A DNA stretch of 64,000 nt from Candidatus Latescibacterota bacterium (GCA_965198115.1 OZ240241.1:7328001-7392000), one strand, 5' to 3'; positions 1 through 64,000 are shown, counted from the first letter of the stretch. Notes: generated by a model from the sequence alone, not told the origin. Made by a program: numbers and translations.

Positions 1-763
1 CTTTAAACCATATGTCGTCGGCAGTGGGAGCGAGTTCCCTCATCGCTGTTTCATCGTGGACTTCGCGGGACAAGGATAGTGGTGGGTACAGCACGCCGTC
101 CCTTCCTGTTGGGAACAACGATAGACTAGGTCCCCGTCCGGTATGTTCTGGCCATTCTGTGTAGGGCAGAAGATTGCCGTCCGGATCACACGACATTGTC
201 CACCCACGATAGCACACAATGCACGACGGGTACCCAAGGTGGGTAAGGTATAGCTTCTCTAGCCAACTTCTCGGATAGACAACGTCATCATCCGCTGTAA
301 CGATGACTTCCTTCGGATATTCTCGCAGAGCAGGAAGTAGCTTGGTATGTGGGCCTACATCTTGCGTCCACTTAACACTTAGACCTCTCTTCGACAGCCT
401 CATTAGATTTGCCATTCTGTCAGATGTTGGCTTTAGGATAGGATCCGACTCCGATAACCATAAGATGAGAACATCTGGTTTTAGAGATTGACGGAGCAAT
501 GACTCCAAAGCTACGTGTGCCCGACCCACACGGTCTGAAGTGGTTGTAAGACTGACTACAAGCAGCCTCCTGTCCTGGCTCGTAGTGTCGACTCCGACCG
601 TACTGCACCAACGTCCGGCGACCGGGAGGATGAGCCCTTGCGCTAGCCCCACAGCCAGTCTTCGGCACTTCTTGACGGCCCGAAGTGCAGTCTCGGAAGT
701 ACTCGCCCCCCGTTTCCTCAGTGTTCTTTTCGCTCTCAAGGCTCTCTGAGGACCTATCGCCAT
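1..763 (-). CDS. GT-A fold (GT2-like) glycosyltransferase; 3' end runs off the window
   Basis: Manually translated; not in the ORF track because it has no stop in the window. Reads MAIGPQ...LVVSLTTTSDRVGRAHVALESLLRQSLKPDVLILWLS...QDVGPHTKLLPALREYPKEVIVTADDDVVYPRSWLEKLY...FPTGRDGVLYPP...APTADDIWFK, with a DxD motif (ADDD). Start codon uncertain. Confidence 0.8.
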   Translation of the reverse strand, partial: MAIGPQRALRAKRTLRKRGASTSETALRAVKKCRRLAVGLAQGLILPVAGRWCSTVGVDTTSQDRRLLVVSLTTTSDRVGRAHVALESLLRQSLKPDVLILWLSESDPILKPTSDRMANLMRLSKRGLSVKWTQDVGPHTKLLPALREYPKEVIVTADDDVVYPRSWLEKLYLTHLGYPSCIVCYRGWTMSCDPDGNLLPYTEWPEHTGRGPSLSLFPTGRDGVLYPPLSLSREVHDETAMRELAPTADDIWFK

Positions 764-811
764 AGCGACATAGCATCGTTGCAAGCCCTTCGCCTGCAAC
801 GACTTATCGCT

Positions 812-1176
812 CGCGGATTGTATGTGGCAGCGGCCTGTTTCCGACGCGGATTGTATGCTGCGGCATACTTCTCCCGTCAGACGCCGGGCGGCGCTGCGGC
901 ATACTTCTTCCGTCAGACTGCATCACCGGCGCACAGGCCTCTGTCGGTGCCCAGTCCGCCAGGACGCACTGCCTGACGCGGATTCTATGTGTCGCAGCAG
1001 GTAGCCTGACGCGGATTGTATGGCGCAGCGGCGTCAGCCTGACGCGGATTGTATCCGTGCGCATAGATTGCGCGTGTCTCGGCGAGCGGCGGCAGGGGTG
1101 ACATGAGAGTACAAAAAATATCCGTCAGATTTTTCCTGTGAGCCTCCGGGTACAAAAAATATCCGTCAGATTTTTC
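812..1176. repeat. Iteron-like repeat array (CTGACG-N6-G/CTATG type) plus a duplicated 27-mer
   Basis: CGCGGATT(G/C)TAT occurs at 812, 845, 977, 1010 and 1043, all offsets multiples of 33. Inverted variants lie at 864-880 and 900-916. GTACAAAAAATATCCGTCAGATTTTTC is identical at 1109-1135 and 1150-1176. Confidence 0.85.
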
Positions 1177-1488
1177 TCTCCCGCCGTGAAACAGGTTGAC
1201 GGCACGATGGTTATTCTCGGACTACGTAGGCACTGGAAACGGCTTCTGGACCGCACTGTCGGGTTGCCGTTTTTTTGTTGGTAATACGGCTTGATGTGTG
1301 CTATTGGGTCAGATTAACCCCTTGAAGCCGAATAAGACGATCTGGGGCCTTCAATTCACAAGAACCATAGATTTCCCTTGTTTGTACCGGATCGTGGCTT
1401 AAAACAGCTGTACGGCTGTCTGGAGGGGTACAAGCGAAAACCCCCCAAGAAAGGTTACCTGAGGGCCTCACTTCAAGTACCGATTGGA

Positions 1489-3091
1489 TTATGACTTCGG
1501 ATTCAACGGATTTTCCCACGAAGGCGGCAAAGGAAGTGGTCTGCGGATTTTCGGTTTACGTCTTTGTGTACGGGGCAGACCCACAGGGTCCTGTGACTGT
1601 TCTCCGTCGGGAGACAAGTTCACCAGTGAGGGTGCCCTGTCCTGGACTGTTACGTTATCCACTGCCATGTAGGGCCTTGCGCCCGTCGTATTCTCCGGGT
1701 CCGTAATGACCGTTACGTCGAATGTCTTCCGGCTCGCGCAGACCTTTAATCGCGACATCGAATGCCGCATCAGGGTGCTGCTGTCGTTGTCGAAGAAATC
1801 CACGATTCGCGCCGACTTGTGCTTGCCTGTACCGGACGCACGAAGTACCCGGCCGATCCGCTGAATCATCATCTTGTCTGACTTCATCCCGCCTGCAACA
1901 ATCAGAGTGTCCAGTGATGGAATGTCCACACCTTCGCCCAGGATGGTTCCCACGATGCACAGGAGCTTCTTCTTCTCGAACGCCTTGATCGTGGCTGTGC
2001 GCTCCTGTGCCGTAGACTTCCCATGAAGGAACACGCAACCGGGAATCATATTGCTGAGTACGGACCCATGCTGCTCGATCTGCCCGCCTTCATGTCCTCT
2101 GCCGCTATTTTGGCGATCATGGCGTTGCGCCGTGCGTTTCCGAGCAGGTCCTGTTCGTACTTCTTGTGCCACGGCCGCCGGTTCCTGATTGAAGTGGTGC
2201 GGATGAACACTTCGTGGAATTCCACTGCGGGACGCGACACAGGATGCCTCGCTCGACGAGCTCGTCGGTACCCACATTGGAGATCACGCGGCCCGTTGCC
2301 GCTTCGAGGAGTCTTCTTCCAGCCTCGCCCTCTTCTCCGGGTGTAGCGGTAAATCCTATCCGGTACCAGGCGTCGGACATCTGTACCAGCCGGTACCACG
2401 TATTGCCGTTCGCGTTCGGGGACTTCGCTACGTGGTGACACTCGTCCACGATGATGCAGCCTGCGTCAGAAAGCAGGTCTTGCACTTCGGATGTATCTTT
2501 TCTTTTCCAGAGTATTTGGGCCGTGCATACGACGAGCGGCTTGTGCGGCTCCCACTTTCCGCCCCCGCACCGGCCGATGTGCTCGGCGGATATGATCTCC
2601 GCCAGGTCTCTGGCCGTCTGTACGAGCAGCGTCCGGTTCGGCACAAAGTAGATCGTGCGCCTGCATATCTTCTGGATGGTTACGGCAGCAGTGGCCGTCT
2701 TGCCCGATCCTGTGGCATGGTTGACAATACCCCTTCCCTCCGACAGTGCGGCCTCCGATGCTTCGATCTGATAGTCTCGCAGGTGCATGGTAGTCTTGCC
2801 GAACTGGTAGGAAGAGTGTACGTCCTTCCGCATATCCATGACACGCGAACTGAATCCAGCCTTGTCCAGTGCGGCCACGATGCCGGGCGTCCACCCGGAC
2901 GGAAAGGCTCCGGTGCGCCGAGACAGGTAGCAGGCATGCTTGGGATTGGCGACGGACTTCCTTCTTCGCCGGTCGTAGTAGAAGTCCGTCCACTTGATCG
3001 TGCATACGCGCCTGATGACCCTCAGGGCCATCGCACTGTCCGTGGCGACGATCGAGTACGAGTTGTAGAGTGCGATCCTTACGTCAGGTAT
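1489..3091 (-). CDS. SF2 DNA helicase (UvsW/XPB-Rad25-like), split by two frameshifts (~2230, ~2080)
   Basis: Q-motif LRDYQ, Walker A ATGSGKT, DECHH and motif III GFTAT are in ORF 2117..3031. The linker is in the 2046..2441 frame. Motifs V (GEGVDIPSLD) and VI (QRIGRVLR) are in ORF 1489..2277. The frame stays open upstream of ATG 3031 (IPDVRIALYNSYSIV). Confidence 0.85.
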
Positions 3092-3857
3092 GTCAGAAAT
3101 TCTCCCGTATACAAGGTAGAAAGTGTCGTAAAGTGTGTCATATAGGTAATGACTTACAGAGGATCATGGCATAGCCAGTTCGTTCTTGTCATGGGACCTG
3201 TGTGAACCAGAGAGCGCGTCTCCTGCGTCGAAAACACTTCATGAAGAAAATATACGCATCTCCGTAAAGATCGTGGCCCAGGAGGCCCGACAGGGCGCAC
3301 AGGGTATGGAAACGCCCGGACTCTTGTCCTTCGATCTGGAAACGGAGCGTCCCTTTGGTGGTTTTTCCTTGCCTTTCACAGGCTAAAAACAGGTCCCTGA
3401 GTAAAAAAATCCTTTTTTGTAAGAATAGCCCTGATTGGACTTGCGTCCGGTTTTTCTTTCGAAAAAGAAGAAATATGAAAATAATTCGGACCACCGTCCG
3501 TTTCAGGCGTATTCTAATCAAAAACGAAAAAAAAGAAGGGGGGGACGATTCCCAGCGTACCATACGTCAAATACGTTACAGATCAAAAGCGGTACGACAT
3601 GAAAAGCCGTACGACGTTCAAGGGAAAAACCAAAGACCCCTTGAACTACAATTTTCTACGAAAATTGTATCCCGTCATGCGCGCGCGAGGATTTTTTCGA
3701 AACGCCGGTACGTTCACCTCAAATATCCTGACTGGCTGTCCACCGGAAGGATGCCGATGCCGTTTGATCGTGTTCTGGACCATACGGGAGCCACAGGGAG
3801 CCTTTCGGGCTTCTGGGTGAGTAGATTGCCGTTTCGATGCTTCAATGGCCTTAAAAA

Positions 3858-4839
3858 GGCTCTATCCGGGTTTCTCAACGGTGAAACTATAGAATGACAA
3901 GGTCATAGATCGTTCCCTACGCTTGGTTGTGTGTGTAGGACAATCAAAGCGAAGGGGGTGCGACCTATGACCGGGAGCAGATTACTATCGAAACTGCTGA
4001 GATTCAAGGGGTTCCGTGTTGTCAGCTGGTGGTTTGAGGGGAGAAGCTGTTTCGTCATCGCCGTAAAGCCACATAAGAATGGTTGTTGTTGTCTGGAGTG
4101 CGGCCGTCGAGGTAAAATCGTCCGCACAATGCCCCATCCGCGTCGGTGGCGTGACATTCCGGTGTGCGGGTGGAGGGTCTGGCTTCTCTACCATCCTCGG
4201 GAGATTCGGTGTCCTACCCACGGTCGTGTGGTCGAGGAGATTCCGTGGGCGGAGCGGTTCTCTCGGGTGACGTATCGCTTCGAGTATGCCATGCTGCGCT
4301 ACTGCCAGACCATGACGCAGAAGGCGGCGTCCGAGTTACTGCGCATCTCTGCCTCGACGCTGTCGGATCTCCTTCACCGATCCATCACGCGGCTTCGTGA
4401 AGGTCATCGTATCCGAGGGCTCAAAACCATCGGGATCGACGAGATCTCCTACGCCAAGCGTCACAGGTACGCCACGCTCGTTTACGATCTGGACCGCTCC
4501 TGCGTGGTGTGGGTTGGCCGCGGCAGGGCGCGTAAAACGATCGATCGGTTCTTCACAGAGGCTCTCAGTCCCTACCAGAGATCCAAGATCGAGTGGGCCT
4601 GCTGCGACATGAGCGAAGCTTACATCGGAGCCATCCAGGAACACTGTCCGAATGCCAAGCTGGTCCTCGATCGCTTTCACATCGTCAAGGCTCTCAATGC
4701 CGCCGTTGACGAGGTCCGTAAGGACCAGTGGCGTAAAGCTGCCCCGGATGAGCGCAAAGCCATGAAGGGCCTCCGATGGCTCCTCTACCGGCACTCAGCG
4801 ACACGCTCCAGAGGGGATACTCGGACACTCAAAGCACTT
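3858..4839 (+). mobile_element. ISL3-family IS, 3'-truncated (transposase from ~3968)
   Basis: GGCTCT terminus at 3858. Zinc finger (CLECG...CPTHG), HTH, and DDE motifs IGIDEISY, CCDMSEAY and LDRFHIVK. The frame breaks off after GLRWLL...TLKAL. Confidence 0.9.
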
Positions 4840-5140
4840 CCTGGAGCGCACCCTTTCGAGCACGAACGTCATCGAAAACCTGATCGGACAGTTGCGCCAA
4901 CTCTCAGGCCGCGTCAAGCGATGGAAGAGCGGCCGCATGATCCTGCGCTGGAGCGCCGCCGGTGCCTTGGAAGCCGAACGGGGCTTCCGGCGACTCAAGG
5001 GCTACCGCCAGATGACCAAGCTTGTGGTCGCCCTTCAGACGCACGATGCCGCCCTCGACGGGAACGTTGAAGGACGCCCTGCAGCCGCCTGAAACCATCA
5101 CATGCCGCTGCCCAATTTCAACAGCGAAAAAGACATTGCC
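4838..5140 (+). mobile_element. IS256-family transposase C-terminal fragment with right end
   Basis: LSSTNVIENLIGQLRQLSGRVKRWKSGRMILRWSAAGALEAERGFRRLKGY (stop 5092), followed by the terminal-repeat-like AATTTCAACAGCGAAAAAGACATTGCC. Confidence 0.85.
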
Positions 5141-5422
5141 CATCTCTCCAGGAGCAGATTGGGAATCTTGAGCGCCAGATCGCCGGCGAAGCGAAGCGCC
5201 CCCGCCGGCAGTTTTCCACAGCCTCCCGGGAGCGTAACCGTGGGCACAGTGGCCGAAACGGAATTTGCCTCACTGAGCAATGTGAATCACGTGACGCTTG
5301 ACGTGTCAATGTCCCCTGATTGCCCGAAACCTACTTCGGAAGTGGATGTTCTTGGGAATCCATACTAACCAGCTTTACACTTGAGACTGTCGTCGAACCT
5401 GAAATCGTAGGAGGGAACACCG

Positions 5423-5848
5423 ATGCAACTGACCGACGAGCATTACGCGGCAGCGGTGATTATCCACGAGTGTGAGCTCGCAGGAACCCCGGTCAAGGAG
5501 ATGGCGAGCAGGATTGGGGTGTCCCGCCAAACATTATACAACTGGTTTCGCGATCCTCAATTTGTTGCTCTTCACAAAGGTCAGCAGAAGAATTGGGAAC
5601 GCAGGATCAGTCACATCACACTCACCTACAGACGCGCCCGGCTCGAAAAGCTGGATGCGATGGCCCGCGACCCGAAGGAGTCCAGTTCGATAGTTCTCCG
5701 GGCCCTGAAGCAGATCGCCGACGAGACAGCTGCCGACACCGCAGGGATGCTCGAAGACCTGATGGAGCAGATCGCGGACCTTGAGCGCAGGGTGAGGAAT
5801 CCCACCAAGAGGGGGCGGGTAGGTGAGATTCAGGACCTGTCAGAGTAG
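5423..5848 (+). CDS. HTH protein resembling a phage terminase small subunit
   Basis: SD GGAGG upstream. HTH (VKEMASRIGVSRQTLYNWFRDPQF) followed by a helical region (RRARLEKLDAMA...ALKQIADE) like that of TerS/DUF2280-like phage proteins. Confidence 0.6.
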   Translation: MQLTDEHYAAAVIIHECELAGTPVKEMASRIGVSRQTLYNWFRDPQFVALHKGQQKNWERRISHITLTYRRARLEKLDAMARDPKESSSIVLRALKQIADETAADTAGMLEDLMEQIADLERRVRNPTKRGRVGEIQDLSE

Positions 5849-6541
5849 CGGAAGACTTCGACCGTCCTATCGCGAACGTCATCCACCGTCGCATACCGAT
5901 CCTGCCGCAGCTTGAGCTTGGGCGGCACACAGCCCCTTTGCTGGACAGGATTGTCACATACCAGAATCCATCGTGGCCATCCCAGATGTGGATGTCGTAG
6001 GATCTGCCGTTGTGCCGGAACGGTGCTGGTAGTGGCAAAGAGAAACCCTTTTCTCGTGTGATGAGAGAGGGGTTCGTTATTGTAGACACTTTGGATGTAG
6101 CTGCCAGGGCCGGCCTGGGGCGGCGTTGGAGCACCGATAACCGTCGTGGTCAGTCAGTACCTGGACCGACCCACGGCTCTCAGCAAGGCGTTATCGGGAC
6201 GCTCCTGGCCCGTTGATTGATGGAGCGGATAAGACAGTACTCGTGAATCGGGAATTTTGTGACCGATAATCATTAGGCGTGTATCGGGAGTCGGGGTGGA
6301 TGTGTCTGGGGTGGGATTCCTGGTACACGACATTGAACTGAGCCGCGGTCTATGGGTATTGGATAAGGTGATTCTGGGCTGGTTGAGTCGAGAAAGAGGG
6401 GTATTGCCGTATCCCGGAGCGCAGAACGGGGCTTACTAGCCTGTCGAGAAGGACTGTGTCGTTAGTGGGAGCCAAGGGTCTGGACGCACCTGTGGTGTTG
6501 AGAGGTGGGAGATCGGGATGTCGGAGGCTTTTTGAATGGTT

Positions 6542-7125
6542 CTACGCTGCCGCGGCCGTTCTGGGCACTTCTGGCGGTCGTTGCGGCGGGAGGCCCTCGA
6601 TAAGCATCATGGGCCCACAGTTGCTGCAGACACGGACATCGACCCCGGCGACGCGCAGAAGCAGGTCCTGCCAGGACGTCTCTGTCTGGGAAGTGCTGGA
6701 AGTCCAGATGGTCAGCAGCAGCGCTCTACATTGGCGCAGCTTTCTGCCGCTGCGGTTGCTGAGAATACCGTAGTGCCGGATCTTGACGAACCCGTCGGGC
6801 AGAACGTGGAGCAGGAAACGTCTCATGAACTCAAGGACGTCCAGGCTCATCGTGGCGTGGCGATTGGTCTCTTGAGATGCTCGGTACCGGAACCGAACGT
6901 GTGTGTCGTCGTGGGCAATTAGGCGATGGTTCGAGATGGCAATGCGGTGGGTGTATCGACTCAGATAGGCCACGACGTGTTCGGCATTGTGGAACGGAGG
7001 CTTGCAGTAGACGATCCATTCTTTCCGGTAGAGGTCGTCCAGGAGCCGGGCATCGAATGAATGCTAGCCTCCTGCTACGAAGCAGATGCCGGAGTTTGTC
7101 GAGGAACTTGCCGCGAAAGAGCACA
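6542..7125 (-). mobile_element. IS91-family (Y2) transposase C-terminal fragment, frameshifted
   Basis: FRGKFLDKL in one frame, then YLSRYTHRIAISNHRL (YxxRY)...EFMRRFLLHVLPDGFVKIRHYGILSN...CSNCG. Confidence 0.88.
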
Positions 7126-7169
7126 ACGAACAGAATGCTCGGCAGAGAGCATGAATACCACGGAGCCCG

Positions 7170-7643
7170 ATGAGTTTCAACTGACTATGGGACTTGACCT
7201 TGAAGCCAACCAGTTCCGACTCTTTCTACACAGTGCTGCATACGCCTTGCTTCACGCACTCCGATCACAGGGACTCAAGGGCACCGCGTGGACCAAACCT
7301 CAGGTCAACACGATACAGAACCGTTTCCTCAAAATCGGCGCGAGAGTCATTGAAAGCGCACGAAGAATCCGATTCCATTTTCCAACATCGTATCCACTCA
7401 AAAACGTCTTGGTGTCAATCATCACCAGGCTCGAAACGAACACGCAGTAACAACGCCGATCTATACCGGGGACAGCTATGTACACGTCGCAAAACAACAC
7501 CTGTTCCGGACGAAAATCGTGACTCTTGCGACTCGTAGAGACCGCTTACGGGACCTTGGACATCCGAAGAAGCCGAGAACAAATCCTGTGCGTGATCACA
7601 TCACTCCAAAACAACCTAAACTCAAATTCATGCATGATTCAGG
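7170..7643 (+). mobile_element. IS1380-family transposase C-terminal fragment with right inverted repeat
   Basis: EANQFRLFLHSAAYALLHALR...TIQNRFLKIGARV...RIRFHFPTSYP (stop 7450). Terminal ATGCATGATTCAGG (reverse complement CCTGAATCATGCAT) ends at 7643. Confidence 0.82.
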
Positions 7644-7698
7644 CTAGGGGCCTGTCACGAAATTAGTAATTGACCTTGTGCTGCCAGAACAGAGCGGC

Positions 7699-7774
7699 GT
7701 CAGTTCGAGCGTAGTCGAGAACACGCCCAATAAGGAGCCGCGAATCGGGACTTCTCGACTCCGCTCGAAGTGAC
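7699..7774. repeat. Inverted pair of REP-like elements
   Basis: GTCAGTTCGAGCGTAGTCGAGAAC (7699-7722) and GACTTCTCGACTCCGCTCGAAGTGAC (7749-7774). Related copies at 17146, 19393, 42662, 55097 and 58093. Confidence 0.8.
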
Positions 7775-7847
7775 CCTGCTTCCTGTCATTCTACAGTGCG
7801 ACTTACGTGCCACCCCGCTAGACAAAAACGAAGGCTGAGAGGAGACA

Positions 7848-8900
7848 ATGATGCAATATCACGCTGCCCTGATCGGGTGCGGACGTATGGGTGCGACGAT
7901 CGACGATGAAGTCGCCGATCGCCCTAACAGTGAGAGATGGATCCCGTTCTCCCACGCAGCAGCTGCGGTCGCGTGCGAGAGAACGGATCTGATCGCGGTT
8001 TCGGACGTGTTCGAGGAAAAAGCTGAGTCGATTCGCGACAGGTATGATGTTCCCGTTTGCTATACCGACTTTCGTGAGATGATCGACAAGGAGTCGCCTG
8101 ACATTGTCTGCGTGGCGACACGCCCAGCCACACACGAAGAGATCGTCGTCCACGCTGCCGAAGTGGGCGTCAGAGGGATCTATTGTGAGAAACCGCTCTG
8201 TTGTTCGATGGCCGAAGCCGATCGGATGGTGGACGCCGTAGAACGTTACGGGGTCAAGTTCAACTATGGCACCCAACGGAGATTCGCCCCTGCGTACAAG
8301 CTGATGCGAAAACTTATCGATGACGGTGAGCTGGGGGATATCGAGGCGGTGATCGTTCAGCAGGGCGTTGGGTCGGCTCTTTGGGGGCTGACACACGGTG
8401 CAGATATGATGCAGTTCCTCGCGAGGGACTCTGACATCGAGTTCGTTCAGGGTGCGATCGCCGTCGAAGAGGGGAACTGGGACGGCAATCGACTGAACAT
8501 CGATCCCGGTATCGTGTCGGGGTTCGTCCAGTTCGAGGGTGGGGCGCGAGGATATTTTACGGCTGGAACGGGGACCGAATTCGAGGTGAGCGGATCGGAA
8601 GGCAAGCTGCGCACGTTCGACGACGGGGTGACGATTTCACTTCGGAAGGAAGTCGAAGGTGGATATCCCATGGCAACCGAGCCTTTCCCGGATTACCAGC
8701 TCGAAAGCGGAACGCCCCACGGGATTCGAGATATTGCAGAGGCTTTGGACGAGGATCGTGAGACGCAGGGCCCGATTCAGCTCGCCCGCGCGAGCCAGGA
8801 AATGCTGATGGGCTTCATCGAATCACACCGTCTGGGAGGTAAGAGGGTGTCGATTCCGATGGAAAACCGGGATCTTTACGTGGGCAGGGAAAACTGGTGA
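7848..8900 (+). CDS. Gfo/Idh/MocA family oxidoreductase
   Basis: IGCGRMG Rossmann motif, CEKP motif, SD GAGGAG. Confidence 0.92.
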   Translation: MMQYHAALIGCGRMGATIDDEVADRPNSERWIPFSHAAAAVACERTDLIAVSDVFEEKAESIRDRYDVPVCYTDFREMIDKESPDIVCVATRPATHEEIVVHAAEVGVRGIYCEKPLCCSMAEADRMVDAVERYGVKFNYGTQRRFAPAYKLMRKLIDDGELGDIEAVIVQQGVGSALWGLTHGADMMQFLARDSDIEFVQGAIAVEEGNWDGNRLNIDPGIVSGFVQFEGGARGYFTAGTGTEFEVSGSEGKLRTFDDGVTISLRKEVEGGYPMATEPFPDYQLESGTPHGIRDIAEALDEDRETQGPIQLARASQEMLMGFIESHRLGGKRVSIPMENRDLYVGRENW

Positions 8901-8939
8901 AGCAAATCGAAGCGGGAGGGAAAACAGGAGGGTCAACCG

Positions 8940-9236
8940 ATGAAACTGAACATCAAGGCGTTCACGATTGCGGCCGGCTTGATTTGGGGAGGGGCGGTGC
9001 TGACGGTCGCGCTCACGAGCTTGGTTTGGGACGGGTACGGCGTGGCGTTTCTCCAGGTGGTGGCCTCCATCTACCCTGGGTATGACGGGTCGGCCACGTT
9101 CGGAGGGGTCGTGGTCGCCACGCTTTATGCCCTGGTCGACGGCGGTTTTGCGGCACTCATCTTTGCCGCGATCTACAATCTGCTGGCTGATCGATTCGGA
9201 TCCGAATCGTCGGGCGAGGCCACAGTAAGCGCATAG
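8940..9236 (+). CDS. Small membrane protein (family often labelled bacteriophage holin)
   Basis: MKLNIKAFTIAAGLIWG...IYPGY...YALVDGG...FAAIYNLL; 2-3 hydrophobic segments; SD GGAGG. Confidence 0.7.
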   Translation: MKLNIKAFTIAAGLIWGGAVLTVALTSLVWDGYGVAFLQVVASIYPGYDGSATFGGVVVATLYALVDGGFAALIFAAIYNLLADRFGSESSGEATVSA

Positions 9237-9276
9237 TTCTCGTTGCGAAACTGTAGAGCAAGATCGAGTGCCGCGG

Positions 9277-9610
9277 TTAACCGCGCCACGCTGGTTGGGT
9301 GACGTGCAGGAGATACGCTCGCTCGGCTACTGTGATCACCGCACGCGTTCCCTTTTCGATGTAGCCCAGGTCTCCCGGACCGCGTCTGACTCGGCGCCTC
9401 GACCTCCTGAACTTGAAGGGATCCGTCCAGCACGTAAAAGACTTCGTTGTAATCGAAGGTCCATTCGAACCGGCTCGGCGCCACGTATTCTGTGAAGCCG
9501 GCCGCCAGACAGTCGTCTTTTCCCACGATGGGATCGGACACGTGTACCTTTGCGCCTACGACATCGAACGGCTTTAGATCCCTCCGGTCCGACCTCACGA
9601 TTCGAACCAT
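9277..9610 (-). CDS. EutQ-like cupin, frameshift at ~9385
   Basis: AAGFTEY...FEWTFDYNEVFYVLDGSL, continuing in another frame as GPGDLGYIEKGTRAVITV...HVTQPAWRG* (stop 9277-9279). Confidence 0.75.
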
Positions 9611-9626
9611 TCCTTCCGCCTCGTTT

Positions 9627-10928
9627 TCAATTGAATTGGGGCAGCCACTCCGCGTGGACGGCCAGGTATTCGTCCAGGATGCTCTCGGCCGTTTCGATGT
9701 CGTTGATCACGGGATCTGCGAGCAGCGACTGTAAGGCGATGGCTCTGTCGCCCGTCACAGCTGCGTCAACGGCCAGCTCCGCCACGTGCACTTGGTTGCT
9801 GCACCAGGCTGCGATCTGTGATGGCAGATTCCCGAACTTGACCCCGTCAGGGCCATTCGTACCGACGATCGCGGGTACCTCGACGATGACGTCTTGAGGT
9901 AGATTCGAGATGTAATCGTTATTTGGGATGTTGAGCGCGAGCTCCGACGTGTCGAGCCCGTCGCGAATGGCCAGAAGGACGTGAATTGCCCGTTCTCCGG
10001 ATCCTCCACGTAGGCTGTCGATCGATCGACTGCCGTCGATCATCTCCGAGATTTCACCCCACATCGTCTCTCGTCGCGTGTCTTCACCGTCCCAGTGCAG
10101 AAGCCAGTGGTCGTGGTCGTATTTCTGCCACGATTCATATGCCCGGACGTGCATGAAAGGGAGATACTCCCCGACGTGGTCGTCGCTCGGGAAGGGCATA
10201 AAACCAAAAGTACGAAACAGATCCGACCAGAGATGTCGCTTGTCGGGATCGTGATCCGCGGCCTTTTCGCGGAGCAACGGGTAGACATCCTCACCAGTGA
10301 CCTTCGAGCGAACCTCCATGACCCAGTGGAAATGATTCAGACCCGCCGCTCGGATGTCGAGGTCATCAGGATCGCGATCCAGGAGCTCTCCGATGAGGCC
10401 GTACGGTTGACCCTATGCCGTGGCAGAAACCGATGGTCTTAACCGAGGTGTACTTGGTGACACCCCTGCAGATCCGGGGCAACGGGTTTGTGTAGTTGAG
10501 AAACAGGCATCGAGACAGTATGTCTCGACCTTGCGAGCGACGTCGAGAACAAGCGGGACGGTTCGGAGTGTGTGTGCAAGTCCACCCGGACCACCGTTTT
10601 CTCCGAGGACCTGCATGACGCCGTACTTGTGAGGGATTTGCATGTCCAGCTGCCAGAGCCGGTCGCGGTTCGCCTCGATCATGGAGATGACGAAGTCGGA
10701 ACCGGGAAGAGCCTCCACGAGGTCCGTCGTGGCATGAATGCGGAATCCAGCGGACCACTCCTCGTTCATCCGCATTGCCAACGACAACATCGGCTCGAGG
10801 GCCTCGGTTCGGATGTCAACAAGATGCAGTTCGCTCCCCGACAACTCGTACCGCGAAAGGATATCTCCGAGGGTCCTGGGTCCAAAGCTTGCACTTCCGA
10901 TACCGACCACGACAATTTTAACGCTCAC
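9627..10928 (-). CDS. Family 4 glycoside hydrolase (NAD+/Mn-dependent, alpha-galactosidase-like), two frameshifts (~10505, ~10400)
   Basis: GTG start VKIVVVGIGSASFG; GENGGPGG; NYTNP; GFCHG; AGLNHFHW; DDHVGEY; NLPQDVIVEVP, distributed over three frames. Confidence 0.88.
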
Positions 10929-10942
10929 GTGAGGTTCCTTTC

Positions 10943-12157
10943 TCAGAGCCAGTGGGCGAAAGGCCACAGGGTGGCGGAACGGGTGAAGGTCGTGTCCAAC
11001 AGCACGTCCGTTTCCTCTATCGGATCGTGACCGTATCGACGCACGAATTCCGCTTCGATCTGCTGTTCCAATTCTGTCGGCTCCCCTAGTGGCAGCGAGA
11101 CCCACTGATTTCCGCGTCGCGCGCTTTCCCGAATGGCCAGACAGAGCTCGTAGTCCTTGAGACCGTTCCGGACACCGTAGCGCGGCGACCCTCCGCGCGT
11201 GATCGCGTCGTGAAAGCCGACCAGGATGCTCGCCTTCGAGACGTCGTCGGGCGAACCAATCCGATAGGACACGTAGGGGTTTTCCCAGACAACGGGCGGA
11301 TCGGTTTCGACGCGTACCTCTTCCAGCACGCGTTCTCCCTCGATTTCGATGTAGCGTTCGACGATGTCGTAGGCATCCGATCGATTTTGTCGATACAACG
11401 TAAGCCGGTCTCCAAACAGATGACCCTTCGGTCCCTCGATCTGCCAGCCCGTCGGATAGGCGTGCTGTGTCGACGGGAAAACGCGGGGCGGTTTCTCGAA
11501 CAGGCATACGGCTCCGCCCGCGAACTCGATCACGGCGGATTCCCATTGAATCGTCGATTCCGGCTCGCCGCCGTAGGCGACATACGGTTCCGTATCGACT
11601 TCGCCGACGTAACCCAGAACGCGTGTCGCATCCCCCTCGAGTAGCGCCCGTAGGCCGCTGAATCCGTGGTATTGGCCGGTCAGATACGACAGACGGGCGT
11701 GTGAGACCTTTCCGAGCAGCCCGGTCTCGACGACACGTTGCTTGAGTTGTTCCTTTGGCCAGAGCCAGACCTGCTCGCCCACCTCCCAGAGGACGCTGTT
11801 TTCTTCGCACGTGCGCGTGATGGCGTCTGCGTATCTCCGCGTCAGCGCAACGGGGATTTCGGTGATGACGTGTGCCCCCTGCCGCGCGGCAGTGAGCGCT
11901 ATGACGATATGGGAGTCTTTCGGCGTCAGGGACAGCACGACATCCGGCTGCTCGTTGTCGAAGAGTGAGCGCGCATCCGCATAGCAGGCTCCGATCGGGA
12001 ACGTGTCCGCCACTTCAGCCAGAACGTCAGGATCGCGATCGCAGACGGCGGCCAACTCGTAGTGGTCAGTCAGCCTGGCGATGGTCGAGAGGTATTGACG
12101 GGCTCGAGCGTCCGGTGTGGTACCTACGCCGAGGACGGCGATACGTAGCTTCGTCAT
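10943..12157 (-). CDS. Gfo/Idh/MocA family oxidoreductase
   Basis: KLRIAVLGVG, AVCDRD, HVITEIPV (variant of the EKP motif). Confidence 0.85.
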   Translation of the reverse strand: MTKLRIAVLGVGTTPDARARQYLSTIARLTDHYELAAVCDRDPDVLAEVADTFPIGACYADARSLFDNEQPDVVLSLTPKDSHIVIALTAARQGAHVITEIPVALTRRYADAITRTCEENSVLWEVGEQVWLWPKEQLKQRVVETGLLGKVSHARLSYLTGQYHGFSGLRALLEGDATRVLGYVGEVDTEPYVAYGGEPESTIQWESAVIEFAGGAVCLFEKPPRVFPSTQHAYPTGWQIEGPKGHLFGDRLTLYRQNRSDAYDIVERYIEIEGERVLEEVRVETDPPVVWENPYVSYRIGSPDDVSKASILVGFHDAITRGGSPRYGVRNGLKDYELCLAIRESARRGNQWVSLPLGEPTELEQQIEAEFVRRYGHDPIEETDVLLDTTFTRSATLWPFAHWL

Positions 12158-12271
12158 CGGACTGCACGGCCTCCTCTCTTTACGATTCGTAAGGTTGTTA
12201 GAAACCGCTGGCCAGTTGGATCGGACTCAGGGCATATTGGTCGTTCCGGTAATCAACGCGGGAGCCCTGCA

Positions 12272-14284
12272 ATGTCGATTCAAGTGAATCCTCAAAACCT
12301 TCCTTTGGAAGACGAGCAGCCGGAGGCGGCTGCGACCATCACGACCCGATCTTTGCTTGTTGGTTTGGCGATGGCTGTGTGCGTCGGTCTCTGGCCGGCC
12401 TATTCCGACCTCGTTCTCCACTCTACACGCGCCGACCACGCCCACCTTTCGATGGCGATGCTCATCCCCTTCGTCTTCCTGCTGCTGGTCAACATTCCGC
12501 TGGAGCGCTGGGGCGTCGGTTTCTCACCATCAGAACTGATTACCATCTGCTGCATCGGTCTGGTGGCGTCGTGTATGCAGGGGGAGTGGCTTTCCAACAA
12601 TTTTCTGGAAATGCTCTCCATGCCGTATTACTTCGCCTCGCCCGAAAATCGCTTTGAAGAGCTGCTTCTGCCCCATCTGCCCACGTGGACAACCGTATCC
12701 GATCGACAGGCTGTGACCGGCTTTTTCGAGGGGCTGCTTCCCGGCGATCCCTTCCCCTGGCGCCACTGGATCTCGCCGCTGTTCTGGTGGTTCGCATTGA
12801 TCGGCGCCATCCTGACGATCAACCTCTGCCTGAGCGTTCTTCTTCGCAAGCAGTGGACGCAATACGAACGTCTCGCCTTTCCGGTTGCGACCGCCCTTCT
12901 GGAGTTGACGGGGGTCTCCGGCACCCGAGGCACGCTCTCGACTCTGGCTCGCAATAAGCTCTTTCGGATGGGATTCGTCATCACGTTGGCGATCATCTGC
13001 TGGAACATCTTTACGTGGTTCACGGTCAATGTGCCGATGACGCCGATTCTGAGTGGCCGACATTCCCGCGGGATCATCCCGACGGCGCCGGGGTTTCCGA
13101 GCATTGTGACGACGTTCGTCCTGCTCAATTTCACGCTGGGATACTTTACCAAGTTGGAGGTGCTTTTCAGTCTGTGGTTCTTCCACCTCCTGGCCGGCAT
13201 CCAGCGAGGAATCCTTCATCGCGTCGGTCTGGACGTCGGCCCATCGGATCCGTGGGCTTCCGGTCATCCGGTCATCGGTTGGCAGACTTTCGGGGGCATG
13301 GTTGTTTTTGTCTGCTGGGGGTTCTGGATCGCCCGGTCTCACTTCCGGGATGTTTTTCGCAAGGTGTTTTTGGGCGATGAGCGTGTGGATGACTCGGAAG
13401 AGCTGATGTCCTACCGGACGACCGTCTGGCTGTTGATTGGATGTACCGCGTTTGTCTTTTTCTGGCTTCACCTGGCTGGCATGGGATGGGGACCGGTCCT
13501 GGCCTTCTGCTTTTCCACGCTGATCATCTACATTGGCGTGGCGCGGATCCTGGCCGAAAGTGGGCTCGTCTACCTTCGCGGTCCCATTACGCCACAGGCT
13601 TTCACGTGGCACACGTTCGGTATCGCGGGTCTGGGTCCCGCTGGCGCCGCTGTCCTGACACTTACGAACGCTTTTGTGAGTGAAGGAAAGACCTTCGCGA
13701 TTACGCAGATGGCACACGTTCCCCGGCTGGGGATGGCCATGGCACGTCGGAGTCGGAGAATTCTGGCACCGGCCGTCCTGCTCGGGTGCGGGATTGGTCT
13801 TGCGGCCGTCGTCGCGTTTACGCTCTACCAGGGCTACCACGGGATGGGCAGTTATAACTTCGGCACGCACAGCTTCAAAGGAATCGGTGTCAAGAACGCG
13901 GCCGGATTCAGCCGCCTGGCTGTCGGACGCATTCAGGAAGGCGTTTCGGGCACGGATGGATATCGACTGCTTTTCATGGGTATGGGAGGTGCCTTTGTTG
14001 CCCTGGTCTATTTCCTGAGATACCGATTTCCCGGTTTTCCCATCAACCCCATCGGATATCCCATCTGTGCGATGGTGGACATGCAGGACACCGTGGTCAC
14101 CATTTTCGGCATCTGGTTCATCAAGAGCATCATTCTCAAGGTGGGTGGCCTGGAGAGCTATCGTCGTGCTGCGCCCTTTTTCCTGGGCATGATGATGGGC
14201 TACATCACAGGCGTTGCCTTCGGCGTGATCGCGGACTTCTTCTGGTTCCCGGGGATGGGCCACGAGATTCACGCCGATCCCTGA
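12272..14284 (+). CDS. DUF6785-type polytopic membrane protein (putative transporter)
   Basis: 670 aa with many TM segments; motifs RKQWTQYERLAFP, RILAESGL, FPINPIGY, APFFLG. Confidence 0.8.
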   Translation: MSIQVNPQNLPLEDEQPEAAATITTRSLLVGLAMAVCVGLWPAYSDLVLHSTRADHAHLSMAMLIPFVFLLLVNIPLERWGVGFSPSELITICCIGLVASCMQGEWLSNNFLEMLSMPYYFASPENRFEELLLPHLPTWTTVSDRQAVTGFFEGLLPGDPFPWRHWISPLFWWFALIGAILTINLCLSVLLRKQWTQYERLAFPVATALLELTGVSGTRGTLSTLARNKLFRMGFVITLAIICWNIFTWFTVNVPMTPILSGRHSRGIIPTAPGFPSIVTTFVLLNFTLGYFTKLEVLFSLWFFHLLAGIQRGILHRVGLDVGPSDPWASGHPVIGWQTFGGMVVFVCWGFWIARSHFRDVFRKVFLGDERVDDSEELMSYRTTVWLLIGCTAFVFFWLHLAGMGWGPVLAFCFSTLIIYIGVARILAESGLVYLRGPITPQAFTWHTFGIAGLGPAGAAVLTLTNAFVSEGKTFAITQMAHVPRLGMAMARRSRRILAPAVLLGCGIGLAAVVAFTLYQGYHGMGSYNFGTHSFKGIGVKNAAGFSRLAVGRIQEGVSGTDGYRLLFMGMGGAFVALVYFLRYRFPGFPINPIGYPICAMVDMQDTVVTIFGIWFIKSIILKVGGLESYRRAAPFFLGMMMGYITGVAFGVIADFFWFPGMGHEIHADP

Positions 14285-14304
14285 GATCTCGACGCGAAGC
14301 GAAA

Positions 14305-15408
14305 CTACAGCATCTGAGCCCTCAGCCGATCCTCATCGATTTCCATGCCCAATCCCGGGCCGTCGGGGACGACGATGTGCCCTTCCTCGTACCGAACCTT
14401 TTCCTTCACCACCTGCTCCTGGTAGACGAGCGGACCGGCAGGATAACACGGCAAATCGACGTTGGGCATCGCGGCCAAGAAGTGCGCTCTGGCGGCCGTT
14501 CCGATGGATAGCTCGACTGTGCTGCCGTGAAGCACTTTGATGCCGAACATTTCACCGAGTGCGAAGATTTTGACACACTCGGTGATCCCATCCCAGTCGA
14601 CGCCCACGTTGAAAATATCGACCGCGTTGTTGCGCGCAAGGCCGACACCGATCGCCGTGCTGCCGACGTGTTCGCTGATCGGCACGTCGACCGCTTCCTT
14701 GACCCTCATAAAGTCTTCCGGCGGAGCGAAGTGTCTGCCCTTCACGGGAGACTCGAACAGATTCGGGCCGTAGTGGGCGAAGCGCTTGATGACTTCGATG
14801 CCCTCCTCGATTTCGAACCGACCGCTCATATCCATGGCGTTGATCAGGACGTCCTGGCCCCACCGTCGCCGCAGTTCGGTCAGGAAGTAATCGTCCATAT
14901 CCAGATTCGCGCCAAAGTAATAGCGGATCGTCGGGTGCCCTTCTTCGAGACGGCGCTCAACGCGACCCAGGTTCGCTTCTGCATCCGGCTTCGTTCTCGC
15001 CGCCCCGAGGGGATAGGCGAACGGGATCCGGTCCCTGTATTTCCCGCCGAGCAGTTGATGCACGGGAATATCAAGCGCTTTCCCCATTGCGTCGTACATC
15101 GAGATCTCGATGCCGCAAATGACCTGATGATCCCATTCCTGCTTCTTGAGGTCGACGAGGATTGCGGTGCGGTCGAATGGACTCCGCCCAACCAGAATAG
15201 GTTCGAGTCGGGTGTGCAGCTTTTTCACGTAATCGGGCGTCGGGTCGAAGGGGACGTCCGACATCTCGCCCAGTCCGACGATGTCGGCATCGGTGTGGAG
15301 CCGAACGATCACGTGCTCGGAAACCGACTTCTCGGGGTCGGACGGGCACGTTTTGCCCATCTCACGGGTTGAGAAGATAGGAATGAGTTCAAGATTTGTG
15401 ATTTTCAT
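14305..15408 (-). CDS. Enolase-superfamily (MR/MLE) enzyme, GalrD-II-like RxY subgroup
   Basis: GEMSD, AYPL, IRYYFG (RxY), metal ligands D/E/H (MDMS, FESP, SEH), GPGLG. Confidence 0.85.
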   Translation of the reverse strand: MKITNLELIPIFSTREMGKTCPSDPEKSVSEHVIVRLHTDADIVGLGEMSDVPFDPTPDYVKKLHTRLEPILVGRSPFDRTAILVDLKKQEWDHQVICGIEISMYDAMGKALDIPVHQLLGGKYRDRIPFAYPLGAARTKPDAEANLGRVERRLEEGHPTIRYYFGANLDMDDYFLTELRRRWGQDVLINAMDMSGRFEIEEGIEVIKRFAHYGPNLFESPVKGRHFAPPEDFMRVKEAVDVPISEHVGSTAIGVGLARNNAVDIFNVGVDWDGITECVKIFALGEMFGIKVLHGSTVELSIGTAARAHFLAAMPNVDLPCYPAGPLVYQEQVVKEKVRYEEGHIVVPDGPGLGMEIDEDRLRAQML

Positions 15409-15432
15409 GGGAGCCTCCAGGCAATGGACAAC

Positions 15433-15474
15433 AACGAGTGCCGAATTCCGAGTAGGGAGTGACGAGTGATGAGG
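15433..15474. repeat. Degenerate 7-mer tandem repeat (6 units) in a gene junction
   Basis: AACGAGT GCCGAAT TCCGAGT AGGGAGT GACGAGT GATGAGG. Confidence 0.6.
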
Positions 15475-15477
15475 GGT

Positions 15478-17112
15478 CTATTTAACGATCGGCAAGACGA
15501 GGTACGATGGATTCTCCCGATCGTGGAAGATCGCTTGGTCGGCGGTGACGTAGTCCGCGTTTCGCTCGTTGTCACCGCCTGTGTTCAGGTTCCGGCTGAG
15601 GCGCGGGAAATTACTGCTGCTGACGGCGAGGGCGATGCAGTGCCCGGGCTGAAACTCGTTGCTGGTCGACCAGAGGTCGATTTCGAACCGGACCGGTTCG
15701 CCGGGTGTCAGTAGCTCGGTCCGGTCCATTCCGTCCCGGTAGCGGGCACGTACGACGCCGTCGGACAAGAGACGGGCGTTGCCATCCGGCGCGATGTCCA
15801 TCAGCTTCGCCGTAAAGTCGGTGTCGACGGCGGAAGACGATCCGAAAAGGACCAACTTCAGTGGGCCGGTAACTTCCAGAGGAGCGCTGAAAGGTTCACT
15901 TGCGTAGACGAGCACGTCGTCACGGTATAGGGTGATCTGCTGGTCTCTCGGGCCGCGTCGCATCGGGAGGACCCTGGCTGGTCCCGAATTGGCACCACCC
16001 CACGTGGGGACGGGGTTCGCCGGGTCGTAGGTGAAGTGGTCGGGCGGTTCATCCCCGGGCTCGTCCGTCGTCAGCGTTCCGCGTACCCACCCTCCGTGGA
16101 CGTTCCCCTCGCTGTGCAGGTAGAATTTCGTTTCTACAGCACGGTCGAGCGGCCACGACGTCTCGTCACGCCACTCGTTTCTGCCCATCACGAAGATCTG
16201 GACGCGAGGCGGAGTCTGGGCCGATTCGTTTTCCTTCACGTGGCGATCGAAGAAGGCAAGATCCGCGGCATGATGGTCTCGCCTGGAGCCGGGCCCGAAA
16301 TCGTAGTCGGGTATGATGTCGGGATCGCAACTGTGGTCCCAGGGTCCGATGACGAGGTGGGTATTCTGCTTCTGTTCCTCGGTTCCGTGCGTCATCGTGT
16401 GCGTGAAAAAGTCGATCGGCCCGGTCCCGCAGTGATCGTACCAGCCTGTGACCATCAGGTTGGGGGTTTTCAGGCTTTCAAACTGCTCTGGATCCACCTG
16501 GGTGAAGTAGTTCTGGTGCGGGGAGGTGAGGACATCGTGGTAGAGCTCGACCGGGCCACCGAGGTCGTCCAGGATGCTTGTCGCGGGGAGTTTGCCGAGG
16601 TGGGGGAGCCAGTCGGTCTCCTCGTAGGACCGCAGCTCGGGCCCGCTCTGCGCGTAGAAGTACCACATCGGGATTTGGTGAAGCATGAAGGACCCACCGA
16701 GTCGACTGAACATGCCGTAGGGCAGCACCTGAGGGCACATTGCACGATGCGCGGGATGGGCGAGGAAGGCCGTTGCCGACTGAACGCGCGCGAGGGCCGA
16801 GCCGCCAAACGTACCGATTCGACCGTTGCACCAGTCCTGCCCGACCATCCATTCCATCGTGTCGTAGCCATCTTCGGGGAAATCGTGGCGACCGGTCGGC
16901 CCGCCTTCCGACTTGTGACGTCCGCGCACGTTCTGCGCGAGGACGGCGTAACCCTCCTCGACGAAGGCCTCGCAACGATCGGTGACGCGATCCGTCCCAT
17001 ACATACATCGGACCATCAGGCTCGAGAACGGTCCATTGCCCTCAGGCAGGTAAACAAAGCTTTGCAAACGAATGCCGTCCCGCGTGGGGATCATAACTTC
17101 CTGAGGGCTCAT
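15478..17112 (-). CDS. CocE/NonD (peptidase S15-like) hydrolase
   Basis: RDGIRL, QNVRGRHKSEG, nucleophile elbow GGSALA, GWYD, GPWDH, SSSNFPR C-terminal domain. Confidence 0.92.
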   Translation of the reverse strand: MSPQEVMIPTRDGIRLQSFVYLPEGNGPFSSLMVRCMYGTDRVTDRCEAFVEEGYAVLAQNVRGRHKSEGGPTGRHDFPEDGYDTMEWMVGQDWCNGRIGTFGGSALARVQSATAFLAHPAHRAMCPQVLPYGMFSRLGGSFMLHQIPMWYFYAQSGPELRSYEETDWLPHLGKLPATSILDDLGGPVELYHDVLTSPHQNYFTQVDPEQFESLKTPNLMVTGWYDHCGTGPIDFFTHTMTHGTEEQKQNTHLVIGPWDHSCDPDIIPDYDFGPGSRRDHHAADLAFFDRHVKENESAQTPPRVQIFVMGRNEWRDETSWPLDRAVETKFYLHSEGNVHGGWVRGTLTTDEPGDEPPDHFTYDPANPVPTWGGANSGPARVLPMRRGPRDQQITLYRDDVLVYASEPFSAPLEVTGPLKLVLFGSSSAVDTDFTAKLMDIAPDGNARLLSDGVVRARYRDGMDRTELLTPGEPVRFEIDLWSTSNEFQPGHCIALAVSSSNFPRLSRNLNTGGDNERNADYVTADQAIFHDRENPSYLVLPIVK

Positions 17113-17145
17113 ACGGAATCAGTCCTTGCTTACAAGATTCCCGGC

Positions 17146-17239
17146 GTCAGTTCGAGCGCGAGTCGAGAACTCGCCCCTGGCCCTACTTGGAACGACTTCT
17201 CGGCGGAGTCTATCCCGAACGAAGTCAAGAGGCAGTGAT
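17146..17239. repeat. REP-like pair, second copy degenerate/composite
   Basis: GTCAGTTCGAGCGCGAGTCGAGAAC, then GACTTCTCGGCGGAGTCTATCCCGAAC, similar to 55172-55218. Confidence 0.7.
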
Positions 17240-17266
17240 GTTGCTATATGCCTGTTAGACAGAGCA

Positions 17267-18274
17267 CTACAGTTCTAGAATCTGTACCCACATAGGCTTC
17301 TCGCCGAGGGGATAGGTCTTCAGCGGCGCCAAACCGCCGTCTTCCTCGATCCGATAGGACGCGAGCGTGTCCGATCCTTGACCGGCGGCGTAGAGAAACG
17401 AATCTGTCGGGTCGATGTTGAAGACACGAGGTGTCGGTTCGGTCGGCGTCTGGCCGAGGGCGGTGACGGCGCCCGTGTTCTGGTCGATCGCGAATCCGGC
17501 GATGCTGTCGTGCCCTCTGTTGGTCAGGTAGACGAACTTTCCGGACGAGGTGATCCGGATCTGGGCATTCGAGTTCTTTCCGTCGTAGCCGTCAGGCAGC
17601 GTAGAAACGGTCTGAAACGCCTCGAGCGTCCCGGCCGAGACATCCAGGTTGTAAGCCGTGACGGCCGAGCCCTGCTCGTTCGACGTATAAAGCACGTCCA
17701 GGTTGGGATGGTAACAGTAGTGACGCGGCCCCTGGCCAGGATAGCCATCCACCTTCGGGACATCATTCGGGGTCAGCTTGCCAGTCGCCTCATCGAACAG
17801 GAACTGGTAGATCGCGTTGGAGTCCTGAACGTGAGGGAGAAAATAGAACCGATTCGAAGGATGGGTCATCACGCAATGGGCGCCGAGCAGGGTGTGGGTC
17901 CAATCCGGTGGTCCTGTCGCGATCCGGTCATTCCCGATCGGATGCACGCCGATTCGCCGTCCCTGATAATGCGCTGAAAGAACCCACTTTCCACCCCTGT
18001 CGACGGCAATACAGCAGGGATCTACTTCCAAGGGCGCGGGACTCCCTCGAAGCGACAGCTCGCCCGAGCTGCTATCGATCTGCAGGGTCGCGAGTCCTGG
18101 CTCCGCACGCAGACCCACATACATGAACGCCTGGTCGGTGCTCACAGCCAGATTTGACGGCCCACCTGCGATCGCGGTTTCCCGAAGCAGATCCAACTCT
18201 CCGGATGCGGGGTCCATCGAATAGGTGAGGATCTTGTGTTCACCGGCGATCACGACATACGCGTAATAGGCCAT
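17267..18274 (-). CDS. pgl: 6-phosphogluconolactonase-type beta-propeller lactonase
   Basis: GAHCV, GPRHYCYHP, SNEQGSAV, QTVSTLP, TNRGHDSIA, PRVFNIDP. Confidence 0.9.
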   Translation of the reverse strand: MAYYAYVVIAGEHKILTYSMDPASGELDLLRETAIAGGPSNLAVSTDQAFMYVGLRAEPGLATLQIDSSSGELSLRGSPAPLEVDPCCIAVDRGGKWVLSAHYQGRRIGVHPIGNDRIATGPPDWTHTLLGAHCVMTHPSNRFYFLPHVQDSNAIYQFLFDEATGKLTPNDVPKVDGYPGQGPRHYCYHPNLDVLYTSNEQGSAVTAYNLDVSAGTLEAFQTVSTLPDGYDGKNSNAQIRITSSGKFVYLTNRGHDSIAGFAIDQNTGAVTALGQTPTEPTPRVFNIDPTDSFLYAAGQGSDTLASYRIEEDGGLAPLKTYPLGEKPMWVQILEL

Positions 18275-18344
18275 CCATTTTCCTCACGAAGGAAAAGCGC
18301 CACTGAGGACACTGACTGCCAGCCGATTTGCGATCGACAAAGGA

Positions 18345-18367
18345 GTCCCCGTGCGGAGCACGGGGAC
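18345..18367. repeat. Hairpin repeat GTCCCCGTGC-NNN-GCACGGGGAC
   Basis: Copies at 18345, 19440, 38566 (degenerate) and 42760 (inverted), all intergenic. Confidence 0.8.
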
Positions 18368-18480
18368 GAGCGCGGCGCTTTGTAAAAGAATGAGTAATGC
18401 GCTTCGCTCGCCCCTGGGCTCTGCCGGGGCACTGTGTGCTGACGAATGGTTGATGTGGCTCCCTGGAACGACTCTACGAA

Positions 18481-19356
18481 TCATCCCCCAACAATCTGTG
18501 GTGACGCGTAAAGCTCTGGTCGTGCCTCGTTCGCAGTAAAGCAACCCGATGATCGCGCTGCCTCGATGAAATCTCTCGAGACTTCGGTCACAATCATGCC
18601 TTCCAGCGGCGCGTGCTCGTCGATGAACTGGCCGTTCGGATCGATCGCGAAGGCGAGCCCCGGGAACCAGGCGTTGCCGCTCTTTCCTGCCTGGTTGGCG
18701 TAGAAAATGTAGAGCGCATTGTCCACGGCCCTGGCAGGCAGGACCTGTGCGGCGAGTTGTCGATGCTCAGTGGCCTGTTCGGTCTGATCGCCGTCCGGAG
18801 AGACGTTGTCAGCACGGCCGCTCGCACCCACGGCGAGCAGGAAGAAATCCGCACCCTCCTTTGCAGCGGTTCTGAAGATTTCGGGAAACCTCAAGTCGTA
18901 GCAGATCCCCACGCCGAAGGTCCAGCCCTGCGATGTCACGACGGGGAGCTGGCTCCCTGGCTCGAACCATGTCCTCTCGGTTTCATTCGGGATGTGCAGT
19001 TTGGTGAAGGTCGCGAGGTAGCCATTGGGACCGACGATGTAGGCACTGTTTCGATAGCGCTCACCCGCCGGCTCGATCGTACCGACGATGAGGGTCATGT
19101 CGAGCTCACGGCAGAGCGATTCGAGGAAAGAGACTGAATGCTCGGCCGCACTCTCGGCGATCCGCATCGCCTCTTCTGCGGCTATGTCCGATTTGTTCAT
19201 CGAACCCGTGATGCACTCTTCTGGAAAGAGCGCGAACGTGGCACCCTGCTTCTGCGCTTCCCTCGACCACTCTGCAATGCGGTCGAGATTGGTCTTGGGA
19301 TCGCCCATGGCGCTGTGCATGGCGATCGATGCTACGCGAGTTGTTGTGCTACTCAT
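18481..19356 (-). CDS. Carbon-nitrogen hydrolase (nitrilase/amidase superfamily)
   Basis: Catalytic triad E (FPEE), K (TKLH) and C (GICYDLRFPE). Probable start MSSTTTRV at 19356, since the longer ORF runs through repeats. Confidence 0.92.
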   Translation of the reverse strand: MSSTTTRVASIAMHSAMGDPKTNLDRIAEWSREAQKQGATFALFPEECITGSMNKSDIAAEEAMRIAESAAEHSVSFLESLCRELDMTLIVGTIEPAGERYRNSAYIVGPNGYLATFTKLHIPNETERTWFEPGSQLPVVTSQGWTFGVGICYDLRFPEIFRTAAKEGADFFLLAVGASGRADNVSPDGDQTEQATEHRQLAAQVLPARAVDNALYIFYANQAGKSGNAWFPGLAFAIDPNGQFIDEHAPLEGMIVTEVSRDFIEAARSSGCFTANEARPELYASPQIVGG

Positions 19357-19392
19357 AGAAGTCTCTTTTGATTGAGAACACTCACTCGCGCC

Positions 19393-19462
19393 GTCACACT
19401 GAGCGGAGTCGAAGTGCGGGTCATCACCATTCCTTTTTCGTCCCCGTGCTGAGCACGGGGAC
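19393..19462. repeat. REP-like element plus GTCCCCGTGC hairpin
   Basis: GTCACACTGAGCGGAGTCGAAGTG (19393-19416) and GTCCCCGTGCTGAGCACGGGGAC (19440-19462). Confidence 0.75.
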
Positions 19463-19518
19463 GAGCGACCTTCCTCGATCATAGTGGATGGTGTGGAGGA
19501 GCCCACCATCAGATGTGC

Positions 19519-20724
19519 TCACCCCGCGTCCGGACGCTTGATAAACCTCTCCCCACCCTTCAACCAATTGCCGGCGTGGATGCCCGGGTTGAATTCGTAG
19601 AGAGATTCTAAACCTTCGAGTGTCTCAAGACTCCCAATCTCTCGGAATACGTCTTCACCAGGGTCGTGCAGGTTGAATGTGTAGATACCCGAGACGCCAG
19701 CCTCCCAAGCGTTGGCCGCTTCTCCGCGCCAGATCGGGCCGAATAACGGATGTCCGCGCGCCATCCATCCGCCGGTTTCCTTGAGTGATTCAGGGTCGAG
19801 GAAGCTGCTTCGCTTCAGGCGAGAGGCGCTGATGCACGCATAGGTGGGCACGTCGTGACGCTTGCCCAGCTCTGCCCAGTTCTCCCACGGTTCCAGATGG
19901 TCGTAGCCGCCGCCGGCGACGATATCCACCAGATCTTCTGTCATCCAGCGCTCGATGTCGAAACCGATGGCTTTGGAATAGCCGACCGAGTCGAAGACGC
20001 GAACGACAATCAACAATGGGCGGCCCCGTTGCCGATCGACTTCGTCCGTCATACGCCGAACACGGGTGAGGAGATCGGTCATAAGGTCGCAGTGATCCTG
20101 GGTGACGGGGTCACCGGTCATCTGGGGACGAAAGTAATGGGGGTGGCGATAGAAATCGAGGTCGATGCCGTCGACGTCGTAATTCGTGCAGATGTCTTCG
20201 ATGACGCGAAACACTTTTTCTCGAACGAGGTCCTTCCCGTAGTCGAGACCCGACCACCTTCCACCTCCGTAGGGAGGAACCTCACCTGGTTTACCGAGGA
20301 GACAATCGGGGTGATCCTTCTTCCACTGGGGGAAAAATTCGGGTCGCTTGGCGTCGTGTGTGTCATTCATTCGAAACGACCGGAAAATTTCTATCCCGTT
20401 TGCGCGGCCGAAGTCGATCTTGAGCTGCAGGCCATCGTAACCCTGATCTTTCAGCGCCTTCGCCCAGTCGTGGACGGGTCCGCCCCCCAGGGACAGGTCG
20501 TACGATTCCCGATCCGGGTCGAGCTCGAAGAATTCTCCGGCCGTATTGTCGAGGATGGCGTCGACCTGAGATCCACCGAGAGGCCCGACCCGATACTTGA
20601 GGAAATTCTCGGGCGTCCTCGGCTCATCGTCCGGTGTCCGGGTCGTATCACCGCCGTCCGTGTTCATGAGGATGCGGCGAGGTCGGCGGGCTTCGCGTCG
20701 TCTTTGTTCGATGAACTCATCCAT
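19519..20724 (-). CDS. Glycoside-hydrolase-like TIM-barrel protein (GHL10/DUF187-like)
   Basis: NTDGGD, SFRMNDTH, LDYG...VRE, NYDVDGIDLDFYR, GIYTFN. Confidence 0.7.
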   Translation of the reverse strand: MDEFIEQRRREARRPRRILMNTDGGDTTRTPDDEPRTPENFLKYRVGPLGGSQVDAILDNTAGEFFELDPDRESYDLSLGGGPVHDWAKALKDQGYDGLQLKIDFGRANGIEIFRSFRMNDTHDAKRPEFFPQWKKDHPDCLLGKPGEVPPYGGGRWSGLDYGKDLVREKVFRVIEDICTNYDVDGIDLDFYRHPHYFRPQMTGDPVTQDHCDLMTDLLTRVRRMTDEVDRQRGRPLLIVVRVFDSVGYSKAIGFDIERWMTEDLVDIVAGGGYDHLEPWENWAELGKRHDVPTYACISASRLKRSSFLDPESLKETGGWMARGHPLFGPIWRGEAANAWEAGVSGIYTFNLHDPGEDVFREIGSLETLEGLESLYEFNPGIHAGNWLKGGERFIKRPDAG

Positions 20725-20739
20725 GACAGACAGGAATCC

Positions 20740-21867
20740 TCACTCAGGCTTCAGCCAGCGCCCTCTACGATCCCGGGCGTAGACAAATTGGCTGTCGTAA
20801 CGTTCGTCCCGGGTGTAACCCGAGTGGCCGCTTATCAGTTCGACCGCATAGGACTCGACCGCATCGTCGACGATGTCGATTCCGAGGCCGGGGCCCTCGG
20901 GAATCTTGATGTAGCTGTCGACGACCTCGGGCTGTGGCGCCATGATTTCGTAACGATAATGGGCATCGCCCGTGCGATGTTCCCAGATCAGGAAATTTGG
21001 TATTGTCGCGCAGAGGTGCAGGGAAGCGATTTCTCCGATCGGACCGAGCGAGCCGTCGTGCGGGGCGAACTGGATGTAGTGGGCTTCGGCCATGCCGGCA
21101 AGTTTCTTCATTTGGGTCAGTCCGCCGAATCGACCCGCATCGGGCTGGATCACGTCGACGATCTCTCGTTCGATCAACTCCTTGGCGCCGTAGATGAAAG
21201 CAAGTCGCTCACCGGCTGCGAGCGGGACGTTGATGGCCTCCGAGATGCGGGCAAGGGCATCCGGGTTTTCCGGAGCGACGGGCTCTTCGTAAAAGAAGAT
21301 GCCGTAGTCCTCGAGCACACGACCCATCGAAATGGCATCGCGTGTGGTCATCCAGGGCGGGCCGTGCAGATCGGCCATGATGTCGACGTCATCTCCGACT
21401 TCTGCCCGCATGTCGGCCACGCGCTTGGCCGCGCCTTCGACCCCGCCCATCTTCAGACCATTGTAGCCTTCATCGACCAACGCACGGGCCTTCTCCGGCG
21501 TGTCGGCGTGGGTGTAGCATCGGAGGGTTTCGCGCATCCGACCGCCCAACAGCTGCCAGACCGGCATGTCGAACGCTTTCCCCTTGATGTCCCAGAGGGC
21601 GGTTTCGATGGCCGCCATAGCGCCGCCCGCCACGATACCTGTCATGGCGTGCGACTGGAGAAACATCTTGCTCCAGCAGCGCTCGATGTTGAACGGGTCT
21701 TCACCGATGATGACCGTGGCCTTGTTGTGGATTTCGGTCTGTATGGCAGGCATGGCCGTGGCTTCCCCTACACCGTAGATACCCTCGTCCGTGAATACGC
21801 GGCAGAACAGGAATTTTCGTCCACCAGGCTCGCCGGCGGTGTAGGTCTTTACTTCTGTGATTTTCAT
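20740..21867 (-). CDS. MR/MLE acid-sugar dehydratase (galactonate dehydratase-like), paralog 1 of 3
   Basis: ETALWDIKGK, LKMGG, DLHG, YEEP, AGER, QPD, APHD. Confidence 0.9.
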   Translation of the reverse strand: MKITEVKTYTAGEPGGRKFLFCRVFTDEGIYGVGEATAMPAIQTEIHNKATVIIGEDPFNIERCWSKMFLQSHAMTGIVAGGAMAAIETALWDIKGKAFDMPVWQLLGGRMRETLRCYTHADTPEKARALVDEGYNGLKMGGVEGAAKRVADMRAEVGDDVDIMADLHGPPWMTTRDAISMGRVLEDYGIFFYEEPVAPENPDALARISEAINVPLAAGERLAFIYGAKELIEREIVDVIQPDAGRFGGLTQMKKLAGMAEAHYIQFAPHDGSLGPIGEIASLHLCATIPNFLIWEHRTGDAHYRYEIMAPQPEVVDSYIKIPEGPGLGIDIVDDAVESYAVELISGHSGYTRDERYDSQFVYARDRRGRWLKPE

Positions 21868-21951
21868 GACGTCCTCATTCCAGAGAAGAGGTTGTTCAAG
21901 AATCGCGGGTTGGTCGTCGTGGAGGCCATCCGACTGGTCAGAGAAAGCGAG

Positions 21952-23076
21952 TCACTCCGGGCGGAGCCAGCGTGCCCTTGGGAAACGTGCGTAAACATAT
22001 TGAGCTTTGTAGGTGTCGTCCTGAGCGTATGAGATGAAACCTCCCACCAGGTCACAAGCATACTGTTCGATCGCTTCGTCGACGAGGTCGACGCCCAGTC
22101 CGGGTCCTTCCGGGATGGTGATGTAGCTGTCGACGACCTCTGGTTGGGGCTCCATGACTTCATATCGGATCTGAACGTCTCCAGTCATGTGCTCCCAGAT
22201 GAGAAAGTTGGGAATCGCCGAACACAGGTGCAGCGAAGCGATCTCGCCCACGGGCCCAAGGGATCCGTCGTGGGGTGCGAACTGGATGTAGTGCGCCTCG
22301 GCCATGCCGGCCAGCTTCTTCAGTTGTGTGAGACCGCCAAAGCGACCCGCGTCGGGCTGGATGACATCGACGATTTCCCGTTCGATCAGTTCTCGTGCGC
22401 CGTAGATGTAGGCGAGACGTTCGCCAGCCGCGAGCGGAATGTTGATGGCGTCGGAGACACGGGCCATGGCCTCGACGTTCTCGGGGGCGACGGGTTCCTC
22501 GTAGAAGAAGACGCCGAACTCTTCGAGTCTCCTGCCCATCGAGATGGCATCGCGAGTCGTCATCCACGGCATGCCGTGCAGGTCGACCATGATGTCGATG
22601 TCGTCGCCCACTTCGTTGCGTATCGCGGTGATATCCCGGATGCAGTGTTCGATCCCTCCCATTTTGAGTCCGGTGTAACCCTCATCGACGACTTCGCGTG
22701 CCCGCTCAGCCGTTTCGGCGTGGGTGTAGGCACGGAGGCTTTCCCGCATTCGGCCACCGAGGAGCTGCCAAACGGGCATGCCGAAGGCCTTTCCCTTGAT
22801 GTCCCAGAGGGCCGTCTCGATAGCCGACATCGCGCCTGCCCCGACGATGCCGGACATCCCGTGGGTCATCAGGAACATCTTGCTCCAACAGCGCTCGATA
22901 TTGAAGGGGTCTTCGCCGATGAGGACGTTGCCCTTCTGATGAATCTCCGTCTGGATGCTTGGCCAGGCGGAGGCCTCGCCTACTCCGTAAATGCCTTCAT
23001 CGGTGAACACTCTGCAGAACAGGAAGTTTCGTCCGTTCTGACCGACGGAGTAGGTCTTGACTTCGGTGATCTTCAT
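21952..23076 (-). CDS. MR/MLE acid-sugar dehydratase, paralog 2 of 3
   Basis: Same motifs as paralog 1; start MKITEVK at 23076. Confidence 0.9.
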   Translation of the reverse strand: MKITEVKTYSVGQNGRNFLFCRVFTDEGIYGVGEASAWPSIQTEIHQKGNVLIGEDPFNIERCWSKMFLMTHGMSGIVGAGAMSAIETALWDIKGKAFGMPVWQLLGGRMRESLRAYTHAETAERAREVVDEGYTGLKMGGIEHCIRDITAIRNEVGDDIDIMVDLHGMPWMTTRDAISMGRRLEEFGVFFYEEPVAPENVEAMARVSDAINIPLAAGERLAYIYGARELIEREIVDVIQPDAGRFGGLTQLKKLAGMAEAHYIQFAPHDGSLGPVGEIASLHLCSAIPNFLIWEHMTGDVQIRYEVMEPQPEVVDSYITIPEGPGLGVDLVDEAIEQYACDLVGGFISYAQDDTYKAQYVYARFPRARWLRPE

Positions 23077-23165
23077 GGGGGCCCTCATTCAAGAACGCGT
23101 TCTTCAACCATCATGTGGATGGTCGTCCTGACACCATCCGACTCCGGGTCAATGAGGATGCGGAT

Positions 23166-24334
23166 TCACTCCGGCGGAGCCAGCGCGCTCTCGGGAAACG
23201 TGCGTAGACATACTGCGCGTTGTAGGTGTTGTCCTGGGTGTAGCCAGCGAAACTGACGAGATCGGTTGCGTATTTCTCGACGGCGTCATCGACGAGGTCG
23301 ACCCCCAGTCCGGGTCCGTCCGGAATGACCATGTAGCCGTCCACGACCTCCGGCTGTGGGGCCATGATCTCGTAGCGACACTGAACGTCCATGGTCAAAT
23401 GCTCCCAGATAAGGAAATTGGGGATCGCAGAACACAGGTGGAGGGACGCGATTTCCCCCACGGGTCCGAGGGAGCCGTCGTGGGGCGCGACCTGGATGTA
23501 GTGTGCCTCGGCCATGCCCGCCAGCTTTTTCAGTTGAGAGAAACCCCCGAAGCGCCCTGCGTCGGGTTGAATGACGTCGACGATTTCTCGCTCGATCAGT
23601 TCACGCGCACCGTAGATGTAGGCGAGCCGCTCGCCGGCTGCCAGCGGGATATTGATCGCGTCGGAAACGCGGGCGAGGGCCTCGACGTTTTCTGGGGCGA
23701 CCGGTTCTTCATAAAAGAAAACACCGAACTCTTCGAGTCTCCGGCCCATCGAAATGGCATCGCGCGTCGTCATCCACGGCATGCCGTGCAGGTCGACCAT
23801 GATGTCGATGTCGTCTCCGACTTCCTTCCGAACCGCGGTGATATTGCGGACAATGTGTTCGATTCCGCCCATCTTGAGCGCACCATAGCCCTCATCCACG
23901 AGCTCTCGTGCTTTCTCGGCTAAAGCCATCGTTTCGCGACGACCCTCAAGATCGTGCCACGCGTGCCCGAGGGCGGCGTGCGTGTAGCAACGAAGCCGCT
24001 CACGCATCCGGCCGCCCAGAAGCTGCCAGACGGGCATCCCGAATGCCTTTCCCTTGAGGTCCCACAGAGCCGTCTCGATGGCCGACATGGCTCCTGCGCC
24101 GACGATGCCGGACATGCCGTGGGTCATCAGGAACATCTTGCTCCAACAGCGCTCGATGTTGAACGGGTCTTCACCAATGATGACGTTTGCCTTTTGATGA
24201 ATCTCGGTCTGGATGCTGGGCCAGGCCGAAGCTTCACCGAGTCCATAGAGCCCTTCGTCCGTGAAGACTTTGCAGAACAGGAAGTTCCGGCCTCGTTCTC
24301 CTGGTGTGTAGGTTTTGACTTCGGTGATTTTCAT
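23166..24334 (-). CDS. MR/MLE acid-sugar dehydratase, paralog 3 of 3 (1-nt deletion just before the stop)
   Basis: Same motifs. CTCCGCCGGAGTGA here versus CTCCGCCCGGAGTGA in paralog 2 implies a true end WLRPE* at 23166; the ORF track reads through to 23111. Confidence 0.88.
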
Positions 24335-24450
24335 GACGTACCCGATCGCCTTTTGAAGGGAACCACAGAAAACACGGAAGGGTGGGTGCTACGGGAATCC
24401 AGGCCCTATTCGGGAAAATGAATGGGATGTCGGGAAAAGTAGAGCAGTCT

Positions 24451-25236
24451 TTAGGCCTTCTCGAAGACGCAGCCGTGGAAAAGCGACCGTCGCTCCGGTG
24501 ACAGACGCTCGTAGAAAGACCTATGATAACTGAAGTGTTCGTCGTTGGCGAGCATCCAGGGATGCTCGTAGGCGTAGTAGAGCATCAGGCGTTTGCCATT
24601 CGATTTGGTGAATGGACCACGGGTATGCCAGACGGCGTTGTGAAACATGACAGCCGTGCCAGCGGGAACGCAGACCTGGAAGGCACCTGGGATCGAGTCG
24701 AAGCCTTCGAGTTGACCATGGTCTGGATCCGCATCAGCTCTATGTGACCCTGGGACCAGGGTGAGATTGCCCTGATCGGGTTGGGTCATGTCGGAAAGGA
24801 AATAAGCGATTTTGAGCTGGAGGTGGGGGATGCCGGGTCGGAGCTCGCGGTAGCCGGAATCGTGGCCGTCGATGTGCCATCCGGGTGGGCGATCTGGCGT
24901 GGGTTCGGTTTCCCAGTACGCGTCGGAAGCGTGGAAATGGGGCTGCGGGTTGAGGAGCCCACGCACGTAGGGCATGATCGGAGGATGGTCGATGAGTTCC
25001 GTGAAGAGAGGATCGTCGTTGAGGATGTGGAAGATGCGCGTGTTAGCGCCAGCGATCTGCGTGCGTCCCTGATGCGGCTGGCCCCCCTCGTGCATGCAAC
25101 GACGGCGCTCGATCACAGCGTGAAGCCGATCGGTCAGGCACTCTACGAGATCTGGGGCCAAGACTCCCTCGACGACGAGGTAACCGTCGCGTTCGAACGC
25201 CTCGTGCTCAGTTTGGGTCAGATGTGCGTCGCTCAT
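24451..25236 (-). CDS. Phytanoyl-CoA dioxygenase (PhyH) family Fe/2OG enzyme
   Basis: FERDGYLVV, WHIDG (HxD), VPGSH, WHTRG, distal R. Confidence 0.9.
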   Translation of the reverse strand: MSDAHLTQTEHEAFERDGYLVVEGVLAPDLVECLTDRLHAVIERRRCMHEGGQPHQGRTQIAGANTRIFHILNDDPLFTELIDHPPIMPYVRGLLNPQPHFHASDAYWETEPTPDRPPGWHIDGHDSGYRELRPGIPHLQLKIAYFLSDMTQPDQGNLTLVPGSHRADADPDHGQLEGFDSIPGAFQVCVPAGTAVMFHNAVWHTRGPFTKSNGKRLMLYYAYEHPWMLANDEHFSYHRSFYERLSPERRSLFHGCVFEKA

Positions 25237-25405
25237 GAATCCTACTATCGCTCGTCAGTGCTCATGCTCCGAACTGGAGTTCACGGAGAGAAGCCGAAGC
25301 AAAGCCCACCGCTCATCCCGAGTGACCATCTTGCTACGCCGGCAACGCGGAGCTGCTCAAAGAAGACAGAGTAAGGTCGTATCGAAGGACGAACGGTGTC
25401 ACACC

Positions 25406-26566
25406 CTACACCGCAATTGCCTCCACCCATTTCATATCAATATCCTGACCGAACCCCGGCGCATCGCTGGGAACCAGCGATCCATCCTCGATGACCTGTG
25501 TGCCCGGAATGGCCACCATGTCTTCCAGCTTGACGCCCGGTGCAGAGACGCCTCCTGATCGTTCGCCCCACGGGATAGCGGGCATCGCATAGGCGAGGTG
25601 CTGGCCGTATGGCCAGTTCATGCCGCCGTGCGTGATGACGGAGAGGCCAGCTGCTTCGGCCATGTGACAGATTCGTACGCCGCACGAGATGCCACCCGTC
25701 CAGAGCAGATCCGGCTGCAGGATGTCGACGTATTTCTTCTGGATGGCGGACGAAAATGTCTGAGGAAGATACCAGTGTTCGCCGGTTGCCAGACCTGACC
25801 ACGGGAGGCGTTCGCGAACCTGTGCGAATCCTTCGAAGTCTTCAGGCATGAGGTAATCCTCGATCCACTTGAGCCTGTAGGGTCTCAGGGCTTCGGCAAC
25901 TCGGACCGTGTATTCGACGTCCAGCGCCATCCAGCAGTCCAGCATGAGTTCCACGTCGTCGCCCATCAGCTTTCGAGCAGCGACGACCTGGTCCTCCGTC
26001 TTTCGGATGCCCTCCAGACCGTCAACCGGACTGTACTGCATGGGCAGCTTGATCGCTTTGAATCCAAGCTCGAGATACCATTCGACGTCGAAGCCAGTGG
26101 CGTAGCAGGTGATCGTTTCTTTCTGCGGTCCGCCGAGGAGTTCGTAGACGGGCCGGCCAAGGATTTTCCCTTTCAGATCCCACAGCGCCAGATCGACGGC
26201 GCTGATGGCGTAGCTGCCCATCCCATAGCCACCGTAGACGGATGCGATTCGACACATGACGTCGAATGCCTTCTCGGTCGCCATGCAGTTCTCGCCTTCG
26301 AGATGGGGGGCGAAGTGGTCGTTGATGATCCGGACGACGGGGGCGGAAAAGGCGGACACGCCGAAACCGAACGTGCCGTCTTCGGCAGTGACGACACAGG
26401 CCGTGCTTCGCCACGGTGGTGTCCAGGACGAGCGCTTGCCCTGATAGGCCGGATAGCGCGCCATCGGACTGGCAGGCTCCCGGCCCTCGTGGAGGTAGCG
26501 GTTGCGCGGTTTCGCGCCGCCTTTCCGATAGTCGGCTTCGAATGCCTCGATCGATTTGATTTTCAT
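25406..26566 (-). CDS. rhmD: L-rhamnonate dehydratase-like MR/MLE enzyme
   Basis: SPMARYPAY..KRSSW N-terminus, AIKLP, LDCWMAL, WIED, TGEH, QPD, THGG. Substrate not proven. Confidence 0.75.
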   Translation of the reverse strand: MKIKSIEAFEADYRKGGAKPRNRYLHEGREPASPMARYPAYQGKRSSWTPPWRSTACVVTAEDGTFGFGVSAFSAPVVRIINDHFAPHLEGENCMATEKAFDVMCRIASVYGGYGMGSYAISAVDLALWDLKGKILGRPVYELLGGPQKETITCYATGFDVEWYLELGFKAIKLPMQYSPVDGLEGIRKTEDQVVAARKLMGDDVELMLDCWMALDVEYTVRVAEALRPYRLKWIEDYLMPEDFEGFAQVRERLPWSGLATGEHWYLPQTFSSAIQKKYVDILQPDLLWTGGISCGVRICHMAEAAGLSVITHGGMNWPYGQHLAYAMPAIPWGERSGGVSAPGVKLEDMVAIPGTQVIEDGSLVPSDAPGFGQDIDMKWVEAIAV

Positions 26567-26598
26567 CTTTTCACGAAAGGAAAATACCCCGCTGAGTT

Positions 26599-26626
26599 GT
26601 AGGGACGGTTCGCGAACCGTCCCTAC
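26599..26626. repeat. Perfect 28-bp GTAG-type REP palindrome
   Basis: GTAGGGACGGTTCG|CGAACCGTCCCTAC. Confidence 0.9.
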
Positions 26627-26643
26627 TCGGACCTGGGGGAGAG

Positions 26644-27654
26644 CTACTCACTATCTACGACCTGCATTGCGGCGTGGATGTAGCCGTAGCTGTAGCCGAA
26701 GCCGACTTCGCGCGGGGCGGGACCCGAGAGTACGGGGACGTGGTCGGGCATGATCATGTAGGGATAGCCCACTTCCTTATAGACACGCAGCGCATCGATC
26801 ATGTCGATGTCGCCCTCGTCGGGGAAAACCTCGGAGAAGTCATTGAGGCCGCCCTTGATGTTCCGAAAGTGGACATTGAAGATCTTCTTCCGCTCGCCGA
26901 ACCAGCGGATGACGTCGAAGATCTCTTCACCGGGGTTTTCGAGCGCTTCTGACATGCAACCCTGGCAGAAGTTCAGGCCGTTGTAGTCGCTGTCGTACAT
27001 CTGAACGAACTTCTTGAAGCCCTCGGGCATGCCAAGTGGGCGCGCAACCTCTCGGTAGGTGTTGTTCATGCCGATGCCAGGGTCGGATGGATGGCAACAC
27101 ATCTGGATCTTGTGCTCTTCGGCTACGGGAATCACTTTCTGCAGCCAGTAGTCGATGCGTTCCCACATCGTGTCCAGATCCGCTGCGCCACCTTCGAATT
27201 CTCCCGACGAGTGATCCATCTCGTCGAACTTGAACGTGGAGAGGCTGGCGCCGCCGCGACCCGTCGTACGTTCGGTTCTCATGTGGCCGAGAACGGTAAT
27301 GTTGTACTGGAGCCCCCGTAGACCGGCTTCGTTGGCCATCTTGATGACTTCGTGCACGCGATCGATCGCACGTTCACGTTCATCGCTCGCCCCGAGGAAG
27401 ATGACACCGGCGTAGTTGTCGTTCGCACGTTCATCGAGGTTGCCGGATATGGCGGGGCGCCCTCGCAGCGGCAGATGTGTCAGTTCCATGTTGATACCGA
27501 ACTTCGCGCACTGTTCACGCATGCGTACGAATGTATCCGTCGTCCATTCGGTCCACGGTTCCGCCGGGGTGATGTCGACATTGTTGACGCCGAGCTGCGA
27601 CAGGACCTGCAGGTCCTCGTCCGTTCTGAAACCACCTTGCGTACCGATGTACAT
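26644..27654 (-). CDS. uxuA: Mannonate dehydratase (UxuA)-like, paralog 1 of 4
   Basis: HPSDP, GLNFCQG, HFRNI, FPDEGD, PDHVP; start MYIGTQ after SD AGGAGG. Confidence 0.85.
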   Translation of the reverse strand: MYIGTQGGFRTDEDLQVLSQLGVNNVDITPAEPWTEWTTDTFVRMREQCAKFGINMELTHLPLRGRPAISGNLDERANDNYAGVIFLGASDERERAIDRVHEVIKMANEAGLRGLQYNITVLGHMRTERTTGRGGASLSTFKFDEMDHSSGEFEGGAADLDTMWERIDYWLQKVIPVAEEHKIQMCCHPSDPGIGMNNTYREVARPLGMPEGFKKFVQMYDSDYNGLNFCQGCMSEALENPGEEIFDVIRWFGERKKIFNVHFRNIKGGLNDFSEVFPDEGDIDMIDALRVYKEVGYPYMIMPDHVPVLSGPAPREVGFGYSYGYIHAAMQVVDSE

Positions 27655-27786
27655 TATTCCTCCTGGTAACGATGAATCAGAGACTTCCAACGCAGAGAAC
27701 GCGGAGATTTCCGGTCATAGACCGGAACCAGATAGAGACGCATAACCACGCCTGCTCGCCTCTTCGCCCGCTCCCTTTACAGGCTA

Positions 27787-28794
27787 CTAGTTATCGACCA
27801 CCTGCATCGCGGCGTGGATGTAGCCGTAGGCGTAGGCCATTCCGACCTCTCGGGGGGCGGGGCCAGTCATCCTCGGTACGTGATCGGGCATGACCATGTA
27901 TTCGTAGCCAACGTCCTTGTAGACCTGGAGCGCCTTCAGCATGTCGATATCGCCTTCGTCAGGGAAGACTTCGACAAAGTCATTGAGTCCACCCTTGATG
28001 TTCCGGAAGTGGACGTTGAAGATCTTCTTCCGTTCGCCGAAATAGCGGATGACGTCGAAGATCTCCTCGCCTGGATTTTCGAGCGCCTCGGACATGCAGC
28101 CCTGGCAGAAATTGAGTCCGTTGTAGGAACTGTCGTAGAGTTCTATGAATCTCTTGAATCCTTCGGGCATCCCCATAGGCCGAGCGACCCCGCGATAAGT
28201 GTTGTCCATCCCGATGCCGGGATCGGACGGGTGACAGCCCATCTGCACTTTGTACTCCTCGGCGACGGGGATCACTTTCTGCAGCCAGTAGTCGATCCGC
28301 TCGAGCATCGTGTCCGTGTCCGCAGCGCCTTGTTCGAACTCTCCCTTCGACTGATCGAGCTTGTCGAACACGAACGTCGACAGCCCGGCGCCGCCGCGGC
28401 CCGTCGTGGATTCGGTCCGCATGTGACCGAGGATGGTGATGTTATACATGAGGCCGCGCAATCCGGCCTCCCCGGCCATTCGGATGGTGTCGCAAACGCG
28501 ATCGATGGCGCGCTCACGTTCGTCGCTTGGACCAAGGAAGATCGCGCCTCCCTCGTTCTCGTTCTTGGGGTTGTCAAGGTTTCCGGGGATCGCGACTCGC
28601 CCCGACAGCGGCAGGTGCATCATTTCCATGCTGATCCCGTAGCTGTCGCACTTCTCGCGCATGGAGACCAGCAACTCCGTCGACCAGTCGGCCCACGGCT
28701 CAGTCGGACTCTGGGCGATGTGATTCACACCCAGTTGTGATAGGACTTTGAGCTCTTCGTCTTCGTGGGGGACACCCTGTGTACCGATGTACAT
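27787..28794 (-). CDS. uxuA: UxuA-like, paralog 2 of 4
   Basis: Same motifs as paralog 1. Confidence 0.85.
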   Translation of the reverse strand: MYIGTQGVPHEDEELKVLSQLGVNHIAQSPTEPWADWSTELLVSMREKCDSYGISMEMMHLPLSGRVAIPGNLDNPKNENEGGAIFLGPSDERERAIDRVCDTIRMAGEAGLRGLMYNITILGHMRTESTTGRGGAGLSTFVFDKLDQSKGEFEQGAADTDTMLERIDYWLQKVIPVAEEYKVQMGCHPSDPGIGMDNTYRGVARPMGMPEGFKRFIELYDSSYNGLNFCQGCMSEALENPGEEIFDVIRYFGERKKIFNVHFRNIKGGLNDFVEVFPDEGDIDMLKALQVYKDVGYEYMVMPDHVPRMTGPAPREVGMAYAYGYIHAAMQVVDN

Positions 28795-28860
28795 GTCTAT
28801 CGCGCTCCTTTAAGCTAAGGATCGCCGTAATGCGAGTATCATTTGGTTCAGCGATTGAGT

Positions 28861-29051
28861 TGTCAGAGTCCCCTCCTGGGGAGGGGACCAGTGTTCAGGG
28901 TTGCGCTCTGCTCGAATCGTTTTCGCTATCCTGCTCCGAAGCTCCTCCAGTCACGAGAGGGGATCCCTCGGCACATTCAATGTTTCGGTGATTGGGCGCC
29001 TCTCCATTCCTAAAGGTGCCTCGGGATGACAGCCGACTGCGTCGGCTGTCA
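28861..29051. repeat. Composite palindromic element downstream of UxuA paralog 3
   Basis: TGACAGCCGAC-tgc-GTCGGCTGTCA over the stop codon; GGGATCCCTCGGCAC...GTGCCTCGGGATGACA; GTCCCCTCCTGGGGAGGGGAC. Homologous to 30140-30389. Confidence 0.75.
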
Positions 29052-30062
29052 CTTCTCTCCCACAGCCTGCAGCATGGCGTGGATATACCCGAACGTGTAG
29101 GCGAACGCGACTTTGCCGGGTTCGGGGCCAGAGATCCCGGGAACGTGGTCGGGCATGACCATGTGGGGATAGTCCACATCCTTGAGTGCCTGCATGACCT
29201 TGAGCATGTCGACATGGCCTTCATCCGGAAAGACTTCGACGAAATTGCGAAGCCCGCCTCTGATGTTTCGGTAATGGATGTTGAAGATCTTTTTCCGCTC
29301 ACCGAAGTAGCGAATGACGTCGTAGACATTCTCGCCCGGGTTTTCGAGCGCTTCCGACATGCAGCCGACGCAGAAGTTGATGCCGTTGTAGGGGCTGTCA
29401 TAGAGGTCAACCATCTTCTTGAATCCTTCGACCATGCCCATCACGCGTTCGACGCCGCGATATGTCGTCCCTACGCCTATGCCGGGATCCGACGGGTGAC
29501 ACGCCATCTGGACTTTATGCTCCTCCGCAACGGGGATGACGCGCTGAAGCCAGTGGTCGATGCGCTCCCACATCTCATCCTCGTCGGCAGCTCCGTCCTC
29601 GAACTCGGTGTCCTTAGCTCCCAGTGGATCGCCGGCGCGGCCTTTTTCGACAAACTCGTCATAGTTGAACGTGGATAGGCGTGCCCCGCCGCGCCCGGTC
29701 GTGCTCGTCGTCCGCATGTGGCCTAGGGGCGTGGCGTTGTAGTTGAGGCCCCTCAGACCCGCCTCGCTGGCCATCCTGATGATGTCGCAGACGAGATCGA
29801 TCTGGCGTTCCCGCTCGTCGCTCGGTCCGTGGAAGACCTTTCCGGTGACGGGATCGTTCATCGAGTTGCCCGAGCTGATGACGTGGGTCATCTCCATGTT
29901 GATTCCGAATTTGCCGCACCGTTCGCGGTGGCTCGTCAGGAGATCAGTCGTCCACTCGTTCTGGGGTTCCTTCGGCGTCGTGTCGATGTTGTTGACGCCC
30001 AGCTGCGAGAGCTGAATGAGGTCGTGATCTTCTGGAAAACTGCCTTGTGTTCCGATATACAT
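29049..30062 (-). CDS. uxuA: UxuA-like, paralog 3 of 4
   Basis: HPSDP, GINFCVG, HYRNI, PDHVP. Confidence 0.85.
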   Translation of the reverse strand: MYIGTQGSFPEDHDLIQLSQLGVNNIDTTPKEPQNEWTTDLLTSHRERCGKFGINMEMTHVISSGNSMNDPVTGKVFHGPSDERERQIDLVCDIIRMASEAGLRGLNYNATPLGHMRTTSTTGRGGARLSTFNYDEFVEKGRAGDPLGAKDTEFEDGAADEDEMWERIDHWLQRVIPVAEEHKVQMACHPSDPGIGVGTTYRGVERVMGMVEGFKKMVDLYDSPYNGINFCVGCMSEALENPGENVYDVIRYFGERKKIFNIHYRNIRGGLRNFVEVFPDEGHVDMLKVMQALKDVDYPHMVMPDHVPGISGPEPGKVAFAYTFGYIHAMLQAVGEK

Positions 30063-30139
30063 CTATTCCTCCTGCTTATGAGAGCATATGCAACTACGAA
30101 ATGGACACTAAGTGATCACGAAGCCGCCTGGGAGTAGAT

Positions 30140-30389
30140 TGTCATCCCGAAGCAGATTTAGACGAAGTACGAGCGTCGGTTACGTACTAACTGAGTCTCC
30201 TGAGGGATCCCTCATCACGGGCAGCAGTCCTGCTTACACCTCCTGCTTCTGGGCCCCTCCAGCCACGAAGAGGGATTCCTCGGCACGTCAGTGTTTCCAC
30301 ATTAGGTATCGCAGCCCGCTTCCGATCGTGCCTCGGAATGACAGCCGCCGAGGCAGTGTGGGAATCCTTTATCACCTCGTCGGCTGTCA
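30140..30389. repeat. Composite palindromic element downstream of UxuA paralog 4
   Basis: TGTCATCCCGA...GGGATCCC; GGGATTCCTCGGCAC...GTGCCTCGGAATGACAGCCG...CGGCTGTCA. Confidence 0.75.
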
Positions 30390-31400
30390 CTTAGCTCCTA
30401 CTGCCTGCAGCATTGCGTGGATGTAGCCGAAGGTGTAGGCGATCGCGACTTTGCCCGGCTCGGGGCCGGAGATCCCGGGAACGTGGTCGGGCATGATCAT
30501 GTAGGGATAATCCACGTCCTTCAGCGTTTGGAGAGCCTTCAGCATGTCGACGTCGCCCTCGTCGGGGAAGACCTCGACGAATTTGCGGAGCCCGCCTTTG
30601 ATGTTCCGGTAGTGGATGTTGAAGATCTTCTTCCGTTCGCCGAAGTAGCGGATGACGTCGTAGACATCCTCGCCAGGGTTCTCGAGCTGTTCGGACATGC
30701 ACCCGACGCAGAAGTTGATGCCGTTGTAAGGGCTGTCGTAGAGGTCGACCAATTTCTTGAAGCCTTCGCTCATGCCCATGACTCGATCGACGCCTCGATA
30801 GATCTCGCCGACACCGATGCCGGGATCGGCAGGGTGGCACGCGAGCTGAACCTTGTACTCCTCCGCGACGGGAACAACGCGCTGCAACCAGTAGTTGATG
30901 CGCTCCCACATTTCGTCTGCATCCGCGGGCCCATCCTGAAACTCGCTGAAGCGAGTCTCTTCGGGTTCACGCTCTGAGCCCTTGTCGAGCAACTCTGCGT
31001 AATCGAAGGTCGAGAGGCTGGCGCCGCCCCGACCAGTCGTACGGGCGGTTCGAAGATGGCCGAGGATCGTGATGTTGTAATTGAGGCCGCGTATACCGGC
31101 CTGACCGGCCGTGCGAATGACGTCACACGCGAGATCGAGTTGACGCTCGCGTTCGTCGCTGGGTTTTAGAAAAATGGCACCCGTCTCTTCGTTCCGAAGC
31201 GCATTCCCGGAACCGATCAAATGCATCATCTCCAGCCTGACGTCGAACTTGGCACAGCGCTCGATGTAGCTGGTCAGCAGGTCGACCGTCCACTCCTTTA
31301 GTGGTTCGGTTGGTGTGGTGTCGATGTTGTTGACACCCAGTTGGGATAGCTGGACGAGATTTTCTTCTTCGGGTCGAATGCCCTGGGTGCCGATGTACAT
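30387..31400 (-). CDS. uxuA: UxuA-like, paralog 4 of 4
   Basis: HPADP, GINFCVG, HYRNI, PDHVP. Confidence 0.85.
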   Translation of the reverse strand: MYIGTQGIRPEEENLVQLSQLGVNNIDTTPTEPLKEWTVDLLTSYIERCAKFDVRLEMMHLIGSGNALRNEETGAIFLKPSDERERQLDLACDVIRTAGQAGIRGLNYNITILGHLRTARTTGRGGASLSTFDYAELLDKGSEREPEETRFSEFQDGPADADEMWERINYWLQRVVPVAEEYKVQLACHPADPGIGVGEIYRGVDRVMGMSEGFKKLVDLYDSPYNGINFCVGCMSEQLENPGEDVYDVIRYFGERKKIFNIHYRNIKGGLRKFVEVFPDEGDVDMLKALQTLKDVDYPYMIMPDHVPGISGPEPGKVAIAYTFGYIHAMLQAVGAK

Positions 31401-31445
31401 AGCTACTCCTTGGGAGAGGTCAGAGGTCTGAAATCTCGAAAAGCG

Positions 31446-32234
31446 TCAGGCGCCCTCGACGGCCTTTTTGAGTTCTTCGCCGCTGGTGTTCCAGTAGGAA
31501 TACAGAACGGAGATATCGACGCCCATGTTGAAGTGGCGGACGCCCATATCGAGGTACTCCTTGGCGTCGTCCGGCGACGTGATTTCAGCGCGCGGCTGGA
31601 CTCCCATGGACAGTGCGGTCTTGAAGACCTCGGCTTTTGCATCGCCGATGGAAGGATCGTCTCGCTTGCCCGCCAGTCCGACGCTCATCGAATAGTCTGA
31701 TGGACCCCACTGGACCATGTCCACGCCCTTCACGGAGAGTATGGCCTCTAGGTTTTCGACCGCTTCGCCCTTCTCGATCATCAGGTTGACGACCGTGTTC
31801 CGCATGGCATCGACGTAGGCGGGCCCACCCCCATACCCCATGTAACAATTGCGCCGCATGTAGGAGCTGTAGCGACCGTTGTCCTCAGGTGTGTCGGGAG
31901 TGGTGATTCGTACGCACGTTTCGGCGTCTTCAGCGGTGCGGCAATCCGTAAAGAGGATGGCACCAAACCCGGAGCCGATGGCGCGCTGTGAGAGGTAATG
32001 CTGATTGGCCTGATCGATCTTGAACATCATACCCATGCCGTAGAGCTCCGCAGCCCGACACATATTGTCGAGGTCGTGGGACGTGAACGTCCCGTATTCG
32101 CCCACATATTCAACGTAGTCGTAATGACCCGTGTGGCCGATGACTTCTACGATGGCCGGCCAGTGGGAGTGGATGCGGGTGCCAATGGTCGGTTCTCCCG
32201 CGCTCAGCTTTTCGCGGATGATATTGGGCTTCAT
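31446..32234 (-). CDS. HpcH/HpaI class II aldolase family
   Basis: IREKLSAGEPTIG, GHYDYVEYVGEY, MIEK.EAVENLEAILSVKGVD, GPSDYSMS. Confidence 0.88.
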   Translation of the reverse strand: MKPNIIREKLSAGEPTIGTRIHSHWPAIVEVIGHTGHYDYVEYVGEYGTFTSHDLDNMCRAAELYGMGMMFKIDQANQHYLSQRAIGSGFGAILFTDCRTAEDAETCVRITTPDTPEDNGRYSSYMRRNCYMGYGGGPAYVDAMRNTVVNLMIEKGEAVENLEAILSVKGVDMVQWGPSDYSMSVGLAGKRDDPSIGDAKAEVFKTALSMGVQPRAEITSPDDAKEYLDMGVRHFNMGVDISVLYSYWNTSGEELKKAVEGA

Positions 32235-32324
32235 CGGTTCTCCTCGGGGATTGGTGTGAACGGAAAGCGTGCAGCGGCCCCCATGCTGCCCCTCGCCCGG
32301 TCAAATGGCAAGGGAAAAGAAGAC

Positions 32325-32375
32325 CACGAAATACACGAAACACACGAAAATCTGGGCCACACGGAATACACGGAA
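32325..32375. repeat. 9-mer tandem repeats
   Basis: CACGAAATA CACGAAACA CACGAAAAT and CACACGGAA TACACGGAA. Confidence 0.8.
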
Positions 32376-32429
32376 AGGAACACCGGGCGGATAACGAGTC
32401 TCCCCCTGCCCCCGGGACCCTGCTCCCCC

Positions 32430-33398
32430 TCAGCTCTTCAGGTGTTCCTCGAACCACGCCACCATCCACTCGAAATATTCGACGAGAAACTGGTGATTGC
32501 CCTCCGGCTGGTGAACCTCGAAGCGCTCCGGGTGGCCAGCCGTTACGTAGGCTTCGCGAACAATCGGGATGAGCCGGTCGACACCAGCCCTGGGCATGTC
32601 CTCGTCTTCGGTGGGCGCGATCATCATGAACGGGCGAGGTGGCATACAGGCGGCCACGACGCTCGGATGGTCGAAGTAGCGGAGCATGTGCGGGATGTAG
32701 TAGTAGGCGCTGTGCCGTTCAGGATCGCCGTGGTGGATGACCTGGGCCAGGCTGCCGACGCCCCCACACACGGGAACCCCCGCCGCGATCCACGGTGCGC
32801 AGGCCATAGAATACCACGTTGCGTTGCCCCCGAGCGACATGCCCGTGACGCCCAGACGACCTGGAGCGACGCCGGCGGTAGCGCCGAGAATCCTGGCCGC
32901 TCGTAGCGTTTCCTCGACGAGAATACCCATCTGGGTTCGGCCGTAGGGGGCAAGATGTTTATTCTCAAGCGCCCAATCGTTGATGCTTGCGCGACGACCT
33001 TCCGTGCCCTTTGCCGATATCGCCAGCGTCACGAATCCACGACGCGCCAGCTCGCGTCCCCAGCCAATCAGGGGACCATCCGGCGACTGGTGGAAATCAG
33101 GATGTGCGACGCGTTCAGCGGATCCACCGGTTCCGGAAACGCACGCGATCCCGGGTCGATCGCTCGATCCATCGAGTGGTTCCATCATGATGCCGGGTAC
33201 GCTTTCCCCGAGGGAGTTGGCGTAGCTGAGGTTAGAAATTCGAAGATTGTCGACTTCTTCGGTGGCAGCGACGGAAACGTCTACCTCATCCGGGATCTCG
33301 GCGAGCCCGTGCAGCTCGATGAGCTTCGCTCGAATGTCCTCGTCAGCGACGTCGACGGGAAAGGCAGGCTGGATGTCGGGGGGAATGATCGACGGCAC
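32430..33398 (-). CDS. Alpha/beta hydrolase (dienelactone hydrolase/esterase-like)
   Basis: ELARRGFVTL, nucleophile GMSLGG, EDEDMP, EGNHQF. Confidence 0.85.
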   Translation of the reverse strand: MPSIIPPDIQPAFPVDVADEDIRAKLIELHGLAEIPDEVDVSVAATEEVDNLRISNLSYANSLGESVPGIMMEPLDGSSDRPGIACVSGTGGSAERVAHPDFHQSPDGPLIGWGRELARRGFVTLAISAKGTEGRRASINDWALENKHLAPYGRTQMGILVEETLRAARILGATAGVAPGRLGVTGMSLGGNATWYSMACAPWIAAGVPVCGGVGSLAQVIHHGDPERHSAYYYIPHMLRYFDHPSVVAACMPPRPFMMIAPTEDEDMPRAGVDRLIPIVREAYVTAGHPERFEVHQPEGNHQFLVEYFEWMVAWFEEHLKS

Positions 33399-33400
33399 GT

Positions 33401-35299
33401 CTATTCTCCGGGGATGATGGGCAGCACGATGTGTGATGGACGATCAGGACCGTGATAGATCGTGTTGTCGGCGCCCTGGCGTCGACGTTCGGTACCGATC
33501 GGATCGCCTGTGTTAGGGTTGGCGTCGAACCGGGGGAAGTTGGAGCTGGAGATGTCCAACCGGATGCGATGACCGGCCTGAAACAAATTGCTCGTCGGAT
33601 ACAGCGTGATCGTGATTTCGGCGATGTCGCCTGGGGGCAAAAAATCGGCCTCCCCGCCGTTCCGGTATCGCAGCCGGATGATGCTGTCGGTCAGGTTGAG
33701 GGCGTAGCCGTTGGGATACCACCGATTTGGAGGGTAGACATCGATGAGCTTCGCGGTGAAGTCGGTGTCTGGGGCGGACGAGGATACCCAGAGGTGGACA
33801 TCGATGGGTCCTGTGACTTCGATGTCGGACGCCAGCGGTGCCGATTCGTAGACGAGCACGTCGCGGCGCGTGCCGAGCGGGAGGAAGGGTGGACGGCACC
33901 CGAAGAAATCCGGGTCTTCGACCTGATCGAATCCGCCGGCCGACATGACGTTGTGCGTTCGATCACTCCGTGGTGAGTAGGCCGGATCGGCGATCCCCGG
34001 GGGTAGCGATTCGAGTGCGCTGAGGGAGGAGACATTTCCGCCGATCGAGGGCACCGGATCCGACGGGTCGAAACGATAAGTCGTCTGGGTGTTGCTGACC
34101 GACCGTTCCGGTGAAAGAACGCCGTCCGCGTGGATGTAGTAAGGCGTATACTGCGTTCGAGCCAGGGGCCACTCGTTCTCATCTCGCCACTGGCCCCCGT
34201 GGAACAGTCGGCCCGACGTCGATCGGTGACCGTCGCCTCCGCCCATGACGAAGATGCGCACGGGGGGTGCGTCTGCCTGACCGGTATCCTTATCCTTCAG
34301 CGTCCAGTCGAACCACGCGAGATGAAGGTCGCGGAACGTGTTTAGGGCAGCCTCCGGCCCGAATTCCACGTCGCCCGCGTAGGAGAGATCGATGGTGGCC
34401 GATCCGTGTGTCCACGGGCCCACCAGCACGCGGACGGGACTGTTCTTGCGACTGGCGAGTCCTTCATAATTCTGGAAGGTGGCTCGGGTGTAGGAATCGT
34501 ACCACCCGCCGACGATCAGGATGGGAATATCGGGAAAGTCGTCCCAGTAGAGGGCGGGTGCGAGGCTCGGGTGTTTCCAGTAGTCGGTAAAGTCTGATTC
34601 GGTGTAGATCTTGAACGCCCAGTTTTCATAGACGGGTACAAGCTTGAGCTGCGTCTGGCCTTTTCGAAGCGGCATCCGCGTGATCCAATCGGCGAACGAC
34701 GTGGCGCCGAGGTTGAGGGCGCCGTCGATAGCCGGGTCCGACTTCAGTTTCTCCTGTGTGTTCGTCGCCGAATGCCAGAACGCCCACGCGAGGAACCTCA
34801 GCTCGAGCGTGCCGCCGTGTCGAACTGAACTCTCGTGGGCGATGGCGCCACTCATGTTCGGGACCATGGAGGCCAGGTTCGTGGGACCGAGCGCCGCCAT
34901 GGCGGTTTGTGTCCAGCCACTCCACGAGGTTCCCCACGAGCCGACTTTTCCGTTCGACCAGGGCTGCTGACCGATCCACACGAGTGTGTCGAATCCGTCT
35001 TCGGCTTCGGGGACGAGGAAATCGACGTCTCCCTCCGATTTAAACGTCCCGCGGCAGTCCTGAACGACGGCGATGTAGCCCCGTCGTGCGAAGAAGCGAT
35101 TGTAACCCGCTGCTTCTTCCGTGTCCTCTTTGCGGTAGGGCGTTCGGTTGAGCACGACGGGATGGCTTCCCGGAATCCGCTTGCCATCCCTGGCGGGAAA
35201 ATAGACGTGCGTTGCGAGATGGACTCCATCTCGCATCGGGACCATGATGTCGCGCTCGATCAGCACATCGTATGTGGCGTCGGTGGTTTGTAGGGTCAT
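33401..35299 (-). CDS. CocE/NonD hydrolase
   Basis: MRDGVHLA, RTPY, QDCRG, GTSWSG, GWYD, GPWTH, SSSNFPRFD. Confidence 0.93.
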   Translation of the reverse strand: MTLQTTDATYDVLIERDIMVPMRDGVHLATHVYFPARDGKRIPGSHPVVLNRTPYRKEDTEEAAGYNRFFARRGYIAVVQDCRGTFKSEGDVDFLVPEAEDGFDTLVWIGQQPWSNGKVGSWGTSWSGWTQTAMAALGPTNLASMVPNMSGAIAHESSVRHGGTLELRFLAWAFWHSATNTQEKLKSDPAIDGALNLGATSFADWITRMPLRKGQTQLKLVPVYENWAFKIYTESDFTDYWKHPSLAPALYWDDFPDIPILIVGGWYDSYTRATFQNYEGLASRKNSPVRVLVGPWTHGSATIDLSYAGDVEFGPEAALNTFRDLHLAWFDWTLKDKDTGQADAPPVRIFVMGGGDGHRSTSGRLFHGGQWRDENEWPLARTQYTPYYIHADGVLSPERSVSNTQTTYRFDPSDPVPSIGGNVSSLSALESLPPGIADPAYSPRSDRTHNVMSAGGFDQVEDPDFFGCRPPFLPLGTRRDVLVYESAPLASDIEVTGPIDVHLWVSSSAPDTDFTAKLIDVYPPNRWYPNGYALNLTDSIIRLRYRNGGEADFLPPGDIAEITITLYPTSNLFQAGHRIRLDISSSNFPRFDANPNTGDPIGTERRRQGADNTIYHGPDRPSHIVLPIIPGE

Positions 35300-35308
35300 G
35301 TGGCTGCG

Positions 35309-36388
35309 TTACCCTCTCGCGAAATCCCAGGTTCGGCTTCCAAATTTTGACAAGCTTTCTACATCGAGTTCCATGCCGAGACCTGGTCCCTTCGGGACGA
35401 CGAGGTGGCCGTTGTCGTACTGGACGCGGTCGACGACGACATCATCGAGATAGAGTTGAGCACCAGCTGCGTCGCCAGGATACTCGAGGTTAGGGACAGA
35501 CGCGCCGAGATGGCCCTGGGCGGAGACGCCGATCGAGAGCTCCTGCGTGGTTCCGATGAGGGTCTTCAGGCCCAGCGTCTCAGCGGTGGCGAAGAGGTTG
35601 CGCCCCCTGCGAATACCACGGCTGCAGACGGCGAGGTTGAGGATGTCGACGCCCTGACCCTCCGCGAGGGCGATGGCATACGCTTCGTCGCTACAGTGCT
35701 CGCTGACGGGGAAGGGGATGCGTTCCCGGACTTTGGCCTTTCCGGGTATATCAGGCGCAGGACTCTCGACCAGCATGGGTTCGACCCACGCGAGACGCTC
35801 GACGGCGGCAGCGCATTCCTTCCAGGTGAGGCGGCAGCTGAAGTCGAGCGATTTGACCTTGAAGTCGTCGCCGTGGTTGTCCCGAAGCTGGCGGAACAGC
35901 TTCTCGTCGATGTCGACGTCCCCGCCTACGTAGAACCGAAACAGGTCGAATCCGAGGGAGAGCATCCGTTTGACACGGTCGAGGTTGAGGTCGAACTGCG
36001 ACATGTCCATCTGCCGGAAAATGGGGTAACAGATCTTGTATCGATCGCGATACGCGCCACCATAGAGATCGTGGACGGGGACACCTAGAATTTTGCCGCG
36101 TAGGTCGTGTACCGCCGTGTCTATTCCTGCGCCCAATGGGGCCTGGAGTCCGTCGACGACCGGGTCGATCCTCTCCGGGTCGAACGGATCGGCGCCGGAG
36201 AGACGTTGGTTGAGTATGTATTCCAGGTGATCCACATCGGGGAAGACGGGGTTGTGTCCGAGGTCGGACATTTCGCCGACTCCCACGGGACCCTCGCCGG
36301 TGGCCATAGTGACGATGATGTGGGGCGACACAGCGCCGGTCTCGCGACGCGTGCCGACGGGATAGAGTTTGATCTCGGTGATTTTCAC
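35309..36388 (-). CDS. Galactarate dehydratase-II-like enolase superfamily enzyme (RxY)
   Basis: GTG start after GGAGG; GEMSD, KICYPIFR, FRFYVG, KSLDFS, VESPA, SEH, GTTQELSIG, matching my recollection of Oceanobacillus GalrD-II. Confidence 0.85.
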   Translation of the reverse strand: MKITEIKLYPVGTRRETGAVSPHIIVTMATGEGPVGVGEMSDLGHNPVFPDVDHLEYILNQRLSGADPFDPERIDPVVDGLQAPLGAGIDTAVHDLRGKILGVPVHDLYGGAYRDRYKICYPIFRQMDMSQFDLNLDRVKRMLSLGFDLFRFYVGGDVDIDEKLFRQLRDNHGDDFKVKSLDFSCRLTWKECAAAVERLAWVEPMLVESPAPDIPGKAKVRERIPFPVSEHCSDEAYAIALAEGQGVDILNLAVCSRGIRRGRNLFATAETLGLKTLIGTTQELSIGVSAQGHLGASVPNLEYPGDAAGAQLYLDDVVVDRVQYDNGHLVVPKGPGLGMELDVESLSKFGSRTWDFARG

Positions 36389-36763
36389 GTGGACCTCCGG
36401 AAGTGGTATCCCGCGATGCAGTGCTGGGCGATTGATGGGCCTCAAGATGGGGTCATGCCTGTGGGCCGGCAAGAATTGACGAAACCGAGAAACAACTCAC
36501 CACGGAGGACACGGAGAAGGCGGAGGGTTCACAGGCATCGCCAGGGGCCGGGATTCGAGATCAGACGAGAAATGGGTATCGTGGCTCGCAGAGTGGGGCG
36601 ATGGAACGTATCGAGACAACATTCTCGTCAGGCGGCAGATTTTATTCCTTCAGATGGTTTACCCCCCGGAAATCTGGTGCTTTCCTGACAAGCTGATGTA
36701 TCATGCGACTGAATCTGCCATCCGGACCGATGACCGCCGATCCAGATCGGCGTGGAGGAAGGC

Positions 36764-37756
36764 ATGAAAGCAGCTGTCTACCACGGCCCACGTGATATCC
36801 GGGTAGAGGACGTAAGCCAGCCCGAGATCGAGGAAAACGAAGTGCTGCTGCGGGTGAAAGCTTGCGGCATATGCGGGTCAGACCTGCACACGTATCGGCT
36901 CGGGATGTTCGAGGAGGCCCTGGGACGGCCGATCGAGAACGGCCGCATCATGGGTCACGAGATGAGCGGCGAGGTCGTGGAGGTCGGGGGCGTCGTCGAT
37001 GGATTCCGGGTCGAGGATCGCGTGACGTCCGTCGGCCGCGGCGGCTTTGCCGAGTTCACGTCGGTCGAGATACGGGAGAGAAGTCCCCACCTGCTGCCTG
37101 AATCGATCAGTTTCGAAGAAGGGGCGATGATGGAGCCCTTCGCGACGTCCATTCACGGGGTCGGTCTCGCCCAGCCCCAGCAGGGCGAGACCGTCGTCGT
37201 CCTTGGGGTGGGGATCATTGGACTGGGATGCATTCAGGCGATCCGCGCGACGACGGACTGCCGCATCATCGCGGTGGATACGTCTGAAAAGCGACTGGAT
37301 ATGGCTCATCAACTCGGTGCAACAGATACCGTCAACCTGAAGGAGACCGATCCTCTCGAGGCGGTGATCGAACTGACGGGCGGGGCCAAACCTGTGGAGA
37401 ATTTTGGCGTTCGTGGTGGGAACGCGGATGTGGTGATCGACTGTGCAGGTGCCAAAGCCTCTCCGAATCAGGGATTGCTGATGCTCAAGCAGCTCTACGG
37501 CCGCATGGTGTTCGTTGCGCTGTTCGAAGGCCAGCCGGAATTGGATTTCAACCAGGTCGTACGCAAGCACGTGACAATTCGGGGTTCGTGGGGATGGACG
37601 GGCGATGATTACCACGAGGCGATCGCCCTCGTGGAGAGCGGCCGCGTCGATCGTAAACCTCTGATCTCGCATACTTTTTCGCTGGACGAGGCGCCCGAGG
37701 CGTTCGCTATGCAGGATAAACCGGATGCGGCCATCAAGGTTCTGCTCAAACCGTGA
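36764..37756 (+). CDS. Zn-dependent (MDR) alcohol/sugar dehydrogenase
   Basis: CGICGSDLH, GHE, GVGIIG; lacks the 4-Cys structural-zinc loop. Confidence 0.92.
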   Translation: MKAAVYHGPRDIRVEDVSQPEIEENEVLLRVKACGICGSDLHTYRLGMFEEALGRPIENGRIMGHEMSGEVVEVGGVVDGFRVEDRVTSVGRGGFAEFTSVEIRERSPHLLPESISFEEGAMMEPFATSIHGVGLAQPQQGETVVVLGVGIIGLGCIQAIRATTDCRIIAVDTSEKRLDMAHQLGATDTVNLKETDPLEAVIELTGGAKPVENFGVRGGNADVVIDCAGAKASPNQGLLMLKQLYGRMVFVALFEGQPELDFNQVVRKHVTIRGSWGWTGDDYHEAIALVESGRVDRKPLISHTFSLDEAPEAFAMQDKPDAAIKVLLKP

Positions 37757-38554
37757 CCGATGGCGACCCAGGGCTGTGCGTCGACAGCATCACGAAGCTC
37801 GGTCCCGAGTATCGCGGTCGAGTGCTTGTTGCCGGGTCTCATGGCGGCAGATACTGTGGATATCTCGCCGCCCTCGGCGGTCTGAGAGGGGTCATCCTCA
37901 ACGACGCGGGGGTGGGCAAGGACGATGCGGGGATCGGGGCGCTCGACTATCTGCAGCCCCTGGGCGTCGCGGCCGCGACGGTGGCGCATACCTCTTCCCG
38001 GATCGGGGATGGCGCGGACATGCTCGAACGTGGAAGGCTGTCCTACTGCAACGATGTGGCGAAGGCTCTCGGTTGTGCGGAAGGTCAGTCCTGTCGGGAG
38101 GCTGCGGCGGCCATGCGGAGAGGCGAGGCTTACGAAGGTGAACCACCGGCCCACGAGGAAGGGCGTGAAATTCTGCGAGAGACGCCAGTGAGAGTCGTCG
38201 GGTGCGACTCGGCCTCGCTGGTCGTGGACGACGATGCGGATACGGTCATCGTAACAGGATCGCACGGAGGCTCGCTCGCGGGCAGACCCGGTTACGGACT
38301 CGCAGTCAAGGCAACGTGGTGGGATTTTCAACGATGCGGGCGTGGGGGTCGACAACGCGGGCATCCGGCGCTTGCAGATTCTGGATGATTCGGGCGCGCC
38401 CGCCGCGACGGTGGACGCGATGACCGCCCGCATCGGTGATGCGCGGTCGGCCTGGGAGACGGGCATTCTTACCCACGTGAATGCGCTGGCGCTAGAGCGT
38501 GGCGTCGAGATCGGGATAACGGTGCCCGAATTCGCCGATCGGCTTTCTGCGTGA
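37753..38554 (+). CDS. Hypothetical protein with an internally duplicated domain, frameshift at ~38313
   Basis: Two copies of DS..L...GSHGG...NDAGVG.D.AG...L...G..AATV....(S/A)RIGD. An extra A in GCAACGT splits the second copy. Confidence 0.75.
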
Positions 38555-38687
38555 CGTGGCAATGCGTCCACGTGCGGAGCACGAGGACGAGCGTGGCGTT
38601 TGGAATTCTAATAAAAGCAATGCGAATCGCTCATCCCTGTGCTGTGCACAGGGATGCATAGAGTCGACCGATGCAAACGGAGAATCG

Positions 38688-40418
38688 ATGTCTTCACGCG
38701 TGCAGATGAACGGCGGGCGGGCGCTCGCAGAAATGCTCAAACTTCACGATCCGGCACCGATGTTCGGGATGGCCGGTTTCCAGTTGCTGCCTTTTTACGA
38801 TGCTGTCAGGGAGTTGGGGTTGAGCCACACCCTGATTAACGATGAACGATCGGGTGTGTTCATATCCGATGCGTGGGCGCGAGTGACGGGGCGACCCGGC
38901 ATCTGTGATGCAACGCTCGGGCCCGGGGCAACGAATCTCGTGACGGGGCTGGTCGAGTCGTTGAACGCGGGGGTGCCCCTGATCGTTCTCGTGGGCAACA
39001 GCAATCGCGACCACTCGTGGAAGAACATGACGCAGGAGGCGCGTCAGGCAGACATCCTTGCCCCAGCGGTGAAGGAACAGATTCGGATCGAACAGGGATT
39101 GAGGATTCCTGAGCTCGTGCGTCGAGCCTATTCCGTGGCTACATCGGGCCGTCCGGGCCCGGTCGTGCTCGACATTCCCGAGGACATCGCGCACGGGGAA
39201 TTCGACTTTCCGAAGGACGATCTGTACGCCGATCCGGAGACGCTTCGCATCCCGTCGAAACGCGCCCGTCCCGGTCGCGAGTCCGTGGCAAAGGCGGCCG
39301 AGCAGCTGCGCCAATCGGATCGGCCCATCGTTCTGGCGGGAGGTAGCATCCATCTTTTGGGCGCTTACGATGAGCTGTTAGGCTTCGCGGAGGCGTTCAG
39401 CATTCCGGTTGCTCAGACTTTGAGTGGAAAAGGGGCGATCCCCTGTACGCATCCCCTGAGCGTGGGTCTGTTCGGACGGTGGACGCGCATTGCGAATGAC
39501 CTGATCGACACCTCGGACTGTATCATGTCTGTCGGGTGCAAGATGGGTGAGATCGCGACGAAGCGGTTCGCGCTCATGCCGCAGGGCGTCCCGTTCATTC
39601 ATCTCGACATCGTGGCCGAGGAGATTGGACGAACGACGGCGACCGATGTGGCGCTGTGGGGAGATGCCGCCGAAGGTCTTCGGGATCTTCACGATCTGAT
39701 GAGCGATGACGCGACGGTCTTGAGAGCGCGCCGGAAAGACTACGTGGGCGAAATCGAGGAGCGGCTACAAGCGTGGCGGGTTGAAGCAGAGCCTCGATAC
39801 GCTTCGACCGAGCGACCGGTCAACATGGCACGCATGGTCCGAGAGCTCCAGGGAGTGATGCCCGGCAACGGCATCCTGGTGGTCGACGGCGGATTCGCCG
39901 CTCACTGGACCGGATTGTTGTACGATTCGACGCGCTCGGGTCGAAGTTACATCGCCAATCGGGGGTTCGCGTCGATCGGTTACGGTCTGCCGGGTACGAT
40001 GGGTGCGCAACTTGCGGCCCCAGATTCGCCAGTCATCGGGATTACGGGAGATGCTGGCTTCAACATGGTGCTCGGCGAGCTGGAGACCGCGAGAAGGCTC
40101 GGCCTTGGGTTTACACTCGCGATCGTGAACAACGCGGCATCGGGTTACGTTAAAGCCCTTCAGCACAATATGTATGGGGCCCGTTATCAGTCGAGCGACC
40201 TGAGTGAGGTCAATTACGCGAACGTGGCCTGTGAACTCGGATGCCACGGTATCCGCGTCGAAGATCCGGATGAGCTTGAAGGTGCGTTTGCAGAGGGTAT
40301 CGCCAATCGGGAGTCGCCAACCGTCGTCGATGTGGTCGTCACTCGCGACCCGTCCAAAATGCTGCCCGGTGTGGACAGTCGGACGGCACCGGTTAAGAAA
40401 GGCGATAGACCCGCTTGA
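38688..40418 (+). CDS. ThDP-binding enzyme, acetolactate synthase large-subunit-like
   Basis: NDERSG, TLGPGATN, GRPGPVVLDIP, GDAGFNM...NN; probable start MSSRVQ. Confidence 0.92.
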   Translation: MSSRVQMNGGRALAEMLKLHDPAPMFGMAGFQLLPFYDAVRELGLSHTLINDERSGVFISDAWARVTGRPGICDATLGPGATNLVTGLVESLNAGVPLIVLVGNSNRDHSWKNMTQEARQADILAPAVKEQIRIEQGLRIPELVRRAYSVATSGRPGPVVLDIPEDIAHGEFDFPKDDLYADPETLRIPSKRARPGRESVAKAAEQLRQSDRPIVLAGGSIHLLGAYDELLGFAEAFSIPVAQTLSGKGAIPCTHPLSVGLFGRWTRIANDLIDTSDCIMSVGCKMGEIATKRFALMPQGVPFIHLDIVAEEIGRTTATDVALWGDAAEGLRDLHDLMSDDATVLRARRKDYVGEIEERLQAWRVEAEPRYASTERPVNMARMVRELQGVMPGNGILVVDGGFAAHWTGLLYDSTRSGRSYIANRGFASIGYGLPGTMGAQLAAPDSPVIGITGDAGFNMVLGELETARRLGLGFTLAIVNNAASGYVKALQHNMYGARYQSSDLSEVNYANVACELGCHGIRVEDPDELEGAFAEGIANRESPTVVDVVVTRDPSKMLPGVDSRTAPVKKGDRPA

Positions 40419-40465
40419 GGCAGGAAGAGCTGGGGGTTGAGGAGAACGGCACACCAGGAGAAGAG

Positions 40466-41431
40466 ATGGCACCGACACGAGATAAGCAACTCGAGATGTT
40501 GCGATCGATGCAGGTAATACGGCGTTTCGAAGAACGCGCTTCTGATGACTATATCGCCGGTGAGATCTACGGCGTCGTTCATTGCTACATCGGTGAAGAA
40601 GCCGTCGCGGTGGGGGTCTGCTCGGCGCTGAACCGGGAAGATCAGATCATCAGTACGCATCGTGGGCACGGCCATTGTTTGGCCAAGGGCGCAGACCTGA
40701 AACGCATGATGGCGGAGCTCTACGGCAGGGCATCGGGCTATTGCAAAGGCAAGGGTGGCTCTATGCACATCGCCGACTTCAGCATCGGGATGCTGGGGGC
40801 GAACGGTATCGTGGCCGGTGGGATTCCGATCGTGACGGGTGCAGGACTGGCCGCCCAGCTCGAAGGCAAGGGACGCGTCGCCGTGTCTTCCTTCGGGGAT
40901 GGCGCTTCGAACGCTGGACCCTTCCACGAGTCGATCAACATCGCCGCCGCGTGGAAACTTCCGATGCTCTACGTTTGTGAGAACAACCTCTACGCCGTCA
41001 ACACAGCGGCCGCCGATTCACTGGCGCATCAGGACGTTGCCGCAAGGGCGGACGGTTACGGAATCCCAGGGGTCATCGTGGACGGAAACGATGTTCTCGC
41101 AGTTCACCAAGCCGCTACTGAAGCAGTCAGTCGCGCTCGTGCCGGAGAAGGGCCCACCTTGATCGAGTGCAAGACCTACCGCCAGCGAGGACACACGGAG
41201 AGACCCGGCCAAGCCGAGCGGCGCCCGCCCGAAGAGATCGAGGCCTGGAAGAAGCGCGATCCGATTGATCGCCTGGTCAAGGGTATGATGGATCAGGGAG
41301 ACCTGAGCGAGGAAGATTGGCAGAAGATGGATGAGGAGATTCTCGCGGAGATCGAAGCATCCGTTCGATATGCGGAAGACAGCCCGTTCCCCGAGCCCGA
41401 TGCGGCGCTGGAGGACGTGGTCGCGAATTAG
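40466..41431 (+). CDS. 2-oxoacid/acetoin dehydrogenase E1 alpha subunit
   Basis: STHRGHGH, GKGGSMH, GDGA...CENN, TYRQRGH. Confidence 0.93.
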   Translation: MAPTRDKQLEMLRSMQVIRRFEERASDDYIAGEIYGVVHCYIGEEAVAVGVCSALNREDQIISTHRGHGHCLAKGADLKRMMAELYGRASGYCKGKGGSMHIADFSIGMLGANGIVAGGIPIVTGAGLAAQLEGKGRVAVSSFGDGASNAGPFHESINIAAAWKLPMLYVCENNLYAVNTAAADSLAHQDVAARADGYGIPGVIVDGNDVLAVHQAATEAVSRARAGEGPTLIECKTYRQRGHTERPGQAERRPPEEIEAWKKRDPIDRLVKGMMDQGDLSEEDWQKMDEEILAEIEASVRYAEDSPFPEPDAALEDVVAN

Positions 41432-41444
41432 AACCAAAGACAGC

Positions 41445-41575
41445 CACGGAGAACACGGAGGGCCGGCAGGTCAAGTTCCAGGCCTATTCGGGGGGATGGA
41501 ATCCGAGAACATTTCGGCTCAGGCCTTGCAAGCCCTGAAAGGGCGGCAGATTTGGCCCGAGGCGTCAGCCCCCGG
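41445..41575. repeat. 9-mer tandem repeat and GCCCTGAAAGGGC-type REP between E1 alpha and E1 beta
   Basis: CACGGAGAA CACGGAGGG at 41445; GCCCTGAAAGGGC at ~41532. Confidence 0.6.
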
Positions 41576-41691
41576 TAATTGGCAGACCACGAGGGCCCGA
41601 GCCGCTATTAATAGTGGCGATCACGCAGTAACGAAATCCATCGGCGCCTGTAACGAGATTTCAGTCGTCGCAGATTCAGCGAGGTAGCCTG

Positions 41692-42650
41692 ATGCGAACC
41701 ATTTCGTATGCAGACGCAGGAGCAGAAGCGCTCGTGGAAGAAATGCGACGTGATCCGACCACGTTTCATCTCGCGACAGACGCGCCACCGGATCTTGTCG
41801 AGGAGTTCGGGTCACAACGGGTCCGCGGCACCCCCATTGCCGAAGGCGCCCTGACGGGTATCGCCATCGGTGCAGCCGGGTCGGGGTTCCGACCGATCGT
41901 AAACTGGAGCATGGTGACGTTCTCATTCGTTGCGATGGACCAGATCGTGAACCAGGCTGCCAAGATCCACTACATGTTCGGAGGGCAGGCCACTTTCCCC
42001 ATCACCTTCCGGACGTCCGTGGGTGGAGGTAGGCGTGTGGCCGCCCAACACTCACAGAGCCCCTATTCAATGTTTATGAACCTCGCCGGATTGAAGATGA
42101 TTCTACCTTCGCGCCTTATGACATGAAGGGGTTGCTCAAGACGGTCATTCGTGATGACAACCCCATCATTTCGTTCGAGTCGAACAGGCTGAGTGCGATC
42201 GAAGGGGAGGTGCCGGATGACGATTACACGATTCCACTCGGGGTGGCCGATACGAAGAGAGAGGGAACGGATGTGACGATCGTGGCCCTTGCGTGGCTCG
42301 TGCACGAAGCGCTGGCAGTGGCCGAAGATCTGGAGAAGGAAGGGGTCTCGGTCGAGGTGGTCGATCCCCGAACACTCGTCCCGATGGACTACGACGCGAT
42401 TCGGGCTTCCGTTCAGAAGACGGGCAGGCTGGTGATTGCTGATGAGGCCGGACCGATCGCGGGAGCTTCAGCCGAGATCGCGGCGATCGTGACAGAGGAT
42501 CCGGAGACCTTTGCGAAGCTGAAGGCGCCGGTCAAACGTGTTTGCGCACTGCACGTGCCGATCCCCTACAGTCCGGGACTCGAAGATCACGTTTTTCCCG
42601 ATCGGGATAACATTCTGGAAGGTGTCCGGGAGGTCTTGTCGGCTGGGTGA
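41692..42650 (+). CDS. E1 beta subunit, frameshift at ~42110
   Basis: TPIAEG, MDQIVNQAAK, AQHSQS, then YDMKGLLK...EVVDPRTLVPMD...KTGRLV. TCGCGCCT lacks one G for the reading S-A-P. Confidence 0.9.
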
Positions 42651-42710
42651 AACAAAGGCAACACTTCGACTCCGCTCAGTGCAGGCTCCGGCACGAAGAT
42701 AAATCACGTG

Positions 42711-42740
42711 AGGTCCCGGGCTCCTGCCCGGGACCTTTTT
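42711..42740 (+). terminator. Intrinsic terminator of the plus-strand ADH/ThDP operon
   Basis: AGGTCCCGGG-ctcctg-CCCGGGACCT stem followed by a T run. Confidence 0.75.
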
Positions 42741-42837
42741 CTATCGAGCGCCCCCGCTTGTCCCGTGCTCCGCACGGGGACGCTGTGGGACGTTGTCGAG
42801 GGACTAAGAACTGACGCGGAAAGAACAACCGACAACA

Positions 42838-44097
42838 CTACATCTCCCAGATGGGCCAATCCTTTTCCTGCAATTCCTTCCAAATACGATCGAACTCCTC
42901 ACTTCCGTCGTCTTCCCGCTCTTCCAGACGAACGCCGGGTGCGAACGATTCGTCGACCCCCAACTTCATCAGTCCCTCGGCCTGCTGGAGACTGCGATAC
43001 GTGTGCTCGATCCCACCCGGGAGTTTGACCACCGAGAAATGCCTTGGCCATTCCTGCTCAGGTGTTTCTCGATAGCGTGCGATAGCATCCTCGTCTAGTT
43101 CGACGCCCAACCCCGGACCTTCGGGGACCTTCATGAAACCGCGCTGTACGGGATGAGCCGTTTCAATCAGGTCGTCCTCGTATGAATGGCTGGCCGTGAC
43201 GCCGGGCAGCGTTGCAGTGTGCATGACAGCACCGAGCTGACAGGCAAACGCGGCCGTGATTCCCGTACCGACGTACTGAAGCAGAATGGGGGTGTTTGCC
43301 GAGGCGAATGCCCAGGATGCGGCCAGAGCATTTCGGATGTTCTCGTGGCTGCAGAGCGCGCCGTCGAAGTCGCCTGCCCGAAGCGCGTTCCATGGTCCTG
43401 ACGGCTGACGCACGGGGCCATCGAGGACTGTGCCGACGCCGTGAAGATAAAAGGGTATGCGGATCTCGTTGTGAAGTCGTCGCCAACCCTCGATGTCGTG
43501 GGCGAAGATCGGCTCTTCGATGCCTTTGACGATCGGAATGTTTTCCAGCTCACGAAGGATTGGGAGTGCCTTCTCGACGTTAATCAACGCGCCGTTGAAG
43601 TCGAATTCGACACGGAAGTCGGGAGGGGCAACATCTTGCATCGCCTGGGAGCATTCGATCACGTCGTAAAATGCCCTGGCTTTGCACTTGAGGCCTCGGT
43701 AGCCCCGCTCCGCGGCAACCTCTATTTCGGCGGCAGAGTCCTCCGGTGACATGCAGGGCATCCACCAGCCCATGCAGACCCATTCCCGCCGTTGCTGGCC
43801 CATGATCTTCCACGCGGGATGTCCCAGATGCTTCCCCATCAGGTCGTAGCAGGCCATGTCGAGGTTGAATCGACCCGTGCCCATGACGTGGTCGAACGGG
43901 TCCGTTCCGAGATACGGGTCCAGCAATTCCTGTTCGAACGGTGGTCCCACGTTTTCGCCGAGCCCGACGTGGCCGCTATCGGTGTGAAACCTGTAGACCG
44001 TGTGCTCTTCCGTCATGTTGAAATGATAGAAGGCTTTACGGATCCGCTCCTCGTAGGGGATGCGGAGGGGAATGACTTCGATGTCGGTGATTTTCAT
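42838..44097 (-). CDS. Divergent MR/MLE enolase-superfamily enzyme
   Basis: MACYDLMGK, KCK (KxK), DFNG, EEP, FYLHG, GPGLGVELD; short capping domain and C-terminal extension. Confidence 0.85.
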   Translation of the reverse strand: MKITDIEVIPLRIPYEERIRKAFYHFNMTEEHTVYRFHTDSGHVGLGENVGPPFEQELLDPYLGTDPFDHVMGTGRFNLDMACYDLMGKHLGHPAWKIMGQQRREWVCMGWWMPCMSPEDSAAEIEVAAERGYRGLKCKARAFYDVIECSQAMQDVAPPDFRVEFDFNGALINVEKALPILRELENIPIVKGIEEPIFAHDIEGWRRLHNEIRIPFYLHGVGTVLDGPVRQPSGPWNALRAGDFDGALCSHENIRNALAASWAFASANTPILLQYVGTGITAAFACQLGAVMHTATLPGVTASHSYEDDLIETAHPVQRGFMKVPEGPGLGVELDEDAIARYRETPEQEWPRHFSVVKLPGGIEHTYRSLQQAEGLMKLGVDESFAPGVRLEEREDDGSEEFDRIWKELQEKDWPIWEM

Positions 44098-44185
44098 GAC
44101 GAACCCAGAAGAAGACCACCCCTCACATCCGTTCGGGGCAGGCTACACACACGAAATACACGAACGAAACCGGGGAACTTTCTCA

Positions 44186-45223
44186 TCAGGCGGTTTCTGC
44201 GACGTCCTTATCCACATCGATGTTGTGGGCGGACTTGCGTTTTGCCCTCATGGCGGCGTGCGCTTCTTCGGAGCCGTCGTGGTGTGTTCCGAACCACTTG
44301 TCGAAGGGAAAGTCGGGCTCGCCATAGTTGCATTCGAAATATCGATGGTGCAACTGATGGAAGTAGGAGGCTGCTCCGACGCCGCGGTCTCCCTTGAGGA
44401 GAAATTTTTCGAAACCGACGTGGCCCTGCGCTGGGGTGAAAGCGGCGTGTTGTGCGTTCATCAACATGTGGATGGGATGGGACGGGACGACCCAGTGGAT
44501 CAGGATACAGCTGAAATAGATGATGTGTTCGATCGGATGCATGGACAGCCCGGACCACGGACCGATATTGATGTTTCTGTGATGGAGATAGTGTGCGGAT
44601 CTGTAGAGAAGGGGCCAGTGGGTGATTCGGTGTGACAAGTAGAAGTGGAAGATCCGCCATAGCTGGATGCTGCATAGCACGATCCCGAAATAGATCGGTT
44701 CCTGTCGTGGATCGACATACGGAATCATCTGGTTGGCGTAAGCCCACATCATCAAAACTTCGTAGGCTGTCCAGACGATTCCACCACTAACGCAGCTGAA
44801 GAAGACGTTTTCGCGGAGCTGGTTGCCCCACAGGAATTTCCGGTTTCCGACGGCCATCCAATCAGGCGTGTATTTGTATCGAAGTCCCTGGCGTTTGAGT
44901 GACCAGAACTTGAAATGCCACGCGCCGACGATCACGATGAGCATGATCTCGTTGCGAACGAACATTTCAAGGATCCAGTCGGATCGGAATTCGACGCAGC
45001 GTGAAAGCGCTGGCTGCCAGTAGAGCCACGTTGCTGTAGCGATGGCCATGTAGACCAAGTTCCACGGGAACAGATAGTTGTAGAGCCACTTTAGCGTAGC
45101 CAGAGGACGGGGCGGCCAGCCGAACAGGGGGTTTGGTGGAGCCGCCCCACGCTCGGGCTGCCAGAATCCGGCTTCGTCCCGTTCCATTCCGTCGGGAAGT
45201 TCAACCGTGCTCACGTCGGCCAA
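44186..45223 (-). CDS. Sterol desaturase / fatty acid hydroxylase family membrane di-iron enzyme
   Basis: His boxes HRITH, HYLHH, FHQLHH; GPWSGLSMHPIEH; CNYG. Confidence 0.9.
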   Translation of the reverse strand: MADVSTVELPDGMERDEAGFWQPERGAAPPNPLFGWPPRPLATLKWLYNYLFPWNLVYMAIATATWLYWQPALSRCVEFRSDWILEMFVRNEIMLIVIVGAWHFKFWSLKRQGLRYKYTPDWMAVGNRKFLWGNQLRENVFFSCVSGGIVWTAYEVLMMWAYANQMIPYVDPRQEPIYFGIVLCSIQLWRIFHFYLSHRITHWPLLYRSAHYLHHRNINIGPWSGLSMHPIEHIIYFSCILIHWVVPSHPIHMLMNAQHAAFTPAQGHVGFEKFLLKGDRGVGAASYFHQLHHRYFECNYGEPDFPFDKWFGTHHDGSEEAHAAMRAKRKSAHNIDVDKDVAETA

Positions 45224-45334
45224 GGTGTGACTCCTTTCTCAGCGTCGTGGGTCGAGATGACGGGAAACGACTAACATGATAAGAGAATATGGTCCGTACA
45301 GACACGCCGCGCGTCCGAGCGAAATCATGAGTCA

Positions 45335-47086
45335 CTACGTCGGGATGACGGGCAGGACGATGTGAGATGCCCGCAGGTTGTCGTGGAAGACGGTGTTGAT
45401 GGCGACCTGGCTGGCGGTTTCACGGTGAATCGGTCCACCTGTGTTCAGGTTCCGGTCGAAGCGTGGAAAGCAGCTGCTCGTGACGGTCACGCGAATGCGG
45501 TGACCGGGCTGGAAGGCGTTGCTCGTGCCCCAGAGGTCGATTTCATAGCGATAAACTTTGCCGGGATCGAGGAGCTCGGGGTGCTCGAAGGAATTCCGAT
45601 AGCGCGCCCTGAGGATGCCGTCGCAGACGTTTCGGGCGTAGCCGTCGGGATGCACGTCGATGAGCCGCGCGACCCAGTCGGTGTCGGGCGCGGATGACAG
45701 ACCGTAGATGACGGCTTTGACCGGCCCTGTGACCTCCAGCTCTTCTGTGAGCGGATCCGACGTGTAGGTCAGACAACGGGCATCGGAGGGTCGTTGGTCG
45801 AACACGCCTCCGGGAATGTTGAGCGTATTGCCTCCTATGCCGGGCACCGGATCGCTGGGGTCGTAAGTGAAGCTGTCGGGGTTTTCGCTGTCGCTGGGGG
45901 ACGCGGAAGAGAGGGTGCCGTCGTTCAGAGAGTCGATCGATCCGCTGCTGCCGCCTCGCAGGTAGTAATTGGTGTACTGCGTCTCGGGCAGCGGCCAGTT
46001 CGAGGTCTCACGCCAGGCGTTGCGGCCCATGACGAACACCGTGACGGGTGCCTCGCCCATGACACCCGTATTGACCCCTTTCAGCCAGTGGTCGAACCAC
46101 GGCAATCGGATTTCGTTGAAATTTCTGCGCGCGTCGGATCCGAAGTCGAATTCGCCGACGACCTGCGCATCGATGTTACCGGGTCCGTGGATCCAGGGGC
46201 CCACGATGAGCTTCTGACTTTGACGGGACTCTTCGGTCCGGGCACGACGTCTCATGCCCGTGTAGTTCTTGAGCGTTCCCGCGAGGAAGATGTCGAACCA
46301 GCCGCCCAGGTGATAGACGGGTGTCACGACCTGGTCGTGGAAGGGTTCGATGTTGAATTCCCACCAGTAGGCGCCATCCTCCGGCTGCCTCAGCCAATCG
46401 TTGAACCAATCGCTCAACCCCTCGAAAAACGGGCACGGATAGATTGGCAATCGTCCGTACCAGTCTTCTATTTCCTCTTTGACTTGTTCCTGATGACTTC
46501 TCTGGAGCTCCAAGTCGTCTGCGCCGACGAGGTGGTCGATGTTGGTCAGGGTGACGTTCTGCGCCCAGGCCATGTTGAAGGCGAGCTCGAAAGCTCCGTC
46601 ACGGTAAACCCATTCTCTCACGTAGTCGGAGGAGGATTCACGCACGTAGGACGCGCGAAGATGCGGGGGGCGACTCAGCAGGTTTCGATACTGCGTGGCA
46701 CCCGAGTAGGAACCGCCGATTGTGCCGACGTTGCCGTCGCACCACGGCTGACTCGCAACCCATTCGATCGTGTCGTAGCCATCGCGGTTGAGACCGGCTC
46801 CGTCGTCGCGAAACGGATAGAAGTCACCGTCCGACGCGAATCGTCCGCGGACATCCTGGATGATGACTGCATAACCACGCTCAGCGAAGAAGTCGGGTGA
46901 ACCGACGCCGACCTCGGACCCGCCCTCCTTGTTATAAGGCGTCCGCTCGAGGAGGGCCGGGAACGCACCCTCTTCCACCGGGCGCGTGATGTTGGCCCGA
47001 AGCGTCGTCCCGTCCCGCATCGGGATCTCGATGTTCTTCTCGTGCCAGGTTTCGAACGTCGGTTGCGAGAGAGCGTCTTTAGCCAT
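45335..47086 (-). CDS. CocE/NonD hydrolase
   Basis: MRDG, RTPY, QDVRG, GGSYSG, GWFD, GPWIH. Confidence 0.93.
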   Translation of the reverse strand: MAKDALSQPTFETWHEKNIEIPMRDGTTLRANITRPVEEGAFPALLERTPYNKEGGSEVGVGSPDFFAERGYAVIIQDVRGRFASDGDFYPFRDDGAGLNRDGYDTIEWVASQPWCDGNVGTIGGSYSGATQYRNLLSRPPHLRASYVRESSSDYVREWVYRDGAFELAFNMAWAQNVTLTNIDHLVGADDLELQRSHQEQVKEEIEDWYGRLPIYPCPFFEGLSDWFNDWLRQPEDGAYWWEFNIEPFHDQVVTPVYHLGGWFDIFLAGTLKNYTGMRRRARTEESRQSQKLIVGPWIHGPGNIDAQVVGEFDFGSDARRNFNEIRLPWFDHWLKGVNTGVMGEAPVTVFVMGRNAWRETSNWPLPETQYTNYYLRGGSSGSIDSLNDGTLSSASPSDSENPDSFTYDPSDPVPGIGGNTLNIPGGVFDQRPSDARCLTYTSDPLTEELEVTGPVKAVIYGLSSAPDTDWVARLIDVHPDGYARNVCDGILRARYRNSFEHPELLDPGKVYRYEIDLWGTSNAFQPGHRIRVTVTSSCFPRFDRNLNTGGPIHRETASQVAINTVFHDNLRASHIVLPVIPT

Positions 47087-47112
47087 CGGTCGGTTCTTTC
47101 GAGAAGATTCCG

Positions 47113-48033
47113 TTAAACACAGTGGGGGAATTCGCGCCCGCGAACCAGCGGCCATCCATTGGTGGGTTCCGGACCAACCAGGACATCGAGGGTCTTTACA
47201 CGTTCGGTTTCTTCGGGCGATCCGATGTAACGGGTGTCGGCCGACACATAGTGGATGGACCAGCCGCGGCGCCGAGTGGATGTCTTGTTGGGTCCGCTGC
47301 AGTGCAGGGTCAGGCTGTGGTGGAAGGTGGCATCGCCGGCGCTGAGTGGGATCTCCACTTCTTGTTCCAGCACGTCCTCAGTGAGGATGTGAGGCAAGTG
47401 ATCCCAATCGACCAGACCAAAGTCGAGACTACCGGGAATGACCCGAAGACAGCCGTTGTCGGGTGTCGCATCGTCGAGCAGGATCTGGCAGGTGGTCTGG
47501 AAGTTCGACGCGAAGAACTTCCAGAAGACGGAGTCCTGGTGATATCTGTTTGCTGGCGCGTAGGGCGGTTTTGCGAAGACCTGATCGAAGTAGAGCTTGA
47601 TGTTCGGTCCCATCAGGTCTTCGATGATGTCCACAACACGGGGATCCCGCACAATGGAGTCGAACGCTTTGTCGTACCGGCTCGGGGCATCCACCTTGAC
47701 GACGGCGTCAATCGGATCGCCGACGGCGGCCCTGCGTTCGTGGTTGTATTCCTCCTCGCCGCGTGGATAGACCTGTGTCCCTCGCCGATCGTGTTGAGGC
47801 CCTTGCCGGACGACCTCTTCTTTGCCCGATGTCCCCTGTACGCGCCCATAGTCAGCCTTACCTTCGACGTTGCGGACCGACACGTGTTTCTGCGGATAGT
47901 TCGGCACGCCACCGGTGACGAGCGCCTGGTAACGCTCGCGGAGCATTTCGACTTCGGACTCACTCAGCAAATTTCTGACGACGATGTAGCCGTCCCGAAA
48001 GAAGGCTGCTTTTTTGTCTTCGGTGAGAGCCAT
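47113..48033 (-). CDS. PhyH family Fe/2OG dioxygenase
   Basis: FFRDGYIVV, FAKPP, YHQD, NGCLRVIPGS, LHCSGPN...RR. Confidence 0.9.
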   Translation of the reverse strand: MALTEDKKAAFFRDGYIVVRNLLSESEVEMLRERYQALVTGGVPNYPQKHVSVRNVEGKADYGRVQGTSGKEEVVRQGPQHDRRGTQVYPRGEEEYNHERRAAVGDPIDAVVKVDAPSRYDKAFDSIVRDPRVVDIIEDLMGPNIKLYFDQVFAKPPYAPANRYHQDSVFWKFFASNFQTTCQILLDDATPDNGCLRVIPGSLDFGLVDWDHLPHILTEDVLEQEVEIPLSAGDATFHHSLTLHCSGPNKTSTRRRGWSIHYVSADTRYIGSPEETERVKTLDVLVGPEPTNGWPLVRGREFPHCV

Positions 48034-48314
48034 AGGATTGCCTAGTGGGGTGGGCCAACGATGAACACCGGTCACCCTGAGTGACCTTCTCGTGAGATCC
48101 TGAGAGCGAAGCTGACGACGATGTCATTCACAGGTCGTATCGAAGGGTGGCCGGTGGTGCGCTTCGAAGGCACCGATCGCCCCTCGATATGGCGGTCAAC
48201 CTCAAATCCAACAGTCCCCATCCGAGGCGCCTACTCGGGATGATCGGTGCGTATTCGGTTTCCTATGGGACATGCAAACTCGGCATGATCGGTGGGCTGA
48301 CCTGTAGTACGACG

Positions 48315-49475
48315 TTACTCGATCGGATTGTCCGGTTCGAGCAGTTGCTTGGCGGTGGGAGAGAGCGTCCCTGCTGCTTCCATCCGTTCCGCCCAGTGGA
48401 CGGGTGCCGATTCATTCCACCTCGGCGAAACAGGACCGAGTGCGCTCAGCTCGCTCCCGCTACGCTGCCACTCGATTGTCACGTCGCTGGGGTCGGCGGT
48501 GGGATCCGGAGACCGGAAAGCCATGAGCAGGCCCCAGCGGACATGTGCGTCGTCATTCCGATGACCGACGTGGTGTGGCATATGGTGACCGAATGAAACC
48601 ATGCTGCCAGGCGGGATCGACAAACGTTCGATTCTCAGCGGTTCACCCGTAAACGCATGGATCTTCCCGGCCAGCCAGTTCGTCTCCATCTCCTCGTCGT
48701 AGTCCGTACGGGTAGTGCTCCATTTGAACGGGATGCGATACAAATGAGCGCCCGGTATGATGGCAAATTCGCCGCCCTCTTCGCTCGTCGCGCCTTCCGG
48801 ATAGCAGAGTGTACGCACACATTGCTGGTGCAGGTACTCCTTCGTGAGAGCCTTCCCGGTTCCGATGACGTCCTCGACTTCGTGCTGTCCCTGACGATAT
48901 GGGTGCGCGTGCCAGCGTCTGCCGATTGAGCCTGGCGACCGATTGAGCATGATGACGTGATCGAGCAGGAACCCGGGGCCAAGGACCTTGCCGAAGAGGT
49001 CCATCATCTGAGGGTGGGCGGTCGTTGCGTCGAGGATGAAGTTGTCGTAGCCCGCAGGCCAATATTCTGGGAACATGCCCTGCGACTCGAACCCGTCCGC
49101 GACAAGTGACGGTTCGGGGTCGAACAACCCGTAGATCCTCATGTAGTCACGCAGGCCACGTGGCACGAACTTCATCTGCTCAGACCCTCCGCAGCACGTC
49201 TCCAGAAACTCGGGCGTGATCTTGTCGGGGTCAGGCGGGTCCAGCCCTCTAGCTGCGAAGTCGATTGCGCCCCAGGCGGTGTCCCTTACGATGGCGTCGT
49301 TCATCGCCTGCAACTTTCGCAGGCTCTCGGTCCATCGTTTACGACCTTCATCCGTCAGGACACTCTCCCATACCCAGTAACCCTCGCGCTCGAACGTTTC
49401 CCGATCGAACGCAGCCAGCACTTCCGGTCTGAGCAACTCCTCTACCCGCCCCGGCGGTGTCGTTTCCGTCTGCAT
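48315..49475 (-). CDS. Divergent PhyH-like protein (HxH variant)
   Basis: FEREGYWVW, WHAH, IIPGAH, PPGSMVSF, MPHHV, RWG. Confidence 0.75.
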   Translation of the reverse strand: MQTETTPPGRVEELLRPEVLAAFDRETFEREGYWVWESVLTDEGRKRWTESLRKLQAMNDAIVRDTAWGAIDFAARGLDPPDPDKITPEFLETCCGGSEQMKFVPRGLRDYMRIYGLFDPEPSLVADGFESQGMFPEYWPAGYDNFILDATTAHPQMMDLFGKVLGPGFLLDHVIMLNRSPGSIGRRWHAHPYRQGQHEVEDVIGTGKALTKEYLHQQCVRTLCYPEGATSEEGGEFAIIPGAHLYRIPFKWSTTRTDYDEEMETNWLAGKIHAFTGEPLRIERLSIPPGSMVSFGHHMPHHVGHRNDDAHVRWGLLMAFRSPDPTADPSDVTIEWQRSGSELSALGPVSPRWNESAPVHWAERMEAAGTLSPTAKQLLEPDNPIE

Positions 49476-49485
49476 AGCCTGCTCC

Positions 49486-49506
49486 CTGAACACTGAACAC
49501 TGAACA
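49486..49506. repeat. (CTGAACA)3 7-mer tandem repeat
   Basis: Reverse-orientation copies TGTTCAG/TGTTCGG at 55034-55054, 57213-57233 and 59507-59556. Confidence 0.8.
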
Positions 49507-49568
49507 CTTGCCGCCTGCAAGATGCACAACGAATACCGAGAAGCCAACCAAACGGGGCATCCTCCCGT

Positions 49569-51500
49569 CTACCACCCGTTCATAGACATCCCATTGCCCT
49601 GCCCCTTGAACCAAATGAAGTCGACAACGATGATGAGTGCCATCGCCGCCAGATAACCCATCAGAAATCCCATGAAGAGAGGAATGTTCCGGCGATAGGC
49701 ACCCAGGCCGCCGAGGCGGAAGATCAGGACCTTTGCGAGCCACACCGCGAAGAGGGACACGAAGCTCTGCATAATCACCCCGGATGCTGAGACGGCGAAC
49801 CCTAATGGATGGAGCTTGAAACCCGGAAAACGGTGACGGAGGACCGTGAGCAGGATGGTGAAAATGATGCCGAAGGTCATCCAGCTCAGACGTTTCCAGT
49901 CGGTTGTGAATCCGGAGCTCTGTACGCGGCCTGCCGCCTCGGCCCATATGCCCGCGGCCCCGTCCCCTGAACCGTTGAAGCTGACGCTGCCGAAGTTGTA
50001 GCTGCCGACGCCGTAGTTCCCCTCATAGAGTGTGTAGACCCACACGGCCAGGGTTCCGACGACGAAGGCGAGGCCGATTGTCGGGGAGACGAGTCGTCGG
50101 CGGGCGCGCTGGACACCCATCCCGAGGCGGGGCACGTGAGCGATCGTGGTGATGCCGAATGTCTTGCCGTCGGCGAAAAACGAGTAGCTCAGCCCCAATA
50201 CTGTGGCGCCGATGGAGCCCAGTCCTGGAAGCCCGAAGATCTGCCACGTAAAAGCCTGAGCGGTGATGGGTGTGCGCATGTAGATGAGACCGGTTTCGAC
50301 GATGATCCGCGCGAACCCGATGTACAGCACGGCTGTCGCGAACCAGAATGCCAATACGGGTAGGATGGCCATCCCGGCGTGCCAGAAGAAGAAGATGCAG
50401 TAGAGGGAGCACGCGATAAGACCATAAACGGCGCTTCGGTAGGAGACGATCTCCTCCGAATCATCAACGTCGGGATCGCCCTTGAAAGCCTTGCGACAGA
50501 CCGCACTCAGGTGTTCGCGTCCCACCCACATGCCTGTCAGGACGAGCACGATGAGACTGCCGAAGCCCTGCCAGCCGATGGCGGGATGGAAAGCGCACCA
50601 CAGATCGGGGGAACCCATCTCGAATCCGAGTCGGTTCAGCGTTCCGGCCTGGAGGACGGATAGCGCGTAGAAAAACCAGATGCTGAAGAGAACGGTCGAC
50701 TCGGTGAAATAGCCGAAGGCCATCGTCACCGGATTCAGCTTGTACATGAAGTTCGGAAAGCCCCTGGCGAACGAGAAGACACGATCCGTCGTGGGCCGAA
50801 TCGGGGGAATCAGGATGGTGAACCAGGATGCGATCTCCCAGATGAACGGGAGGAAAACGATCGCGAACGCGATCTGGAATCGTCGATTGCTGAAAAGGGT
50901 TGCGAGCGTTCCGAGCTGGTCGCCTTCCCCCGTCATCTCCAGCAATCCGGTTGCGAGCGGATAGGGGAGCCGTTCGTATTCCATCCACTGGCGGCGGAAG
51001 ATGGTGACAATGTAGAGGTTGGCCAGGGTGATTGCCACGAAGAGGCCGCCCCACCAGAGGAGCGGCATGACCCATTGGAACCAGGGGAAGGCGCCGCCGA
51101 AGGGTAGGCCCTCGTAAAAGGCGACGACGGCCTTGTGGTCTCCGACGATGGTCCAGGGAGGTAGTCGGGTGAGCAACGCTTCCGCCCAGCCGTTTTCGGC
51201 CGAGGCGAAATAGGCGGGTGCACTGACCACACCGAGGAAATAGGCGGACAGGTATTCGCCCTGCGAGAGCGCGGCGACCATGCCCATCGATACGACGACA
51301 ATGAGCTCGGAACCGTTCAGCCGTATGTGGGGTGAGAGCGCTCTGTTGACCAGGAGGAGCGGAACGAGCGGGATGAGCAACGCGGTCGATATGTGGGCGT
51401 AGTCGGCACGAATCGAATGGATCACGTACATCGAATACGTCGGCCAGAGGCTCACAAAGATCGACGTGAGAAGACCGATGATGAAGGCTCGTTTGGTCAA
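49569..51500 (-). CDS. DUF6785-type polytopic membrane protein (putative transporter)
   Basis: RRQWMEYERLPYP, RIIVETGL, LHPLGF, PLFMG; paralog of 12272..14284. Confidence 0.8.
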   Translation of the reverse strand: MTKRAFIIGLLTSIFVSLWPTYSMYVIHSIRADYAHISTALLIPLVPLLLVNRALSPHIRLNGSELIVVVSMGMVAALSQGEYLSAYFLGVVSAPAYFASAENGWAEALLTRLPPWTIVGDHKAVVAFYEGLPFGGAFPWFQWVMPLLWWGGLFVAITLANLYIVTIFRRQWMEYERLPYPLATGLLEMTGEGDQLGTLATLFSNRRFQIAFAIVFLPFIWEIASWFTILIPPIRPTTDRVFSFARGFPNFMYKLNPVTMAFGYFTESTVLFSIWFFYALSVLQAGTLNRLGFEMGSPDLWCAFHPAIGWQGFGSLIVLVLTGMWVGREHLSAVCRKAFKGDPDVDDSEEIVSYRSAVYGLIACSLYCIFFFWHAGMAILPVLAFWFATAVLYIGFARIIVETGLIYMRTPITAQAFTWQIFGLPGLGSIGATVLGLSYSFFADGKTFGITTIAHVPRLGMGVQRARRRLVSPTIGLAFVVGTLAVWVYTLYEGNYGVGSYNFGSVSFNGSGDGAAGIWAEAAGRVQSSGFTTDWKRLSWMTFGIIFTILLTVLRHRFPGFKLHPLGFAVSASGVIMQSFVSLFAVWLAKVLIFRLGGLGAYRRNIPLFMGFLMGYLAAMALIIVVDFIWFKGQGNGMSMNGW

Positions 51501-51568
51501 AGAAGAGGCGCCACTGAGGTCACTGAAAGCACAGAGAGGGGCAGGCGTGGGGCACGAGGGATTCTCTG

Positions 51569-52513
51569 TTACAGATACTTCTTAGGAATCTGGGCACCGA
51601 CTGCGGCGAGTCCGACTGTGTGTTGGTAGATGTTGATGCGGAATTCGGGATTGGCGCTGACATGCGTGTAAGCCATGCCGGGCGTGACGCCGTAGTCCGT
51701 GACGAGCCAGTCGATGAGGTCTTCGACGACCTTGTGGACCATCTCGTCGAGGGTCTTGCCTGCTCGAACAGCGACGATGGAATCCGGCAGGTCGAGCTGG
51801 ATGAAGGGGATGCGCTTGTTCTTGATGACGCTGCAGGAAATCTGAAGCTCGGCCCGGGCGTCGTCTGCCCCGCCGCAATACTCCGTGTCGCCCTGGGAAG
51901 CGTGGACGTCGCCGAGGTAGAGCAGCCCGCCCGAGTGGTAAACGTTCAATCGGATCGTCGTGCCTTCCTTGACGTCGCGGATATCCAGATTGCCACCCGT
52001 TTTATCCTGCCCCATCGATGACGTAAACACCTCGCGTTCGGGTGCGACGCCGAAGCAGCCAATCATCGGCTGGAGGTCCCAGAGGTAGGACCCGTTCCGG
52101 AAGGCCTGGCCATCGCGCGTTGTTCCACTCGGACCAGGACGGTGCTCGATGATATTGATGACCGACCGATTGAACTCGGGCCATCGCGGATCCGTGCTGA
52201 TCGGCGTTGTGCCAGGTCCCCAGCAGTTGAACCCGAGTGCCTCTACTTCGATCCGCTCGATCGTCACTTCCAACAGGTCGCCGGGTTCGGCGCCACGGAC
52301 GTAAACAGGCCCGCCAAGCGGATTACCTTTTGACGGAGTCGACTTGCGAAGCGGGCTGTTGACCATCCGCTCTATATCGTTTTCACTCTTGATGACACCC
52401 GCACTTGCGTCTTCCGCTTCGATGACGAAGCTCTCACTCTGATCGACCGTCAGCACAGGTTCCTTCGCGGCGAACTCATATTCGTAGGCGTTCTCTCGCT
52501 TGATTCGTTGCAA
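51569..52513 (-). CDS. Acetamidase/formamidase family protein
   Basis: NPLGGPVYVRGAEPGD, GGNLD, GDVHASQGDTE; TTG start LQRIKRE. Confidence 0.9.
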   Translation of the reverse strand: MQRIKRENAYEYEFAAKEPVLTVDQSESFVIEAEDASAGVIKSENDIERMVNSPLRKSTPSKGNPLGGPVYVRGAEPGDLLEVTIERIEVEALGFNCWGPGTTPISTDPRWPEFNRSVINIIEHRPGPSGTTRDGQAFRNGSYLWDLQPMIGCFGVAPEREVFTSSMGQDKTGGNLDIRDVKEGTTIRLNVYHSGGLLYLGDVHASQGDTEYCGGADDARAELQISCSVIKNKRIPFIQLDLPDSIVAVRAGKTLDEMVHKVVEDLIDWLVTDYGVTPGMAYTHVSANPEFRINIYQHTVGLAAVGAQIPKKYL

Positions 52514-52529
52514 GGTTTTATCCAATCGA

Positions 52530-53474
52530 TCAGAGGTATTTCTTCGGGATCTGCGCGCCGATAGCAGCAAGCCCCACGGTGTACTGGTAGACGTTGATGC
52601 GGAAATCGGGATTCGCGCTGACATACATGTAAGACGTCGATGGGTCGACGCCATAGTCAGCGGCCATCCAGTCGATCAGATCGGCCACGGCTTCGTGAAC
52701 CATGAGATCCAGAGACTTGCCTGCCCGGACGGCAACGATCGAGTCTGGTAGGTCGAGCTGGATGAAGGGGATACGCTTGTTCTTAATGATTCGACACCTG
52801 GCCTGCACTTCGGATGGGGCTTCGTAGGCCACGCCGCAGTATTCGGTGTCGCCCTGAGAGGCGTGTACGTCGCCCAGGAACAGTAGACCGCCCGCGTGAT
52901 AGACGTTCAGACGAATCTTCGTGCTTTCCTTGACATCTCTGATGTCGAGATTGCCACCCGCGATGCTCTGACCGATGGAGGAGGTGAGGACTTCCCGTTC
53001 GGGCGCGACGCCGAAACAGCCGATCATCGGCTGAAGATCCCATTCGAAAGAGCCGTCGCGGTAGGCCATGCCGTCACGCGTGGTGTCGCTCGGGCCCGCG
53101 CGAAACTCGGGAATGTGAAACGTGAATTCACCTAACTCCGGCCAGCGAGGGTCGGAACTGATGGGCGTCGAGCCCCCGATCCAGCAGTGGAAGCCGTGGC
53201 TTTCGACTTCGATGCGTTCAATATCGATCTCGAGCAGGTCGCCCGGTTCCGCGCCACGGACGTGAACGGGGCCGCCGAGAGGGTTTCCCTTGGGCGGTGA
53301 CGCCTGACGATTCGGGTGACTGAGGATTTCCTCTTTGGTGACGCCGCTTCGTACCGTGCCGGCGCTCGCATCTTCGGTTTCGATCACGAAGGACTCGCCC
53401 TCTTCGACGGTCAGGACAGGCTCCTTGGCGGCGAATTCGAATTCGAGCGCATTTTCACGTTTTATACGCTGCAC
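52530..53474 (-). CDS. Acetamidase/formamidase family protein (tandem paralog)
   Basis: Same motifs; GTG start VQRIKRE. Confidence 0.9.
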   Translation of the reverse strand: MQRIKRENALEFEFAAKEPVLTVEEGESFVIETEDASAGTVRSGVTKEEILSHPNRQASPPKGNPLGGPVHVRGAEPGDLLEIDIERIEVESHGFHCWIGGSTPISSDPRWPELGEFTFHIPEFRAGPSDTTRDGMAYRDGSFEWDLQPMIGCFGVAPEREVLTSSIGQSIAGGNLDIRDVKESTKIRLNVYHAGGLLFLGDVHASQGDTEYCGVAYEAPSEVQARCRIIKNKRIPFIQLDLPDSIVAVRAGKSLDLMVHEAVADLIDWMAADYGVDPSTSYMYVSANPDFRINVYQYTVGLAAIGAQIPKKYL

Positions 53475-53484
53475 GAGTCCCTCT

Positions 53485-55026
53485 TTAGTTGGATGATTCG
53501 AGCCGCAGGATGGCCTGGGCCGCATTGTGACCGGGCGCGGCTGTGACTTCTCCCCCGGGATGTGTTCCCGCGCCACACAGGTAGAGTCCGTCGATGGGCG
53601 TGCTGTAGCCTGAAGGTCCGTGGTTGAATCGTTGAGACAGCATCTGATCGACGGTGATGTCGGTGTGACGGATGCTACCGTTCGTCAGATACACACGTTC
53701 TTCGAGATCAGGCGGTGTGAAGAGCTTCCAATCGATGATGGCGTCGCGGAAGTTCGGGGCGTAGCCGTTAATGGTGTCGATGAGGTGGTCGCCGACGCGA
53801 CTGTTTGCCTCGTCCCATGAACCGTCACGCAGCTGGGGCGGCGCGTAGAGTACCCAGACGGACATGACGTGCTGGCCCGAGGGCGTCAGGCTTTCTTCAT
53901 AGACGGAAGGAATCTGAATCGACATGACCGGACAGCTCGAAGGATGACCTTGTTGAGCGTCCGACCAGCTCTGTTCGTGGTAGTCGACGGTCGGACAGAT
54001 CCTGGCTTGCGCCAGGTAGCGGGGATCGAAGTCCTCTCCCAGGTGGCGTGAGAAGTCGGGAAGCTCCTTTAACGCACAGTGAAACTTGAGATACGTGACG
54101 CCGTTTTTCAGCCGACCGATCTGATCGATGAAGGTTGTTTCGAGGTCGGACGGATCGACGAGTCCAAGGAAAGTACGTTTCGGATCGGCGTTGGAAACGA
54201 CAATGTTCGAAGCGATCTCCTCGCCGTCGGTCAACACGACGCCACGAGCTCGGCCACTTTGAACGGCGATGCGTTCGATTTCCACATCGGTACGGATCTC
54301 GACCCCGCTGGCTTCGGCTGATCGGGCCATGGCTTGCGTGATCCCGCCCATCCCCCCATAGGGAATCCCGACGTTTTCCTCCTCGCTGAGCATGGCAGTT
54401 TTGTAATAGGCGACGGCCATGATGCTTCCCGGCGCCCGTACATCTCCTGCATCCTGCGCGTCCGTGTAGCTCGCCCGTACCTCTGGCGATTCGAAGAATT
54501 CCTCCGCGAGCGCCTTCGTGTTGCCCGTTAGCATACGCTCGAAGATCCGCTCGTCCGAGGTCCCCCTGACATCGGCGGCGATCTGGGCGATGGTAGGGGG
54601 CTCGGTCAGGAAATAGCGCTTGAGAATGTCGGCGGCCTGTTCCCAGAACGCCACATAGTCGGGATACCGCTTCCCGTCGGATGGAGAAATCCGACGCACT
54701 TCCTCGGCGGTCTGTTCCTCGTCGTGCCAGCCGAGCAGATACTGCCCATCGGGGAAGGGATGAAAACGATAGGGTTCGAGATGGTGGACTTCAAAACCGT
54801 GTTTCCGCAATTCCAGGTCCTCGATCACCTTCCCTTGGAGCATGTAGCAGATGTAGGAACAGCTCGATACGCGGAATCCCGGGAACAGTTCTTCGGTGAT
54901 ACAGGCTCCGCCTACGAATGGACGGCGCTCGAGCACCAGAACCTTCAGGCCCGATCTGGCGAGGTAGTTGGCGGTGACCAGCCCGTTGTGGCCGGCGCCG
55001 ACGATGAGGGCGTCGTATTCAGGCAA
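53485..55026 (-). CDS. Phytoene-desaturase-like FAD-dependent oxidoreductase
   Basis: IVGAGHNGLV, LERR..VGGA, GGMGGI, LYLCGAGTHPGG...GHNAA. Confidence 0.9.
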   Translation of the reverse strand: MPEYDALIVGAGHNGLVTANYLARSGLKVLVLERRPFVGGACITEELFPGFRVSSCSYICYMLQGKVIEDLELRKHGFEVHHLEPYRFHPFPDGQYLLGWHDEEQTAEEVRRISPSDGKRYPDYVAFWEQAADILKRYFLTEPPTIAQIAADVRGTSDERIFERMLTGNTKALAEEFFESPEVRASYTDAQDAGDVRAPGSIMAVAYYKTAMLSEEENVGIPYGGMGGITQAMARSAEASGVEIRTDVEIERIAVQSGRARGVVLTDGEEIASNIVVSNADPKRTFLGLVDPSDLETTFIDQIGRLKNGVTYLKFHCALKELPDFSRHLGEDFDPRYLAQARICPTVDYHEQSWSDAQQGHPSSCPVMSIQIPSVYEESLTPSGQHVMSVWVLYAPPQLRDGSWDEANSRVGDHLIDTINGYAPNFRDAIIDWKLFTPPDLEERVYLTNGSIRHTDITVDQMLSQRFNHGPSGYSTPIDGLYLCGAGTHPGGEVTAAPGHNAAQAILRLESSN

Positions 55027-55033
55027 AAGAGAG

Positions 55034-55218
55034 TGTTCAGTGTTCGGTGTTCAGGAACACCGGGCGCCAGGTAGACATTGTAGATGACATTGCAGGGTCA
55101 CTTCGAGCACCTCGACTACGCTCGGCACAGGCTCCGTCGAGAAGTCCCTCTTCGCCCCTCGTAGTGGGCGTGTTCTCGACGGAGTCTATCCTGAGCCTGC
55201 CGAAGGGCTCGAACTGAC
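55034..55218. repeat. 7-mer tandem repeat plus an inverted pair of nested REP elements
   Basis: TGTTCAG TGTTCGG TGTTCAG; GTCACTTCGAGCAC[CTCGACTACGCTCGGCACAGGCTCC]GTCGAGAAGTC; GTTCTCGAC[GGAGTCTATCCTGAGCCTGCCGAAGG]GCTCGAACTGAC. Confidence 0.8.
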
Positions 55219-55248
55219 GCCGCGGAGGCGGGTGATCGGTGGTAAAGG

Positions 55249-56097
55249 TCACACGCGGGTGAACTTCTGGATTCGATCAGGTTTCCACGGCACCTCGCCG
55301 ACGTAGACGTCGCCGCTCGAGTCGACGCACAGACCGTGAGCGGGATCCGCGAATTGGCCCGGTCCCTCACCCTTTTCACCCCATCTTCCGACGAGATTGC
55401 CGTCAAGGTCGAACATACTGACTCGGCCAGGCGCCTCGGCCGCATAGATTATGTCTTCGTAGATCCCCATGTTGTTCGGCGCCTGGATATCGGTCCACTC
55501 TTCGAGGAATGTGCCGTCGAGATCGAAAAGCTGGATGCGGTTGTTCGTCCGGTCGGTTACGAGGATGCGGTCACGTGGATCGACCCAGAGATCGTGGGGG
55601 AGGGCGAACTGACCGGGCCCTTCGCCTTCTTCACCCCAGGAAAGTTCTAAATCACCGGCTGCCGAAAAGCGATGAACTCTGTGCTGGCCGTAGCCATCGG
55701 ATACGAAGACCTGCCCGGTTGAGGCCGCCATCGCCTTCGTCGGTCGATTGAAGGGCTGGCCCGGCGCGCCGACTTCGTTCGGCGTGCCCCACGTGTCCAG
55801 AAGTTCGCCGTCGACAGAGAAGATTCGAACGGTGTGGTCGTCCGTGTCGGCGCAGTAGAGACGGTCGTTCGAGTCGATCCAGATGTTGTGTGGATTCGAG
55901 AGAACGTCATCTCCGAACGTTCGCAGGTAACGTCCGTCGCGATCGTAGACCAGGATTGCGGGTGGTTCTCGGCGTGAGATGTAGACCCGGTCTTCCGAGT
56001 CGACGGTCGCGTCTGGGACGATGCCGCCCATCGCCTGACCATCGGATCCGAAACCCCAACCTTCCACAACTTCGTATTGATAGGTTTCCGTCGCCAC
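55249..56097 (-). CDS. NHL-repeat protein, peptidyl-alpha-hydroxyglycine alpha-amidating lyase (PAL)-like
   Basis: NPHNI, FNRPT, SDGYG, LPHDL, TDRTN, PAHGL. Confidence 0.85.
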   Translation of the reverse strand: MATETYQYEVVEGWGFGSDGQAMGGIVPDATVDSEDRVYISRREPPAILVYDRDGRYLRTFGDDVLSNPHNIWIDSNDRLYCADTDDHTVRIFSVDGELLDTWGTPNEVGAPGQPFNRPTKAMAASTGQVFVSDGYGQHRVHRFSAAGDLELSWGEEGEGPGQFALPHDLWVDPRDRILVTDRTNNRIQLFDLDGTFLEEWTDIQAPNNMGIYEDIIYAAEAPGRVSMFDLDGNLVGRWGEKGEGPGQFADPAHGLCVDSSGDVYVGEVPWKPDRIQKFTRV

Positions 56098-56110
56098 GTC
56101 TTGTCCTCCC

Positions 56111-57178
56111 TCAGTTGAAGACGAGAACCGTTCGAGCGACTTTGCCCTGAATCATGTCCTCGAATGCCTCGTTGATTTCGTCGAGTGGTCGATAGCGCGA
56201 GATCAGCTCGTCCAGCTTGATCTTTCCTTGCTTGTAAAGGTCAAGGATCCACAGAAAGTCGACGCGGGCGCGGGCGGCGCCGTGAAACGATCCGATCAGC
56301 GCGCGATCGCGAATGAGATCGTTTCCGTCAACCGAGACATCCTGGGCAGCCGGTTGAACACCGATTACGACAGCCGTTCCCGGGGCCCGAGTCGATTCGA
56401 AGGCCTGCTTGACGATGGATGGGAAACCGACGACCTCAAACGCATAGTCGACGCCTCCACCGGTGATCTGGCGAATTCGCTCGACCGGATCTTCCTTCTC
56501 AGCGTTGACGAAATGCGTAGCCCCGAATTGTTCGGCCAATTCCAACTTGTAGGAAACCGTGTCGACGGCGATGATTTTCCCGGCCGAAGCGAGCACGCCA
56601 CCCTGGATGACGTTGAGGCCGACGCCGCCGCAGCCGAAGACCGCCATCGAAGCTCCCGATTCGACTTTCGCCCGGTTCACGACCGCTCCGATCCCAGTGA
56701 TGACGGCACAACTGATGAGGCACGTCTTCTCCAGGGGCGTGTCTTCTGGCACCTTCACACAAGCGTCGGCGGGGATGATGGCCTGCTCGGTATAGGTCGG
56801 TCTGCCGTGGTGGTAGGGTTGGCCGTTTCTGGACATACGACTTGGCGGTACGCCCTGGTGTGTTTCGCATAGGGCGGGGCTGCCCTCGCTGCAGTTTCGA
56901 CAGTAGCCGCACATGGCGTCGAGAGAGAGGATGATCCTGTCGCCCGGTGCCACGCTGGTCACGCCCGGTCCAACCTCTTTGATGATCCCCGCGCCTTCGT
57001 GCCCCATGACGTAGGGCGTGGCTCTGGGTACCGTGTGCCCGTCGACCAGGTGGTAGTCGCTGTGGCAAACGCCGGCTCCGACCATGTCCAGCAGTACTTC
57101 ACCGTTTTCCGGAGGCGCGATGTCGATGTCTTCAACCGAGACGGGCTTGTGGGGTTCGTGGAAGATGGCTGCTTTCAT
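56111..57178 (-). CDS. Zn-dependent alcohol dehydrogenase (class III-like)
   Basis: GVCHSD, GHEGAG, CGYCRNC..C, GCGGVG. Confidence 0.92.
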   Translation of the reverse strand: MKAAIFHEPHKPVSVEDIDIAPPENGEVLLDMVGAGVCHSDYHLVDGHTVPRATPYVMGHEGAGIIKEVGPGVTSVAPGDRIILSLDAMCGYCRNCSEGSPALCETHQGVPPSRMSRNGQPYHHGRPTYTEQAIIPADACVKVPEDTPLEKTCLISCAVITGIGAVVNRAKVESGASMAVFGCGGVGLNVIQGGVLASAGKIIAVDTVSYKLELAEQFGATHFVNAEKEDPVERIRQITGGGVDYAFEVVGFPSIVKQAFESTRAPGTAVVIGVQPAAQDVSVDGNDLIRDRALIGSFHGAARARVDFLWILDLYKQGKIKLDELISRYRPLDEINEAFEDMIQGKVARTVLVFN

Positions 57179-57249
57179 GGGGGCTCCTGCGGCTCTTCGG
57201 CCGCAGTTCGGGTGTTCAGCGTTCGGTGTTCAGGAAAAGCAAAACAAAC

Positions 57250-58044
57250 CTAAGCGACGGTGACTGCTTCTGCTCTTTCGCGGAGTTCGTCGATGCCGTC
57301 GAGCATTTGCCTGATTTCCGGGCGATCGCAGGCGAGAATGCCTTCGTGCGGGTGGAACGCATCTTTCGACCACCGCAACAACGAAACGAAATGCGCATCG
57401 GAGGTTGGGCGTGCGATGAACTTGAGGGCGATGTAGCGACGCGGTCCAGTCTTCCCGTAGACGCCGTGGAACAGACTCTGATTGAAGAACAGGACGTCTC
57501 CTGGTTCGCTCTCGAAAGCGAAGCAGGGCACATCAGGTCCCCTCATGCCGAAGAAGTCGTCGATGTGCTTGGTATGGTTCTCCTGAAACGGTCGAAGATC
57601 TTCGTGCAACGGGAGGCGATGCGATCCTGGAATGACGCGGATGGCACCTTCCTCCTTCGTGGTCGGGTCCAGGTAGATCATGATCTTGATCCGCCTATAG
57701 TCCAGCTCCTTCGTGCCGGGCCGGTCGGCGTGCCAGTGGTGTATCGGTGTCCCCTGCAGGAATCCGCGGTTGCCCTCTGAACCGGACCAGATGAAGTCCT
57801 CACCCAGGAGTCCGGAGATGACTCTGTGGATCCGCTCGTCGTCGACGAGTCTGAGGAGTGTCTCGTTTCGTTCGACGAATGGCGCGGTGTGCATTCCTTC
57901 GTCGACAGCAGGTGGTTTCCCTAAGTCCTCTGTCCAGACCTGTTCCGAGGCGTCCTCGATGGCCTCGATTTCGTCAATCGAGAAGAGCTGGCGGCAACAC
58001 AGGAAGCCGAAGGTTTCGAAGTGTGCGCGATCGTTATCGTTCAT
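57250..58044 (-). CDS. PhyH family Fe/2OG dioxygenase
   Basis: FETFGFL, WHAD, VIPGSH, PGDVLFF..LFHG, RR. Confidence 0.9.
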   Translation of the reverse strand: MNDNDRAHFETFGFLCCRQLFSIDEIEAIEDASEQVWTEDLGKPPAVDEGMHTAPFVERNETLLRLVDDERIHRVISGLLGEDFIWSGSEGNRGFLQGTPIHHWHADRPGTKELDYRRIKIMIYLDPTTKEEGAIRVIPGSHRLPLHEDLRPFQENHTKHIDDFFGMRGPDVPCFAFESEPGDVLFFNQSLFHGVYGKTGPRRYIALKFIARPTSDAHFVSLLRWSKDAFHPHEGILACDRPEIRQMLDGIDELRERAEAVTVA

Positions 58045-58065
58045 GGCTTGTCTCTTGAGTGAATC

Positions 58066-58377
58066 CACAGATCACACAGAATGCACCACATCGTCACACT
58101 GAGCCCTTACTCCGCTCAGGTTAGACTCCGTCGAAGTGTTCTTCATCAAGGAGAGGGAATCCAACACGGTGTCACCCCGGCAGTGTGTTGAGCCGGGGCC
58201 CATTTTCGCTTCTGCCGCTCATTGTGTTGAGGCGGCGAGAATGGATCCCCCTTCGACAAGCTCCCTTCGACGGGCTCAGGACAGGCAGGACAGGCGGCCA
58301 AGAAGCGTACCGGGATGACATGGCCCTTCGCTCAGGTTCTCCTATTCCACCTCGTTACCAGGCTCTGCCTGGTAACG
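58066..58377. repeat. Intergenic mosaic: 9-mers, nested REPs and a CGTTACCAGGC palindrome
   Basis: CACAGATCA CACAGAATG; GTCACACTGAGC[...]GTCGAAGTG (58093-58138); CTTCGACAAGCTC[CCTTCGACGGGCTCAGGACAGGC]AGGACAGGC; CGTTACCAGGC-tct-GCCTGGTAACG (58353-58377). Confidence 0.8.
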
Positions 58378-59463
58378 CTACTGATACTTCGCCTCGTCCT
58401 CGGGGCTGATCTCGAGATCCTCGCCGACCTTCACCTCGAGCTTGTCTGCCCATTCCTGAATCCGTCCGACGGTCTTGGGCCATACCTCGACGCCCATTTC
58501 GAGTCGCTCTCGTCTGGAGTTCTGTTCGTAATCTCCGGGGACGATTACTTCGTCGAAACCGGCAGCGGGAGGCGTCTTCTTGATGCCGTCGAGGAAGCTG
58601 CGAACGCCCTTCTGATAATCTTCTAGCGGCAGGAAAGCCTTGACGTCGATGACCTGCATGAAGGCACCGCCCATTGTGCCCTGTTCCGCGTCGAACTGGC
58701 CGGACAGACCGCCCAAAAGGCAGGTGAACAGGGAGAGGGCGTAGCCTTTGTGGAGACCGAAACCGAGCATGTTTCCACCCTCGGTGAGGTCGCTCACTTT
58801 GACACTCGGGCTTCCGTTCTTGTCGACGATGCATCCTTCGGGCAGGTCGGCATCTTTGCTTTCGGCGAACGCGGTTTTCCCGCCTGCGATCATGGTCGTT
58901 GCATAGTCCAGGACAAACGGTGTGTCATCGCCCGTTGGTACGCCCACTGCGATCGGGTTCGTGCCGAGCTTGCCTTCGGCGCCACCGTAGGGAAGGGTCC
59001 CGCCGCCCCGAATGCCGACGCTCCGCTTGCCGCCTCCACCTCCAGTACTGATCCAGCCGATGCAACCCGCGTGGGCAGCGATTTCGGCCCACTGCCCGAG
59101 CCGACCGATGTGACCGTTATTCTTGAGGCTCACGCGGCAGACCTCGGACTGCTTGGCTTTCTTTATGGCCAGTTCGACGGCCGTCCTCGCCGTGTAGAGT
59201 CCTGATCCCTTGTTTCCGTTGAGGACGACGGTGGTGTCGGTCTCCCGCTCCACTGTCGGTTCCGCACCGGCGACGACCGCGCCCGATTCGATCGCATCGA
59301 GATAGCTAGGAATGCGCAGGATGCCGTGCGAGTCGTGTCCGGCGACGTTTGCGCCGACGAGCGTTGCGGCGATCACCTCCGCGATGTGGGTGGGCGTGCC
59401 GGCTGCCTCGAACAGCTGGCGCGTCATTGTGTGCAGGTAACTTGCTTGGTACCGCTGGGCCAT
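58378..59463 (-). CDS. Ldh_2 family oxidoreductase (malate/L-lactate/ureidoglycolate dehydrogenase-like)
   Basis: GHDSHG, GHIGRLG, GTNPIA, LDYATT, HKGYAL. Confidence 0.92.
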   Translation of the reverse strand: MAQRYQASYLHTMTRQLFEAAGTPTHIAEVIAATLVGANVAGHDSHGILRIPSYLDAIESGAVVAGAEPTVERETDTTVVLNGNKGSGLYTARTAVELAIKKAKQSEVCRVSLKNNGHIGRLGQWAEIAAHAGCIGWISTGGGGGKRSVGIRGGGTLPYGGAEGKLGTNPIAVGVPTGDDTPFVLDYATTMIAGGKTAFAESKDADLPEGCIVDKNGSPSVKVSDLTEGGNMLGFGLHKGYALSLFTCLLGGLSGQFDAEQGTMGGAFMQVIDVKAFLPLEDYQKGVRSFLDGIKKTPPAAGFDEVIVPGDYEQNSRRERLEMGVEVWPKTVGRIQEWADKLEVKVGEDLEISPEDEAKYQ

Positions 59464-59615
59464 GGATTGCTCCTCGGTTGCTTGCGCTGGCTTCCGCCAG
59501 GATGGGTGTTCAGTGTTCGGTCCCCTACGTCTATGCTTCGGGGGACAGGTGTTTAGGAAAACAAACTTCCCGGGTGATTAAGCATAGCGAAAGACCTCTT
59601 CACAATGATTGAGAT

Positions 59616-60680
59616 CTATTTATACCGCTCCTTGTCCGATGCCTCTATGAGATCGTCGCTCCAGGCTATTTCGAGTTTATCGGCCCATTCCTTGATGCCG
59701 TCGACGGTCATGTCCCACACTTCGATACCGTTGGCGAGACGATCCTGACGTGCCAGGTGCTCGGGATCGCCGGGGACGAGGACCTGATCGAAACCCAGCG
59801 CCGGCGAGTTGTCCTTGACCGAGTCGAGGAACGCACGTACGCCCTCCTGATAGGGGCCAAGCGCTGTGAAAGCTTCGATATCCATCACCTGGATCAGACA
59901 CCCTCCCATGGACTGGCTCGTGGAATCGAAGTTTCCGTCCAGCCCACCAAGAAGTGCAACGACGAGCGACATCGCGTAGCCCTTGTGTTTGCCGAAGGCG
60001 AGAAGATTTCCCCCGTCGTAGTAATCCTGCACTTTGACGGTCGGGTTTCCGTCCTTGTCGACGATGCAGCCTTCGCGAAGGTCCTTACCCTGGGTCTCGG
60101 CGAAGAACATCTTGCCGGCCGCGATGGCGCTCGTCGCAAAGTCGATAATGAAGGGTGCTTCATCTCCTGTCGGAACGCCAATTGCCATGGGGTTCGTGCC
60201 CATAGCTGGCTTCGAGCCTCCATATGGCAGAATGCGCCCCTTGCCGGGGCCCCCGCTGCCCGCCGTGATGATGCCGATGCATCCCGCGTGGGCCGCGATT
60301 TCTGCGTAGGCGCCGAGTCTACCGATGTGACCCATGTTCGTGACGCATACGCGGTGGGTTTCGAGTTTTTTCGCTTTCTCAATCGCGTACTCCGTCGCCT
60401 TCTTGGCCGTATACAGGCCCGAACCGCCATTTCCGTCACACACAGCAATGGTGGAGGACCGATCAGTAAACGATGGTTCGTCTGCGCTATACCCTCCGCC
60501 GTTTTGAATCCCTTGCAGGTAACCTGGAACTCTCAGAATGCCGTGAGAGTCGTGTCCACTCAGGTTCGACCCGATGAGCATTTCGGCGATGACGTCGGCG
60601 ACGTGGCGAGGCGTGTCGATCGCCTCGAACAGTCGTCGAGTCAGGGCGTGGAGGAAAGCAACCTGATAGCGTTGTGCCAC
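59616..60680 (-). CDS. Ldh_2 family oxidoreductase (tandem paralog)
   Basis: GHDSHG, GHIGRLG, GTNPMA, DFATS, HKGYAM. Confidence 0.92.
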   Translation of the reverse strand: MAQRYQVAFLHALTRRLFEAIDTPRHVADVIAEMLIGSNLSGHDSHGILRVPGYLQGIQNGGGYSADEPSFTDRSSTIAVCDGNGGSGLYTAKKATEYAIEKAKKLETHRVCVTNMGHIGRLGAYAEIAAHAGCIGIITAGSGGPGKGRILPYGGSKPAMGTNPMAIGVPTGDEAPFIIDFATSAIAAGKMFFAETQGKDLREGCIVDKDGNPTVKVQDYYDGGNLLAFGKHKGYAMSLVVALLGGLDGNFDSTSQSMGGCLIQVMDIEAFTALGPYQEGVRAFLDSVKDNSPALGFDQVLVPGDPEHLARQDRLANGIEVWDMTVDGIKEWADKLEIAWSDDLIEASDKERYK

Positions 60681-60697
60681 GTCGTTGGCCTCACTGT

Positions 60698-62366
60698 TCA
60701 GGATGGGATCACAGGCAAGGTGATGTGGGAGGCGTTCTCCCGTTCGTGATAGATCGTCTGATGCGCGATCTGTATTTCGTCGTCCAGTCCGGGCGTGTTT
60801 CCTGTGTTCAGGTTCCGATCGAACCGAGGAAAGTTACTGCTCGAGATTTCGAGCCGGATTCGATGACCCACTTTGAACAGGTTACTCGTCTCCCACAGTT
60901 GGATCTTGTATTCCACGACAGCATTCGGCTCGATCAGTGTTGGATTCTCAAAGGAATCCCTGAAACGAGCCCTGACGATGCCCTCCGTGATGTGAATCGC
61001 TTTGCCACCGGGGTGGACGTCTACGAGGGTTGCGGTGAAGTCCGTGTCTCGCGCGTCTGAGGCGGCGAAGAGCGTCAGTTCGATCGGGCCGGTTGCCTCC
61101 AGATCTGCCTCGAGGGGATCTGTCGAGTAGACAAGCACGTCGTCTCTGCGCTCCACGGGTCGACGGTCTCTAGGTCCGGTACAGTCGATGAACATGCTCT
61201 GCCCACCGTGTGTCGGCACGGGATCCTCCGGATCGTAGCCGAAGGTATCGCAGGGCTCTTGATCGGGGGGCTCCGTACTGAGGGCGCCGTCCCCGAGCAG
61301 AGAGTTCGCCTGGCCTCCGCTGTGTAAGTAGAACGTGGTGAACTGTGTGCGTGCGAGGGGCCATTCATTTTCGGAACGCCAGACGTTTGCACCCATGACG
61401 AAGATGCGGACGGGCGGCTCCTCGTCGATGCCGGTCTCGATGCCTCGCAGACGTTGATCGTACCAGCGCAGGTGCTCGTCGGGCATGTCGACCGTCGCAC
61501 CTGGTCCGAAATCGATGTCACCGTACCGTTCCGCGCTCCCGATCAGCGAGTGCGTCCACGGCCCTACCATCATTCGAGTACGCTTCCTGGTCTCCTCGCT
61601 TCTGGCCTTGGCCCTCCATCCCGTGAAGCATTTGAAGCCTTCGTGCACGAGATTGTCGTACCAACCGGTTATGAAGTAGGAGGGCGTTTCCACCTCGTCG
61701 TACTTGCTCTTCATGCTGTATGATGTCCAGAAGTCGTCGAACGCCTCGTGGCGGATGACGTCGTGGTAGAAAGGACGATCCGCGATGTCGTCGAGTGCGG
61801 TCAACAACGGAAGCCTGCGATGGACCGTGTTCCAGTCGATCAGGTCTCTGGGGGCGATCTGGTTCGTCCGGTCACCGAGATAGACCCAGTTCATCACGTT
61901 CTGAAGCTGCAGGATCCCGTTGTATCTCAGGTGACCGTAGTTGTCCTCCTGGTTCGCGATCGGGACCAGCGCCTTGACATAGGTGCTGCGATAGGGGGCC
62001 GGCAGAATCTGCGTGAATCCCGGGTAGGATACGCCGAAGGTGCCGATGGTGCCATCGCACCAGGATTGAGCGCCGATCCACTCCTGCGTGTCGAATCCAT
62101 CCTGGGCCTCGTCTACGTAAGGACGCCACTTGCCCTTCGGACTCGAATCGGCCCCGGCAGTCCTGCATAACGGTGGCATAGCCCGCCTTTGCGAATTGCA
62201 CCGACCAGTCGATGTATCGCGGGTGCTGCGTGCTGTAGGGTGACCGGATCAACAGGACGGGGAATCGGTCACCTCTGGCCGGGCGGTACATGGCGGCGTA
62301 GAGGTTCACGCCGTCCCGCATGGGGATCTTCAGATCGAGCTGTATGTGAACGTCGGGTTCCGCCAT
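60698..62366 (-). CDS. CocE/NonD hydrolase, frameshift at ~62134
   Basis: N-terminus MRDG...RSPY...QDCRGRFESEG in ORF 61872..62366; the rest (GVSYPG, GWYD, GPWTH) in ORF 60698..62179; extra G in GAAGGGCAAG. Confidence 0.9.
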
Positions 62367-62378
62367 TGCTCAGCCGCT

Positions 62379-63377
62379 TTACATCCCGTCCCAGACTTCG
62401 TCGAACAGGCGCATCCAGTTGTCGCCCAGGATCTTTCTGACGTCATCGTCGCCGTAGCCCCGATTGGTCAAGGTCGTCGCCAGGTTGGGAAATTTGTCGG
62501 GTGTCTCGAAGTCTTTCGGACATTCCGCGAAGCTTCTGTAGTTGGCGGTCGACTTGACGAAGGTCGAAGGCCACTTGGTGCCCTGCTGCGAGCCGATATA
62601 GCGCCAGAAAGATTCGGGCTGATCCTGCGTGAAGTCCGTTCCGACAGCGACTTGGTCGATGCCGACGCGATCGATCAGATCTTCTATCGCGTCCGCGTAA
62701 TCCCCGATCGTGGAATCGAATTTCCTCGGGAGGAAGTTGGGGAAAGAGGTCGAGCCGATGACCCCATCTCTCTCTTTCAACAGCTGCAGCACATCGTCCG
62801 GCTTGTTGCGAGGATGGTCGCAGAAGGCTCTGGCATTCGAGTGGGTGATGGCGACCGGCTTCTGCGAGTGCTCGATCGACTCGAGCGTCGATGTGTCGCC
62901 CACGTGCGACAGGTCGACGAGGATCCCCAGGCGGTTCATTTCGTGGATCGCATCGATCCCGAAATTGCTCAAGCCCTCATCCGTGCGCTCCCAGCATCCG
63001 TTTCCGAGAAGATTTCGCTCGTGGTAGGTGACCTGGATGATTTTGACGCCGAGGTCGTGGAAGATGCTGAGCTTCTTGAGGTCGTTCTCGATGGGAGAGG
63101 CGTTCTGGAAACCGAGGATGATGCCGACGCGACTTTCAGCCTTCGCCCGACGGATGTCGGCCGTGGATCGAATCTGGATCAGCTTGTCCGCATTCGTTTC
63201 GAATCTCTCTGGCCAGTTGGACAGATGGTCCAGCGTTTCGGTGAAGTTCTCCCACGCGACGACGGTGGCGTTGATAGCGGTTACGCCACCCGCGTGAAGG
63301 CTCTTGAAGACAGCCGGACTGTCCCAATTGCTCACGTTCAGACCGTCGATGACGATCGCGTCTTCGTAGATACCCAT
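62379..63377 (-). CDS. Membrane dipeptidase (M19)-like amidohydrolase
   Basis: VIDGL, GFQNA, QVTYH..N, EMNRLGILVDLSH, THSN..HPRNK, GTDF. Confidence 0.88.
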   Translation of the reverse strand: MGIYEDAIVIDGLNVSNWDSPAVFKSLHAGGVTAINATVVAWENFTETLDHLSNWPERFETNADKLIQIRSTADIRRAKAESRVGIILGFQNASPIENDLKKLSIFHDLGVKIIQVTYHERNLLGNGCWERTDEGLSNFGIDAIHEMNRLGILVDLSHVGDTSTLESIEHSQKPVAITHSNARAFCDHPRNKPDDVLQLLKERDGVIGSTSFPNFLPRKFDSTIGDYADAIEDLIDRVGIDQVAVGTDFTQDQPESFWRYIGSQQGTKWPSTFVKSTANYRSFAECPKDFETPDKFPNLATTLTNRGYGDDDVRKILGDNWMRLFDEVWDGM

Positions 63378-63381
63378 CGCT

Positions 63382-64000
63382 TTACCCTGATGCGTGTGCG
63401 GCGAATCGATCGAGTCGAAACCGCTCGATCGGATAGTTGGTCTCGCCCGTCGTAGCCAGGTCGGCCAGGATTCGACCGACGAGGGTGGAGAATTTGAACC
63501 CGTGGCCGGAGAATCCTGCCGCGATCAGCACGTTCGGATGATGCGGGTGAAAGCCGATGAGGAAGTCCCGGTCCGGCGTCATGGTGTACATACAGGTGGA
63601 TCCTGATACAAAAGTTGCGTCGACCTGGGGCAGGATCGTATGCATCCAGTCCGACAACGCTTCCTGCGTGGAAACATCGAGCGTTCTGTCCAGGCTATCG
63701 GGGGAAACATCCGGCCCGAGTCCGTCGTCGGCGACCTTGATGCCCGGGCCGTGAAGCGGAAAGCCATAATATTGCGTTTCAAAGTCCGAGTAAACGGGCA
63801 ACCGATCCGGAAGATAGAGATCGGGGTTCTTCGGTCTGAAATAGAACTTCTGCTGTCGCGTTACTCTGAGCGTGAGATCGAGATCTTCGAGCAGGTGGAC
63901 AGCCCACGGTCCGGCAGTGATGACCAGGCGCTCACAGCGGATGCGATCGTTCTCACACACGACCTCGGGACGATCGCCTTCGAGATCGATGCCGGTTACG
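63382..64000 (-). CDS. solA: Monomeric sarcosine oxidase / N-methyltryptophan oxidase-like; 5' end outside the window
   Basis: ITAGPW, YYGFP, CMYTMTPDRDFLI (covalent-FAD Cys), GFSGHGFKF. Confidence 0.85.
   Translation of the reverse strand, partial: VTGIDLEGDRPEVVCENDRIRCERLVITAGPWAVHLLEDLDLTLRVTRQQKFYFRPKNPDLYLPDRLPVYSDFETQYYGFPLHGPGIKVADDGLGPDVSPDSLDRTLDVSTQEALSDWMHTILPQVDATFVSGSTCMYTMTPDRDFLIGFHPHHPNVLIAAGFSGHGFKFSTLVGRILADLATTGETNYPIERFRLDRFAAHASG

What the first reader, a model, noticed from the sequence alone, without database searches (positions are those of the whole stretch)
15433..59556. Gene junctions carry polarised 7-/9-mer micro-arrays: possible cassette-boundary system behind the paralog array
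Seen: degenerate 9-mer doublets or triplets (CACGGAGAA/CACGAAATA type) at 18301, 24364, 27689, 32325, 36501, 44150, 51512 and 58066. Each lies ~10-115 bp upstream of a minus-strand start codon, so it reads G/T-rich on the coding strand. The copy at 41445 follows a plus-strand stop and reads C/A-rich on the coding strand. 7-mer arrays occupy the junctions at 15433, 49486, 55034, 57213 and 59507 and are less strictly oriented. I saw none inside CDSs. From general knowledge, to be verified: such repeats often flank GxxExxY and four-helix-bundle genes in variable loci; neither gene type is in this window. Inference: the repeats may be boundaries or scars of a trans-acting system that inserts, shuffles or duplicates single genes, which would explain a regulator-free, co-oriented string of enzyme paralogs.
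Basis: partly seen in the sequence, partly recalled or inferred. Interest (0 to 1): 0.7.

Follow-up and report, generated by a model that had tools for sequence, protein, structure and literature searches.

The report
Replication-polarised orphan arms of mini-cassettes
The short repeat arrays between these genes are real and match the end-arms that bracket two families of small, likely selfish genes elsewhere in the genome, but they do not mark gains, losses or duplications of the enzyme genes; unexpectedly, most lone arms in this lineage point along the direction of DNA replication.

Summary
All 14 arrays are in the sequence. The genome holds about 600 more, far above chance for most classes. 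They match the inverted arms around this genome's GxxExxY and four-helix-bundle genes. Orthologous slots in congener G001 show full, truncated, empty, swapped and one-armed states. This scan found that arm-and-gene design before on other DNA, and the 9-mer is in print as paired Geobacter sites.

The paralog-cassette idea fails. G001 has 29 of the 36 genes in the same order, yet 10 of 12 comparable junctions lack the array. None of 93 clean gene indels has arrays at both ends. Duplication ends avoid arrays.

The polarity has two parts. The outer edge of an arm faces the adjacent gene, stop or start equally (116:116). New here: lone arms follow replication. 246 of 289 lone 8-10-mers read inward on the leading strand, whatever the gene orientation, and they follow old inversions; other polarised repeat ends show 49%. 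G001 shares the bias; four genomes of a sister genus do not. Likely history: cassettes lose their gene, then the origin-distal arm. Novelty: new variant of a known kind. Interest 0.5.

The parts
15433..15470 (+). 7-mer array, about six degenerate units filling most of a 69-bp junction; lone arm; class not shown enriched genome-wide
18300..18315 (+). lone 9-mer arm, outer edge 25 bp from the start at 18274; absent at the same junction in G001
24363..24378 (+). lone 9-mer arm, 28 bp from the start at 24334; absent in G001, where the junction is about 20 bp
24402..24414 (+). second conserved box 23 bp inside the arm; 53 such arm-plus-box copies in the genome, with non-clonal spacers
27690..27705 (+). 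lone 9-mer arm between two uxuA-like paralogs; absent in G001, where both paralogs are adjacent
32324..32374 (+). two stacked 9-mer arms in the same orientation; absent in G001
36500..36515 (+). lone 9-mer arm, 111 bp from the start at 36388; the only array at a gene-content breakpoint
36764..42650 (+). plus-strand block (six scored genes) missing from the syntenic G001 region; array at its left junction only, none scored at its right junction
41444..41459 (+). lone 9-mer arm 12 bp after the stop at 41431, internal to the plus-strand block
41481..41492 (+). second conserved box 21 bp inside the arm
44149..44164 (+). lone 9-mer arm, retained in the same orientation in G001 with unrelated inner sequence
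49486..49508 (-). 7-mer array in the opposite orientation; absent in G001
51511..51526 (+). lone 9-mer arm next to the start at 51500; in G001 the two genes abut with no array
55034..55053 (+). 7-mer array 7 bp from the start at 55026; a degenerate counterpart is visible in G001
57206..57233 (+). 7-mer array; absent in G001
58065..58080 (+). lone 9-mer arm, 20 bp from the start at 58044; absent in G001
59507..59519 (+). 7-mer array between two Ldh_2 paralogs; absent in G001; lies inside, not at the edge of, a 4-kb duplication
21952..23076 (-). youngest tandem paralog (87% to its neighbour), absent in G001; no array at either junction
58362..62406 (.). 4,045-bp segment with a 99.75% copy at G000:1774631-1778675; ends not on arrays; the other copy lies near transposase-like genes

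Best explanation
The arrays are lone end-arms of the inverted-repeat cassettes that carry GxxExxY and four-helix-bundle genes in this genome, likely left behind after a cassette lost first its gene and then one arm. Shown: the same arrays bracket those genes as inverted pairs; orthologous slots occur full, truncated, empty, refilled or one-armed; an arm's outer edge faces the adjacent host gene, stop or start alike; about 85% of lone 8-10-mer arms read inward on the leading strand. Inferred: gene-less two-armed copies fold into hairpins, and in this lineage a replication-directional event, likely processing of a hairpin on the lagging-strand template, removes the origin-distal arm. Inferred: the surviving arm is kept by selection or gene conversion, probably as a protein-binding site, while the sequence inside it turns over. 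Inferred and untested: the PD-(D/E)XK protein acts in trans on the arms to spread the cassettes. The enzyme paralog string is older than most of its arrays' present states and independent of them.
For: Arms flank GxxExxY genes in G000 and many of the 27 relatives' loci printed. 7-mer periodicity is the best period on at least one side of 20 of 24 four-helix loci of relatives. Facing pairs within 300 bp: 71; back-to-back pairs: 1. Slot series: G001:C22 has a near-complete GxxExxY frame where G000 keeps both arms and the 3' third of the gene (82% over 40 aa). G001:C24 has a four-helix gene where G000:7185320-7185469 has an empty 7-mer pair. G001:C59 has a four-helix gene where G000 has a similar left arm and leader around a GIY-YIG gene and an IS. 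G001:C48 has a four-helix pseudogene where G000:340783 has a lone arm remnant. Same-class 9-mer pairs fold: 15 of 19 have z below -2. The two arms of one element resemble each other more than arms of different elements (p=2e-4). 314 of 408 8-10-mer arms have no scored partner, and partners are gone rather than decayed (24 vs 13 of 255 at 11/16 matches). Replication polarity: 364/507 junctions by global skew; 9-mer 157/182 by local skew, 75-86% in all four gene arrangements, genes themselves 52%; de novo control ends 3194/6547; G001 33/41 and 22/31. Retention: arms match at 12/15 or better in 18 of 133 orthologous junctions, inner spacers in 0 of 127, across about 1.2 substitutions per fourfold site.
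Against: Only 2 intact GxxExxY genes and 2 four-helix genes (one IS-interrupted) stand against about 600 arms. Inner sequences are not clonal: nearest-neighbour identity 0.62 vs 0.60 shuffled, and 10 of 283 9-mer arms have a 45/60 match elsewhere, mostly other repeats, so no recent copying is seen. Lone arms are no shorter than paired ones (21.9 vs 22.4 bp, p=0.39; conditional on detection). In pairs the origin-proximal arm is longer in only 16 vs 7 of 35 (p=0.09). The polarity is missing in G011, G014, G018 and G023: 25 vs 23 by 3-kb skew, 56/115 by dnaA position. One 7-mer class is weak (33/57). The slippage geometry described in PMC1851657 would remove nearly the whole hairpin, not spare the origin-proximal arm. 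In the C24 and C48 slots only the upstream neighbour is shared directly. No joints at arrays among those listed for the contigs (79 joints not shown).
Confidence: 0.58

Rival explanations
1. Lone arms are the working unit: polar protein-binding sites, derived from cassette ends but inserted singly or selected in leading-strand orientation for a chromosome-level role (fork, repair or nucleoid organisation).
For: 85% leading-strand orientation independent of gene direction. Lone arms are as long as paired arms and persist while spacers randomise. A second box sits 20-28 bp inside the arm in 53 copies. Density falls with distance from dnaA (rho -0.65).
Against: No polarity in the four sister-genus genomes. 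116 of 138 array-bearing conserved junctions have no scored array in G001. Arrays keep the old orientation inside inverted segments (4.8-5.2 and 7.6-8.0 Mb). Several unrelated motif classes share the bias, which suggests a shared process more than one reader protein.
Confidence: 0.2
2. The arrays are regulatory sites for the adjacent gene (translational or transcriptional), as proposed for Geobacter paired sites and Beggiatoaceae heptamers.
For: They lie a median 40 bp from starts and 16 bp from stops. Both papers propose regulation. Some arms are retained between species.
Against: Stops and starts are used equally. Orientation follows the replichore, not transcription. Neighbours have no common function: TypA, a RluA-family enzyme, transaldolase, malate synthase and many catabolic enzymes among 39 sampled. 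Most are absent from the same junction in G001.
Confidence: 0.1
3. One reading: the arrays are boundaries of a system that inserts, shuffles or duplicates the enzyme genes and built the paralog string.
For: The window is array-rich (13 scored, rank 9 of 131 bins). The array at 36500 sits at one edge of a block missing in G001. Arm-bounded slots do swap small genes.
Against: 0 of 93 clean indels are bracketed. Fewer arrays at breakpoints than at conserved junctions. 7 of 240 duplication ends lie near arrays. 2 of 7 tandem-paralog junctions in the window carry one, and the youngest duplicate has none. Gene order is shared with G001.
Confidence: 0.05
4. The strand bias is a mutational or detection by-product of GC skew acting on an unpolarised set of relics.
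For: The bias tracks local GC skew closely; my patterns were tuned on this genome.
Against: The 9-mer inward reading has more C than G (1343 vs 1040), the opposite of leading-strand skew. G-rich classes show the same geometric bias, and other repeat ends show none.
Confidence: 0.07

Closest known systems
[quoted passage not shown]
   Same: Three tandem 9-mers whose consensus is the reverse complement of the finding's 9-mer; paired on opposite strands, facing as here, with variable and unique spacers.
   Different: There 21 pairs and one unpaired site; here 314 of 408 are lone. The passages read propose IHF/HU-type binding and mention no GxxExxY link or replication polarity. Supplements S5, S7 and S9 were not read.
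Beggiatoaceae intergenic heptamer repeats (MacGregor 2015, PMC4679880; abstract, outline and passages read)
   Same: Lone 2-6-copy heptamer arrays, mostly intergenic, one orientation before starts and the reverse after stops; absent from the same junction in close relatives.
   Different: Different heptamer; read as translational control; the terms four helix, four-helix and IVP do not occur in the main text. Here stops and starts are equal and the replichore sets the side.
Arm-bracketed GxxExxY and four-helix-bundle cassettes
   Same: Same arms, same genes, filled, empty and scarred slots.
   Different: Here lone arms dominate and are replication-polarised; a word search of the scan for that polarity returned nothing.
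REPIN / RAYT (Bertels and Rainey 2011, PMC3116915; passages read)
   Same: Many gene-less inverted doublets and singlets against very few cognate genes; doublets fold; spacers are less conserved than ends.
   Different: REPINs are 61% doublets with decayed singlets. Here 77% are singlets, not shorter; arms are tandem direct repeats, not palindromes; the cognate genes are PD-(D/E)XK or four-helix, not HUH.
Replication-oriented motifs such as KOPS, Chi and AIMS (recalled, no call)
   Same: Strong leading-strand orientation.
   Different: These arrays are mostly intergenic, thin out away from the origin, and are not polarised in a sister genus.

Membership tests
Arm-bracketed GxxExxY / four-helix-bundle cassette | Same arrays flank the cognate genes as inverted pairs | tested here: met
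Arm-bracketed GxxExxY / four-helix-bundle cassette | Orthologous slots occur filled, truncated, empty or one-armed | tested here: met
Arm-bracketed GxxExxY / four-helix-bundle cassette | Cognate gene present at the window sites | tested here: not met
   no genome match of either family lies in the window; window copies are gene-less
Arm-bracketed GxxExxY / four-helix-bundle cassette | Protein binds or cuts the arms | not testable with these tools
   PF13366 is listed as PD-(D/E)XK of unknown function; no solved relative by sequence
Geobacter class-2 paired sites | Tandem 9-mer of that consensus with unique spacers | tested here: met
Geobacter class-2 paired sites | Occurs almost always as a pair | tested here: not met
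   59 of 408 have a same-class partner, 314 none
REPIN / RAYT | Doublets outnumber singlets | tested here: not met
REPIN / RAYT | Doublets form hairpins | tested here: met
   15 of 19 with z below -2
REPIN / RAYT | Cognate gene is an HUH tyrosine transposase flanked by the repeat | tested here: inconclusive
   the genes seen inside these arms are GxxExxY or four-helix; 75 Y1 matches exist but their flanks were not inspected
MITE | Near-identical dispersed copies | tested here: not met
MITE | Target-site duplication | not tested
   G001 is too diverged to define insertion points
Cassette system for enzyme genes (integron-like) | Gene gain or loss bracketed by the repeats | tested here: not met
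   0 of 93
Cassette system for enzyme genes (integron-like) | Duplication ends fall on the repeats | tested here: not met
   7 of 240 vs 3.9% control
KOPS/AIMS-type motif (features recalled) | Leading-strand orientation | tested here: met
   in G000 and G001; not in four g4 genomes
KOPS/AIMS-type motif (features recalled) | Density rises toward the terminus | tested here: not met
   falls with distance from dnaA, rho -0.65

The most novel reading that the evidence does not exclude
Hundreds of lone arms are a domesticated, replication-oriented layer of protein-binding sites. They are laid down or trimmed by a fork-coupled reaction of the GxxExxY nuclease, and each marks the origin-proximal edge of an intergenic slot whose contents (small selfish genes, REP-like hairpins, IS) are swapped while the arm is kept.
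Probability: 0.2. Interest if true: 0.8.

Novelty: new variant of a known kind. Interest (0 to 1): 0.5.

Why it matters
It ties long-unexplained intergenic 7-10-mer arrays, published as putative regulator sites, to two orphan protein families, and it removes the idea that they build paralog strings. The replication polarity is a new, directly testable constraint on how these elements arise or decay. It also explains why lone arrays look start-codon-oriented where genes lie on the lagging strand, which could mislead regulatory readings in other genomes.

Tried and rejected
1. Paralog-boundary model: rejected. 2. Start-codon polarity as the rule: rejected. 3. Clonal MITE family: rejected. 4. The arm-plus-second-box pattern across genome contigs gave 13 loci; the 8 printed show no tandem arm and look like chance, so that extended end appears lineage-specific. 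5. Replication polarity in the sister genus g4: not found (58 of the 60 loci fetched were scored; origins inferred from 3-kb skew or dnaA only; at most 150 candidates were scored per genome). The 9-mer model found only weak hits in 14 relatives. 6. No RNA holder listed. X3 is the same organism at low depth and gave no strain comparison. 7. No solved relative of the GxxExxY protein by sequence. 8. A junction-by-junction table of which repeat classes face each other, beyond the eight scored classes, was not obtained; how often a lone arm faces an unscored class stays open. 9. Paper searches: GxxExxY gave 3 papers, 2 listed, one mention each, seen as listings only; searches found nothing linking these arrays to the two gene families. 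The library lacks most subscription journals. 10. G001:C1's four-helix gene had no orthologous slot in G000.
Full report
Setting. The window is G000:C1:7328001-7392000 of a single-contig 8.43-Mb genome. It holds a mostly minus-strand string of catabolic enzymes: enolase-superfamily, UxuA, CocE/PepX, PhyH and Ldh_2 families. Genes were called with a self-trained script, and 6,513 calls were kept. Array classes are hand-tuned patterns, so counts are approximate.

Observation. All 14 arrays are present. The main classes are far above shuffled intergenic DNA; three 7-mer patterns, including that of 15433, are not clearly so. Genome-wide there are 283 intergenic 9-mer, 85 8-mer and 40 10-mer arrays and 287 matches to five 7-mer patterns. 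579 of 5,152 junctions carry one, and the window ranks 9 of 131 bins.

What the arrays are. G000 has two intact GxxExxY genes and four further partial matches and two four-helix-bundle genes. The GxxExxY genes sit between inverted 9-, 8- or 10-mer arrays, as do many of the 27 relatives' loci printed. Relatives' four-helix genes are mostly flanked by 7-mer arrays. Gene-less arms face each other in 71 cases within 300 bp and stand back to back once. This gives the first polarity: the outer edge of a 9-mer arm is nearer to a gene than the inner edge in 232 of 283 cases, 116 at stops and 116 at starts.

Slot series. G001 is a congener at about 82% amino-acid identity and 1.2 substitutions per fourfold site; I examined 1.73 of its 5.6 Mb, plus six small loci. 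All three of its GxxExxY genes lie at slots that also hold GxxExxY sequence in G000: 79% identical, 52% identical, and near-complete versus 5'-truncated with both arms kept. Of its six four-helix genes, one is shared (76%). One faces a different, IS-interrupted four-helix gene with another arm class (61%). One faces an empty 7-mer pair, one a GIY-YIG gene and an IS inside similar arms, and one a lone arm remnant. One has no orthologous slot. The cargo that comes and goes is therefore the small gene itself.

Test of the paralog model. Between 15433 and 59556, 29 of 36 scored genes are in the same order in G001. Of 12 comparable array junctions, one keeps the array (44149), one keeps a degenerate form (55034) and ten have none. 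Over 720 conserved junctions, arrays are in G000 only at 116, in G001 only at 18, and in both at 22. Breakpoints are not enriched, with or without IS borders, and 0 of 93 clean gene indels are bracketed. Recent duplications do not end on arrays. A random sample of 39 neighbours includes TypA, a RluA-family synthase, transaldolase, malate synthase G and CutA. The model is not supported.

Replication polarity. GC skew turns near 6.20 Mb and 1.10 Mb, and dnaA lies at 6.016 Mb. With one vote per junction, 364 of 507 one-orientation junctions read inward on the leading strand. Against local skew the figure is 374 of 464: 9-mer 157/182, 8-mer 44/55, 10-mer 22/29, three 7-mer classes 55/65, 30/35 and 33/41, and a fourth only 33/57. 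The bias holds for leading, lagging, convergent and divergent gene pairs (80, 81, 75, 86%), while genes are 52%. It follows two segments of reversed skew. De novo polarised ends such as IS ends and hairpin halves give 3194/6547. G001 gives 33/41 and 22/31, partly through shared ancestry. The retained arm is thus the origin-proximal one. In the window the leading strand is +, so all nine 9-mers read on +, and because most genes are on the minus strand they meet start codons. In four complete genomes of genus g4, lone 10-mer arms also dominate (48 of 58) but show no bias.

Unexplained features. Inner sequences are unique to each copy, as in Geobacter. A second box sits 20-28 bp inside the arm in 53 copies. 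Arms outlast their spacers (18/133 vs 0/127), which implies selection, conversion or repeated use of the same slot. Density falls away from the origin.

Mechanism. Most likely, cassettes entered short intergenic gaps, lost their gene, and left hairpin-forming pairs. In this lineage one arm was then removed in a fork-directional way. Hairpins on the lagging-strand template and direction-biased deletion are documented (PMC7999016 and PMC1851657, passages), and G000 has an sbcD gene. The published slippage geometry does not predict which arm survives here, so this step is inferred and weak. A role for the GxxExxY protein is untested; its family is PD-(D/E)XK of unknown function (PMC3424549, passage).

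Comparison. The 9-mer is in print as paired Geobacter sites (PMC2700814), and polarised lone heptamers are in print for Beggiatoaceae (PMC4679880). One passage there notes eight Microcystis sets between stop codons sharing a chromosomal orientation, which may be a hint of the same polarity. The system works like REPIN/RAYT (PMC3116915) but fails two of its tests. The arm-and-gene design was noted before by this scan on other DNA; searches of the scan for lone arms and for replichore orientation returned nothing. I did not find the link or the polarity in print.

Verdict. Real feature; a new variant of a known kind; first reading partly supported; interest 0.5.

Noticed in passing
window 3853-4838 (ORF 3931-5070 +): ISL3-family transposase segment with well over 200 near-identical copies across the genome; the genome also has 75 Y1 transposase matches, pointing to a recent IS expansion.
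   Followed up: no
window 58362-62406 and G000:C1:1774631-1778675: 99.75% identical 4-kb block whose flanks stay homologous at lower identity on one side, suggesting recent conversion or IS-linked duplication within an older paralogous block.
   Followed up: partly
most window junctions, e.g. 17113-17266, 30063-30386, 55057-55248, 58081-58377: Dense mosaic of other palindromic REP-like elements; the set at a given junction differs almost entirely between G000 and G001. Dozens of polarised k-mer clusters genome-wide.
   Followed up: partly
window 41432-42650: Transketolase-type beta subunit split into two ORFs (41692-42126 and 42123-42650), apparently frameshifted, after a 260-bp junction with the 41444 arm.
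   Followed up: no
window 26644-31400 and G001:C18:39340-45120: Four uxuA-like paralogs here, five in G001; the junction where the extra copy sits carries no scored array.
   Followed up: partly
G000:C1:4800000-5200000 and 7600000-8000000: Segments with GC skew opposite to their replichore, likely recent inversions; lone arms follow the old skew.
   Followed up: partly
L002:1426-1857: The longest GxxExxY ORF starts at the left arm, so the repeat would be translated as the N-terminus if that start is used.
   Followed up: no
G000:C1:213787-216297: GIY-YIG gene with its own palindromic flanks, next to an IS, occupying a slot that holds a four-helix gene in G001.
   Followed up: partly
G000 genome-wide: A 9-bp perfect doublet occurs 105 times, unrelated to these arrays and possibly part of a multicopy IS; not examined.
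   Followed up: no
L049 (G029) and L287 (G011): Arms expanded into long perfect tandem runs of 9-10-bp units, one directly upstream of a GxxExxY gene.
   Followed up: no
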